NCBI RefSeq assembly: GCF_004010195.1
Contig: NC_057710.1
Location: 95,905,041-95,969,040, forward strand
Reading direction: 5' to 3'
Source: Chiloscyllium plagiosum
Taxonomy: Eukaryota
Length of the DNA: 64,000 nt
Shown piece after piece: positions 1-64,000 of the stretch. Each line of letters begins with the position of its first letter. Within the stretch, counting starts at the first letter, position 1. The translations under genes and the position numbers were made by a program. A model generated the notes under the pieces. The model made no database searches. It worked only from the letters and a program-made list of their open reading frames with translations, and was not told where the DNA came from.

Positions 1-195
1 CCCTCACCTTGACCTCCTTCCACCTATCGCATTTCCAAAGCCCCTCCCCTAAGTCCCTCCTCCCTACCTTTTATCTTAGTCTGCTGGACACACTTTCCTC
101 ATTCCTGAAGAAGGGCTCATGCCCGAAACGACGATTCTCCTGCTCCTTGGATGCTGCCTGACCTGCTGCGCTTTTCCAGCAACACATTTTCAGCT
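1..195 (+). mobile_element. Penelope-like element terminal repeat fragment, family A (runs off window start)
   Basis: Same sequence recurs at 31685-31801 and 53223-53411 (gcccgaaacg.cgattctcctgctcc..ggatgctgcctg.cctgctg); contains a hammerhead motif. Confidence 0.7.
101..136 (+). ncRNA. Minimal hammerhead ribozyme motif, family A, cleavage triplet mutated
   Basis: attc-CTGAAGA(105-111)-A-GGGC-tcat-GCCC-GAAA(125-128)-CGAC-gatt. The sister copy at 31691 reads GAAACGTC, so GUC has become GAC here. Confidence 0.6.
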
Positions 196-227
196 GCTTA
201 ACAAATGCCCCTAAAATCAATCCAGTA

Positions 228-388
228 TAGAGGAACCTCGATTATCCGGAGAGTATTTCATTCGATTAATCGAATTCTGGATAATCGGATGCCAGATAAC
301 ATTGTTTAGCCAAGTATCGGGACCTTGTGATCTTGCCAGACAATCCGATATTCAGATAATTGAATGCTGGATAATCGAGGTTCCTCTG
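228..388. mobile_element. Tc1/mariner (Tigger-like) MITE
   Basis: TIRs tagaggaacctcgattatcc / ggataatcgaggttcctctg, TA on both flanks, internal sub-terminal palindromes. Confidence 0.85.
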
Positions 389-535
389 TACACATTCCAG
401 AAATTCATCCTCCACAGCATTAATGCTGACTTGGTTAACCTAATTCAAATGCACATGAAGTCACCCATTATTATTGCATACCCCACATTATATACATTTC
501 TAATTTTCTGATTTATACCATACCCAATATTGATA

Positions 536-890
536 CAGCAAACTTTGTTTTAACTGGCACCTTATGAACTAGCATTCTCAATCAAACCGGCAAAGTAAAC
601 CTAAATAACGGAAGTTGACTGTATTAGTGCAATCTCCACAATGGCCCAAGTAGTCAGTTGAGGGAGTGAGTGAGAAGACTCTTTGCCGGTAAGTTTTATT
701 TAAGGCGAAGTTGCTTTATTATTTCAGTGAATTATATTGTAAATAAAGTATAAGTGTGTATGCAAGCTGCATCATGTTTCTGTTATTTGGTGTATGTTTT
801 ATATTATGTTGGCCTTTTGATCAACCAGAATATTTGATCAACCAGCACAGGTCCTGATCCCACAGATGCCAGTTAGCAAAATGTTTGCTG
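536..890. mobile_element. Tc1/mariner (Tigger-like) MITE, older
   Basis: Imperfect TIRs cagcaaactttgttttaactggca / tgccagttagcaaaatgtttgctg flanked by TA. Confidence 0.75.
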
Positions 891-2760
891 TACCACTGGA
901 GTTTGTTTATTCCCCCCTCAGTATTTCTTGACTCCACCCTTGCTGATTTTGCATTTTGACCTTTTGATCAAAGATTCTTTCCTCTGGTGTATTACCTTAA
1001 CCCTTAGTAGGATTGTTACCCTATTTTGTTTTTTGTAGCATGAATTAAGTACAATTAGATGTTACAATATGTTTGACTATTCAGAATCCTATTTTGAGAA
1101 AATGTTTGACTGCATTCATTGCTAGGATTGTAAAGCAGTATATCCAGTATCAACATTCTTATCTGGTTATAAATATAAATCATAAAAAAACAGACATCAG
1201 CAGTCTGCTGGGCTCAGTACATTCTGCAAGGTCAGACAGGTTTTTTTAAACAGCAGATGGTGATGGCACATTTTCACCAGGCTGAGAACCAGAACACAGG
1301 AAGGGTATCAGTTTTAGTCCAGCCACACAATTCATTGATGTGGGGCAGGACAACATGTTCACTATCATCCATTCCTCTGGATGGACAAGCTGTACCTATT
1401 GAACAAGATGACTTCAATCATAGTGATATGTTCATTCACTGAAAGGTAAAGCAACGTAATGATTCACTTCAGGCTGCCCTTATCAAGTCTGCCATTGAAA
1501 AGATTGGTAAAGCATTTGGGGTATACTTGGGGAAGATGTGAATGTTCCATTTGGATCACAAGTGCATATCAATGTTGCAGTCCTGAATTGTGGCATTATG
1601 TAAATAGCCATTGGGAGGTATGAAGTCATCTCTAGAAGATGCCAGCAGTAGACTTGATATCTGGCACCAACTGACGCTACTAAACTCAAATAGTATTGAT
1701 AGATACAAAGTTGTCACATTATAACGAAGACTTGTAAAGCTGTGTATGACACTAGTTCCAGAAGGAGGGAGATTAACTTATGATAAGATTTTCAAAAAGT
1801 AATGGGGGAGAAGGTCCTGACCTAGCTGTGTATTAATGGTTAGTAGCATGTTTCAGTACAACTTTACTTGTGTTTCCTTGCAGCTTTGATCCCAAAGTTA
1901 TCTATGCATCTTGATTTCTCCATGAGGTTAGAGCAAAATTGGTGCTGAAAAATTGAGTCAGATTTACTGATCATCCCTGACTGTCAAAAGAGGATGGTGT
2001 TTTTCCTACTGCCAGCTCTAAGTCTGCTAGACTGAAATATTGCTGCCACAGACTGCAGTGCCTGACTCAAGGATGGGCATCTGCAGCAGAATTTTGGCTA
2101 AGTGCCAACGATAGCATTAAAATGCACTTGCTGCCTTGGAAAAGGATTGCGGATAAATAATGCAGCAGTTATTTATGAATTCAGTATGAGTGCCTTTTAC
2201 TTTAGAGAAAATGTCAAAAGTGATCTTTTTTTAAATGTCCATATGGTTAGTTTATAAATGTATTATTTTATGCTGTAACTTTCCAATTTCACATGTACAT
2301 AATACATTTCCGATTTGCATGAAATCTGACATTACTTTTTTAAGGTATACAAAATGCAAGGCTGTAATTGGATTGAATGGTATCATGGGTTTTGGTTGAT
2401 TTCAGTGCATTACAGTCACCAGTGACACTTTGCGAGTGGATGGCTCATTTAGTGAGTCAAGCAGTCTGTCATTATTTTATCAAGTTCATTGTTCTCACTT
2501 TTGCTTCAAAAATTGTTACATTTTCCTGTGCATTATAGCATCTGGTTTCTTCTTTAAAAAATCCATAATTGTATTTAAGCTGCATAATGTACAATATTAA
2601 GTTACTTCAAACTATAATCCGAACAGTCACAATTGATTCTGTTAGAATGAAAGATCATTAACTGATGAGAGTTTCGTCATTCAGTGGTGATATATGTACA
2701 GACACGTTCATATTAAAATTGGCAGAATTATGTAGGAATACGGAGCTATCTCTTCCAAAA

Positions 2761-3030
2761 AGGCGGCATGGTGGCTCAGTGGTTAGCACTGCTACCTCAC
2801 TACGCCAGGGACCTGGATTTGATTTCACGTTCAGGTGATTGTCCATATGGACTTTGCATATTCTCCCTGTATTTGCATGTGATTCCTTCCACAGTCGGAT
2901 GATGTGCAGGCTAGGTGGACTAGCCATGGAAAATGCAGTGGTGGGTGCACGTGGGATGCTCTTCAGAGGTCAGGATGGACTCAGTGGGCTGAAAGGCCTG
3001 CTTCCAAACTGTTGAGAGTCAATGATTGTA
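2761..3030 (+). mobile_element. tRNA-derived SINE (shark HE1/V-SINE-like)
   Basis: A-box head ggtggctcagtggttagcactgct..ctcac, V-SINE-like core, CR1-like tail. Homologous to 39835-40140, 51553-51853 and 54689-55018. Confidence 0.8.
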
Positions 3031-5796
3031 AAAGAGTCTTCTGAACAGTGATGTCAGTGAAGTACGATGTTATGGAAAGTTAAACTCCTGTCTGTCACTA
3101 CACGCCAAAGGAAAGCATTTGGCCAAGAGAAATGGATTCCAGTTTACTAACTGTCAGTAATGGTGTGCAGGAATATGGAGAAATGGCAAGAAATTGGCAC
3201 TAAGTAACAGACCTGGTGCAAGCACTATGGGGCGAATGGCTCCTTTCCGTGCCTGTATTATTCTGTATTAAAATATGGTCACAAACAAAACAAATCTTAA
3301 ATGTCCACTATTGATTAATTTTTGTTATTTTTAAAAAATCTGTACCAAATATTTTTGTACATGCTCCTTCTCACATTCATTGCAAAAGATGGAGAGAGAA
3401 GAACAGGCATTGTTTATATACTAGCAATAATCTCCCTTTCTGATCCTTTTGTATATGCTTGCTATTATGAAAATGAAGAATGGCGCCAAACCAATAATTG
3501 ACTTTACATCTTCTTTTAGTATTCCCAAAAGAATTGTGTAAAAATATAACTAAATCCAGCCTATGGAATCTGATTTGCAAAGGGGGAGAGTTCAGAGGTG
3601 GATGGACCAGACATTTCTTGTTGGTGATCAGCAGGGTATGGAAAAGCTGGGTTGGAGCAGGTGACTCCCTGTAGCTGGTGAAGTAGGGTTTGTCCTCTAT
3701 GTGGCAGCTGTGGTCACTGTCACATTGTGACAATTGCAAATCCTGAAATGCTGAGAGGAGAAAGCACTCATTCAGAAATCCTCTTTGAAACAAGTTTCTG
3801 TTCGTCAACTCTATACAAGTGTCAATCAGACAGAGCCATTTGTTGCATCAATAACACAGGTTCCGCCTCCATTCGGATCTCTTAATCTTACCTGAGTAAG
3901 CATATATATAATGGACAAAAAGTGATAGAATAATTTGCAAATTATTTCAAAATGTGTAAACAATCAAATTAATTTCTTAAAGAAAATAAATTCCGATACC
4001 TGACTGAAGATCTGAATTTCATCTTGACTCGGCTGAATGTAGATTTCTATTAATCTCAGCAAAGTGGGATCTCTGCCCATTAAATAGTAAAACGGCAGCT
4101 ATTTTCCTAAAAGTACAGAATCTTTATTGTAGATGTCAGCTACCAGCTGAATTAGTGACTGATAATTCATTTGCTGAAAAAGCATAGAGAAAGTTGGCTT
4201 AGTCTGGAATTCAAGACCTTAAGAGTATATTTTATCAAATATTTAGCCATTGTCAAGATGATCCTACCTTGAAGATAAACTAACTAACTTAAGGTCTTAT
4301 GTAGTAGCATATATCTCTTCTCTCTGTGTTCAAAATTTATATTAACTTTGTATTATTGAAACATGTATTTTAATGTTCCTCTTAAATAAAGTTGTCACTG
4401 TCTTTTTTGCAAGGTCAAGTTGTTTGTATTTGATAACGTCTCCTCTAATTTTTCATTTATGGGAAGCCTGGACAAGTTGGACTGAAGAGTCTGCTTCCAT
4501 GCTGTATGACTCTGACTCTAAAACTCAAACTTGGACCAAGTGTACTTGTGCAATGGAATTGGAGAGTATACTCAATCACTGCTTCTATTACAAAGTAACT
4601 TGAGAATGAGGCAAGGAAAACTGCTGTTCACTAAGTGACTATATACCTTAAACATCAACTGTACTCCTGGACTACACTGGCAGCCACTTCAAGCAAAAAT
4701 GTATCCCTACTTTTCAGAAAAATGGGCTAAATGAAAACAGGCTGCCTATTTGTAAATGTAGTATGTTACAAATTGGCCTTGTGAGTTCTATTCAGTGAAA
4801 CATCGAGCCCTATTTGTAGCTTTCACTTTATTCTATGAATTTTTTGTAATGGAAGTTTGTTTTGCTAAGAGCTCCATAATTGAAAGATCAGGAGTTGTGA
4901 TGTTAAGCTTGTGATTATGAACTGATATAATATGGGAATGCTGATCCCCGAAATGGCCAAACTTGACAATATTGAATAAAGCTGTAAATTAAATTTTGTA
5001 GTTTGTGGACAGACATATCACCATCTCCTTGTTAAATATTGAGTGAGAAATTGCTGTTAAAGGAACAACCAGACTACTGGACTAGCTGTTAATTGAGTGT
5101 AACTGATACAGCAACTCGAAGTGAGGAGAAGATGCAAACTTAGATGTGAATGCTGAAAGGGATCTTTCCAAGTTGGCCTACTCCACCATTTGCAAAGATC
5201 CAACTTTGCAGAATGCCATTTGTTGTCTGCCTCAGCTTTGCATGCATTGGATGGCATGAAGCTGCTGTATTTGTAGCTGCTGTATTTATATGGTAGGTAT
5301 GAATGAAACCAGCCACAAATATTGAGGGTAGCTATGAGCACAAGAACCTTTTAACAAACTGAAAATTGCTGCCAATCAACCTCTGACGCTAAGCATTAAC
5401 TGTTACGAGCGTGGAACCCCATCCCGTCAGGTTTTGAATTTTTTGGTAAATTTTAAAATGTTTTCCCTTTTCCTTTCTCTCCTCTTTATGCAGTCTTTTC
5501 ATCCCTTGTTTTAGTTTATTTGCTTCTCTTTCAATTACTGATTTGACATGGAATTAATTTTCTTTAAGTCATCGTCTTCTCTATCCTTCCTGTATTTAGT
5601 CCCCAGTCCTTAGTTCCCACTAGTTGAGAAGATGTTCTATCGGAGGCCCCAACTGCTCTATTTCCCTTGGTGTGCTATGACAGGCCTGGAATTTCAGCTG
5701 CTGGTGATGCGAAGGAAAACTCGTAGCATTCTCAATGGCTTACTCTCCTACAACAAACTCTGGCCCACTGGCTTTGACAAATACCCACTTGATGGC

Positions 5797-6170
5797 TAAG
5801 TTAAAAATAACACAACACCAGGTTATAGTCCAACAGATTTAATTGGAAGCACACTAGCTTTCGGAGCGACGCTCCTTTTAAAAAAAAGGTTTTGTGATTT
5901 ACACATGAAAGAAGTGAAACTATCACTGTATTGTAACAGATGAAAAGCTTAACAGACAATCAATTTTTCAATATATAATTTCAGTTACATCACACTGCAA
6001 AGTTTTGCTATAAATTCTGTGTTACGATCGAGCCCTCCACTATCACCTGATGAAGGAGCGTCGCTCCAAAAGCTAGTGTGTTCCAATTAAACCTGTTGGA
6101 CTATAACCTGGTGTTGTGTGATTTTTAACTTTGTACACCCCAGTCCAACACCGGCATTTCTAAATCATGA
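5797..6170. mobile_element. Penelope-like element end, family B, inverted (fold-back) insertion
   Basis: 12-bp TSD ccacttgatggc (5785-5796, 6171-6182). 5798-5877 is the reverse complement of about 6053-6131. Homologous to 42526-42793. Confidence 0.8.
6044..6078 (+). ncRNA. Minimal type-I hammerhead ribozyme, family B, G12 mutated
   Basis: CAC-CTGATGA-A-GGAGC-gtc-GCTCC-AAAA-GCTA-GTG. Stem I CAC/GTG, perfect stem II, AGCT palindrome; GAAA has become AAAA (the inverted arm keeps GAAA). Confidence 0.75.
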
Positions 6171-6639
6171 CCACTTGATGGCAGTATTGTGCAATTGCAA
6201 CCTCTCAGCTATTTTATACCACCTGTGATGTTTGGTTTTAACGTATTTTTGAAGTAGCAATATCTGCAGTGAATCCTTTTAGTTCCATATTGATTCTTCC
6301 AGCTATTCCCTTCAGTTCCCTTTATCTTTAGCAGCAACTTCAATATTACAACAATGTATTCTCAGCTTTGGTAAGACACTAAAGTCAGAATGTAGACATA
6401 TGGGAGACTTTTTTGAAACTCAAATTTGTAACAAAAGCACTTTTTTGCTTGCATTTAAATAAGAATATGGCAGTTCCCCAGCTCTTAGTCTCTTTGCAGA
6501 CTGAATGCATTAGACACAACTAAACTTTGGAAGTCTGCAACTACCTGAGCACTTCTTCACTCTCCAATCCATTCCAGTACCAGTATGATGCTTAGTACCA
6601 ACGAATGTGGAGTCCAAAAGAAGTGGTTGTTAGAGGCCA

Positions 6640-7380
6640 ATCGCCACAGACTCAGATATTCCTTCGCACCTCGGTAACATTTCTACCATAGAAGTCAAGA
6701 AATCAACATCTTGAATAAAAGAAAACTGAGCTTTCTTCCCTGGCCTTCAACAACAATGCCATTGCTGATCTCCCTACTATCACTGTCTAATGGGTCTCTG
6801 TTGCCCAGAAACATAATTGGTCTAGCCTTTTAAATACACAGGCCACAAGAGCAGTGGAGGCACTGTGTGTTAGCAAGGGGATTATCTTGACTCTTTGAAA
6901 CTTCTTCATAATTTCCAAAATTCAAGCTGGACGTGTGAATGAATATTCACTAATCCCTCTGCATTAGCACAACCAGAATTCTTTGTAACTTAATACAATA
7001 TGGAACAATGCAATTTCCCAGATTGACGCACCTTCCAATGGATATATTTTCCAACCTTTACATCAGATTCTGCCTACAGCATGTATGATGCACAGGATTC
7101 CTTGCAGCAACTTGTCAAGCTTTATTTTACCTTCCTCTTCTGTAATCTCTATCACCAAGATTGACACAAGTAGCAATGATATGGGAACATTATCTCCAAG
7201 TACACCTCCAAGTCGAACACCGCCCCAAATGGGATATGTGTTGCTGATCCTTTGTCACTGGATCAATCCTGGAATTTTATTTAAGTGGCAAGACTGGATA
7301 AGGTCCACCACTGGCAGTGTTTCCCACAAAACAAGGACAGAAATGTTTTTTTTAATGCGTATTGGTGATTAAAACGCCAG
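6640..7380 (+). mobile_element. Highly decayed LINE 3' fragment (CR1/L2 group)
   Basis: Weak similarity to the reverse complement of 34850-35500; no intact ORF. Confidence 0.4.
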
Positions 7381-10300
7381 CCTATTGTTGCAGGTTTTTT
7401 TCCACCATTTTGACTTAACAGATCAACTGGCTCAATATAATTCATATGTAATCAAATACTAATTCTATTCTACATAACCATGTAGTGCTCTACTATAATC
7501 AAAAATATTTCACTAATCTATTCTGGACCAATATCTGTTACAATTGTTTAGAAATTCCTGCAGAGAATATGTTTTCTTTCTCCCCTATTAGTGCTCTAGT
7601 TATGTCTGAAATTGCAGGCTGAGGAAAAATGATCATATTCTGTCGCATTCCTCACATATTTAACTGTCTAAATACTCATATTATTTCACGTTCTGTGAGA
7701 CAGTGTAAATTAATTCTGTAGACCCTCAACAAACTTCAGTTACTTATACATAGTTTCTTTTATATAATTTCTTGGCACCCTAAGGTGTCAATGATCTTTT
7801 TGGGAATTGTACCTCTGACAAAACTCCCTTCGTATTCCAGTCCAAATCTGTTATGCAAGTTCTTCAAGACCTTGGTGTAACCTTGTAACAATGTCACACA
7901 GCTACACATCATTGAGCATACATAGATAGTGTTAAAGCTGGACTAAACTATAAACTAGGCTACAGTCGAGAATGGAAAAAGAGTCTTAGGAGCACATGGT
8001 CATGATGAACACGTGAAGATTACAACTCTAAGATCAGAGTTTGGTATAGCTTTGATTGCTATATATAGCAACATTTGGCATTAATATATAATCGAAGTCC
8101 AAGCCTAAAGACAGTTCTTGATTTTGGCTTCTCCTTGACCACTTCTGTCTTGAATATAAACCCATTCTGTGGCATCGTGTCACATGATAAAAGAACTTTA
8201 CAAAAATATTTTTAGAGATACACCTTTGGAGAGCCATGACAATCATCTGCTGTAATCATTCTGTGATATTTAGATACATAGCTATATTGTCATATTTAAA
8301 TGTGTTAGAAGACTAGCACAGTAGTTTTCTTTTTATGGAGGAAGGAATGAACAAGCTGCCCAAATACAGCAGAATTTGATAAAAGTCTTGTTTTCATCCT
8401 GACACAAAGAGTTCTTTTGCATTCCACTGAAGTGCATGTTTCTTAAAAGCATGTTCAATTCTTGGAGTCAACTTTGAAGAACTTTTTTTTTGTAATGTTC
8501 ATATTTTACCTTTAATAACATTGAATGGATTTATTCATGCTCCTAAATTATTGAAGATGCTATTTTAGAAAGTTACTACATCCATTAAAATTAAAAATAA
8601 TTCATTGTGAACTGCATGAGTATTTTGGAATCTTGGACCAATGCCATTGGTTCGGTATCATGAGCCAAGCTTTGGCTGGAGCAATATCTTTCCCATTTTG
8701 AAACAAATTAGTTGTGTCTTTTACAGCACTATTGTTACAGAAGTGCAACCATTTAGAATAGTTGTGACAAAGGACATGCATTCAAAGTATCTCCTTTCAC
8801 ACCTACCAATCATCTAAAATTGTATTTCCAAAAATACTTAATAGTTAGCAGACAAAGTTGAAAAAACTGGCAGATCAATAGCGAGATGTTTTGCAATAAA
8901 TAGTGAAATTTGACTTCAATAGTTAATTGTAAAAACAGAGTAATTTGCCTTGCATAAGACTTGCTCCCAAAAGAATTTCTAATTTCATTCCACCAGTAGT
9001 ATCGTTAAAATAATTTATTATTTAGCTCAGGGTTATAAATACAATTTTATCAAGAAAGGGAATAATCCTGATGCTCAAGAGTGCTGGGTGTACTTGCCAG
9101 TCACACTTGTCTCTGCATCGACTGGAACGACTAACCAGCCAAAGGGCATTCTGCCCCAACAGTTTCTTTTGAAATGGGGAATCATACATTATGTTACAGT
9201 CTGTGCGATGTGCTATTGTTTTACTTGTTGGGACTGGACAGTCAGTTTGTTAAATTGATTTCATTACCGACAGATTTCACATGGAGCTCTAAGGAATGTT
9301 CTATTCTCAAACTGGTTAAAAGCAATTTTGTCTCGCTCTAAAATGTTAAAGTTTCATTCTGTCAGTCCTCAATTACTCCTGTGCATCTCATTATTTGTCT
9401 TGTTACAACTGATGCTTTTTCTTTGATCACTGAGGCATTTAAGAATGTATTAATAGCTCTGAATGACATTTATTGACTGTGTCTTCCAATATGATGCAAA
9501 TCTGAACCAGCTTGGTAGCACGGCTGATATAAGGAAGTTTTTACCCGTGGTGTTGCGGTGATTTATCCAGAACAAGATACTTATTAAGAAATCTCACAAT
9601 TGTACTGAACAGTAATTTAAACTTTCTTAAGACACGTCAAGTTAGCAATTATAAGCTTGCGACCCAACTTAGATGTTACCTAATTAATCCAAATCAACCA
9701 ATATAGTCTCTCTCTGGGAGTTTACGGGGTTCATCCTTCTACATTGTTGTTCTAAGTTTTGTTGTGAGTTGTTCTTGTGTTGGATTCTTATGCAATTTTC
9801 TCTCTTTCAAGTTAGCAATGTGGCATTATTGATATCCTTTAGATTCTTTCATCCCCAACATTGATTACGCTTTCAGGGACTTCAAGTCAGCAGCTTGCCC
9901 TGTTATCAAAAATAGCTGCTTTATTCCTTGTTACATTCAGAGTGAGCTGTCTGTTTAAAACAGTATTTTCCTGCAATTAACCCCTTTACTTCAGAACGTT
10001 ATTTCTGAAGGCAGGTCTAAATGCCCATTTGTCATGAGGCAGCAGAATATTAAGTAAGTGTTACCCTTCACTCCCAGGAGCTTCTCCTCAGTTGCTGCAC
10101 TCTTTTTATAACAGTTTCTTTTGTATTTTTCTTCTGAACGAACAGGTTATTCTAGACAGTTATTGCTACTTCTTTCAATTCATGTTTAACAATTTATCTT
10201 TGATTTATTCAGTCCATAAACAGTTTTTAAAGTTCTGAAGTCTATAATATCAGTGTATTGTACTTGATGAAACTAATTTATTTCTTGTAAAAAGTCAAAT

Positions 10301-10395
10301 TAACCAAATTAATTGGGATGCACTAAATTTTAATTGTGTTAGTGGACATTTTCAGTTGTTGTATTGATGTATTGTATATTCATTTCCAATTGCAG

Positions 10396-10542
10396 TGTTT
10401 TGCTGTACGTTCCCTGGGTTGGGTAGAAATGGCAGAGGAAGACCTGGCACCTGGAAAAAGCAGTGTTGCTGTGAATAACTGCATCCGGCAGCTCTCCTAT
10501 TGTAAAAATGACATCAGGGACACAGTTGGAATTTGGGGAGAG
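10396..10542 (+). CDS. APBB2: APBB2 (FE65-like 1) internal coding exon, start of PTB1/PID1 domain, phase 0-0, 147 nt
   Basis: ttgcag|TGT acceptor and GAG|gtaaga donor. Translates [49 protein letters not shown], matching the vertebrate APBB2 PTB1 sequence as I recall it. Confidence 0.96.
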
Positions 10543-11105
10543 GTAAGAGATATTAAAACTAAACAATAGTTTTAGTTTCTGGTTACAGCAAATTTAAATA
10601 TTGTTATGGACAAAGAAACCTACTTCATTTCCCACCAAACTTGGATCTAATTTATACCAACAAGTTTCTATAGTGTTGAGAACGAAACGGGAAAATATTT
10701 CAAGTACCTCACTGAGCTGTTGGTGACAAAAAGGAGTGAACCAATAAAGGACATGTAAGGAGAGCTGACCAAATGCCTTGACATGGTGGGTTTTAAGGAA
10801 CCTCTGAAAAGAGAAGAGGATAATAGATATCCAGAAAAGCTTGTGGTGGAAATTCATGAGCATGGACCTGTGTGGTGTGAGTAGTAGGATAGAGTTTAGG
10901 TAGATGCACAAGAAGCTCAAGACAGAGGAAAATGTACAAGCACATGCATTATATAAAGAGTTTCCAATAACCTCTCAATTATAATTTCCATATGTCAATA
11001 AAACAAGTCTAAAGCTATTGATGTTTTATTAGTAGCATGATGAAGTTGAACAATCTGAGAAATGGCAAGCAGTCTTAAATAATTTATATTATTGTTGAAT
11101 TTCAG

Positions 11106-11233
11106 GGTAAAGACATGTACCTCATACTAGAAAATAATATGTTGAACCTAATTGACCCCATGGATCGCACTGTTCTTCATTCTCAACCAATTGTCAGCAT
11201 TCGTGTGTGGGGTGTAGGTCGAGACAATGGGCG
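11106..11233 (+). CDS. APBB2: APBB2 coding exon, PTB1, phase 0-2, 128 nt
   Basis: tttcag|GGT acceptor and GGG CG|gtaagt donor. Translates GKDMYLILENNMLNLIDPMDRTVLHSQPIVSIRVWGVGRDNG(R), in frame with the previous exon. Confidence 0.96.
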
Positions 11234-13499
11234 GTAAGTGCTCAGTTTTAGAGATTTAATGAGTTGCTGGGTTGAATTATATTTTTCTCAGTTTTAATAC
11301 GCAGCTATTGAGCTACACATCAGTGACAAAAGATTTTAAACTTAAATCATAGTGACTGTGTTGAATTCTGGTTTAGCAGTTTAGATTGGAAGAATTTTAG
11401 GCCAGTGTTAAACTCTCTTATTGTAGTCTGGTTTAGTGAGTTGATCAATTCCTATGATATCTCTTAGGATTCTTAACTTTCTGTAATGAATTGCTGTGTT
11501 CTATATTATTGTTTGGAAAATGCCTAAAAACAATTGTCATTTGGATAATGGTGCCTATAATCTTGATTATAAAAGAGAAGCTGAGAGGTTTATCCACATA
11601 CAGGAATGGGCTTGTTTTCCTGTTTACTGAGCCATTTTAGTGCATCTTTGAGCAGGATAGAATAAAGCTACGATTCTTAGTTAGGTCAAACTGAGTGGAT
11701 TTGTCACTAACAGCTTTTTATTTTAACTATATTCTTGAGACCAAATGTTGCCAACAAATGTTTTTTATACAGTACAAAATGGTTGCTTTCCCTTGACATT
11801 GGTATTTCTTGACAATTGTCCCGATAAGAGCAAGGTGAAAGGTTTCAACAATGTTTTTTATCAGTCTTTTATATATTCAATTTCTGTGCTACCAAGTGAT
11901 ATTTCTGAGAAACTGATTCAACAAGGATATTGGAATATAAGTTAAAAGCAGCTGGTGCACAACATTGCAGCTCATAGTCATCCTCATGCTGGAGGTTGCA
12001 GGGAGGTTGTTGCTGTTTATGTAACCTTGCTGAGTTTCTGCAGTGTATTCCTTTCACTGTACATATTGCTGTCATAGTGGCACAAAAGCACAACTTTGTC
12101 AAACTGTTTTCGCCTTAATTGTGCCTTGAGCATTCCTGCAGTTGCAGCCATCTGGAGAATGACAGGTATGCAGTGGAGTTGACAACACCCACCTCTACTT
12201 CACTGCCAGTCTGACATCCAGCACTGGATAAACTTCTTTGCCTCTGTGATTGTTCCTCCTCCTCTAAGGCCCTCCTTAAAATCTGCCACTTTGACTAAAA
12301 AAATTGACCGTCTACCCTAATGTTGGCCTATGTGGCTGTCCATAGTTTGCTTTTTAAAGCTCCTCTGAAACCCCTGAGATGCAAAACAATGTTGAAGGCA
12401 CCACGTAAATACACATTGAGTCTCTTGTATGCTTGTATATGGTTAATGAATTCTAATTACACAGTGTTTTCACTGGAGATCAGATTTGGATGCACATAAT
12501 GTTCTCCTGTTACTAATGAAGATCAAAATTATCATACTGAAAGCACATTATACATGGACTAGAGCTATTTGCTGAGATTAATTTTGAGTTCTGTTAACTC
12601 CCGGAGCAAATGACACATTAACACAGTGATTCAGCATATTTCCAACAGGGAATAATATATCATTTTAAAAACCGAAAGCTAAGAGTTTGATGTGTAGCAA
12701 GGCAGCTGACTGAATCAGTTGTAATTTTGTCTTGATTGAACTTGCAAATACAGTATGTAAATGATGTAAATCTTAGGGCTTGATTTCTATGTCTCTTGAG
12801 ATCAGAGGTGGGCAGGATAACACCACCAGCCCAGAACCAGCTACCAAGCTCCATCCCATTCTGGGGCTCTTTCTGAAGATGTAGGATCACTGGGCAGCAG
12901 GGCTACTCACCTGCACAAAGCACATAGCTCATCCAAGTATTAGGTGCCTATTAACAGAGGCCAGTTGGGATTTTTAGTCAGTCACCTGGTCTCCACTGGT
13001 AGCGCAAGACCAGCTTATTTGTTTGGAGAGTATAAGTGTAGGTATAATTGCACAGAATTCTGATAAGCTGACATTCACTTGTCATCTGGGGTCCAAGTAT
13101 TTAACAACCACATGATCATGTTCGATTCAATCTGTGTGTGAAAGAATATCCTTGAATGATAGTCATCGCCTGGACCTAGCTGCCTGTTCTAGTCTTATGA
13201 AAAATTTGTCTATCAGCATTTACTTTGAACGTATGCAAGGCAAGATATGATCCATTATAAATCCAAATTATTCCAATGCTGTATTGGGTTGAATATAAAA
13301 GTGACAGAGGAGAAATGAAAAAGAACACAAGGGGCAAAGAGTTGGATGGTCAGCCGTGATCATATTGAATGGTGGAACAGGCTTAGAGAGTTGAATGGCC
13401 TACTCTTACTCCAGTTTTCTGCGTTTCTATGTTTCAAATCTTTCGAGTCAAATAGCCTCCTTGTGCAATACAATTGAATAGAGAGAGAATAACAGGTGA

Positions 13500-14260
13500 A
13501 CTCCAAAGCTGAAAATTGAAACAGCTGAAAGCTTGGCTACCAGACGTAAAATGGTATGTATTGGGAATGTACAACAACCCGGCATTGGAGGAATGCAGAT
13601 TTCTGAGGATTGTAGGGCAAAAGGAGGTTACAGAAATGCAGAGAACTGAGGCCATGCAAGGATTTGAAATAATGAGAATTTTAACGTTTAAGCACTGTCT
13701 GACTGCAGGCCAATATAGGTCAGCAAGTACAGGATGATTAGTGGACTGAATTAGTTGAGAGTTTAGTTTGCTTCAAGTTTATGGCAAGTGAAAAGTAGTC
13801 GAATAGACAAGTCTGGAGGTGAAAATGCACTTCAGGATTTTAACAGCACTGAGCTTAGAAATAGGTAGAGTAGGGTGATTTTTTGGAGGTGAAAGTAGGG
13901 TAGGCAGTCTGAATAATGACACAGGGATGTAATTGGAAACTCATTTAGCATCAAATAGGCTAAGGTTGTAAAGTGCGGCTCAGCTTTGGATAGTGGCTAA
14001 GGAGTAAACTTGGTGGGAAGAGCTGAAGATAATGGTTTGGTATTGCAAGTGTTTAGTTAGATATAATTTGTCCTTCCAGAACTGGATGTCAGGCCAGTAA
14101 TAAGTCAAATCGGAGATGATTTAGAAAAGATGGTGCACTAGAGCCAGATTTTGTCAGAAAACTTATGGAAACTTGTAAGATTTTGGATGTTGCAACTAAG
14201 GCTGCAAATCGATAGGAGAGGACTAAGAGGAAATACTTGTATCAGTTATCCCTTCGAAGG
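13500..14260 (-). mobile_element. Decayed L2-like LINE fragment
   Basis: Purine-rich, with L2-like tracts; resembles the reverse complement of 57850-58930. Confidence 0.45.
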
Positions 14261-15009
14261 AGTGCTGCACTTAAAGCAGTAAGGCTTGCTTTATCCCCTG
14301 ATTGTAAGTAGGCATGACAAATATAAAGAACTGAAATGTTTTCTTCATTGAAATTTGAAAGCCAAATTCCATTATCCTGCTATGTTTGCTTTCCTGGGGA
14401 GCAAATGCCAGTTTAATGAAGCACATTGAGGTGTGATATATAAAGAGTGCAATGTTGACCCAGGAGTGCCTTAAGTATAACATCAAAAAGCTTTTATCGG
14501 TTCCCCTCCTGTGGCATGATGAATTTTTTTTCTCTCACAGTGTATTAGACGAGCTTATAGTTTATCTCAGCAGCTAGATTAGCAAGCGTGCTGATCAACA
14601 TTTTGTCTTCCTGTCAAATCTGCCACTGGACATCAAACATATTCTAAGGATATTAGTGATGCCTGAAATAACTCCAGTAACCCTGAGTAGTTGAACCATT
14701 CTTAAATATGTCTCCAATATAAAAGGATATTTGCAGGTGGGGAAAATTAATTTGACTCCCTTGGTGCCTGATATGTAGGAATTATGCAAAGTAAAATTCT
14801 TTTGTGCAGATTCGTTTGTTTTGGTATAACAGATAATGCTGTTAAATATATAACATATCTTGGGGAACCTAATAGGCAGATGCTTTTCAATTATGCAATA
14901 AATTGGTATTACACTTGCTGTGAAGCCAGATATACTGGTCACTCTTAATCTGGAAGTTATTTTTAAATTAAGATCATCATATAGTTATGAATTTTATTTT
15001 TCTGAAGTT

Positions 15010-17540
15010 GGAACAGACATAGCAATTACAGAAACATGGCTCAGGGATGGGCATGACTGGCAGCTTAATGTTCCAGGTTACAAATGCTACAGGAAAGATA
15101 GAAAGGGAGGCAAGAGAGGAGGGGGAGTGGCATTTTTGATAAGGGATAACATTACAGCTGAGCTGAGGGAGGATATTCCCGGAAATACATCCAGGGAAGT
15201 TATTTGGGTGGAACTGAGAAATAAGAAAGGGATGATCACCTTATTGGGATTGCATTATAGACCCCCCAATAGTCAGAGGGAAACTGAGAAACAAACTTAT
15301 AAGGAGATCTCAGCTATCTGTAAGAATAATAGGGTGGTTATAGTAGGGGATATTAACTTTCCAAACATAGACTGGGACTGCCATAGTGTTAAAGGTTTAA
15401 ATGGAGAGGAATTTCTTAAGTGTGTACAAGACAATTTTCTGATTCAGTATGTGGATGTACCTACGAGAGAAGGTGCAAAACTTGACCTACTCTNNNNNNN
15501 NNNNNNNNNNNNNNNNNNNNNNNNNNNNNNNNNNNNNNNNNNNNNNNNNNNNNNNNNNNNNNNNNNNNNNNNNNNNNNNNNNNNNNNNNNNNNNNNNNNN
15601 NNNNNNNNNNNNNNNNNNNNNNNNNNNNNNNNNNNNNNNNNNNNNNNGGGAATGCTGGATGACTAAAGAAATTGAAGGTTTGGTTAAGAAAAAGAAGGAA
15701 GCATATGTAAAGTATAGACAGGGTAGATCGAGTGAATCCTTAGAAGAGTATAAAGGAAGTAGGAGTATATTTAAGAGGGAAATCAGGGGGCAAAAAGGAA
15801 ACATGAGATAGCTTTAGCAAACAGAATTAAGGAGAATACAAAGAGTTTTTACAAATGCATTAAGGATAAAAGGGTAACTAGAGAGAGAATAGGGCCCCTC
15901 AAAGATCAGCAAGGCAGTCTTTATGTGGAGCCGCAGACAATGGGGGAGATACTAAATGAATATTTTGCATCAGTATTTACTGTGGAAAAGGATATGGAAG
16001 ATATAGACTGCAGGGAAATAGATGGTGACATCTTGCAAAATGTCCATATTACAGAGAAGGAAGTGCTGGATGTCTTGAAACGGGTAAAGGTGGATAAGTC
16101 TCCAGGACCTGATCAGGTGTACCCTGGAACTCTGAGGGAAGCTAGAGAAGTGATTGCTGGGCCTCTTGCTGAGATATTTGTATCATCGATAGTCACAGGT
16201 GAGGTGCTGGAGGTTGGCTAACGTGGTGCCACTGTTTAAGAAGGGTGGTAAGGACAAGCCAGGGAACTATAGACCAGTGAGCCTGACGTCGGTGGTGAGC
16301 AAGTTGTTGGAGGGAATCCTGAGAGACAGGATGTACATGTATTTGGAAAGGCAAGGACTGATTAGGGATAGTCAACATGGCTTTGTGTGTGGGAAATCAT
16401 GTCTCACAAACTCAGAGAGAGTGATTGAGTTTTTTGAGGGAGTAACAAAGAGGATTGATGAGGGTAGAGCAGTAGATGTGATCTATATGAACTTCTGTAA
16501 GGCCTTTGACAAGGTTCCCCATGGGAGATTGATTAGCAAGATTAGATCTCGTGGAATATAGGGAGAACTATCCATTTGGATACAGAACTGGCTCAAAGGT
16601 AGAAGACAGAGGGTGGTGGTGGAGGGTTATTTTTCGGACTGGAGGCCTGTGACCAGTGGGGTGCCACGAGGATTGGTGCTGGGTCCTCTACATTTTGTCA
16701 TTTACATAAATGATTTGGATGCGAGCATAAGAGATACAGTTACTAACTTTGTAGATGATACCAAAATTGGACAGTGAAGAGGGTTACCTCAGATTACAAC
16801 AGGATCTGGACCAGATGGGCCAATGGGCTGAGAAGTGGCAGATGAAGTTGCAGGTTCATAGCTCCTTGAAAGTGGAGTTGCAGGTAGATAGGATAGTGAA
16901 GAAGGCGTTTGGTATGCTTTCCTTTATTGGTCAGAGTATTGAGTACAGGAGTTGGGAGGTCATGTTGCAGCTGTACAGGTCATTGGTTAGGCCACTGTTG
17001 GAATATTGCGTGCAATTCTGGCCTTCCTATCAGAAAGATGTTGTGAAACTTGAAAGGGTTCAGAAAAGATTTACAAGGATGCTGCCAGGGTTGGAGAATT
17101 TGAGCGAGAGGGAGAGGCTAAACAGGGTGGAGCTGTTTTCCCTGGACTGTCAGAGGCTGAGGGGTGACCTTATAGAGGTTTACAAAATTATGAGGGGCAT
17201 GGATAGGGTAAATAGGCAAAGTCTTTTCCCTGGGGTCACGGAGTCCAGAACTAGAGGGCATGGATTTAGGGTGAGAGGGGAAAGATATAAAAGAGACCTA
17301 TAGGGCAAGGTTTTCACACAGAGGATGGTACGTGTATGGAATGAGATGCCAGAGGAAGTGGTGGAGGTTGGTATAATTGCAACATTTAAGAGGCATATGG
17401 ATGGATATATGATTAGGAAGGGTTTGGAGGGATATGGGCCGGGTGCTGGCAGGTGGGACTAGATTGGGTTGGGATATCTGGTCAGCATGGATGGGTTGGA
17501 CTGAAGGGTCTGTTTCCATGCTGTACGTCTCTATGACTCT
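15010..17540 (+). mobile_element. CR1-clade LINE (HER1-like), 5'-truncated ORF2 with APE endonuclease and reverse transcriptase, broken by stops, frameshifts and deletions
   Basis: ORF fragments IAITETWL, HYRPP, VGDINFPNIDW (APE) and KSPGPD, PGNYRPVSLTS, SQHGF, KAFDKVPH, LVRPLLEYCVQFW (RT); 3' tail ctctatgactct. Confidence 0.95.
15494..15647. other. Assembly gap (154 N) inside the CR1 LINE
   Basis: Run of N. Confidence 0.99.
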
Positions 17541-19289
17541 AAATGCTTGCATGAAGGGCTGACATTTACACCTTTTAATCTATACACTGCAGGTTAGTGA
17601 GTACAGCTGTGTAGTCTAGGCCTCTCTTTACATGTTTCTTTCTAGTCTGATCTCTTCTGCTCTGCTGATGTCAGAGTAAGGTCATCATTTGCATATTCCA
17701 TTATACCTCACCCTACCTCCTACCTCTGGTTCTCTCCCACTTGATTTATGGTAATTCCAGTAATTTATTTTTAATTATTTGCATGGTTATTATCATTTAC
17801 ATCATTATCATAAACCCCTCTTCCACAAAGTCCAGGTTTCTCAGACTGAAATGATTTGGGACTCACAACTGATTTAGTTTCTTGATTTTCACACAAGAGT
17901 AATCGTTCTTTACCAAGCCTGGAATTGTTATACCATTCTATAAAGTATTCATTATATTTATTGGATATCTTTGATCCACATCCTGTGATAATTGTACTCA
18001 GTCTCACTTGGCCCATTGGAGACACTGTACCAGAATAAGTAAATTGTTTGAGTTCGCAGGTATTCATGTTTACAAACCAATCCTAGTCACCTAGGTTCAT
18101 TCATCCTTTTGTAAAATGGCCATTCTCTAAGTGTACAGCAGGATGTGATACAAAACTGTAAGCCCTATTTTCATGCTACTTTTTAAAAATAGGTTTAAAA
18201 TGAACAAATACTTCATTTATGTACTTGCACCAAGTGAAATACTGAAGACCGTGTGAGCATTTTTAGAAAGCATTTCTCATTAGGATCTAATCCGAATTTA
18301 TAAGACCTTAAGAAATAGGAGCACAATAGACCTTTCATCTATCAAGGTTTGCTCCACTGTTTGATAAGATGAAGGAGCAATCTGAGGGTGAGGGCAAGAA
18401 TTTTCAATTAGATAGAATTAAATACAGGGAAGCATCAAAACCTAAATGCAGAGACTAATGGAGGTGATGGGTGAGTGTAAGTTAGTGCTCTATTATAAAA
18501 TCTCACAATATAATGGGTGCTCGATGGCTCGATGTGCGTGTGCTAGCTCTTTGGAAGAGTTACCCCATTGGTCTTGGTCCTGATTTCAGCAGGAAACACC
18601 TGTCCTAGGCTGTATACTAGCATGTCTAATTTTTAAATGCGGAAAGATCAATTGTGAAAAAGACACTCCAGACTATTCCCACCAACCCTTCTCCCAACAA
18701 GGTAACTCAAGGTACATGAAAACAAAGGATTTGACGCCATTGGTGGGACTCTACTTGTGATTACTAATAGGGTCTATATAGTATTTCATTTTAGTTGAGT
18801 ACCTCACCTTTTCTGTGTCCATTTTGAAGTGCAGAAACTAAGGTTGGATAAAAGTCATTGTATTAATGTATGTTCATAGGGTACCAACACTGTAGTGTTT
18901 CTGGTATTCAGGCTAAAAGCAGTGGGCAATGAGGTGGAAGACTTTAGAAATACAACTACTCCATCTCTTTAAAAAAACATTGAAGATGAATATTTTATAA
19001 CAATGCAGTTGTAATGGAGTTTTTTGAAAGTAAGACCTTCAGTTGCGTAGCTATTATCCAACACTTTTTGCCTAGGCTAATCAAAAAACACATCTTTGTC
19101 AGTTGCTTTGGAAGTTCTACTCTAAAGGGAATCAACAAAAATGTATAGTTTTTATGAAAATCAGAACATTTTAAGTGTTTGCCGTTAGAGAATGATCACA
19201 TTGCATCCAGTTTATTAAATGTTTATAATTATCTGTTCAGCTGTCCAGATCCAGAAAAAATGTAGTCCCAGCTCAAGGCTTTAAGTTTA

Positions 19290-19500
19290 ATCATAGAATC
19301 CCTACAATGTGGAAGCAGATCATTCGGTCCATCAGCTCCACACCTACTCTCTGAACTGAACTCCAGGATGAATATTTCCCATCAAGCACCACCCTCTGTC
19401 GTCTTACAGCTAGCCAATTTCTGATCCAAACCGCTAAATCACACTCAATCCCATGCCTCCGTATTTTGTGCATTAGCCTACTGTGGGGAACCTTCATCCC
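19290..19500 (-). mobile_element. CR1 fragment: RT segment fused to a 3' tail
   Basis: Minus-strand translation KVPHSRLMHKIRRHGIECDLAVWIRNWLAVRRQRVVLDGKYSSWSSV followed directly by a tail ending gattctatga. Confidence 0.75.
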
Positions 19501-22500
19501 ACACTGTGGGGATTCTAGAAAATAATAACAAACTGTACAGCAATTAGGCAAGAGTAGGTAATAACAGGATGATAATACATGCAAATGAGCTTCTCAGTGC
19601 TCACTAGTGAGATTCCTGAATGCCATTCAAATCTTGGGTAGAAGATCGTAATGTTTTTCTCAATACTTCAATCAAGAATTTCATTTTAATCTTGCCATGT
19701 TTACCCATTTAACATGGGGTGTATTGCCCACAAATCATTCAGGGATTGGAATTAATGTCATCTGTTTGAGCGTTAAATGGATTAATCCGGAAGAAGTCTC
19801 TGACTTGGTATTAAAGATCTTTTATTCAATACAGCTAGGTTAGATGGATCTTAGTTTAATATGGTATCCAACAGTGAGCATTTCCAACCCCAGTTTATCT
19901 TAAGGCAATATCTTCTTTGTGATCGTGCAATGGAAGTTTCACACAGTATTCATAGAGTGTGATTTGTCCCTTCTATAACAACAATACAACCTAATTTATT
20001 AGCCAATGTGGCAAAACTTTGCTAATGCAATCCAATGCTCCCTGTACCTTTTCCGACAACATCACTTTCTCAGTAATGCACAGAACTGTCAGCCCAGACT
20101 ATGTGCCAAAGTCTGTAAAATGCAGCTTATTCCAACACTTTTTAACTCAAAAATGTGACTGTTATCACTGAACCATAATGGAAACAGATTAAGAAAAACC
20201 TTTAACATCCAAAGTTACCAGCAAAAGCTACTGACACAAACTTTATTATTTTGCTGGTGCATGCTTCCTTAACTGTTATCCTTATCTCAATTTAAGCACA
20301 TTATTGTGCAGTATAGACAGGGTATGATCACAGCCAACACTCCTATTCCATTGGGGGGGGGGAAATGGGAAAGCAATACTTTCTGGACAAAAGCTTGCAT
20401 CCTATTTCCTTTCTTTTAAAATAAGCACAAATTTCCTTTCTAAAACAGGCACTTGTACTGATTTCCTACTTACTCAGTCCTTTTTTATCCCCCATACCCC
20501 TCTCAATGGTACTGCAAATTTGTAAGTGAAAATTGGTAGGATCTGTTAGTTAACATTGAGAAATTTCTGTAGAACAGATGGGATAAACATAACCACATTG
20601 CACCAGTAACAATGCTGAGTTAAAAGCCAAATTTTACAAAAAAAGTTTCATAAATTTTATTAGTATTTACATATTTGTTATAGTTAAAGTATAATGATAA
20701 AATGTCAACACTGCTGTTCTGCAGTTAATGGATAGGAAAGTGGTTTCAATATATATGAAAATGTAATCCTCTGGGCATTCAGAAGCTCCCATTATACAGT
20801 GTTGTAATTTAAACTGCTGGTACTTCAGAATGATTCATTGCCTGGTCATCAGTTATGATGTAGCATCACTGCCTTTTTCAAGGCTGCTCAAAACATAATT
20901 ATCAAAGCCTTTGCCATTTGCAGCTGCCACCAAATAGATAATATCAAGCAAATCCATACCAAACCCTAAATTATTTCTACTTTGTTTATTTATCAGACAT
21001 ATACAAACAGAAATGTTTTGTCCCGTGGAATCAGCTATGTAGATTGTAAGCATCCATTCTTTGTGTGGCACAGACATACTGTTCTCTGAAGACAAGGGTT
21101 ATTGTCTCCCTTTACACAGAAAATTTGTTTTGTTTTTGGATTACGTTGGGTAATCTTGAGCACAACCTGAGTCTTGATTTGAGGAGTTAATCACTAATCT
21201 AAAATTAAATGCTATTTTTCATTCTGAAAAGCCTTTGTTTGGATAGTGCTCTTTATAACTGCATGTGTTTCCTTAGTTCAGTATATCCCTGTGTTCTGAG
21301 ATACAGAAAGGGTTTATGAAATGTGTGCCCTTGTGTGTCCTTTACAACATTGTAGGAATGCAATGCAATTTCAGCTTTGTGGAAGGCGGGTTTCTACCAA
21401 CCAAAAAAAAATCAGTTAAGAGTTAGAAAGTATTCTACATGAAATCATACCTTCCGCACCGCCTCAAACTTAACAAGAATTAGACGTTGGCACACTCCAA
21501 TTAATGTCAATGCCATAAAAGCCACATTGTGTGCTTTTACTCTGCACTGCAACCACAACAGCATTGTGGTGAGGATAGTTTCTTTACCAATCTTGGTATC
21601 CTTGATTTCGTTTTGATTACACACTTGGTTTTGTCGAAGAGGGTGAATGTGTAGCTTTTTGAGCCTTAAGACTGCTGCTTTACTTTAAGACATGTGTCCA
21701 GTGGAAATATTGGTGAAGTAGATCAGATGGAGATGTGCTGCGCATGCTTCTCTTTAACCTTTTTCTCCCATCCCCCCACTTCAGTTGTCTGAGTTTATAC
21801 TGGTCGGAGTTCCCGTTCACAGTCTTGTTGCTGAGAATATGTGCTTTGCCCTAATGCATTTCATTCCAACCGATCATGTTGTAATCCACTTCAGGTATTA
21901 TGGACATAATCTACTCTTGAAGAAATCTGGCTTCATGTTCCATTGAAACTGACTTCGATTGGTTAGGTTTAGGATTAGGGTTTGGGTTTGCATTTGTGGT
22001 GGCATATTTGCCTTTGGGGAAAGGTAAATGAGCCAGGACAAAACTGCCATTTAGTAGGCTAGTGTTGTTCATAAAGGCCATGTAGTGGTATTCTTTCATT
22101 GATGGATGAGAGATTTTGACTGATTCATCATCAAGGATTTGATTGTATAGCACTAGTTTCAAAGGTCAGTGGATTGAAATCAGCTTTTGACCTGCTGCTG
22201 AAGAATAAGCAAATAAGGGGTATTCTCTTCCCCTTTTCTCCCCCACTCACTCCCACCCTCCTTCAATGGAGCATTTCAGTCCAATCTATCTCTAAATGGT
22301 AACTGGTCCTTGTTACCACATGCATTTAGAGTGAAAATATCATAGTTTTTGGAAGATTTGCTAAAATACCTCATTCAAAGCAAATTTCTAGTTTGAATTG
22401 ATTTCAAATTTTAATCTGCCATCAATTCTTAACTTAAACATATGATTATAATGTACTGTATCACACACGTTAAATGAAGAATTCATCCAAATTGAGCACA

Positions 22501-25500
22501 GGGTACAACCTTTAAGCACCTTTAGGTTGGACGAATTTAGTTGGATTAAAGAAAAGTTGGCAATGCAACCTTCAGGTAGGGTCGATGGCAACTGTTTCTG
22601 ATCATTCCACTTTGGAGAGCACCAAAATAGATTCAGATGGGGATGCTCAGCGAAAACTTTGGGAAATAGTTGTCGGCAGGTCAGAACCATTTAGATTTCT
22701 GTGGAGAATATGAAACAGTGTCACATGGAGCTGTGGAGAGAAGACTGGAATTAAAGGGATGCTTGGTATACATGAAGGAGTAGCTGATGATGTGACAAGG
22801 GGCAGTTTAGAGGCATTTATAGTCAGGAGAGTATTGTTTAAACATTGTCATAACTCACTTGACATGAATGAATTGTTTCTAAGCTGTAGATTCTGTGTAA
22901 TTGTTACAACTTTTTTGTTCACTAAGCAATGACTTTTGTCCCATTCAAAACATCTTAAACAGAACATGATGTCTAACCTTTCGATGTAGAGAACACCAAA
23001 GGCTGAATTGGTTTGTCTGATTCTCTCATCAATCATATAAAGGAAATATTATTCTGCTAAGACTAGTGTAAGAATAATCTGTATATTTATGTAGTTGATG
23101 GATATGTTTAAAAGGGATATTGATCTGCACTTGGTATACAAGAACTCCCCTACCTGCCCATGTATCTTTGCACCAGTCACTGGTATTGCGTCTATTTACC
23201 TCTGTCTGCTCCTTGGTTGTATTGCGTTTGATTTATTTCTAGTTTATATTATATAAATATAGATTGCTGTAAGTAAGCTAGAGCCTCATAACAATTCACT
23301 GAGAGATTAGATCCAGGTTAATTGGAAGAAACCTTGATCCTTGGGGTTGACTAGTTGGATGAGAAAACTCTGAATGTTGTACCAGATAGGTCTTACCCTA
23401 CAGCGTATTACCAATTAAAAATACAAATTGCAAGATGGAAATTGAATTGACACATCAAGTCTGGTCAAGGCATTGCTGTGGAGAATGCACTAGTGAATTA
23501 TTGTCTCCCATGCTTCAATCTAATTTTAAAAAGGCATAATGTCTGGATTCTATTCTTTTTCATGAAGCAGACAGGTTCCTGGGAATGAAGATGTGTACCT
23601 CTAGCTAACCACATGCAAGTCAGACTGATGACCTTAAACTGAATGTTAGTGTATTTCTTAAGACATTTGGTATTGTTCAGTAAGTGCTGTCCAATTGCAG
23701 AATCGCATTATGTACAGAGTACTACATAGTACAGTAGTGACCTCTGTAGTTCGTTGGATAACAGAATAAAATGCTACGTTGTCAGTGTAGAATAGTGCCA
23801 GGTTTTTCTGAGGTTCGAGGTTGTTAGAAAGAAACCTGTAAAATCACGTTTTATTTTTGCAGAAAACTCCATCTTAAAAATATTACCAGTGTAGCTGTTA
23901 TTGTGTTAAAATTTAAAACGTTTGTAATGCTTTATTTTTCAACATATTGCTAACGATTTTTGACCGAATAATATTTTTTGAGAGAAGTCGCAATGAAAGA
24001 TTGATGAAGTATAGGTATCTGCTGATAAAAATTTAATCCTAGATAATGCTTGCTTCTTTGCCTCTGGCAGTAATGACTTCAAGTCATAATTCTTGTATGA
24101 TTTTGCTGCTCTTTGTAGACAGTTTTTGATTTGAAATTGTACTGTGAGATATTAGTAACAACGTATTGACTGGATTGTGTGGGATGCCTTTGTTCTGCGA
24201 TTTCATCCAAGGCTTCAGGTCATTTGTTTTAAATTGCATTCTTTAACTCCACCCATGAACAAATGTAACGAAAGAGAAGATTCCCTTTGGGCAAAAGAGC
24301 CAGATTGTTTAATTTTTAATTCAGTTTTAGACAGATGTGGGGGGTGGGATTTTGTGGGGATTGGGAGATGAGTTGTAAGCTGTTGATAAGAAAAGCAGAG
24401 CAATATAGTTTTGATGGGGAAATGTCAGAACATATGAACCAGGAGCAGAAGTAGGCAGTTTCACCCGTTAAGTCTTCTTTTCATATCTTGTTCAAAAAAG
24501 CGAACAGCTTGTTACAACACACCGAAACAAAAAAACTCTTATGCAAATGGCAAGCAGTATTTAGTATTGTTATAGATTTAATATCTGAATAATAGAATCT
24601 TCCAAGTTTAAAATTGGGAACGGTCCTTCAATGATTCTTACTGAAACCACCAACTTTGAATGGTTCTAAAAGTAGGGCATCTTAAACTGACACTTAATTA
24701 TGGCAGGGTTATAATATTTCTTAATGTGATGGTGGTGGTGAAGTTCAAAGTTTAGATGACAATAAGATGGTCTGGTGGCAGTTACAAGTTGAGAAGCATC
24801 TTAAGTATCAAAGGGGTACGAAAAGCAAAAGGTCAGATTCCGATGGGTATTGGGTTGATCTTGATGTCGAGTTCAGTACATTCACTTTGCAGAGAGAAGT
24901 GGAAATCTGGTGATCTTGCTTAATAGATAGCACAACAGGCCAGAATGACCCCATTTATCACTCTGATCCTTTTATTATGCAGGGAAAGAACTCCACATTT
25001 CTTCTGTGTCTCCCAATCAGAATTGCAGACTAATGCTTCCATTCTGACACATCTATCATATTGTAGAATAGTGGAGAACGGGATTACAGATAAGATGAAT
25101 ATATAGTTACAGTGCCAAGTAGGTAAAGTGCCATTGGTAAGGAGTAGTGTACCAGATAAGTAGCGTGCCAGGGTACAAGGTGACTAGAGAGCAAGATAAG
25201 TGATGGAGTCTTTAAGGCAGGTCAGGGTGGATGGTAGATATTGGGTCTGGGCAGTCCTGGTAGGGGCTGGGGGGAGTTTTGTGTCAGGATGGATCCAGTA
25301 GTATAGAGGGAGGGATCTGGTGCAACTGCAGGGTAAAGAGCTGTCAGGTCTGGAGCATGGCCGAGCATGAGGAGTCACTTATTCTGGCAGCAGGACCAAA
25401 GTGTCGGGTCCAGCACGGGTAGGTGAGTCAAGTCCAGCGGCAGGGCAAGGATGGCATGTCCTGGATATTGGCGATGACATGGGGAAGTGTCAGGTCAGGG

Positions 25501-28500
25501 CCTGGGAGTTAAGGGTGTGTGTAATAAGTTGGGATTCAGTTGAGTAGATATCTAGGAGATAGACTAGGTATTTAATGGACTATCCTGTCCTGACATAGGA
25601 GTCAGCTCCAAATTTGACTATTTAAATGGATACTTTAAAAGTTCCTAGTGAAGGGGAATTGCCCATTGGAATCTTCAATTTTCCAGACAATTCCTTCAGA
25701 GTCTGCTACGATGGAGATGGCACAGGATTCCAACAAGCACCTCCCATCTGCATCTCAAACGATTATCTGGCTGTTAGAAAATCCAGACTATTTATAGCTT
25801 TTGTATGATTGAAGTAATACATTGAAATGGAGCTGCTAAGAATAGCTAAAATAATTAATTTTAGAATGTTATGTACCACTGTCAAGACATTTTTAAAGCA
25901 TTATTGATAGATTTTATCTAGCACATTTCTGTCCAGCCTCATTTTTGAACCTTGAGATCCACTTTATTGAGTGTAATATTTAAAAAACATGGAAAAATGT
26001 GTGCCAGATTCTTTTAAAACTTGTACAGGTGCTTGTTGTATGGAAGAATACTGATTGGGGGTTGAATCAACTGCTCTAATTATCCTTAAATAAGATCTAA
26101 ACAGACATTTTTGTGTATTGGAAGAGTGCGCTGCAATTTTTTTATTTTTAAATTTAGTTTCAGGGTGACAATTTCCACTTTATTGTACAAAGCTCCAACA
26201 GAGAACAAAAATAGATTTTCATTTGATACAGATTTAGTGCTGCATTCTTCAGAGAGTCTGTCAGAGGAGGGATTTTACAAAGCTATGTTGAGTTATTTCA
26301 AAGTTTAAAAAATATTCTGTTTATAAAATGGCAGTTCAAGTTGTCTGTGAACTAAATATTAAAACAAACTTGTTTGTCTGTATTATACAAAGTTAAATTC
26401 TTAAACTTCATTCATGCAGTCAGCATCAAGCCAGTTATCTTTAGTTACACACAAATGAAGAGATAATATTAAAAGACAAGAGGAGCTTAGTTTAAGGAGG
26501 ATCTGGCCAAGAGCAAAGCAAGCAAAACATTTGTCTTCTAATATGTTGGGAAAATGGTTATTTAAAAAAAAAGATATTTCAATATTGGTTTTCCTTGGAT
26601 ATTATTTTTGGTGGTTTGTAGAAGCAGAGACTGTGTCACAAAGGTTTTAACCACTTTATTATTTAAGCTTGAAATACACTTTTTAATTACAGGTCTGAGG
26701 GACATTCATTCATGTATATTGTATAAGGTGCTTGCAAGCTTTCCTTGGGGGATTTTGTTTAATTTGAAAAGTGAATGCAGAAAGACCTTATTTTACATAT
26801 TCCTTCCACCTCAAGGTCAACTTACACATTAGGTTGGTTTCATTGATCGTTTCACTTTTTTAATATTGTGGGCAGAGACTGGGGATATTTGCTGAATGAG
26901 TTTAGACAAAATGCTGAGTGTTAACTGGGGAACTGCAGATCTTAACAATAGATCCGTTAAGATTGATGACCTAATAAAGACTTGCTAAGTTGCTACGTTC
27001 ACTGAATTCATTTTTCAACAATTATTATCTTTTGCCAATAGTATGTTTCCTTAGTTACTTGTGTGTTTTTAGCTTTTTAATAGTTGAAGGGAATAACAAT
27101 AACTAGGTTTAAATGAGCCAATCTAGGATTTAGATTAAGCTCAAAAATGGTAGTTTCTTTGTAGCAAGGGTATCATCACAAAAATTGCAGAGAAATTTTC
27201 TAGATAGAACACTATATAAACAAAATTCACATGTTTGCAAAGTCGACTTAAAGCAATTTGTTTCCCTGTTGGATTAGAGACATTAATTATCGGAATATCC
27301 TGGATAAAGTTGCAAGGGATTGCTCTGCTTGTAGTGACAGATTGGTGGAGAATGTGTTGTGTGAAGTGCTTGCAGCATTGACAGGAGGCTTTTCTACTCT
27401 GTAGCAGTTGCTTATAATCAGTAAGCCATCTGAGGATGTAACTCGGCTACTGTCTGCTGTGCAAGTGCGGAAAGGCTGAAAGAAATTGGATCACCATATT
27501 AATAAATGAATAAGCTGTCATTCTCGGGAGGTTCTCCACAGGTCAGTGAAGTACATGGCTATATCAGGAGCACTCAGCATCACCTGATGCATACGAAAGC
27601 CTGAGGGAATGATTCCAGTCAGCGTGTTGTCTGTAGTGTGAAGGCATCTGACGTGCCCAGCAGCTTAATTTCTTTCTGCTGCAGTAATTGAAGGGGGTTA
27701 GGAAGGGAAATTAACAGCAACCCAAGTAGCATGCTACACAGACCATGTTAGTTCCACTTTAGACCTTCTGCCAGATGTTCTAGAGTGAAATGAAGATTGC
27801 GCTTTCTAGCATGATAAAGAAATATATTCATAGTCCCTTAGGATGGCAGTTTCCTCATGCAGAGATATATATCTGCAGTACTGTAAGTACTTGATGTTTT
27901 GTTATTTTTACAAACTGTACAGGACTGGCAATTACAGTAGTGCATGATGTGGCTCATATTCAGTTCTTTCTGTCTGAAAGATTGGTAACTTTATGGCTTT
28001 GAACGTGCTGTGGTCGCAAACACGTGAAAAAGATTGCTTTGTTAAAAACTGTGCTGGGAGCAAATGCATTGGTAAATATGTGCACTATTATGCTAAACGT
28101 TAAATTGTACAATTGCAATCAATCATCTGGAAGGCAATTAGAGCAGTTGCTAGTCCTGTGCAGTTACGTTGTGGTTGTTAGGGCTTGTGGTGCCAGCGTT
28201 GAAATTTGTGAGCTTTAACCATAGTGGATTTGTTAGTAAAGATAATGCGTGTAATGCGTATGGCACCACAAAATAGTGTGCTAGAGTGGGAGAAACAAAA
28301 GATCATTTCTATGTGAAATAGCAGTAAACAAAAACTTGGCAATATTTCCAATCAGTTCACTACCAACCTGGCATGAAGTGGCACATTTATATTGCTACAT
28401 ATTGAGTTATATTAACAGGATTTTAGTCTAAAATAATTTGTTTCCTGATGTGCTTCTTGACAAAAACTTGCCACTGCAACAATTTTATGAAAGTGGGCCA

Positions 28501-30144
28501 GTGGAATGAAAGAACAGCTGCTGTGTGATTCAGACTCACTTGGCATATGCTGCATTTTACTTTGTATCAACTAGGTTAGTTGTCTTTATTAAACCATTCT
28601 GAGTTAAAAATGTTCATCAAGTTATAAATAGATTTATGTATATCCGAACATAACTGAATTAATAATTAGGAATTGTATTTTTCGTGAGTGTTCAATGTTG
28701 ATGGTACAGTTTCCTGTTTAATTTAATATACACATTATGTTATCTATGTGCTATTAGGAATTTTAAGTTCTGTGATAATGTGATGCCTTCAAGAAGTATC
28801 CCAACACTAAGTGTGCTAAAAGTTGAGATGCAGCATTGAAGAAATTTGGATATGATCATGCTTTTTTTTTAAATTTGAGCACAAAAGCGCTGAGAATATA
28901 AACATTTACTGTCAGTATGGAACCCTGCAAATTACTGTTGACTGGATCTGTGACTGGGTATAAATATGGTGGAACTGTTAAACTGTGTACCTATTTTAAA
29001 CTGATGAATTTAGAAATTAGTAAGAACACTTTCCTACTGTTTGTAGTTTTATGGTAACTACGTGCCGAGGTATATTTGTTTTATTCTGTTCCATATTCAC
29101 TTCTGGAGAAGTATTGGACCCAGCATCTTTTGGGTGGAAGTAAATTACATAGAATGGGACTACATTAGACTACCCAGTATGGAAAGTAGGTTTCATAAAA
29201 ATATTTAAGGGATAGTTTCTTCTCCAAACGTAGTTTGAGGTAGAATTAGAATTTAGGGTTTTCAAAATGTATATTTCTATTTCAATGAATTATTGACCAT
29301 TACTATTTGCACAGTAATTTTTTACATCCATACTGTAGTATGTTTTCCCTGTTTACATATGTAACAACACCTTTTCTTATAGTTATGAGCTATAATTACA
29401 GTTCCAATTGTTCTTCATCTCCTGGATATTACTAAGTTTGTTTTCATAAATTTTCTCAACATTTCATCAAAGATGTTGATGTACTGAGAATGGGATTACC
29501 AATTCGGAGTAAAATAGAATTTACAAAATTGTAATCTGGTCCCATTGAAATTGAAAGAGAGACTTACATTTATTTGTTGTTTCATGGCCTCAGTAAGTCC
29601 CAAGCCATTTTAGAGTAAATAAAGTCATTTTGAAGTCACTGTTGTAATGTAGGAATCGTGGCAGCCAATGTTTGTACTGCATGTTCCTACAAACTGTATG
29701 ATGATAAAGGATCAGCAACCTACTTCAAATAATATTGATCAAGGGATAGTAATTGGCTTGGATATGATGAAACTCCTCTGGTCGTTAAAATGATGAAATA
29801 AATGTTGCTACACTTTGGTTTAATATCTTGCCCATAAGATGGCATCTTTGGCAGTATGTAATTCCCTTCATATTGTGTAAGAAAATACTGACCCTAGCCT
29901 TGCACTCAAAGGCATGAAAATGATATCAACTGAGCCATGAAATTTACATATACAGCCTCAGAGAGACTGGAGAGTCTAGAGCTAGAGGGCATGGTCTCAG
30001 GTTAAAGAATTGGTCATGCGACTGAGATAAAAAGAAATTTCCTTCCTGAAGATTGGGGAAATGTGATGCTGATATTAGCTTTACCCTTATTGAACCATGG
30101 TACAATGAAGAGCTAAGTGGCCAGACCTCTTAGTTGTTATGTTA

Positions 30145-31140
30145 CGAAACATGGAAAATAGGAAGAGGAGGTGCCATTTTGCCCTTCCGGCCTGCTCCAC
30201 CATTCATTATGATCACCCAACTCAATAGCCTGTTCCTACTTTCTCCCCCATATCCTCAGATCCCTTTAGTCTCAAGTGCTATATCCACCTCCTTCTTGAA
30301 TTCATACAATATTTTGTCCTCAACTGCTTTCTCTGGTAGGGAATTCCACAGGTTCACAACTCTCTGGGTGAAGAACCTTCTCCTCATCTTGGTCCTAAAT
30401 GGTCCTAAACACCATATCCTTAAACCGTGACCCCTAGTCCTAGACTCCCGTCATTGGGAACAACCTTCTTGCATCTACCGTATCTCGTCTTGAGAATGTT
30501 ATAGGTGTCTAATAGAGCCTTATAATTATTTTAAACTCCAGTGAATACAATCCCAACTGACTTAATATTTCATCATATGTCAGTCCTGCCACCCCAGGAA
30601 TCAATTTTGTAAACCTTTACTGCACTCGCTCTATAGCAACAACATCCTTCATTGGATAAGGAGACCAAAGCTGCACAAGGTATTGTGGTGTGGCCTCACC
30701 AATGCGCTGTACAGTTGCAGCAATTCGTGCTCCTGTACAGGAATCCTCTTGCTATGAAGGCCAACATACCACTTTCCTTCTTTACTGCCTTCTGCACCTG
30801 TCCGCTTACCTTCAGTGACTGTTTTAGAAGGACTCCCAAATCTCATTGCATATTCTCCCCCCTCTCAATTATACTATTCAGATGATAATCTGCCTTTTTG
30901 TTTTTGCTACAAAGTAGAAAACCTCCCACTTATCCACATTGTACTGCATCTGCCATGCATTTGCCCATTCATTCAGCCTGCTATACTGAAGCATCTCTGC
31001 ATCATCCATCGTTCATCCCCCCACCCAGTATTGTCATCTGCACATTTTGAGATGTTTAGTTCTCTCATCTAAATTGTTGCTATATATTGTGAATAGCTGA
31101 TTACTGTGGGACCCTACTAGTTGCTGCCTGCCATTCAGAG
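30145..31140 (-). mobile_element. CR1 LINE 3' fragment
   Basis: Minus-strand LLQLYSALVRPH...CSF motif and a CR1-type 3' UTR. Confidence 0.85.
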
Positions 31141-31684
31141 GAAGATTCGCATTGTGTTCCAATTCCGACTGTAGACATTCCTGAAAGCTTGATCATGTCA
31201 TATCTTGATCAAATGACATGGGATCCCAGCATTTGTATGCAAGTGTTTGGATTTTTCTTCACACTTGGATCCTAGTTAGTTGAGAATCTTTCTATAATGG
31301 TTTTGTGTCAATTATGTAATATGTTCCAAGAATCAAAAGACTGGAAGTGGACAGATGAATAGTGGAGACCAATAAATTACAGTACAGGAGCAGACCACGA
31401 GATTACTGGTGTTAGTGCTCTCTCCTTTAACCACAAGAACCATTTTACATTTCGCTTCTCAAATATTTTCAAAGCAAATTATTGGCAATTATACATTTGC
31501 TGGTTAGTTACTTTGTTCATTCAGCAAAATGTTATAACCAAGAATTTTTCGGAATTATACATGATAGTTCACAGTAGTTGTACAAAATGTTTGTTGTTTA
31601 TAACTCTGAGTATAATAACAACCTATCATTTCACTCAAGCACCTATCCCATTCCCTAAACCTAAATTGTCAGCTTTTAAATTGG

Positions 31685-31801
31685 CTTGTGCCCGAAACGT
31701 CGATTCTCCTGCTCCTCGGATGTTGCCTGGCCTGCTGTGTTTTTCCAACACCACATTTTTCAACTCTGACACTCCAGCATCTGCAGTCCTCACTTTCTCC
31801 T
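31685..31801 (+). mobile_element. Penelope-like end, family A, short insertion truncated inside hammerhead stem II
   Basis: 14-bp TSD agcttttaaattgg (31671-31684, 31802-31815); begins cttgtgcccGAAACGTCgatt. Confidence 0.8.
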
Positions 31802-32321
31802 AGCTTTTAAATTGGTAATTGTTTAAGCTGCCAAAAAAGTGCTAACCATTCCATCACAGTCAATCACAAAGTTGCTTCTTGGAGAATGTTAAATGCATTC
31901 TTGCCATATTTTTACAAAAAAGAAATGTTGACATGTTCAGTGTTAAGGCATCAATCTGATTTGTTTCCTCCTGTGTAGGATTAAGATTTAACTTGTCTTT
32001 TTTTTAAAAAAAAGTTCCCCCTGTGCCCCCCCCGCCCAAACTTCCAAAAATGTTTGTTTTGGCTTGTATTGTTTCAAAGTGACAACTGTCAGATGCAAAG
32101 TAGGAGTGAAAGCAATAATGAGTGATTCTGTGAGGTTTATTAATAAATAAAGATCACTTTGAGATTGTCCAAGGTAAAAAGGATGCTTGACAGAAAAGCT
32201 GTTAGATTCTTATTATTGTGTGCGCTTTCATTCTGGATGATAGTGTTTCTGGCCTTTAGGGAAATCTCAACTCTTGCAATTCTAGGGTGTAGGTTTGCTC
32301 GCTGAGCTGTAGGTTTGATGT

Positions 32322-32361
32322 CCATATGTTTCATTACCTCGCTAGGTAACATCATCAGTGG
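32322..32361 (-). ncRNA. Minimal hammerhead ribozyme, family C, minus-strand arm
   Basis: Reverse complement reads CCA-CTGATGA-T-GTTACC-tagcga-GGTAAT-GAAA-CATA-TGG. Confidence 0.7.
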
Positions 32362-33150
32362 TGACCTCCAAGTGAAGCGAAGCTGTTGTCTCCTGCTTTC
32401 TATTTATATCTTTCTCCTGGATGGGGTTCCTGAGGTTTGTGGTGATGTCATTTCCTGTTCGTTTTCTGAGGGGTTGATAGATGGCATCTAGATCTATGTG
32501 TTTGTTTATGGCGTTGTGGTTGGAGTGCCAGGCCTCTAGGAATTCTCTGGCATGTCTTTGCTAAGCCTGTTCCAGGTTAGATGTGTTGTCCCAGTCAAAA
32601 TGGTGGGTTTTTTTCCTCCGTTTGTAGGGCTACGAGGGAGAGAGGGTCGTGTCTTTTTGTGGTTAGCTGGTGTTCATGTATCCTGGTGGCTAACTTTCTT
32701 CTTTTTTGTCCTACGTAGTGTTTGTGGCAGTCCTTGCAAGGAATTTTGTAGATGATGTTGGTTTTGTCCATGTGTTGTACTGGGTCTTTTAAGTGTTAGT
32801 TTTTCTTTGAGAGTGTTGGTGGGTTTGTGTGCTACTAGGATTCCGAGGGGTCTCAGTAGTCTGCCTGTCATTTCTGAAACTTCTTTGGTGTATGGTAAGG
32901 TGGTAACACCATTTCGACTGGGACAACACATCTATCCTGGGACAGGCTAAGCAAAGACATGCCAGAGAATTCCTAGAGGCCTGGCACTCCAACCACAACG
33001 CCATAAACAAACACATAGATCTAGATACCATCTATCAACCCCTCAGAAAACGAACAGGAAATGACATCACCACAAACCCCAGGAACCCCATCCAGGAGAA
33101 AGATATAAATAGAAAGCAGGAGACAACAGCTTCGCTTCACTTGGAGGTCG

Positions 33151-33190
33151 CCACTGATGATGTTACCTAGCCAGGTAATGAAACATCTGG
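33151..33190 (+). ncRNA. Minimal hammerhead ribozyme, family C, plus-strand arm
   Basis: CCA-CTGATGA-T-GTTACC-tagcca-GGTAAT-GAAA-CATC-TGG. Stem I CCA/TGG, 6-bp stem II with a G-U first pair, AUC triplet. Confidence 0.75.
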
Positions 33191-33963
33191 ATATCAAACC
33201 TACAGCTCAGCGAGCAAACCTACACCCTAAACCTCAACCTGAGCTACAAACCTTCACAAATCTTGCAATTCTGTTTAATTTCTCATGACAAGAAAGCATG
33301 ATGAAAGAAGCTGCTGCATTTCTATTAAGTTTTATATAATCTTAGGATGCTCTAATGAGCATTCCAATAAATGAAGTACTTTTGAAGTGTTATACAGTAG
33401 GAAATGTGGCAGCCAATTTGCACGTAGAAAAGTCTTAGACAGTAAATGGGGAGACAGACAGATGTTTTATTAATTCTGAGGTATCTGCATTGGCCAAGAC
33501 ACTCTGGGAACTCCACTGTTGTTCAAAGAATGTTTTGCATCATCTGAGGAAGGCAGACAAAGCCTGACTGAAAAGCCAACACCCCTCAAAATGCAGCTCT
33601 CCCACAGTAGTGCCATTTATTAGCCAATTTATGATGCAGAAAAGGGGCTTGAGCCCACAACCTACACTCATAATTTCAATCCATTCCTTTCTGATGCTGC
33701 AAACTCAATCAGGAGTAGCTTCTGGAGCTTAAAGTTGACTTTTGATACCTTTACACAAATGACCATCTCTCCTGTAAAAGCTTAAACAGATGTGCTCCAA
33801 AAGATTATCAGTCTTGTTTCAGATAACGTTAGGAAGGGAGTTCAACAATTTTGATCCATTGACCTTGAAGAAATGGCAATATACTTCCAAGTGAGGATAG
33901 TGTGAGAGTTGGCGAACTTGCAGGCAGTGGTGGTGCTCCCATGTATCTGATGAGCTTATACTG

Positions 33964-34830
33964 TAAGACCATAAGATATAGGAGCAAACTTACATCATTT
34001 GGCCTGAGTCTGCTCTGTTATTTGGTCATAGCTGATATGTTTCTCAACCCCATTGTCCTGCCTTCTTCTTGTAACCTTTGATCCACTTACTATTCAAGAA
34101 TTATCGATTTATGATTGAGATACTTGGCTCAATGACTTGGCTTCCACAGACCACTGTAGCAATGAGTTTCATCGCTCACTGATTGAAGAAATTTCTTCTC
34201 ATTTCAATTCTAAATGGTCTTTCCTTCATTCCGTGCCCTTAATCTCTCCTCCTAGTGGAAACATCTCCAGGTCTACTCAATCAAGGCCTGTCAGTATTCT
34301 ATAAGTTTCAAAGAGATCCTGCTCATCCCTCCAACTAATGATCCAAAATCTTCAACTGCTCCTCATATGACAAGCTCTTCATCCAGGGATCATTCAGATC
34401 ATTCTGGACACCCTCCAATGCCAGCACATCCTTTCATACATACAAGGCCCAAAACTGCGCTCAATGTTCCAAATGTGATCTGACCAGAGCCTTATATAGC
34501 CTCAGCAATACACCTCTGCTCTTGTATTCTAGTCCTCTTGAAATGAATGCTAACATTGCATTTGCCTTCCTAACTGCCAGCTGAAACTACATTTTAACTT
34601 TAAGAGAATCCTGAACTAGGACTCCCAAGTCCCTTTGTTCTTTAGATTTCCAAAGCCTTTCCCCATTTGGAAAATAGTCTATGCCTCTATTCTTCCTACC
34701 AAAGTGCATAACCTCACACTTACCCACCTTGTATTCCATCTGCCAGTGCTTTGCCCATGCTCCACCCAAATCCTTCTGCAGCCTCCCTGCCTCTTCAACA
34801 CTACCAGTTCCTGCACCTATCTTTGTGTCT
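33964..34830 (-). mobile_element. CR1 LINE 3' fragment
   Basis: Minus-strand WQMEYKVGKCEVMHFGRKN...EQRDLGVLVQDSLK. Confidence 0.88.
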
Positions 34831-34849
34831 TTCTCATCCTTCTTGGTGA

Positions 34850-35500
34850 TGGAGATGGCATATTTGAAAGGTGCTCTTGAAGGAGCTTTAGTGAATTATT
34901 GCAGTGTATTTTGTTGATGGTACTCAGCTGACACTTTGCGGCAGTGATGAAGGGAATGAATGTTGAAGACAATGGATGTCATGCCAATCAAGTGGGCTAT
35001 GATATCCTGGATGATTTGGAGACCCTTAAATGATGTTGTCACAGCTCCCATCCAACTAAGTGGACAGTATTTCATCACATTCCTGCCATATGCTTTGTAG
35101 ATAGATGGTGGCCAGGCATTGCGGAAACAGGAAGTGAGGTACATGCCAATAGACTTCTTAGTCTTGGACCTGCTGTTGTAGTTACACTAAGTATATGCTG
35201 GTCAAGTTCAGTTTTTGTTCGGTGAAACCTCAAGGATGTTAATAGTGGGGATTCAGTAATGATGACATCATTGAATGTCAAAGGCTGATGATTAGATTGT
35301 CTCTTGTTGGAGAAGGTCATTGTCTGGCACTTCTGTGGCACGAATGTTACTTGCCACTTCTGAAGAAGGGTCACTGGACTTGAAACATTAACTCTGCTAT
35401 CTCTCCACAGATGCTGCCAGACATACTGAGTTTCTCTAGCAATTTTTATTTTTGTTTCTTGCCATTTGTCGATCTAATCTTGTAAATTGTCCATGGACCA
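34850..35500 (-). mobile_element. Decayed LINE RT fragment (CR1/L2 group)
   Basis: Minus-strand KWQVTFVPQKCQTMTFSNKR and IYKA.GRNVMKYCPLSWMGA. Confidence 0.7.
35357..35457 (+). mobile_element. Penelope-like end, family D, nested in the LINE fragment, with hammerhead motif
   Basis: 7-bp duplication cttgcca (35350-35356, 35458-35464). CTGAAGA(35360)-A-GGGTC-actg-GACTT-GAAA-CATT-AACT. Homologous to 36808-36900 and 38229-38335. Confidence 0.7.
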
Positions 35501-36807
35501 CTTCCGTAGCTAAGTCGTTGCTAATTACCATAGCAATGAACAAGTTTAATCAATTAATAATATATCTTAATATTTAATTAATTGAGACTAAAGGTATAAA
35601 TGTCAGTCTAATTCACTTAATTAATAACAAATCAGGACCAGCAACTGTACCAAATACCATCGTCATTGATTTAATCCTTTAATGTAAAAGATTACATGGA
35701 AGAACACAGTAAGCCTCTCAATGTGGAGGGATAGATCATTGAAGAGAATTTCAAACAAAAGGGAAGAGTAACAGAAAGAACGTGTTTGAATAGCATCTGT
35801 TGAAATAATTGGTTTGTCAGTATTTTGCCTAAAAACTTTATTAGACCTTGTTACCCCGCCCTTTTCCTTTATATTGGAAGTGTTGCTAATAACGCATATG
35901 TACGGATGGAGTCCCTTTTAATTCAGTTTGAAAAGATGGAGTATAAAATGAAATTAGAAGCTGTGGTGACCTTGTTCTATTTTTCTGAAATGAAGAATAG
36001 CAGTTACTAGTGATTGCTTAATAGCTCAAACATATTTGTGAAAAGTTTCTATACCTTTGTCTCGAATCAAATGCTTAAGATGTTTACTGTAACAGACAGT
36101 AGGGTCAGTGTAGACTCAATGGGCTGAATAGCCGCTATTGCACTGTAGAGATTGTATGGGAGAGATTTGAGCCACAAAATTTGGCTTCTAAGTGCTACTA
36201 GTGTTGGTTTTGTGGTAAAGTTGTGAGCTGTATAACTCTGAGACTGCTGCATCACGGCCATGTTTGGAAGGCCATTAGTGCAAACAGGTTGCACAAGTGC
36301 TAAAACACACAAGGACAAAAATTAGGAATAGAAGGTATGAAGGCCCTCTTCACATGTTTTCTTAAACATTCTCAGCTGGACGTGTTCAGCACTCTCTCCC
36401 CGCCTCCCCCCCCCCCCCCCATGCTAACTATTTAATGGCAAAAACATAGGGCATCAGATGAGAGGCTCTTGGATTTCATGTACTGGTGTAGAGTTGCTGG
36501 AAGGATTATGTTCAGTGTTTTTGGAAACTATTAAGGTTTTGGAGTGAGAAAAAAACATTGCTGGACTTTTACAAGTAATGCAGAACACTGAAGGCCAACT
36601 CAGCAGAGCAGTGTTTGCAAATAGAGACTTTATTGCTTCTTGCATGATGACAAACTACAGCACAGGCAACAAAGGAGGGAAGCTGTTGAGAGAAAGGAGG
36701 TACACTCTCAATGGAAGGGAGTGCCAACCCAGAGTCTTCAGAGAGCATTTTTCTTAACTCTGTATCAGCCAGGAGCAATATCTGAGGTAAGGAAGATTCA
36801 CCAAGTC

Positions 36808-37190
36808 ACAAAAACAGAAATTGCTGGAAAAACTCAACAAATCTATGGACAGAAATCAGAATTAAACTTTTGAGTGTAGTGACCCTTCTTCAAAACTGAT
36901 GGTAACTCAGAAAATGTTTGTGTGGGGAATGGGGTAAGAAGTAAATGATAGGTGGAGATAGAGCCCATAAAGAGAGAAAAGCAGTTGGACAGACAAGGAG
37001 TGGATAACAGTCAGCCTAGGACAATGAATAGCTGCTAATGGGGGACTTTTAATGGCTAACAATGGATTATGTAGTAGCAAACCATATGCTAGCAAGATCT
37101 GATGTGTGGGGGAAGGCCTGGGCATGGGGAAGTTGCTCAAGCCCTAAACCTGTTGAACTTTATTGAGTCCGAAAGGTTGTGGAGTACCCA
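36808..37190 (-). mobile_element. Penelope-like 3' fragment, family D, with degenerate hammerhead and C-terminal coding remnant
   Basis: Minus-strand LGTPQPFGLN (PLE GIY-YIG C-terminal LgtlqPxGLN motif) followed by a 3' region with ttgaagaagggtcactacactcaaaa. Confidence 0.65.
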
Positions 37191-38085
37191 ATCTGAGCCA
37201 GTCCCATTTACCAGCATTTGGCCCACATCCTTCTAAACCTTTATTAGTCATGTGCCCATCCCGATACCTTTTAAATATTGTAATTGTGCCCACTTCCTCT
37301 GACAGCTCATTCCATACACATACCACCCTCTGCATGAAACATTTACTCCTCAGGTCCTTTTAAATCTTTCCCCTCTCACCTTAAACCTATGCCCTTCAGT
37401 TTTGGACTCACCCATCCTAGGAAAAAGATCTTGTCTATTCATCCTATCCATGCCCCTCATGATTTTATAAACTTCCATAGGGTCACCTCTCAGACTCTGA
37501 CGCTCCAGGGAAAATAGCCTCAGCCTATTCAGCCTCTCCCTATAACACAAACCGTCCAGTCCCAGCAACATCCTTGTAAATCTTTTCTGCATCCTCTGAA
37601 GTTTAGCAACATCCTTCCTGTAGAAGGGCAATCAGAGTTGTACGCAGTTCTCTAAAAGTGGCCTCACTAATGTCCTGTGCAGCCGCAAATGACATCCCAA
37701 CACCTATAATCAATGTTCTGACCAATGAAGGCAAGCATTCCAAACACTGCCTTCACCACACTATCTACCTGCAACTCCACTTCCAAGGAACTATGCAGCT
37801 GCAGCCCCAGGCCTCTTTTATTTGCCAACACTTCCCAGAGCCCAACCATTAACTATACAAGTCCAGCCCAGGTTTGCCTTACCAAAATGCAACACCTCCC
37901 ATTTATCTAAATTAAACTCCATCTGCTATTCCTTGGCCCACTGGCCCATCTGATCAAGGTAATACTCTGAGATAACTTTGTTCACTGTCCACTATACCAC
38001 CAATTTTAGTGTCATCTGCAAACTTACTATACCTCCTATATTCATATCAAAATCATTGATATAAGTGATGAAATACAGTGGACCC
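37191..38085 (-). mobile_element. CR1 LINE 3' fragment, same family as 15010-17540
   Basis: Minus-strand YRKDVAKLQRMQKRFTRML..LFSLERQSLRGD. Confidence 0.92.
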
Positions 38086-38228
38086 AATGTGAAAGTCTTT
38101 TTCAGGAACAGACTATTACCATTAATAAAGACTCAATGATCTCTGCCTATACCGTACCTCAGGTTTATTGCTTTGCCTCTTTGTGGTACAGAGTGCATGT
38201 CAGTTGGAGACCTTGATGATTTCACTCT

Positions 38229-38380
38229 GTAACAAAAATAGACATTATTAGGAAAGCTGAGCAGGTCTGGTAGCATCTGTGGAGAGAAATTAGAGTTAAC
38301 ATTTCGGGTTGAGTGACCTTCCATAGAATTGGTTCTGTTTTTCTTTCTGATTTACAGCATCTGCAGTTCTTTCCATTTTG
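38229..38380 (-). mobile_element. Penelope-like end, family D, degenerate
   Basis: Reverse complement ctatggaaggtcactcaacccgaaatgttaactctaatttctctccacagatgct matches 35357-35457. Confidence 0.6.
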
Positions 38381-39834
38381 ATTTCTCTGTGTTACTCACT
38401 TGCTTTAAAAGCTGCTGTGTTTAAGTGCTACATGTATCCCCTTTGTTGGTAGCATACATCCATTATAGGCACATGTTAATCTGAATTACATGCTTTAATA
38501 TTTTGATAGGATTCCTGGGTTGCCTGGGATTTTGACTAGACTTCCAACCTGCCTATGAGAAAGACAGGAGCTGGTGGGAAGATGGCAGCCTAGCAGGGGA
38601 GGTGTTCTTTTCCTCTACAAGCCTTTGTGAATTTCCCCGCATGTGGAAATTTATTTTGGAATATGTTGCCCAAAGATCCCCAGAGCACCACTGAACATGA
38701 CTATCATGGAACATCACACAAAATAAAGTTGTGCAATTGCTCAGTGTTTTCTGTCATTGGAAATGTGCAGAAAAATCAGATGAACCAAAGTGGACGTGTT
38801 CCAAGTGATCTGTATTCCAGAGAGATGTGTACAAAACGTTAATCCTCATTTACCTGATCCTCATTATTGTAATGAACTGTGCTGAATACATAATCATATA
38901 CATGCTTCATATTAGTTTTGAGAAATACTTTCCTTGTTTAAAAGGAATATTAATGAAGGTTGTGAAGAAATTCCCACTTTACTATTAAGTAGATAATTAT
39001 TAATGGTTTGTGGCCTGTAAACTGATTTATCCCCTCCATAATCCTATTTGATTAATGAATTCATTGCAATTCTCACTCACCCATAGGAGAGATTTTTGTT
39101 CATTTAACATTTTGTTCAAGTGAATCTATGTAGCATTCCTTAGCAAGCCCATTCAACCATGTTTTAGTTTTTATTTTACTGAATTTTGAAGACTTGCATC
39201 TTTAAAAGTAGCTGAGTATTTGATAATGTAAATGTCAGAGAAACAAATACTACTTGGACTGTTATCCCTGCTCAGAAATGGGAAGTGTCAAGTTCTGAAC
39301 CTGATTGTAAATTTACATGTATGAAATTTATATTTCACTTGCTTTCTCAATAATATCAACAAACATACATCAGTCTGACATGTAAGCTGACATTGACTGG
39401 TGACTCTAGTTTGTTTGCTTACTATTCCTTTTTCAATGCTATCTCTGGGCTTGACAATCCTAGTATTCCTCTGGCTGACTTGCCATCTTTAATTTGCCTA
39501 ATTTACCCAATATGACCCTGCTGTTGGTTTCCTAGATGGTGACAAGCCCTGCTCACTTTCACCTGTGCTTGCTAACCTACATTTGGCTCCATGAGACACA
39601 ATCTTCATTTCAAGAATTCTCAGTTTAGATTTTGGATCCCTTCATGACTGTTCTCTTTCCTGTGGCCTCCTCCCTAGACCCCTCTGAGCTATCACCCCTA
39701 TCTGCAAGCTAAAGCTTCTTGCTCAGCCAGTATGGCTTTTGCCAAATTGTTTCACATTCAATTTATTCTATTTTCTTCAATTAATATCTATCCCTGAGAC
39801 CCTAAAACAAACTGCCAGCTTAGGTCACTTATTA

Positions 39835-40140
39835 CTTAGAATCCCTACAATTCAAGTAGAAGTCATTCAATTCTACACAGCCCCTCCAACCCAAACCTTC
39901 TCCCCATAACCCCTCATGGTTTTATCCTCATGGTTAATTACCTAACCTCCACATCCCTGGACACTACAGGGAAGTTAGCATGGGCAATCCATCTAACCTG
40001 CACATCTTTGGATTGTGGGAGGAAATCCACACAGAGAGAAATACAGACTCTACACATACAGTCACTCAAGATTGAAATCGAACCTGGGCCCCTGGGGTTG
40101 TGAGGCAGTAGTGCTAACCACTGAGCCAATGTGCTGCCCA
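39835..40140 (-). mobile_element. tRNA-derived SINE (HE1/V-SINE-like)
   Basis: Reverse complement head tggctcagtggttagcactactgcctcac plus a B-box ggttcgatt. Confidence 0.85.
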
Positions 40141-40861
40141 GGGATGCCCTAAATCCATGTATTTAACATCTTTGGAGGATGTTTTCTTCTTTTGATGTCT
40201 CCAAAGTGTACTGCTTCTGGAGTTGTCACTGATGTCTTCAGCATCTCGAGAGTAACTACTTGGAGACTGCTGATAACTGCAGCCTTACTCTTATGGGCCT
40301 CTTCTGTCTGTGACCCTGGCTCTGCCCCACACCCTCACTTTCTCTGAGGTTTGTAAAGTTCAAGACCACAAACAATGTAGTGGTTATTTCACAAGGTGGC
40401 TTGTTGGTCATATAACTGAAATGACATTACTCATTGTAAATCTTGTATTTAGCCTTTGTAATGCATTTATAATTTATAGTTGGAGTTAAGACTTTCAGCT
40501 AAATGAGTAAACACCAAAGCTCTGTATCTGAGAAGGAAGACAACTGGAATGCTGTGTTGTTTACTGGCGTCCACTGCTTGCTCCATTCTGTTCTCTTTTT
40601 AACAACTCCATATTATAGACAGGAAATATCTAAATTTATTTTTGGAGGAAAACTGCATTGCAGTATTGAGAGTAATTTTCATGTCTGGTTTTCATTCTCC
40701 CCTTGTCTGCCTTTGGCACCAGTTCAACATAAACATCAGGGTTGGATCTTTGTCTTTATCATTGTAGTGTGATATAATTTGCACAAACTATTGCTTTCCA
40801 GAATTGCTGGTCAGATTCAGGCAGATAACTTGTTGCCTGATATACAAAGTGTAGAGCTTTA

Positions 40862-41330
40862 GAATCATAGAATTGTTGTGGGGCACAAAGAGGCCATCAT
40901 TCCTATGCCAGCTCTTCAGACAAGCATCCTTACCTAATGCCACTCTCCTGCTTTTTCTCCATACCCTTGCACACACTTTCTATCTAAATAATCATGCTCT
41001 TGAAGGTCTCAATTAAAGTGCCTCCACCACACCTCCAAACAGTGCATTAGCCCTAACTACTCGCTGAGTGAAAAAACTTTCCTCACATTACTATTGCTTC
41101 TTTTGCACATTATATTAAATCTATGTCCTCTCGTTATTGTTCCTTTCATGAGTGAGAACAGCTTCTCCCTACATACTCTTATCAGACACAAGTTCCAATT
41201 TCTTCAATCGATCCTCAACTGAATTTTCTCATTCCTGAAATCATTCTTGTAAACCACTTCTGCACACACTCGAACGAATTCACATCTTCCTATCATGTAA
41301 TATCCAGCTGAGGACTAACAAATGTCTTGT
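40862..41330 (-). mobile_element. Decayed CR1 3' fragment
   Basis: agaatcatagaa tail and CR1 3' UTR-like sequence. Confidence 0.6.
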
Positions 41331-42525
41331 ATGAAAAATCTCTGTTGTGAGTAAATAGAAATTGAAAAAGGAAAAGTGCAGATCTGGAAATGTAGAATAA
41401 AATTAGATGTTGCAAGTAGATTATAGATAATTTTGAAATCACTAAAAGCAAGTTAAAAATTCAGATAAGGACATTTGTCGGAGATGCTTTTGTGTGTACT
41501 ACTGAATACTCTCCAAGGTTATACTAGAAATTTGAACTCAGTCATGCACCTTATTGTTCTTATTTATACTAAAACTGACAAAATATGCATATAGATATTG
41601 TTTTCCCTCCGCACACAGTTTCAGGACCATGTCAAATACCAAATGTCTAACATTTGGAAGGAAGCACATTATAACTGGATCACCAAGGTTTGAGCAATTT
41701 GTCTCACATTTCTTAATAGACCTTAGGTTGAGGTTCTGTTTTGGCTCAACTCTGTGATGTGGGTCAAATAGCACTCAAGCTTTACTGTCTTAAGTGATTT
41801 CTTCTCAAGTTTCCACTTAAAGTTCATTTACATATCACTGAATGTAAAATATTTCATCAACCGATGCAGTTGGGTAATGTTTTAGAACATAATTTTTTTA
41901 AATTGTTTTTGCTTCCACATTATTTACTAATATATTTAAGATTGCTATTGCTGTACAATTTGATTAATACAGTGGAAAATGGGAAGGTCTCACACAAACA
42001 CACATCAGCGTTTTAAAGCAGTATCTAATTGAACAGCTCTGTCACCTTTATTAATAACTGAAAATTATATGTGTTAATTATGTTGGTGTGAAAAGTCAGT
42101 TTCCTAATAGATTAAACATTGTACTTAATAAAAGCTTTTAAAATGTCCCCATCAGTGACCTGTCCAAGGAATCACCTTAATTTTACGAGCTTCCTTGGAG
42201 GACCATCTATGAATGAAATTAGTGAAATTACATTGCTCACAAGAGAAGGCTTTTCACTGTGCCTCGGTACACCTGACAATAAATTCAATTCAATTCAATA
42301 TTGCATGTGGACAGGGCAAGTGCCAGTGATAAGTTTGCACACGTTTTGAAAAAAAGGTTGCAAAACTCAGTTTGCTTTGAACATTATTTATGTATAAAAT
42401 TCCATAATCTTTTAATTTGGCCAATTTTTTATGAATTGTGCTGAAAGGAACACAAGTGAGAAGAATTTCCAGCCTCTGAATATTTTTCAACTTAGAAGTG
42501 ACTGAGTTACAAGGTGGGGTTAGAA

Positions 42526-42793
42526 CATGATTTGGAGATGCCGGTGTTGGACTGGAGTGTATAAAGTTAAAAATCACACAACACCAGGTTATAGTCCAAC
42601 AGGTTTAATTGGAAGCACTAGCTTTCGGACCGCCGCTCCTTCATCAGGTAGTTGTGGAGGACACAATTGTAAGACACAGAATTTATAGCAAAAGTTTACA
42701 GTGTGATGTAACTGAAATTATGCATTGAAAAATACCTTGATTGTTTGCTGAGTCTTGCATCAGTTCGATTGCCATGATAGTTTCACTTCTTTT
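42526..42793 (-). mobile_element. Penelope-like end, family B
   Basis: Reverse complement of about 5905-6170 with scattered differences. Confidence 0.8.
42616..42650 (-). ncRNA. Minimal type-I hammerhead ribozyme, family B, catalytic core intact
   Basis: Reverse complement TAC-CTGATGA-A-GGAGC-ggc-GGTCC-GAAA-GCTA-GTG. All core nucleotides present, one stem II mismatch, AGCT palindrome, CUA triplet. Confidence 0.8.
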
Positions 42794-43073
42794 CAGTTCA
42801 CAAGTAAGGTTTTTGAGTGTGCATATTGTACACACTTTATATCCTGTCAGTAAATGTAAAAACATCTAAATTATAAGTGCAAAAATTATTGTCCCAACCT
42901 CCTCAAAATTTCTTTCAATATATTGGCAGCTGCTGTTTGTTGAACGAAAAATTATAGTACTGCCTTTATTGAGTAATTTGGGTTGGCATGCTGGAGGTAT
43001 TTCAGGAATTGATCACTTAATTGTGGGAAAACTAGTGCTTTGTCTCATTTAATGTTCAGCATTTTTTTGTAAG

Positions 43074-43185
43074 CTGTAAACAAATGAATATGTTTAATGT
43101 GATAACCTTTTCTATGTTTTGTACATTTTCTCCTTGTTGTTCATTGCATTCTTTCTGATTTTTTCCTCTGCTTTCCTGGACTCAG
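43074..43185 (+). promoter_or_regulatory. Microexon intronic splicing enhancer: extended polypyrimidine tract with UGC motifs (SRRM4/SRRM3-type)
   Basis: No AG dinucleotide for 110 nt; U/C-rich; TGC 15-17 nt upstream of the 3' splice site (ctctgctttcctggactcag). Confidence 0.7.
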
Positions 43186-43191
43186 TGAGAG
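43186..43191 (+). CDS. APBB2: APBB2 6-nt microexon (TGAGAG), phase 2-2, adds Glu-Arg (DNGR-ER-DFAY)
   Basis: ctcag|TGAGAG|gtaatt. Preceded by a long pyrimidine tract, a 110-nt AG-free zone (43074-43183) and TGC motifs at 43145 and 43169. Splicing gives CG|T GAG AG|G GAT = R-E-R-D, the known FE65-family insert. Confidence 0.88.
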
Positions 43192-44769
43192 GTAATTTTT
43201 ATTTATTTCTTAATAAAGCTCAAACTGCCAGGATAAGAGATTGTGTTACTATTAAATGTAAATAACAAAATGTTTAAGCTGTGGCCAAGTAGAGATGCCA
43301 TTTCACCTTGTCCTCCAAATTCATGCTCTTAATTCAGTGATTTGATCTGGCTTCAGGACTTTCCCTTCAATTGTTTTTGATGTGTGTTGCATTGAAGAAC
43401 TGAATCCTCCTTCAAACCAAATTTACAGATTAATCTGAAGCTTCCCAAAGTGGTAGTTTGGACCCCAAGTGGGGTTACAAACGCCAGGGCAGTAGTGGCC
43501 TAAACACGCAGCCTCACACTGGTATTGACATTGATAAACCATTTTACTCTTCATGTAATAGGCCAAACATTCTGAAGACTGTGGATTGTAGAAAACAGCA
43601 TGTACCTTTCACTGTTCACAAAAAGTAAGGTACTGAACTTGCCCAACTAGCTCAAGCTTGTGAAACTGGCAGTCACAATAGAAATGATTCTGCAATTGAA
43701 TAGCATTTGCTATGTAGTCTTGAGTATACAAAGAATTACATCGACAACCAATTTCGGATTGTCATTCAAGCTTGCCTTATATACGATAGAAGCTACATTA
43801 ATAGACGGTGCCCTGTTCTTTGCAGACGGAAGGAACATATATACACATTGTGCATTTACAACTCACAAGTTACTGGTGGCCACTCTCAGGTTCATTTCTC
43901 TAGATTATTAGAATCTAGAATATAGCAACAAATTGTCCAGAAGATGCTATAACCACAAAAAATTCTGCACTAACAAGTTGTGGATATGGTTTCAGTGCAA
44001 CTTTTCGCTTGAAGTGACTATTGCTAGTGAAGTTTTGTTCTAATATCGCTTTATCGTTCTGTTCATTCCCATCTCCTCTACATGTTTTGTGATTAAGAAT
44101 TGTAAAAGGATAAAAATAATAAACCCTCCAAAATTTGTGACATTAAATCAATGGATATGCTCTGTTTGATAATATGAACGGAAAATGTGTACAGAAAATC
44201 CTATGATGCTAAATCTGAAAAATGTTGCCCTCTTATCTGAAGTAGAACTGGAAAAGGTGAGCCTACTGCGTTTGTGTGTTTAGCAAAAGTATACGGGCTA
44301 TGTTAAGAGAATAGGTTAATTTGTCCAAGCAGACCAGCAGTCAACTAGTTTTCCTAACTTGTAATCCTGAAATAGAATACTAAAGTTCTCATTATCTGAT
44401 ATGTCACTAAACAAACAAACAGTTTTTGCAAAATTGTGAAAAAACTATTAATTGGTATAAAAGGATAGGAGCTAATCAGAATTGTTGTGTACCTTCATAG
44501 GGCATTAAGATTCATGTTAATTTCATTGATCTCTTATCAATCTTGCTTATGCTGTTAGGGGCAGAGATAATTTAATGGTAAGATGCTTGCCCCTTGGACT
44601 ACATTCACAACAAAGCAACTACAGAGCATTCAGAAAGCTGAAAGCATAAATCATTCTTCAAAGTGAGAGTCACGAATAGAATACCTTTAAAATTAGGCTG
44701 GAATGTTGAAATCAAATTTCACTTCTGTAACACCTCTGTTTAAAAGGAAATCCCAAGTAAAGAATATGG

Positions 44770-45630
44770 CAGACAGAAGGGATTAGTTTAATTTGGTGTC
44801 ATGTTCAGCACAACATGGTGGGCCGGAGGGCTTGTTCCTGTGCAGTATTGTTTCTATGTCCTAATATAAGAACTAGGAGTAGGATCAGGTAATCCTACCC
44901 CTTGAGCCTGTCCTGCTATTTGATAGGATCATAGTTGATCTCCTCTTGGCTTCAACTCCACTTTCCTGACCACTGTCCATAACCCTTTAACTTATTACTA
45001 ATTAAAAATCTGTCCATCTCCTCCTTGTCCCAGCACCCACCACTCCCTGAGGTAGTGAATTCCAGATTTGTGACCCCTTGGGAGAAGTCATTTCTCCTCA
45101 TCTTAGGTTTAGGATAAAGGGTAGCAGATTTAAAGTGATGGTCTCTTGTTCTAACTTGCCCCAGGTGATGAAATATCCTCTGTATGTCGACTTTGTTAAT
45201 CTCCTTTACCATCTTATATGCCTAAATTAGATTTCCTCTCATTCTTCTAAACTCCAGCGTATAGGCCTAAACTGCTCAATGTGTTCATAGGACAAACCCC
45301 TCATCTCTGAATCAGTGGAGTTAATTTCCTCTGAACTGCCTCCAGTTCAACTACATCCCTCCTCGAGTAAGGGGACCAAATCTGTACACAATGCTTCAGG
45401 TATAGTTGCAACCATACTGCCATTAGCACTGTATTCCACTCTATAGTAATAAATACCAAGATTCCATTTGTCTTTCTTATTATCTGATGTACCTGTAGTT
45501 TTCTACAATTCATGTACGAGGACAGTCTGATTCCTCTGTACTGAAGCACTCTGAAGTGTCTCTCCATTTAGATAATAAGTTGCCTTTCTAAACTTTAGAC
45601 AAAAATGACCATGTTTATCCATGTTAAACT
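44770..45630 (-). mobile_element. CR1 LINE 3' fragment(s)
   Basis: Minus-strand LKHCVQIWSPYSRRDVVELEAVQRKLT. Confidence 0.8.
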
Positions 45631-47544
45631 TCATATATAAGTCACTGTGGATAGTGCTAATTACATTTTTAATGCAACCTACAAAGATCACTTGTGATTA
45701 TGTCTGTTGAGTCACTCATGGAATATTTGTCAGCCCCAAATGTAACCTTAGCTTTCCATTAACTACATGTGGTATTTCTAATAGCACTGATGTTGGCAGC
45801 TTACATAAGTTTTATTTTAAATAGCATCAAGATTCTGACAGTGATTCCCATATTTCTACTTACATTTGCAAACATTAAATGATTTATATTAAGCATACAC
45901 CAATACGCATAAATTTTCTTTTATCATAGAAATCTCTTGTGTATAGTAAAAGCCATTAAAATATTCAATTAATTGAAACAGATTAAATAGAATAGCAACC
46001 TCAATAACTTTTAATTGCTATTAATTTAGCAGGCACTGCAATATATATCGTGTTCTTGACCAATTAGTTTCTAGGTCAAGTCCCCAGTGATTCCAGTTCA
46101 ATATAAATGTAACATTAAATGTAAAGTAATGGACATTTATGGCAGAATTGAATGCCAGTGAGACCTTGTATTATGGGCAATATATGAAGATAAAAATGTT
46201 ACAGTATTGACATACAGTATTGTATGTTCTCATCCACACTTTGCCCCAGATTGCTGAAGCACAACAAGCTACCAGGAGTGTAATAGACTGTAAATTATTC
46301 CAGAGAGTAACATAAGAACATGGCTGACAGGAATAGAATCATCTGAGGACAATGAATAGTCTGGAATGTAACCTTCAGTGACCACAGTATAACATCATAG
46401 AATATTTAATTTTATACTTCTGTGGAAGCACTTGGTCTACAATTTGTGTTGAGCTGCTTGAATATGTGAATGTTATCCAAGGAGAATATTTGTATCTCAA
46501 GTTAACTCAATGAGAGGTGAGTTTGTTAAACTGAAGGATTGGTGCACCTAAACTATAACTACAGATTAAATTTGTGTTTTATATATTTTTGACTTGTCTC
46601 ATTATAGGAATTTCCAAAGGAAATAATTTAGAATCACCCAGAAGATATAATAACAGTTCCTCTTAATGAGGTACCATTTGACCACAGTCATGTGAAAGAC
46701 TGGCGAAAAAAACTGAAAAGACTGAAATGCAATAGGGGATAGGTTTGAATATTTAAATTTCCTTCATGTGAAGATGTTCAATTTCGGTCCAATGTCATGG
46801 TGATAATCCTGATCCCTGAGAAATGATAGTTGTTTAATAGAACAGAACTTGATTATCGCTGAACAATGACTCATTTTGTGAAAAGATTTTTGCCTATTAC
46901 TCATCAAGACAATTCACAAGAAGCACTAAGTAAGGGAAAACAGCATTTATACTCCAAGGAGTGTGCATATAGATTGTTAATGGGCTCTGATTGATAGAGG
47001 CATTGCCATAGATTTTGCTTCAGTTAACGACAACTGATAGATTATCGTGTTTCAATTCAAAATAAGTGGCAACCATTCTATGGTTCACTTTACAGGGCAA
47101 TTTTGACCAATCAGAATTGCCTTGCCTGACTTAAAATTTAAACAAAGCTAGGCAGTTAATTATCGGCCATCATTGACTATTGCATTCACAATTTCAGCAC
47201 ATCTACTAATCAAAGTCCACTTGCCAACCATTCAGCCATCTCCTGTCATATTTATATATGTTGTTTTCCCTGTAATTTATATTTCTTAAGAATTGAACTG
47301 AAGACAGATCAATGACAAAATGTCTCTTTTTTTTGTAGCAATTATATTGATTGCTGACATAATAGAAGAGTATATTCTAACATACATTTTGAAGATTTTT
47401 TTATTTAGCGGAGTTCAAATAATTTAATCGATTCCTTCTAATTTCTTGTTTAAAGTTGCAATTGAATCTCCTTATTACGAAGTTGTTTTCTATATTCAGT
47501 GGAAGCCATAGTTAAATTCACCACAGTGCTAGAGGAGCATGGGA

Positions 47545-47710
47545 CTGCTCTGTCAATAGAGAAACAACAGGTGGTGGTTTAACTGAGGGCCACCATGCCT
47601 TGGGTGTGGTTGAGGAGTTGGAACTTTCATGGTAACCTCAGCCTGTACGGAATAAAACTCACATTGTTGTTGTCCACAAGTCAACCATGCAGCCAACTGC
47701 GCTGGCTGAA
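47545..47710 (-). mobile_element. tRNA-derived SINE, second family
   Basis: Homologous to 52690-52892 (minus) and 63912-64000 (plus): gctcagttggctgg head, gaggttaccatgaa body. Confidence 0.65.
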
Positions 47711-47744
47711 TCCCGTAGAATGGAAACAATATTATGGGAGCAAT

Positions 47745-48760
47745 GGGGCAAAGCAGCACAGAATACTTGCTGCATATATTGAAGCCACTCAGCCCCTCAA
47801 GCCATTTTTTTTTTGCTCAAGCAATCCAGCCAGTCCCCCTCCCTGGTATTTCTCACAGCTCTGCAGTTCTTTTTCCTTTCATGAACTTAACTGATTCCCT
47901 TAGGAATCAAACCACAATTTGAATCTGCTGTACCACTTTTTCAGGCAATGCATTCCAGATCATACCTTTCATTGCCTAAAACATTTTTCCTTAATGCGCC
48001 TTTGACTCTTTTGCCAGTCACACCTTTAATCCGTGTTCTTAATGTTTCCTCAACTGGGACCATAGTTTCTCAATCTGCTCAGTCTGGACCCTCATGATTT
48101 TGGTAACTTCTATCAAGCCCCTCTCAACCTTCTATGCTGAAAGGAGAATAACCTCAGCTTCTCCAATCTATCCAAATAATTGATGTACATACTTTCTGAA
48201 TCTGTGGTGCTAGAATTGGACGCAGTGTTCCAGTTGAGACTAAATATCTCAAAATAGCTACTTTACTTTTGTACTCATGGGTCAGATTTTCATGTTGGAA
48301 GCAGAAGATGGGATGAATTCTGTGGTATCCCACCTCCAAGTCGAATACTGTCAGACAGGATCTTCTGGGTGCCCAGGTTCTGCTGTTAGAAGGCTCAAGT
48401 CTAAAGTGATGGAAGGTGCAGTCCACAGTGAGCATGTTAAATGGCTCTCCTCGTTTCTGAAAGACATCAGCCCTGTGTTTCTGAGCCATCCAGCAACTCC
48501 TTGGCCTCATTTCCAAATGCCTTCCCATTCCCCATATCCTCGATTTCCTGAGGCACCACCAAACATCTGTCAATGACAACTTTAAATGTATTCAGTGATG
48601 AGGCATCCACAGCCCTCTGGCATACACACTTCCATAGATTCTGTGTGTGAAATAATTTCTCCTCATCTCATCTGAAATGATCAGTCCTTATCCTGAGATT
48701 GCTCCCCTGTATTTTAGATTTCCCCAGCCAGCCAATTAAATCTCTGTGCCGACCTTATTA
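47745..48760 (-). mobile_element. Decayed CR1 3' fragments
   Basis: CR1 3'-end-like motifs (ccctcatgattt, cagcttctccaatctatcc, catccacagccctctg). Confidence 0.55.
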
Positions 48761-51552
48761 AAGTAATTTAACTTTCTCTAAGGCAAACTCTTGTTGGGAA
48801 TATTTGTTTCTGAAACAAGAGCCTTCTGATGTTGGCCTCATCTTTTTCCAGAAAACTGTTTCATATACCAATTGTACGATGTTTAACCCCCATGGAATGA
48901 AAACTATTCTAACTAAAAAACAGAATCAAATCTTTTTCTTTTTTGTCCAGCATCTTGGTAAGTCACATCAGTTTCAATAACAGAAATATAACAGATCCAT
49001 AGAAAGCATTGCTGTCTGCATTGGTGAAAATCTTTACCTCTGACCTCCTTTGAGAATGTGTTGATGTTTCGCAGATTGTGGGTGCTGTAAATGCCAAGGT
49101 TGAATGCAATGTGAATGCTTCACATCTGAGCACTTCAGCACATTAGAGACGTTTACAATAATCCCATTTATTCTGTGTAAAAATTGTTTGAAATCCAATG
49201 TGGATTTATAAGTAAAGCAAAGTAGGATGAAGGTTTTGGCTACAAACTGCAATTTTTCCCAAGCTTTCTGAGAACCTGGATGTATTACCGTTTTTTTTTG
49301 GGACAAGTAAAGACAAATCAGTTGCTAGTTGAAAGAATTTACAATGTGACAAGAAAATGGTTTAAAAAGGAAATGAAAACAGTCTTTTTTTCACAGGATT
49401 ATTAAAGTACCACATTATTTGATGAATCACTAAAATTATATTTAACATGTACACTTGGGTTCAATTGAAAATGTAAAAGATAATTGGAATGCAATTTTGA
49501 TCCCATAAAGATTATTATGCATACAAATTGCATTCCTTATGGGATGCTTCATTTTAACTTAATCTCTTTCCTTTACTGAGATACAAGTGCCCATTAGTAC
49601 TAACTTTGTCACATGTATTCATATCCTACCAAACCTCAACATTGCAGAGCAGTTTTATTTTGTCATTATATAAGTAGATACTAGGTAGGGTGGAATATTG
49701 TTTAAACTATCAAAAATTTGTCACTTACTCTTGCATTTATATAAATATGGCTGCAAGTTGATATTCTTTTAGTTCATAGACCTTGCAGTATTGGTAAATG
49801 TTTTATTTTTAACCAGACATGTCTGTTCAGTTATGTAATTTCATTAATAGCTTTCATGTATGAAATAAGTATTTGATGTCCAGTCAAGTAATTTTACAAA
49901 TGTTTGCCTTCAGTGCCAAGCTTTCAGTACTTGAAGCACATTCCAGTTGTTGCATCCCCCTGAGATTTTCTGTCCCTCAAAAATACACTGTCTTTAGTTT
50001 ACCACCCTGGTATCCTGCTGGTATTTGCACTGCCTTTCATTAGAAGGATTAATGAATTGAGCAAAATCTCACCATGGCTGTCTAACAGCTTGTCTGCTAT
50101 TGTACTTCTGGTATCTTTCAAAACAGGTGTTCTAATTTTATTTGCAAAGATTGATAGGCAAATTTAAACAAGTGTTGTTTCTCAGGAAGCACAGGCTTAC
50201 ATTTTTCCATGAGTAACATTAGGCTGAGTAACAAAACCTGTAAGCAAAATATCATCTACAGCGCACATATTACTCTGTAATAGACCCTGTAAATGTAAAA
50301 CTATCTGCCACCTAATTTCTACAATTTTATTCTTTGAAGTCCCAGTTTGATAAGCAGAGCTGAATAATAACAAATGACAAACTGTAGTAGAGAAGCAGGC
50401 CATGGTGTGGAAGCATATTGCTTACGCTACATTAGGAATTTGGTGCAAGTGAGATTTCAGTGCTGGGGGGAAAGAAGATGCTGTTTTTGTTAAGATTTCC
50501 ATCTCATAGCTGGTGAGTGCTATTTTGTCTCCAAACTAAGAGACTATAACTTGCTATTACTTTTCTTTAATGAACTAGTAACTAGTTAACTAATCAAATG
50601 AATGTGAATAAATAAGGTTAGATAGATAAAGGAGAATGAGATGTGCTGTAACTGCAATGCACTGCCAGATAACCGTATCTGTGGTCAGTATCTCCACCAG
50701 CTTAAGCAAGTTCCACTAAGAATTGCCGAACTAGAGTCTAAGTTGCATACATTGCGGAGGATCAAAGAGGAAGAGAGTTATCTAGACACTTGTTCAAGGG
50801 AACAGTCATGCCCCTGATGTTGAGCAGAACTTTAGATTTGATGAATGGTCAGGGACAAAGTGTAACTGCAAATCAGGCAAATGTGGAGATCTAGCACGAC
50901 GTAATGGATCTCTTGACTTTGTCCAATAGGTAGGAAGTATTTGTTATCTGTGCAGTTGAGACCGAGGAGAATAATAAATGAACTGGCCTCGGCATGAGGG
51001 TACCATTCAAACAGGGAGACTGACAAGTAGTGCAGTAGTGATAGCAGACCAGATAATCATGGGGTTAGAAACCATGGCCATTTGTGTTGCCATGGTGAAG
51101 GACATCACTCTGTGGCAAGACACAAACATACAGAGGGATTGGGAGGATGTTGTGGTCCACATAGGAACAGATAACATGGTTAAATGGATGGTCTGGAAGG
51201 GTTTGTGGCTCAAACATAAAACACAAAGCCTCTAAGATAATCATCTTTGAATTGTTAACAGAGCTACATGTCAGTTGGCTTAGGGACAAACATGTGGCTG
51301 AGAGTGGTGTGGCGAGAAAGGAGTTTTGCAACATTAGGGACTCGAGGAGCTGTTTGACTGGAGTAGGTTCCACTTAAATTGGACTGCAACCAGTATCCTG
51401 TTCAATCTTAACAGGGGCTGGAGTGAGTGGTGGTTAGTAGAGGAAAAGATTTGAGTTGAGATGAGCAGAGAGGAACAGGCAATTCAGAGAATTTAACAGT
51501 AACAATACATCAGTGAGTGGGTCCCCATAAATAAGAGTGAAAACGTTAAGAC

Positions 51553-51853
51553 TATAGAATCATTGAACCCCTACAGTATGGAAGCAGGCCACACAGCCTA
51601 CCAGGTCTACACCAACCCTCCGAAGAACATCCTCCCCAGATCCTATCCCTGTAACCCTGTATTTCCCATGGCCAATCCACCGAACCTGCACATCTTTGGA
51701 CTGTGGAAGAAAACTGGGGAACCTGGAGAAGACCCATGCAGACACGGGGAGAATGGGGAAAGTCCACACAGACAGTCACCCGAAGCTCAAATCAAACCTG
51801 GGTCCCTGGTGCTGTGAGGCAGCAGTTCTAACCATGGGTCACTGTGCCACCCC
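51553..51853 (-). mobile_element. tRNA-derived SINE (HE1/V-SINE-like)
   Basis: Reverse complement of the family seen at 54689-55018. Confidence 0.88.
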
Positions 51854-52689
51854 AAACTAAAGGTTCTTCAACCTGTAAAAAAAAAAGTTCAGTGCATTCC
51901 CAATAAGACAAATAAACTACGGACGCAAACTAATGTTCAAACCAACATTACAAAGGCACATTTACAAAATTACCACAGTTGGATTCCATGCTGTTATCAC
52001 AGTTTGAAAAGACAAACAGAAAGGAAGAAGTAGCTCTTGTAGGAAAGGATGACATAAGCACAATAGTGAAAAAGTCTTGGCTTAGAAGATCAGATGAGGA
52101 GGAATAGCAAGCACCAGAAAACACTGGTCAAAATAGCTCATAGACTCCCGTGCAGCATTTATACCACTGGTTGAATACTATGCAAGAATTTATTGGAGTA
52201 TATAACAGGCCATATAATAATTGAAGGAGACATTAATCTTCATGTAGATTGGACCAATCAAATTGGCAAATGTAGTCTGGAGGATGAATTCATAATGTTA
52301 TCGTGATAGTTTCCAGGAGCAATATGTTATGGAGCTGGGGATGAATATGGTGTTGTGCAATAAACCACAGTTAATTAGTAATCTCATAGTAAACATTCCA
52401 CTGGGGAATAGTGATCATAGTACAGGTGAATCCGATATTAAAGTTGCAAGTTACATCTGCTTCTCCCAATGAAAAGTTTTAAAGGAGGGAAGACAAAGCT
52501 GGGAAAATAAATAAACCATATGGCAATAAATAGACAGTGGGAAGCATAAACCATTCATCATGTTCAGCAAATTATGTCCTATTAAAAAGAAAATCATGAG
52601 AGATCTATTGATGTTACCCAGGAAATTTATAGCAGTATTACACCAAAAGAAAAGGTGTTATAATTCCTGTACCTTTTAAAAGTAAAGTT

Positions 52690-52892
52690 GCTATAGTCCT
52701 AGAAGGTCATAGTGCTGCCCTCTCATTAAAGAGAGAGAAGACTAGTGGTGGTTTACCCTGAGGGTCACCTTGCCTGAGGCAAGGGCTACAGTTGAGAAAG
52801 TGGGAGCTTCCTGGTAACCTAATCTGGTACGGGCATTAAATCCTGCTGTTGGCATCATGCAGTGCAAACCGATCGTCCAGCCAACTGAGTCA
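52690..52892 (-). mobile_element. tRNA-derived SINE, second family
   Basis: Homologous to 47545-47710 and 63912-64000. Confidence 0.65.
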
Positions 52893-53222
52893 GCAAGGAA
52901 TGTATGCTTTCCAAAGTACTTCGGGCATTGCAAATGTTTTATAATGTTGTGAAGAATAGTATGTCAGTCAGGGGACTGGGTATGTGTTTTAGAAATCAGA
53001 GTCAGCAAGATGTCAGTTAAAAAGGAAACGAACAATAGAATGAGAATAAAAACAGTTTGGAAGGGCTTACACAAGTATATAAGTAGCTAAACCTTATGTT
53101 GATGCCCACAGAGGCAGACACAGGTTAAGTTATCATGAGGATTGTCTTGAACAGAGACCATCACAGAATAAGTCGCAAGTGATAGAAATTAATAACCCAG
53201 CAGCTACATGAAGAAATTAAAC

Positions 53223-53411
53223 TGAGAAAGTGAGGACTGGAGATCAGAGTCAAGAGTGTGGTGCTGGAAAAGCACAGCAGGTCAGGCAGCATCCAAGGAG
53301 CAGCAGAATCGGCATTTCATCATGAAGGGCTTATGCCCGAAATGTTGATTTGCCTGCTCCTCAGATGCTGCCTGGCCTGCTATGCTTTTCCAGCACCCAC
53401 ACTCTAGACAG
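53223..53411. mobile_element. Penelope-like end, family A, fold-back insertion
   Basis: 14-bp TSD tgaagaaattaaac (53209-53222, 53412-53425). 53253-53318 is inverted at 53339-53405, and the loop is the hammerhead stem II (gggcttatgccc). Confidence 0.8.
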
Positions 53412-53924
53412 TGAAGAAATTAAACACAATGTCAGCAAAGAGAAAATATTGAAGGAACATAATGTGGGACCAAAATGTAGCAAATCTCTAGTGCTTCATG
53501 AAAGGATTCTATTAAAGTAGCAGCAGAAATGTGGGATGTTGGGGTTATGATTTTCTAGAATTCTCTACATTCTAAACAGCCATTCAAGGTTACAAGTTAG
53601 CAAATATTATACAGCTATTGAAGAATGGAAAGAGAGAATAAAAAGAGGAAGTTTTACAAAAGGGAAAATATGCTTGACCTGTTTATTGAAGTTTTTTGGG
53701 ATGTAACTAGAATTGTAAGTAGAGGAACCAGGACCTATATTATGCTTATCTTTTTAAAAGGCATTTGGTAAGGTGCCACACACAAGGTTAATACGCAAAA
53801 TACGGCCTCATGGAATTGGGATAATACATTAGCATAGATAGGTTAATGGATGGGAAACAAAGAATATGGACAAATGGTGCATTTTCAAGTTGGCAGGTTG
53901 TGACAGGTAGTGTGTCATCGAGCC

Positions 53925-54235
53925 ACCCAGAACAAACCTTTTGGTCCAAATTGTTAGTGCCGACTAGTCGTCCCATTTGCCAGCATTTGCCCCATATTTA
54001 TCTAAACCTTTCCGATTCATTTACTCATCTAGTTGCTTTTTAAATGTTGCAATTGTACCTCTGGCAGCTCATTCCAAACATACACTGCCCCTCAGGTCCC
54101 TTTTAAATCTTTCCTCCTCACCTTCAACCTATGCCCTCTCCTTTTGGACGCTCTCACCCTGAGAAGAAGACCAAGACTATTCACCTTATCCATGCCTCTC
54201 ATGATTTAAAAACCTCAATAAGGTCGCCCCTTAGT
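53925..54235 (-). mobile_element. CR1 3' fragment nested in the older LINE
   Basis: Reverse complement similar to 17150-17520. Confidence 0.8.
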
Positions 54236-54529
54236 GTATGCTGCTAGAATAAATGCTTCAGTTTCAACTATTTTTCATGTATATTAAAGAGACAGAATAA
54301 TATATTCGTGTTAGCTGAGGAAACAAATTCAGGTGGGAATGCAAGCTTTGGGGATGACCAAAGACTGCAATGAGATATGGACAGGTTAAGTGAGTAAGCA
54401 GCAAGGGACAGTTAGAGTATGATATGGAAGAGTGAGAATAGAAAGGAGAATATTGTTTAAAAGGTGTGAAACTTGTAAATATTCATGTTCAGAAAGGAAA
54501 GGGTGTACTTACACCAGGAACATACGTAA

Positions 54530-54688
54530 TAGTCCATTCAGCACACAAGCATGATCGAAAGCTCCTTGTTTCTTGTCATTTCAATCCTCCACCTTGTTCC
54601 AGTGAAAGTGACTGCAAGCTGAAGGAACAACATTTCATCTTTTGACTTGGCACTGAGTAGTCTTCCAGACTCAACATTGAGTTCAACA
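54530..54688 (+). mobile_element. Penelope-like GIY-YIG C-terminal remnant
   Basis: Reads approximately KLKEQHFIF*LGT..SRLNIEFNN, a typical PLE endonuclease C-terminus; interrupted by the SINE that follows. Confidence 0.55.
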
Positions 54689-55018
54689 ATGGTTAGCATT
54701 GCTGCCTCACAGCGTCAGGGACCCAGGTTCGATTTCAGCCTCTGGCGACTGTCTGTATGCAGTTTGCACATTCTCCCGGTGTCTGCGTGGGTTTCCTCCG
54801 GGTGCTCCAGTTTCCTCCCACAATCCAAAGATACGCAAGTTAGGTGAATTGGCCATGCTAAATTGCCCATTGTGTTCAGGGATGTGTGTGTTCGGTGCAT
54901 TTGTCGGGGGTAAATGTAGAGTAATAGGATAGGGGAATGGGTCTGGGTGGGTTAGTCTTCGGTGTGGACTTGTTGGGCTAAATGGCCTGTTTCCACATTG
55001 AAGGGGTTCTTTGATTCT
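54689..55018 (+). mobile_element. tRNA-derived SINE (HE1/V-SINE-like)
   Basis: tggttagcattgctgcctcacagcgtcagggacccaggttcgatt head, conserved core and CR1-like tail. Confidence 0.9.
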
Positions 55019-56121
55019 AATTTCAGATCATAAACCCTGTCTCCATCTTGTTTTTCCTTTCCTAGTTTTCTCTTATTTTATTTGTTTCTTAATTTCATCC
55101 CTTCAAGTTGCATTCAGATTGGCCTATAGTCTCTGGAATTTATAAGACTGAGATATATAAGACTCTGAAAAGGATCGACAGGGCAGGCATGGAGAGGTTG
55201 ATTTGCCCTGGCTAGGAATCAAGACTGTGGCAGCTCAGTCTCGGGATAAAGGGGCCAGTCAGTTAGGACTGTCAATCTTAGGAATTCTCTGCCCCAGTTG
55301 TGTGGGGCAGGTGAGAAATGGAGTTGAAGCCAATAATTGGGTGTGATCGTGCTGAATGGTACAACCAGCTACAGGTTATATGATTGTCTCCTGTGCTGAC
55401 CCCTCGTTATACATAAAACACATTTAGTACATGAACTTCAGGTGGTTTCTTATCCCCTGAACTCCGAGACTGAAATTCTATATTATATGCACTAGTAAAT
55501 GTAAGTTTATAATGTAGGTCATTACCTTAGAAATGATTGCCTTTATTGATGTGCCTTTTCAGGATGCTGTTAAGTGGCAATAGGTTTTGAATTTGAATGA
55601 TTACTGCCAGGTGTCAGAGAAAAAAATCACACCCATTTGCATGAAATACTGTATTAAACTAAATATCTGCAAAGTACACAATCTGTCTGGTTTATAATTT
55701 GTTGCTCCATGGACCATAAATTACTGTTGGAAATATTGCAAAGGAAGACTTGATGCATTCTAACGCGATTTCTCTCTGCAATTTTAATGGATTGATGCAT
55801 CTGCCAAAATAGGAAAGTTATGCAAGCACATTACGCATTAGCCACAGATACTGTCATCAGTTACTTCCAAGCATGTGTTGTTTCAAAATTGTTTTGTTAC
55901 TTTTACTATACATCAATGAAAGTTAATAAGGACCTAATGTTTTTCTGATGATACAAGTGACACTGTTATTTGTGTGTGATGCCTTAATATTGACAATAGA
56001 ACATACTGCTTCTCCGTCAACAAATGAGAAAAGGTTTGTCAACCTCAGTGTTATTTAAGTGGCGCATGAGGCAATTTTGATAAATAATTGCAGCTAATGT
56101 CTCACATTCTTATTTGCGCAG

Positions 56122-56236
56122 GGATTTTGCCTATGTCGCAAGAGATAAAGACACACGAATCCTAAAATGTCATGTGTTCCGATGTGATACACCAGCAAAA
56201 GCCATTGCAACAAGTCTTCACGAAATCTGCTCCAAG
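56122..56236 (+). CDS. APBB2: APBB2 coding exon, C-terminal part of PTB1, phase 2-0, 115 nt
   Basis: Branch-like gctaat at 56093, gcgcag|G acceptor, AAG|gtgaga donor. Translates (R)[38 protein letters not shown]. Confidence 0.96.
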
Positions 56237-57382
56237 GTGAGAGCAAATTTCCATCAGCTCTGAACCCTCCTATGCGAATGGATTCACTCACCTTGAGTGT
56301 TGTTCACAACATTTAGCATTTCTGGGTATTTTATAAAGTCTGTCTTTACAGTTATAATCCAGGCACATCATTTACCAGAAGCACCTCCAGCCACCATCCA
56401 TCTCGCTGCCATAAAGACAAAACTGAACAGTATTTGTTGAAATAATTGGGCATTTGCGTTTTGTTTTCTGATACCTGTGGCAGTACTTCCCAAATGTCAT
56501 CCAACTGTAACTCTGTTTTGAGGCATGTAAATGGATGTGATGGAGAAGTGAGAACTGCAAAGGTAAGGGAGGACACCTGTGAGAAGAAAGAGGTCCTGTG
56601 TAAATGGGGACCTGCCGGTTAAGTCAGTCAGAGCTCCAACAGTGGCCATTTCTGCCTTGGAGCTCGTGGCCCCATAAATTCAGCTTGTGGCGCATTTGTT
56701 AACTTTTGTGGGAAGCCATGGCCTAGAGGGTAAGGTATAATCTTTTAAACAAGTCATTTGCATCAGCAAAGATGTAGGGTTGGAGAGGGTAGGTGAAGAG
56801 GAGTTGGAGATATGTTCACATACCCCAGTATAGAGGATAAATCACAAACCTGGTAAATTAAGAGAGCAGAAAGTCTAAAGATTAGCATCAGGTCGAAGGC
56901 ATTGGTGTTGCAATGCTGATAGAATGGCATGGATGTATGGACTGCAGTTATACTAGAACTGTAGCTATGATGTAACTAAGTTTGGCGAAATCACCACACT
57001 TCAGTGGTTCTACCAAGGACAACTTTGGATTTCTGATTTTTTTAGGAAGAGTTTCAACCCTGTTAAAGAAAGAAAGAATAAACAAACAAACATTGCCCAT
57101 TCCGTTATTCTTAAAATGGTATACAGTATTCCCAAATACTAATGCTGAGTTTCCACAGAAAGTGTTGAGTAAGAGATCCAACCTGACTACAACAAATCAG
57201 GATCTGAATCTTTTGAGGCATCATTCATATCATTTTAAGTGGAGGTTGATGGCTTAACATTGTGAACAGAGTTTATGTACCGTGAATACTGACAACAATC
57301 TGTGATGTCTTTATGCAAAGTTAATTGTGAAATCAAAATAGAAATTTTACATTCATTGTATAATCAAATTAATAACTTGGTG

Positions 57383-57448
57383 CATGAAGGACATGCACCA
57401 TGAAGGACATGCACCATGAAGGACATGCACCATGAAGGACATGCACCA
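57383..57448. repeat. Perfect 16-bp tandem repeat x4 (catgaaggacatgcac)
   Basis: Units start at 57383, 57399, 57415 and 57431. Confidence 0.97.
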
Positions 57449-57849
57449 ATGCTATTCTGCTTTGACATTTAACACTGTTCTTAAATATTCTAAAATATTC
57501 TTTATCCAAGATTCTGCAGTTTAGTGACCCTGATATTTCGAATAGTTCATTTCCACAAAACGTTACAGATGAGTTGGTAATGTTTCCTTACTCTTACTGT
57601 TATTTATGACTTCTGAGGCCCTACTACTTCTCTAATCAATCTAAAAAAAAGGCACTTGAATCTTTTTGATGCCTAATTGACTTTGGAAATTATGATGAAA
57701 GATTTAAAAAAAAACTTAGCTTCTTTTCCTTTCACTAACCGACTGGAATGAACCTCCCCATCAGGCTCTCCCGGCCTGATGCCTGCAAACTTTCTCTAGG
57801 TCCTCTCTTTTCTCCATAAGCTGACCTCTCTAAGATCGGTTTGTCCATG

Positions 57850-58930
57850 CTACACAACTGCTTGTACAAACCTGTTCTTGCCAAACTATTGACCACTCAG
57901 ATTCCCTTCCTGACCTCCTCCCGCCTCCATTAGCTGAGATTGTTAGCAGTTGCCTCTCATTTCCTCCATCCCTTCAAATCTGCTGTTTTCGCCAATCCCC
58001 AATTCTCTTCTCACTCGTGCTCTGTTGACTCTATAGTGCCTGAATTCAATTCATTAAATATATCTGAAATTAAAAGCTAAAGTTACCAGTTTCTCATGGA
58101 AACATTTGGAAAGAAATCTCTGATACTTACTCAGTTTGACCTTCACATGACTCCAAATCCACATGAATGTGACTGTTGACTGTCTTTTAGATAGCCTTGC
58201 CAGCCACTGTTATATTCACAGTATATCACCGTGGCCTTCTCAGGGATATTTGGAGATGAGTAATAAATTGTGACCTAGCCAGTAATGCTTCAATTGCATC
58301 AGATATTTGCTTTAGAAAAAAGGATAGTTCTATTCCACACCTTCTCTCTGTTACTCTCTCTCACTGTGTCTCTCCCCTTCAACTTCACGCACTGCTACAA
58401 GCCTTTATCCATGTTTTTATTTCGTTTTTAGACTTCACTACTCAAAATCTTCCTTGACTGGTCTCCAGCAAGCACATTTCATAAACTTAATTCTTCCAAA
58501 TCTTTGCTTCCTCCTTTATTCTAATTTATACTGATCACCCATCAGCTGTGTGTTTGATTACTTCTATTGGCTTTCAGTCTGACAAAACCTCAATTTTTAA
58601 GAATCTCAACTTTGTTTTCAAATTTCTCTGTGGCCTCATCCCTCAGTATTTCTGTAACCGCTTCCAGCTTTGTAACCCTCGGAGATATCTGTGCTGCACG
58701 AACTGCAACCCCAAAATTAATCGCTTCAACTGTCTTGACCCTAAATTCTGGAATTTCTGATCTATAACTCCCTGCCCTTTGACTCTTTCAAAGTGCTCCT
58801 TAAAATCTAATCTGTTGACCAGCATTTAATTACCTGGTTTAATATTTCCTGGCTTGACTTAAATTGTGTTCAATGATAACTTCTGGGAAGCTCCTTGGGA
58901 TATTTTGCTACCTCAAAGATTTTATGTAAA
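57850..58930 (+). mobile_element. Decayed L2-like LINE fragments
   Basis: Pyrimidine-rich L2-like 3' region ending gtaaatataagttgtt. Confidence 0.5.
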
Positions 58931-61099
58931 TATAAGTTGTTTTAAATGACAGTCTGACAGAATGTAAATTGGTATAATAAGCATGTTTTTGTGATGATGG
59001 TTTAAAACATTTTAGTTCTCTGTTTTAATTATTTGTTAACGTATGATATTTCTTTTAAGAATGATTAAGTATTAAAACCAGCAAAGCAATTTGAGAATGT
59101 AAAAAATTCAAATAGATGACAAATCAACCTTGTACAACAGTGAATAGCTTGTCCGGACATGTTGATTATGTCAGGAAAAATTATTATTATACCATTGTTG
59201 TTTCTTCCACCGCTAAGTAGAGACTCTGTCTGAAACATACTGTACTTGTTAGAACACAGTATCAAAGTGAGGGTCTGTTAATTGGCATGGTCTGTTCAAT
59301 GTTCTTGTTTGTGTTTAGCAGGTCTGAACATAAATGGTATTTTGCACTTTTGGAATTAGCATTTTCCAATGTTGATGTTTTACTTATGATTTATATAATG
59401 TACAACTAAACATTATTTCCACCTGAAATTCAGAATGACTATAAGGCAAAAACTCGGTACCATGTATTCTAATTTATTATGCAAGTCAGAGAAGGTAACC
59501 TGGATTTTTCACTTGACTGCTTTGCCTGGTTTAACTGGTACAAAAGATCAAGGATTTCTAAATGCAAATTGTATTCAATGCAAATCACAATTCTGACTTC
59601 TTTATAAGAACATTGCAGCAAATGCCCAACCCACCCCCAAAGCTGCCCCTGAGGGGAACTCATTGCCCTCCAGCATTTCCGCTAATTGCATCAATGTTTG
59701 AAGCCTCTCCAGATGAAGTTGAACATATGGTTTCAAAGATACTGAGAGGTTTTAAACAAACTTTTTTTGTTTTATAAGGAATTTCTGTTGTATCCGAATT
59801 TAATTTCATTTTTTAAAAAGTTTTAGTTTTTTGAAGGCATGTTTTACATAATTTTCAGCCATTTAAAATGCTTATTTCTGGTGATAAAACAATTTTCTAA
59901 GTATTAATAACATCTTACCAAGTTGCCATTCCTAAATGTATCAAGGTATATTATTAAAGCAAAATTATATTGAAAACTTTTTTTCCATTACAGTGATTCA
60001 GGGCAGATTCGGAGTTAGGTGATATGTCCAAACTGAGCAGAAACTCAGGCGAGAAAGAGAGACATACTTGTCAAATTGAGTGGCTTACTGCCAACTGTGC
60101 CCAAAGCAGAAAGTATTTTTGCACCTGGATTACATAAATTACAATGAATGAGATCAAATGGGCAGCTCAATAGAAATCCCAAATTTGACTTGCTAAATGT
60201 ACTAGAAATTAAATTTGGATAATTTTCCAATTAGCAGTCATTTATTACTAGCAATCCAAACATTGTTTAGATCAAATTTTTTTATTCGTTCATGAGATGT
60301 GAGCATCACTGGCAGAGACAGTATTTATTGTCCAACCTTAAATGCCCTAAAAGTGGTGGTGAGCTGCTTTTTTCAAACGGCTGCACTGCATTTGGTGTAG
60401 GGGCACCCACAATGCCCTAAGAGAAGAGAGTTTCAGGAGTTCCAGTGACAGTGAAGGAACAGTGACATATTTCCAAGTCAGGATGGTCAATGCCTTGGAG
60501 GGGAACTTGCAGGTGATGCCAGTTGGCCTTGTTCTTTGAAGTGGCGGTGGCCATTGTTTTGGAAAATGATGTCTAGGGAACCTTGGTGAAGGTCTGCATC
60601 TTGGAAACTGTGCACAGTACTGCTACTGAGCGCTGGTAGCGGAGAGTGTGAATGTTCGTGGAGGTGATGCCAATCAAATGAGGTGGAGTTAAGCTTTTGA
60701 GTGTATCTGGGTTTTATGTATCTCTGTGACTATTTTTGTTGTCAAATTTTGAAGACATTTGAGATTAGAATGCAAACGAAGGTATGAAAATGGATACCGG
60801 TAATATAGCAGTGGATTAATGTCTCTTTGGATATTGTTGAGCTGTTTTGCTGTTGTGATTGCACCCAAGCCGAATGGCGACTGGTCGATTGCATACCTAA
60901 CTTGCCTCTCGTAAACAGAGGAGAGGCTTTGAGGATTTAAGTGGTGAGCCAATTGTCAATTTCTGTCACTGCTGTACTTCAAATTCTGGTCAGCGGTGGC
61001 ACCCAACGTTTTGATAGTGGTTACCTTGACAATCTGGCAATAGCAGAAGGCCTTTTTTACAACCACAGGTCAGATGGCATTGCATTATTTGCATTTTCC

Positions 61100-61750
61100 T
61101 TACTATAAGGAAGGCAAATGGAATGTTGGTCTTTATTCCAAAGGGAGTGGAATATAAAAGTTGGGAGGTTTTGCTAAAACTATACATGGCATTAGTTTGA
61201 CTACAATTGGAATACTGTAATCAGTTTTGGGCCCCTTATCCAAAGGACAATATACTGCTAATGGAGGCAGTTCAGAGAAGATTCACTAGGCTGCTACCAG
61301 GTATAGAGGGAGTGTTTTATAGGGAACAGTTAGGTAGATTGGGTCTATACTCATTGTAATAGAAAAGAATGAGAGGCAACTGGATTGAAACACACAAGAT
61401 TCTTTGGGGTCTTGCCACGGTAGATGTGGAGAGGTTGTTTCCCTTGGGGAGAGTATAGGATCAGAAGGCATACTCTCGGGGGACACTTTTAAGATAGATG
61501 AGGAAGAATTTCTTTCCTGAGAAGGTAGTGAATCTGTGGACTTTTTTTAGCTGCAGAGGGCTGTTGAGGCTGGGTCATTAATTACATTCATGGCTAAGAG
61601 AGATAGTTAAAGAATAAGAAAATCAAAGGTTATTGGAAAAGGTAGAAAAGTGAAGTTGAGGATTATCAGAGCAGCCACTATCTCATTGAATAATCGAGCA
61701 GACTCAATGGGCTGAATGGCCTATGCATGTTCCTACATTTTATGGTCTCA
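61100..61750 (+). mobile_element. CR1 LINE 3' fragment
   Basis: Decayed LEYC.QFWAPY...MEAVQRRFTRL coding motifs and 3' UTR. Confidence 0.85.
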
Positions 61751-62149
61751 TGGTCTTTCAGTCATACCAACCTCAAGATCCTTGTGGAGGAAAGGGAGAT
61801 TGGCATTGGAAGTAGTTTACAAAAATGGTGGGATCAAGGGTTGGTTTTTGAACAGAAGATGGAAAATCTGACACAGGGAGGAATAATATCCAGAGGTAAA
61901 AAGCCACTAAAGTATCATCTAATATAGAAGGAAGGGAAGTTGAATGATCAGTTTGTTAGGAATAGGATTGGGAGACCAGGAGGTGGATCTCATGTAAGAA
62001 ATTAGTTCAGATGGGGAGTGAAGATGAAGAGAGAGAGACTCGAGAGAAGAAAATCAAGTTCAGAGCTAGGGCAGAGACCATTTCCAAGAGGAGTGACTGG
62101 CTGGGCAAGGGGAAAACTGGCAGATGGTCTTGGTCTTGGTGACAAAGAA

Positions 62150-62406
62150 ACCTAAGGGGCAACTTTTTCACACAGAGGGTGGTACGTGTATGGAATGAGC
62201 TGCCAGATGATGTGGTGGAGGCTGGTACAATTGCAACATTTAAGAGGCATTTGGATGGGTATATGAATAGGAAGGGTTTGGAGGGATATGGGCCAGGTGC
62301 TGGCAGGTGGGACTAGATTGGGTTGGGATACCTGGTCGGCATGGACGGTTGGGACCGAATGGTCTGTTTCCATGCTGTACATCTCTATGGCTCTATGACT
62401 CTATGA
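62150..62406 (+). mobile_element. Young CR1 3' end
   Basis: Very similar to 17298-17540; (ctctatga)n-like tail. Confidence 0.92.
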
Positions 62407-62874
62407 CAAAGCTTGGATATATAGGGGAAGGAGACATTATGAAGACATTTTGCAATAGAGAAAAATTGGAAAGAGGATTATCTTCGCGTTCAAAGTTGAT
62501 ATTGGAATAGTGAGTAAACCTGGAAAGTGCTGAAAGAGCAAGATAATATGTCATGTTTCATACATGTTAAATAAGTCTAACGAGTGGAAATTACATTTTG
62601 CATGGTGCTATTCAAAGACTACACACAATACATTATCTAATAATTTATCCTGTTACTGTGTGGGACCTTGCTGTGCATTGTAAATTAGCTGTGTATTTTT
62701 AAAATTGGAGCAATGCATTTATTTGAAACTAATCCTACACTGGCTGTGGCACCATTACTGGCCCTGTTAAGCCATTTATTTATGTTTGTTCCATGTTTAT
62801 TCCCTTTAACTCCTTCTACTGAGCTGTTGGGAACTAAGACTTCAGATGATAACTAATGGTTTTTGTTTCTGCAG

Positions 62875-62962
62875 ATAATGGCAGAACGAAGGAACGCCAA
62901 AGCTGTGGCTTGCAGTATCTCTCAGGAACGAGTCAATATGAACCTTGACGTTCCTCTACAAG
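62875..62962 (+). CDS. APBB2: APBB2 coding exon, PTB1-PTB2 linker, phase 0-1, 88 nt
   Basis: Branch-like actaat at 62852, ttctgcag|ATA acceptor, CAA G|gtaaca donor. Translates IMAERRNAKAVACSISQERVNMNLDVPLQ. Confidence 0.95.
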
Positions 62963-63911
62963 GTAACATTTTCTTCTGAACAAACTGTCCATTTCAGTGT
63001 TTTTAGCCATGTTTAATGGTAGTGCAATGATCTCTAATTCAGAAAGGTGTGAGTTCACTCCAATGATTTGAACATGTAATCTGACTGACTGTTTTCCGTA
63101 GTGCTGAGGGAGTCCTAGACAGTAACTGTCATAAATGGCAGTAAAAATATGCTCCTTCTGCCCTTCCCAACAATTCAGTATTATTTCACAGAGCAGAGGT
63201 GAGGTTATCCCTAATCTCTTGGCAAATACTTGTCCCTCAATCAAAATCACAAAAGAGATTACCTGATCATTTCTGTTATTGCTGTTTATAAGATCTTGCT
63301 GCATGCAAATTGGCACCCAGGGTTCCCACATAATGACTTCAGAGGAATTTCTTTGGCTATAAAGCACTTTGGAATTTCCTGAGGTTATGAGTGGCTTGCA
63401 TTTTCCTTTTTTTCCAATAACTATTTGTAATTCTTAATTGTGTAAGTGACAAAGTAGAAAGTGTCAAGAGCTGACCCTGAAAATAAGGAGAACAAACACC
63501 AAGTCAAAGCATTTTGACATGATTTGTAATCTGAGTTGCTGAGAATATAGTCAGACTGTTTATGGATTTAAGAAAATAATTAATCTGTATCCATAAAATA
63601 TAAACAAATCTCTGATCATAACAATATGATGCAATTAATGACATTTGTAATTACGTTCACAGTTTAGGAGTATTAGTGTTACCTCTATTTATGCAGATTA
63701 AGATATCTCCTGTGTAATTGGGGGCAATTCCGTAATGTGAGTGCTTTATAGATATTGGATTTTTAAAATATTTATAATCCTGTGAAAAATGTAATTCAGG
63801 ATTACAGTGGTCCAACACTATGGGTTTTGAGAACTTAAATGTTTATTTATTTCAGTTTGAAGTCAGAGTTTTGGGCTGCCTGTTTAGCTTAATAATAAAA
63901 GGGTTTAATAA

Positions 63912-64000
63912 TAGCTCAGTTGGCTGGACAGCTGCTTTGCAATGCAGAGTAAGACCAACAGTGTGGGTTCAATTTGTGTACCAGCTGAGTTACCATGAAG
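63912..64000 (+). mobile_element. tRNA-derived SINE head, second family (runs off window end)
   Basis: tagctcagttggctgg A-box and gggttcaatt B-box. Confidence 0.65.

Follow-up and report, generated by a model that had tools for sequence, protein, structure and literature searches.

Metazoan Penelope-like elements (PLEs) carry in their pLTRs minimal hammerhead ribozymes (min-HHRs), type-I motifs that have no real stem III, bear a palindromic 15.1-16.1 segment in its place, leave one nucleotide unpaired between positions 9 and 10.1 and close stem II with G10.1-C11.1 (Cervera and De la Peña 2014, PMC4209133). Several covarying consensus families occur per genome in fishes, the coelacanth and Xenopus, mostly as single motifs of truncated PLEs, with opposite-strand pairs 100-700 bp apart, and the same work gives 4,000 and 9,000 motifs for the coelacanth and Xenopus, respectively. 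The role of PLE hammerheads has been called unclear (Craig et al. 2021, 10.1101/2021.04.23.441226), and for PAc, a Poseidon element of Anolis carolinensis, insertion in vitro does not depend on cleavage (Frangieh et al. 2024, PMC11167929). Animal non-LTR retrozymes, reported in one chondrichthyan genome, are, like the shark copies described here, non-coding and pLTR-related with a type-I hammerhead and many monomeric derivatives; they are defined by tandem repeats with the hammerhead in consecutive units (bioRxiv 10.64898/2026.07.22.740005).

Here we analyse a 64-kb stretch of DNA from the shark Chiloscyllium plagiosum, referred to as the window. The explanation that we hold to be very probable is that very abundant retroelements, Penelope-like in the case of family C and likely so for families A, D and B, left terminal pieces with minimal type-I hammerheads in the introns of an APBB-family gene, one insertion at a time, and that these pieces have mutated since; the copies are likely inert.

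Results

Insertions and host gene

The window holds 9 insertions carrying 12 hammerhead arms (Table 1). All 11 coordinates given in the initial annotation were found to contain recognisable family members, and the twelfth arm is a minus-strand arm of family A at 53318.

Table 1. Hammerhead-bearing insertions and host exons of the window.
Feature	Coordinates	Strand	Description
Family A end piece	1..197	+	5' end outside window; motif 101-136, C3 at 105
Family B composite insertion	5797..6170		diverging arms; minus arm 5877-5797 begins inside core, no CUGANG
Host exon	10396..10542	+	first part of PTB1; Pfam PID E 8.4e-10; APBB1 structure 3d8d E 6.1e-20; AG/GT ends
Host exon	11106..11233	+	PTB1; Pfam PID E 1.1e-5; ends read from sequence
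Family A stub	31685..31801	+	begins within stem II, no CUGANGA; GAAA-CGU-C intact
Family C long arm	32284..32906	-	5'-truncated PLE: RT-EN linker and GIY-YIG endonuclease remnant, then motif
Family C inverted arm	32907..33260	+	96.9% identical over 323 bp to long arm; motif C3 at 33154
Family D stub	35358..35452	+	starts at C3 (35360) or 2 nt before; stem III ACAU
Old family D copy	36800..37197	-	C3 to U, G12 to A; LINE fragment truncates upstream side
Family D fold-back remnant	38231..38378		minus arm 38332-38231 begins inside core; plus tail piece ~38340-38378
Family B copy, best-preserved motif	42526..42792	-	C3 at 42647, GAAA-GCU-A; antisense to host gene
Family A fold-back palindrome	53223..53411		minus arm from ~G12 (53318); plus arm with broken CUGA box, AUGU
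Host exon	56122..56236	+	end of PTB1; Pfam PID E 4.9e-12; 3d8d E 5.1e-17
Probable next host exon	62875..62962	+	open frame between AG and GT

Judged from its translated exons, the host is a gene of the APBB/Fe65 family. The open frame at 62875-62962 gave no family match, and we take it to belong to the same gene from an APBB2 motif. The 44.9-kb intron 11234-56121 contains 9 of the 12 arms, for which the earlier placement of all motifs in the introns of one gene stands; the 3 arms upstream of exon 10396 are presumably also intronic, the preceding exon not having been found in the window.

Of the 8 insertions tested, 4 lie between exact duplications of 12-14 bp, compared to 1 of 150 random pairs. 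These duplications measure 12 bp around the composite family B insertion (5785-5796 and 6171-6182) and the whole family C insertion (32272-32283 and 33261-33272), and 14 bp around the family A stub (31671-31684 and 31802-31815) and the family A palindrome (53209-53222 and 53412-53425). The family D stub has an approximate target duplication at 35345 and 35453, and none was found around 42526-42792 or at 36800-37197. A splice-acceptor reading of the end of the copy at 31690 was dropped because its AG is part of the target duplication.

Architecture of the motifs

The hammerhead layout is CUGANGA, 1 extra nucleotide, stem II, GAAA, 3 nt, H and stem I. The extra nucleotide, A in families A, B and D and U in family C, lies unpaired between A9 and 10.1 in all 6 arms with an intact CUGANGA and also in the decayed arms 36890 and 53327. 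The recurring CUGANGA-GAAA-UH motif proposed earlier is thus real as a layout, but the extra nucleotide had been omitted, and a descriptor without it recovers just 1 of the 11 coordinates; CUGANGA itself is kept in 6 of the 12 arms (105, 6047, 32358, 33154, 35360 and 42647).

In place of stem III, all three family B arms have the palindrome AGCU at 15.1-16.1, and ACGU is found in 31690 and, in genome reads, in the family A majority. The C and D arms of the window have the non-palindromic ACAU, AUGU and AGUU, one change away from ACGU, which is present in a C-like subfamily in 30 RNA reads. Stem II closes at 10.1-11.1 with G-C in 105, 53327, 36890 and all three B arms, and with G.U in 35360 and both C arms. 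Both C arms combine this G.U pair with ACAU, and the family majority at these positions was absent among the read variants listed. Stem I, with 2-4 bp that differ by family, closes the type-I fold and is weakest in family A, where 2 bp are followed by a U.U mismatch and one further pair, no more. Pairs swap across families in stem II (10.4-11.4: C-G in A, U-A in D, G-C in B, A-U in C) as well as in stem I (2.1-1.1: C-G in A and B, U-A in D, A-U in C).

Compared to the published min-HHRs (PMC4209133), the shark motifs agree in every testable feature, including the missing stem III, the palindrome, the unpaired nucleotide, the G10.1-C11.1 pair, the presence of several families, the predominance of single truncated motifs and the opposite-strand pairs, which supports the earlier identification as PLE-type minimal type-I hammerheads. 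Stem II measures 4-5 bp in shark families A, B and D and 7-8 bp in the schistosome families, and the shark stem I of 2-4 bp is a further point of difference.

The exact core with a stem II of at least 4 bp gave 6 matches, 4 of them in the families, compared to a mean of 0.25 in 12 shuffles; addition of the minimal stem III left 3 matches vs 0 in 12 shuffles, and a second search pattern gave 1 match vs 0 in 100 shuffles. Two exact-core matches at 13603 and 43572, and one match at 27430, all without the minimal stem III and outside any repeat family, were taken as chance, and per-family profile searches of the window revealed no additional copies (best other E 1.5 or worse). That the motifs as a whole are chance matches in ordinary repeats is a reading already largely refuted, to which we give almost no credence. 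It could draw on the Rfam covariance-model scan of the window, with no hammerhead up to E 5, and on the scan tolerating one core mismatch, which barely exceeded chance (4 matches vs 1.4); however, the strict scans beat their shuffles, features outside the first descriptor fit the published motif, family-wide conservation tracks the catalytic core, and 33 of 70 distinct metagenome variants combine an identical core with a pairing stem II, where 8 were expected (maximum 17, 500 shuffles).

State of the core in the inserted copies

The CUGANGA, GAAA and UH boxes are complete in 42647, 33154, 32358 and 35360; in the remaining 8 arms they are broken or cut off. When each arm was checked for CUGANGA, GAAA, U16.1, a palindromic stem III and H17, all five were found in 42647 only, an arm with a G.G mismatch in stem II, and no arm is fully intact (0/12). 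The mutation of U16.1 to A breaks the core of the copy at 105, and G12 is mutated to A in the plus arm of the family B insertion (C3 at 6047), which runs to 6170. A core defect is present in all 6 arms that share the orientation of the host gene, so these sense-strand copies are likely to be inert remains.

Some copies might be host-retained ribozymes that cut the APBB pre-mRNA, like the conserved intronic hammerheads of amniotes: the transcribed strand of a large intron carries six of the arms, and family A sequence turns up in RNA reads from the species (2860 of 12,955,460 records). We regard this as highly improbable given the defect in each sense arm. In addition, three sense arms (those of C, B6047 and A53327) are predicted to be sequestered by pairing with inverted partners in the host pre-mRNA, and none has a direct neighbour with which to form a dimer. 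The RNA reads point the same way: 95% of those of family A continue into unlike sequence, with both strands represented, as dispersed copies in many transcripts would, and their ends do not pile up at the cut site, the latter being a weak test for this library type.

Family C is a truncated PLE

The initial annotation had linked families C and D to GIY-YIG remnants, and this stands for family C: tblastn with P0003 matched the long arm at E 2.7e-63, while a 62-aa piece matched Pfam GIY-YIG at E 0.041 and 14.6 bits, under the 22.6 cut-off. The long arm (C3 at 32358) has two frameshifts and one stop, and its tail is absent. It is truncated below the RT, of which the homolog P0003 has the C-terminal part with YVDD, and no cysteine motif (Zn-finger) was found in the RT-EN linker translation of either the window copy or P0003, which agrees with the Penelope/Poseidon clade. 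In the plus arm, the frame of the endonuclease C-terminus stays open until a stop codon within loop 2 (33168-33170), and an ATG at 33160 is built from A9, the extra U and G10.1, so that family C has both its stop and its predicted start codon inside the ribozyme. No homolog was found among proteins starting with the predicted start peptide, which is a weak test. An inverted 5'-truncated arm, a one-sided tail and a target duplication, as seen in family C, are known for PLEs.

The ORF of PAc begins where stem II does, behind C3 and G8, and the predicted start of family C lies in the same place; the cut site follows 26 nt behind the start in PAc and 28 nt behind the predicted start in C. Both have an AC-rich stem-loop downstream (z -3.3 in the plus arm of C), and in both, two 3' end points delimit a tail, of 30-40 nt in PAc and 31 nt, one-sided, in C. 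The 3' ends lie 70 and 101 nt behind the predicted ATG of C, compared to about 111-118 nt in PAc. Unlike PAc, family C is represented by a truncated, frameshifted copy, with the stop codon of the preceding unit in loop 2, and it offers a clean case of a stop and a predicted start codon within one ribozyme.

Families A and D form one lineage

The four families had been regarded as unrelated. However, A and D can be aligned over the 70 nt that follow the core: the scores of 5 of 9 pairs were reached by 0 of 2000 shuffles and those of the other 4 by 3 to 40, compared to at least 52 of 2000 for each of the remaining 28 cross-family pairs. By this alignment A and D are homologous, and the number of lineages is three. 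Folding gave no support for a conserved hairpin in the A/D tail (z 0.16 and 1.08) and mixed results for the family B tail (z -0.89 and -2.29).

No coding sequence joins A or B to a PLE in the window, and the GIY-YIG link proposed for D is weak, as is the one that homology would extend to A. About 12 codons of the old D copy (37197-37162) resemble the end of a Neptune-type GIY-YIG on the right strand and in the right place, with 9 of 12 residues identical to the EN C-terminus (E 0.02-0.05); at 4.7 bits, this weak match was exceeded in 2 of 20 shuffled windows. In the D stub, two G.U pairs form the base of stem II. Neptune-clade PLEs (Craig et al. 2021, 10.1101/2021.04.23.441226) are comparable through metagenome GIY-YIG frames, two of them with a Cys-rich linker: in 10 of the 116 metagenome loci listed, the A/D core spelling lies 86-112 nt behind frames ending in T-x-x-P-x-G-L-N. 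This distance is ~270 nt in D, and the window copies of A and D have neither linker nor RT. The listed loci contained no copies of the shark families and gave no blastn match or DNA similarity to the families of the window.

Abundance and conservation in sequence reads

Families A, C and D are very abundant: their read depth exceeds that of single-copy DNA by 4 to 6 orders of magnitude. Summed contig depth did not serve as copy number because overlap among short contigs inflates it, perhaps by as much as ~30x. The read depth and the 9 insertions in 64 kb bear out the abundance in the earlier claim of a very large, probably under-described reservoir of PLE ribozymes. The implied new kind of motif is not supported, since the class was described in 2014 (PMC4209133), and the shark hammerheads are new members, not new in kind. 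Their density looks higher than in the coelacanth and Xenopus, a comparison based on one window and a different descriptor; one supplement file of that work, when searched, had no shark row.

U16.1 accounts for 98.5% of family A depth in read set X1 and is present in 635 of 650 and 985 of 1016 RNA reads. Among the genome-read variants listed at a cut-off of 12%, family A varies at N7, in loop 2 and at CpGs, and CUGA, G8-A9, A13-A15 and the 5' side of stem II carry no listed variant. Family A as a whole conserves the core; no pair swap within this family reached 12%, so that covariation is seen between families only. The abundant material is mostly decayed sequence, not working ribozyme.

A front edge at the 5' boundary of the ribozyme

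Family A depth steps up exactly at 101, by 1.65 to 1.9x in three DNA runs and 2.8x in RNA reads. Part of this step could stem from subfamilies with other upstream sequence. At the same position 325 and 310 contigs depart from the reference into heterogeneous flanks (agreement 0.31), and fold-back joints connect 100/101 to 132-135. Family D has a matching edge at 35358 (2249 contigs, agreement 0.37), family C has no front edge, and no contig cluster was seen at the cut site among those listed. That many A/D copies begin at the front edge and not at the cut site fits copying of uncleaved RNA. We tentatively suggest, as a possibility that we do not favour, that in the A/D lineage the front edge is the 5' end of the copied RNA; the ribozyme would then stay uncut through retrotransposition and act as a boundary and fold-back signal, its stem I complementarity priming the inverted arm, and not as a cutter.

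Copies starting at the front edge of the motif would also be produced if the short A/D stubs and family B were non-autonomous elements in their own right, either SINE-like or monomeric retrozyme-like, transcribed and mobilised independently with the hammerhead at their head. We consider this unlikely, even though the 95-120-nt stubs carry target duplications of their own, B has no coding remnant in the window, one contig among those listed has a head-to-tail A junction, and animal retrozymes have been proposed to come from PLE pLTRs. The same families reach far upstream (A >104 nt, D ~300 nt, B >140 nt) with 5' ends that differ from copy to copy, and a cleaved and religated monomer is not expected to start at the 5' strand of stem I. 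Self-comparison of the window found no direct tandem or head-to-tail neighbours, in contrast to the consecutive units that define retrozymes, and truncated, inverted copies are the usual output of autonomous PLEs.

Discussion

The insertions in the APBB-family introns, read as terminal pieces of PLEs, suggest the following course. In an active tandem element, the ribozyme would sit at the junction between the end of one unit and the start of the next. The protein of the element would bind ~70-120 nt downstream of the ribozyme and nick genomic DNA, and we infer from the in vitro work on anole PAc that reverse transcription would begin at this nick on uncleaved RNA. Copying would mostly end early or fold back, leaving products such as those observed here, namely 90-600-nt stubs, diverging inverted arms and 12-14-bp target duplications. 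By analogy with published accounts of related motifs, the source ribozyme would lack its own stem III and cleave solely in dimeric form, by way of the palindrome ACGU or AGCU, probably aided, again by analogy, by the element's protein. Once inserted, the copies undergo the decay visible in the window, CpGs first, including C11.1-G12 and the centre of ACGU.

The locus adds shark members to a class of motif known since 2014 and illustrates the speed of their decay. If the front edge of the A/D lineage is indeed the 5' end of the copied RNA, carpet sharks would hold on the order of 100,000 naturally made run-off products, from which the template could be mapped for a PLE clade that has no biochemistry yet. 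A genome this rich in copies is a good place to ask whether the front edge defines the template.

Decayed hammerhead motifs of three lineages

Each of the 11 motif coordinates in the initial annotation marks a recognisable family member; one more arm, the 12th, was located on the minus strand at 53318. The core (CUGANGA, GAAA, U16.1, a palindromic stem III and H17) is that of a hammerhead, but the layout first proposed omitted an extra nucleotide that separates CUGANGA from stem II. Strict scanning returned 6 matches compared with a mean of 0.25 in 12 shuffles, a stricter scan gave 3 versus 0 (12 shuffles), and a further strict pattern gave 1 versus 0 in 100 shuffles; a scan allowing one core mismatch was hardly above chance (4 versus 1.4 in shuffles). 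Searching the window against Rfam gave no hammerhead match. CUGANGA is kept in 6 of the 12 arms, and none of the 12 is fully intact. The motifs are real, rightly recognised and of a known kind, and they are decayed at this locus. The same motif features and several consensus families per genome are described by Cervera and De la Pena (2014, PMC4209133), and retrozymes and Penelope-like elements (PLEs) of a single chondrichthyan genome were surveyed in a preprint of 2026 (10.64898/2026.07.22.740005). Our search of the literature, mainly open-access papers, found none on shark PLE hammerheads as such.

Hammerhead arms (named by C3 or motif coordinate), host exons and other features, in window positions
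Feature	Position	Strand	Description
A arm	105		A at U16.1
A arm	31690		CUGANGA missing wholly or partly
A arm	53327		CUGA box broken; AUGU
12th arm	53318	-	CUGANGA missing wholly or partly
B arm	5860		CUGANGA missing wholly or partly
B arm	6047		A at G12
B arm	42647		all core bases present; single G.G mismatch in stem II
C arm	32358	-	ACAU instead of palindrome; G.U at 10.1-11.1
C arm	33154	+	ACAU instead of palindrome; G.U at 10.1-11.1
D arm	35360		ACAU instead of palindrome; G.U at 10.1-11.1
D arm	36890		C3 and G12 lost
D arm	38320		CUGANGA missing wholly or partly
A/D tail ATG	151, 31720, 53365, 53292(-), 35411, 38276(-)		
Host exon	10396-10542	+	Pfam PTB/PID match
Host exon	11106-11233	+	Pfam PTB/PID match
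Host exon	56122-56236	+	Pfam PTB/PID match
Probable host exon	62875-62962	+	
Second Neptune-type remnant	54540-54690, ~55020		GIY-YIG-end-like, 5.7 bits; interrupted by short interspersed repeat
Truncated LINE	14902-17543		AP-endonuclease domain (Pfam E 6.9e-10); spans N gap
LINE-related fragments	4465, 37186-38086, 53970, 62144		
Short interspersed repeat, 4 copies	2762-3030, 39950-40134, 51555-51851, 54687-54886		

Families A to D had been described as four with unrelated stem II sequences. B and C are indeed distinct, but A and D are homologous, being alignable across core, stem II and tail. Over the 70 nt behind the core, none of 2000 shuffles attained the similarity seen in 5 of the 9 A-D pairs, and 3 to 40 attained that of the other 4, versus at least 52 of 2000 for each of the remaining 28 cross-family pairs, which indicates three lineages (A+D, B and C). 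At 10.4-11.4 and 2.1-1.1, C-G in A is replaced by U-A in D with both partners changed, a real covariation among homologs. The tail common to A and D begins with an ATG and the same short peptide start in the six copies that have it; this ATG is a possible ORF start of the element, and the predicted C frame opens with the same three residues.

The 12 arms derive from 9 insertions. Exact 12-14-bp target duplications were found at 4 of 8 tested insertions, compared with 1 of 150 random pairs, and approximate ones at two D insertions; at two of the insertions examined no target duplication was found.

Coding links of the families

The proposed linkage of C and D to GIY-YIG remnants holds for C and is weak for D. 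The C minus arm (32906-32284) carries the linker and a GIY-YIG remnant with two frameshifts and one stop, and matches the protein relative P0003 at E 2.7e-63 (tblastn); the GIY-YIG Pfam match (E 0.041) is below the cut-off. The plus arm (32907-33260) diverges from the minus arm by 10 differences over 323 bp and alone has a 31-nt tail, and such inverted arms with a one-sided tail are the arrangement described for PLEs. Absence of a cysteine motif from the linker points to the Penelope/Poseidon clade (as defined in 10.1101/2021.04.23.441226). Seven of nine C protein relatives are assigned to Hemiscyllium, Chiloscyllium or Stegostoma, which makes a carpet shark the most likely host. The two C arms have ACAU and the G.U pair in common; these were either carried by the source or spread as the arms were homogenised.

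The C endonuclease frame runs through the catalytic core to a stop in loop 2. A9, the extra U and G10.1 form an ATG whose frame is open to the element end, with an AC-rich stem-loop behind it (folding z -3.3; 0 of 200 shuffles). In PAc, the Poseidon element of Anolis carolinensis, the ORF start lies at stem II, 26 nt ahead of the cut, and an AC-rich stem-loop is where reverse transcription begins (Frangieh et al. 2024, PMC11167929). By analogy, the C ATG, 28 nt ahead of the predicted cut, is a predicted start codon; a homolog search with the predicted start peptide found none.

The C arms (32284-33260) are predicted to pair with each other in host pre-mRNA over 323 bp at 97% matching, giving an RNA duplex that is a candidate A-to-I editing substrate in which the sense ribozyme would be buried. 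Annotated carpet-shark isoforms among the protein relatives (P0001, P0002, P0004-P0006 and P0008) end in C endonuclease pieces, and P0005 additionally in family A sequence in antisense orientation; these tails would be either exonisation or annotation chimeras. Thirty RNA reads (loose end 33203) hold a C-related subfamily with a different stem II 3' arm and ACGU intact.

For D, about 12 codons (37197-37162) resemble the end of metagenome GIY-YIG frames at 4.7 bits, a score bettered by 2 of 20 shuffled windows. Such frames precede the same core spelling by 86-112 nt at 10 of 116 loci, among the matches listed, and a link of D to GIY-YIG is plausible by strand and place. Among the listed matches at metagenome loci, stem II pairs over at least 4 bp in 33 of its 70 distinct variants versus 8 expected; the motif thus occurs widely beyond sharks. 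Loci L014, L034, L061 and L078 each hold two same-core hammerheads on opposite strands, 70-340 nt apart, a diverging arrangement matching that of the shark window. No coding link was found for B in the window; its motif, diverging arms, target duplication and end ~120 nt behind the core suggest a PLE. No hammerhead family was found in the window behind the second Neptune-type remnant.

Host gene and expected activity

The window is animal DNA (GC 38%) with a single gap of 154 N. The first three host exons match PTB/PID in order and two match the APBB1 PTB1 structure (PDB); judged from these matches, the host gene is an APBB/Fe65-family member, putatively APBB2. The motifs had been placed in introns of one gene; 9 arms do lie inside its 44.9-kb intron, but the other 3 are upstream of the first exon found.

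All 6 sense-strand arms are defective in the core, three are predicted to pair with inverted partners in host pre-mRNA, and none has a direct neighbour for dimers; cleavage of the host transcript is therefore unlikely. Published PLE hammerheads cleave weakly and need either dimers (PMC4209133) or the element's protein, and PAc inserts from uncleaved RNA (PMC11167929). Beyond the insertion structure, the state of each copy and the family A conservation observed here, the shark families would work likewise, by dimer- or protein-dependent cleavage and insertion from uncleaved RNA.

Abundance and front edge in reads

U16.1 is present in ~98% of family A, in genome contigs of two species and in RNA reads (aligned to 1-300), which makes the defect of copy 105 specific to that copy. 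Among the rows listed, the family A motif varies at N7, loop 2 and CpG positions 124, 125 and 130 (cut-off 12%), and no pair swap within A reached that cut-off. The great abundance first proposed is borne out by 9 insertions in 64 kb (~140 per Mb) and by summed depth, which reaches ~6 million over the A core in the genome DNA run X1, 0.4-0.76 million over C and 0.65 million over D against 7-15 for single-copy DNA, although summed contig depth does not equal copy number. The genome spans some gigabases, and at this insertion density it plausibly holds 100,000 copies or more. In the RNA run X21, 2860 of 12,955,460 records match A, on both strands; 95% run into unlike sequence and read ends show no pile-up on A, so these reads look like dispersed copies within other transcripts.

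At the front edge of A (position 101 in copy 105, the first base of the stem I 5' strand, before C3), depth steps by x1.81 in X1 and by x2.8 in X21, compared with x1.07-1.3 in earlier X21 bins. Loose ends at 101 have heterogeneous flanks, and fold-back joints connect 100/101 to 132-135. D shows the same edge at 35358, indirectly, since the D reference lacks upstream family sequence; C reads show no comparable edge. Half of the window arms (6/12) begin at the core or within it. Part of the step may come from subfamilies that differ in upstream sequence. Reverse transcriptase stalling would be expected at the structure's 3' side, and RNA that had been cleaved would begin behind H17; the step at 101 would therefore be explained best by an RNA 5' end or by stem I fold-back. 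Among otherwise familiar features, these starts of A and D copies at the front edge stand out.

Follow-up and report, generated by a model that had tools for sequence, protein, structure and literature searches.

The APBB2 gene of the carpet shark Chiloscyllium plagiosum raises the question of whether six nucleotides set far inside a long intron form an exon and, if so, how the inclusion of this exon is controlled. The window, by which the whole analysed stretch of 64,000 nt is meant, contains part of the gene, and a first-pass annotation of the same letters had proposed a neural microexon there.

The microexon and its host exons

The site ctcag/TGAGAG/gtaatt named by that annotation is present on the plus strand (Table 1). 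Its distances to the neighbouring exons, put at ~32 kb and ~13 kb, correspond to introns of 31,952 nt upstream and 12,930 nt downstream, and placing the microexon between 11106-11233 and 56122-56236 keeps the reading frame and yields GVGRDNGRERDFAY, which includes the announced DNGR-ER-DFAY. When the microexon is skipped, 11106-11233 runs directly into 56122-56236 and yields GVGRDNGRDFAY. Both junctions beside the microexon are in phase 2, and inclusion therefore converts DNG-R-DF to DNG-RER-DF, which lengthens PTB1 by two residues (R to RER) at residues 510-512 of shark APBB2.

The host gene was identified from its coding exons. A protein search with the upstream exon, whose query took in a single intronic base, gave 1,272 proteins, and among the best 120 of these all named entries are APBB2, the remainder being a few hypothetical or uncharacterised proteins. 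Four other host exons were placed by tblastn. The site has the properties that define the PTB1 microexons of the APBB family: an APBB paralogue as host, a length of 6 nt, AG and GT borders, an open frame and the GR-ER-DF position.

Table 1. Features of the APBB2 locus (positions are those of the window)
Feature	Position	Strand	Remarks
APBB2 coding exon, start of PTB1, 147 nt	10396..10542	+	tblastn; five-exon translation open
APBB2 exon upstream of microexon, 128 nt	11106..11233	+	ends in phase 2, donor gtaagt; 3' end joins 56122 in all three contig sets
Likely alternative first exon, coding end (MQRYISAV.., phase 2, donor gtaagt)	27857..27882	+	exact N-terminus match to RefSeq short isoform P0130
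AG-exclusion zone, 110 nt	43074..43183	+	AG-free throughout; 68% pyrimidine overall
Pyrimidine tract proper	43106-43175	+	81% pyrimidine
Microexon site ctcag/TGAGAG/gtaatt	43181-43197	+	read from sequence
Microexon 3' splice site AG	43184..43185	+	read from sequence
6-nt APBB2 microexon TGAGAG	43186..43191	+	in PTB1; sole RER-coding AG..GT site on intron plus strand
Microexon 5' splice site gtaatt	43192..43197	+	7/9 consensus matches; same count in the gene's other four donors
APBB2 exon downstream of microexon, 115 nt	56122..56236	+	spliced contigs span whole exon
Next APBB2 exon, 88 nt	62875..62962	+	tblastn; its start is the contig loose end behind 56236

A short APBB2 isoform of 258 aa, with 27857-27882 as its likely first exon, lacks most of PTB1. 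The N-terminal peptide encoded at 27857 is found unchanged in the short isoform of C. plagiosum, and one residue separates it from its counterparts in two other carpet sharks. Because this exon lies upstream of the microexon and ends in the same phase, it could splice to the microexon; the zebrafish apbb2b event likewise lists two upstream donors (PMC12626424).

The remainder of the window contains several unrelated features. Broken open reading frames at 14902-17543 (+) have the look of a LINE-type retroelement, with endonuclease- and reverse-transcriptase-like text recognised by eye, and are interrupted by a gap of 154 Ns (15494-15647). A perfect tandem repeat with a 16-nt unit in 4.1 copies occupies 57383-57448. 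Dispersed repeats of ~100-300 nt, likely remnants of SINE or LINE elements, occur for example at 2762-3030, 42526-42792, 51555-51851 and 53970-54234, and the self-similar share of the window is ~8%.

Transcripts, isoforms and orthologues

Transcript evidence came from three contig sets, one per coded organism, in which tissues are coded and rarer forms are dropped. They belong to four runs compared out of 24 listed; the fourth, a single-cell raw-read run sampled at about 2 in 100 of its letters, gave no reads at the locus and carries no weight. The skipping junction, from the upstream exon direct to 56122, was found in all three (one contig each; runs compared over 55900-56500), and each contig covers 56122-56236, preceded by the upstream exon and followed by the exon that starts at 62875. 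The contigs confirm the gene structure and show that the skipping form is spliced. The inclusion junction was seen in none of the three sets, a weak negative given that tissues are coded and contigs lose rarer variants.

The five-exon inclusion translation (161 aa) is matched exactly by 4 of 212 proteins, all of them RefSeq isoforms of C. plagiosum, and the skipping translation (159 aa) by 14 of the 212, from Rhincodon, Chiloscyllium and Hemiscyllium (species labels partly completed from accession series). These exact matches, with the N-terminal peptide at 27857, point to a carpet shark as the source, likely a Chiloscyllium. The microexon is already annotated in this shark, in RefSeq inclusion isoforms that are predicted models. 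Among the listed proteins, isoforms with RER account for 6/7 in Scyliorhinus canicula, 4/8 in C. plagiosum, 3/7 in Amblyraja, 4/10 in Callorhinchus and 4/8 in paddlefish, as well as two of the seven listed Logan proteins of a skate cluster; eel, tarpon, gar, crocodile, turtle, birds and marsupials contribute further examples among the first matches. The conservation that the first-pass annotation had named as a check is borne out at the protein level, with the RER isoform spanning elephant shark to marsupials. In one Arapaima model (P0084), RSV takes the place of RER at the junction, probably through a mispredicted splice.

Published work covers the same exon. Li et al. (2015) described a 6-nt exon for each of the three APBB genes; the positions are paralogous, the splicing is alternative in mammals, chicken and fish, and the age exceeds 400 My, with only the APBB1 exon entered in the text supplements (PMC4317164). 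A 2026 preprint that covers 20 bilaterians, elephant shark among them, reports two neural exons as bilaterian-ancestral, of which the APBB1/2/3 exon is one (10.64898/2026.09.05.749416). The paralogous APBB1/FE65 mini-exon 9 (HsaEX0005055) is likewise neural, has 6 nt at the same PTB1 position and encodes E462-R463 (PMC8304848); the solved chain of human FE65 PTB1 (3d8d) carries GRERDF at the aligned position. The shark host is distinguished from APBB1 by its best matches, which are APBB2, and by DNGR where 3d8d has DSGR.

The APBB2 microexons of human (HsaEX0005072), zebrafish (DreEX0013859) and chick share gene, length, PTB1 position and residues with the shark exon and differ from it only in species; inclusion, tissue pattern and response to SRRM3/4 have been measured in zebrafish, chick or human. 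In zebrafish apbb2b, PSI values for the 6-nt exon are 94.65 (neural tissue), 96.87 (endocrine pancreas) and 0-14.4 (remaining tissues with data), and its dPSI is -34.42 in the eMIC mutant; for the human exon, a dPSI of +65.4 is given for neural tissue and of +99.06 upon eMIC overexpression (PMC12626424). Inclusion in chick brain climbs over HH15-27 (PMC12871342). The main text of PMC12626420 does not contain the string 'apbb', and a literature search, with subscription papers mostly outside its reach, returned no report of the exon in a carpet shark.

These records bear on how new the site is. The earlier interpretation of an APBB2 exon in a shark, likely acting as an SRRM3/4-dependent neural switch, is supported, and its implied novelty falls away, as the APBB2 microexon itself, not that of APBB1 alone, has been published and RefSeq already lists inclusion isoforms of four cartilaginous fishes. 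The shark microexon is real but already known, a copy of a vertebrate-wide microexon; having been described across vertebrates, it is in this sense ordinary.

For APBB2, the function of the insert is entered as unknown in the chick study (PMC12871342). Inclusion of the APBB1 microexon, mini-exon 9, is reported to enhance binding of KAT5/Tip60 (reviewed in PMC8911335). Single microexon deletions in zebrafish, an apbb1 line included, produced mild phenotypes or none. Li et al. (2015) used PDB 2ROZ to place the microexon residues, but the APBB2 chain of this structure aligns to shark residues 582-705, that is, to PTB2 (PMC4317164); since the insert lies in PTB1, the APP-tail contact predicted there is by cross-domain homology. 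The inclusion isoform was also modelled with AlphaFold (12-sequence alignment); the mean pLDDT was 32.8, with PTB1 mostly below 50, and the model was discarded.

Acceptor architecture and competing explanations

The region in front of the microexon had been described as a 110-nt AG-free pyrimidine tract. It is free of AG over exactly 110 nt, but the first ~32 nt are A-rich, pyrimidines make up only 68% of the whole, and the tract proper is confined to 43106-43175 (81%); between -35 and -16 their content reaches 85%. TGC lies at -41 and -17, as claimed in general terms, although it is weak evidence alone, being found within -30..-6 at 467 of 1,481 control intronic YAGs (32%). Motifs of the branch-point type (yUnAy) occur at -92, -46 and -31. 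An AG-exclusion zone, an extended pyrimidine tract and a UGC between branch point and AG, the features of SRRM3/4-type acceptors, are all present, and the four ordinary acceptors of the host gene have AG-free zones of only 26-38 nt. Predicted RNA folding of 43074-43230 does not exceed that of shuffled sequences (z -0.15). A second microexon-like site at 44559-44577 (+) comprises 19 nt with an AG-free zone of 47 nt, a TGC and the donor gtaaga; its length is not a multiple of three and would shift the frame, and it is probably due to chance.

Known members of the neural microexon class have a shifted pyrimidine tract and a distant branch point (PMC12871342). In the SRRM3/4 (eMIC) programme, UGC between branch point and AG is found in 74-79% of targets and is not strictly required (10.1101/2024.09.17.613571). 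The shark microexon shares with this programme a length within 3-27 nt, preservation of the frame, a long shifted pyrimidine tract and the UGC, and no departure from the class was found.

A site of this kind might also be a product of chance, or a decayed exon, and be left unspliced in this species. The bare motif would allow for this: on the plus strand of the 44.9-kb intron, an RER-coding AG..GT motif occurs once against 0.51 expected (0.12 with YAG and GTR), and the minus strand, taken as a control, also contains one, so that the motif alone is not beyond chance; the reads, moreover, gave skipping only. Its coincidence with the 110-nt AG-free, pyrimidine-rich acceptor argues the other way. 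Only 6 of the 4,222 AG-free gaps in the window reach at least 100 nt, which puts the joint expectation at ~2e-4 (post hoc, with independence assumed), and the zone is the longest among the 47 YAG-6nt-GTR sites of the intron. The RefSeq isoforms identical to the window exons also need an RER-coding exon in this intron, where the microexon is the only plus-strand candidate. An accidental or decayed site is accordingly very improbable.

The exon could also be a true alternative exon that, in the shark, is not restricted to neurons or is driven mainly by NOVA, RBFOX or release from PTBP1 rather than by SRRM3/4. The shark transcript data, with their coded tissues, are not tissue-resolved, and YCAY occurs at -45 and again from +107 to +130 relative to the microexon; UGC is missing in some dynamic neural microexons, and NOVA1 rises together with SRRM4 (PMC12871342). 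However, TGCATG does not occur within 500 nt of the microexon, the zebrafish and human orthologues, both tested, respond to eMIC (PMC12626424), and neural regulation is reported as ancestral for the APBB exon family (10.64898/2026.09.05.749416). Control of this different kind appears unlikely.

With high confidence, the site is a 6-nt in-frame APBB2 exon of a carpet shark at the known PTB1 position of APBB1/2/3, an exon that most tissues likely skip and that neurons likely include under SRRM3/4. The splice signals and the frame, the position in PTB1, the host gene and the splicing of the skipping form were observed directly; from the orthologues we infer the default skipping and the neuronal inclusion driven by SRRM3/4. 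The microexon would be too short for normal exon definition and, by analogy with the orthologues, would be skipped by default. In neurons, and probably in endocrine pancreas, SRRM3/4 may act via UGC between branch point and AG, for which the TGC at -17 is the best candidate, and the long AG-free pyrimidine tract may help SRRM3/4 to promote inclusion. The two charged residues might then tune the binding of partners by PTB1, as reported for APBB1 with KAT5/Tip60.

The exon in older and newer annotations

The first-pass annotation had also expected the exon to be missed by automated annotation. This proved true of all newer-style RefSeq sets seen and untrue of most older-style sets. When 139 of the 212 proteins were grouped by species according to RefSeq name style (RefSeq proteins that span the junction, which sets aside Logan entries and models of GenBank or Ensembl type; listed matches only, at most 15 per cluster, with cluster representatives alone from the search with the upstream exon), the RER insert was present in 15/20 older-style species vs 0/34 newer-style species and in none of 82 newer-style proteins. 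The same division holds within cartilaginous fishes (older-style 4/5 vs newer-style 0/17), for isoform X1 (with RER in 5/7 older sets vs 0/15 newer sets) and within the softshell turtle Pelodiscus, which was counted on both sides (four of seven older isoforms, none of three newer ones). Name style serves as a proxy for date by inference from accession series, and a lack of brain libraries could account for some cases.

That 17 shark and ray lineages have truly lost the exon is unlikely: absence follows name style, not phylogeny, as the genera Chiloscyllium and Scyliorhinus both have members in the older-style as well as the newer-style group. The pattern suggests that recent automated annotation drops the 6-nt exon, and on balance we favour, with some reserve, a systematic omission of the APBB2 exon from newer automated RefSeq annotations. 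A change of RNA-seq aligner in the NCBI pipeline may be the reason why RER is missing in the newer sets; one recent NCBI annotation used STAR.

For the biology of the gene, the locus adds little beyond a further example of a textbook neural microexon, the age and regulation of which have already been described, and its value in the shark is that of a correct, hard-to-spot annotation. The apparent omission could mislead isoform and exon-loss comparisons. If it is true and extends to the shortest microexons in general, a layer of neural isoforms would be missing from recent vertebrate proteomes and comparative studies would read false exon losses.
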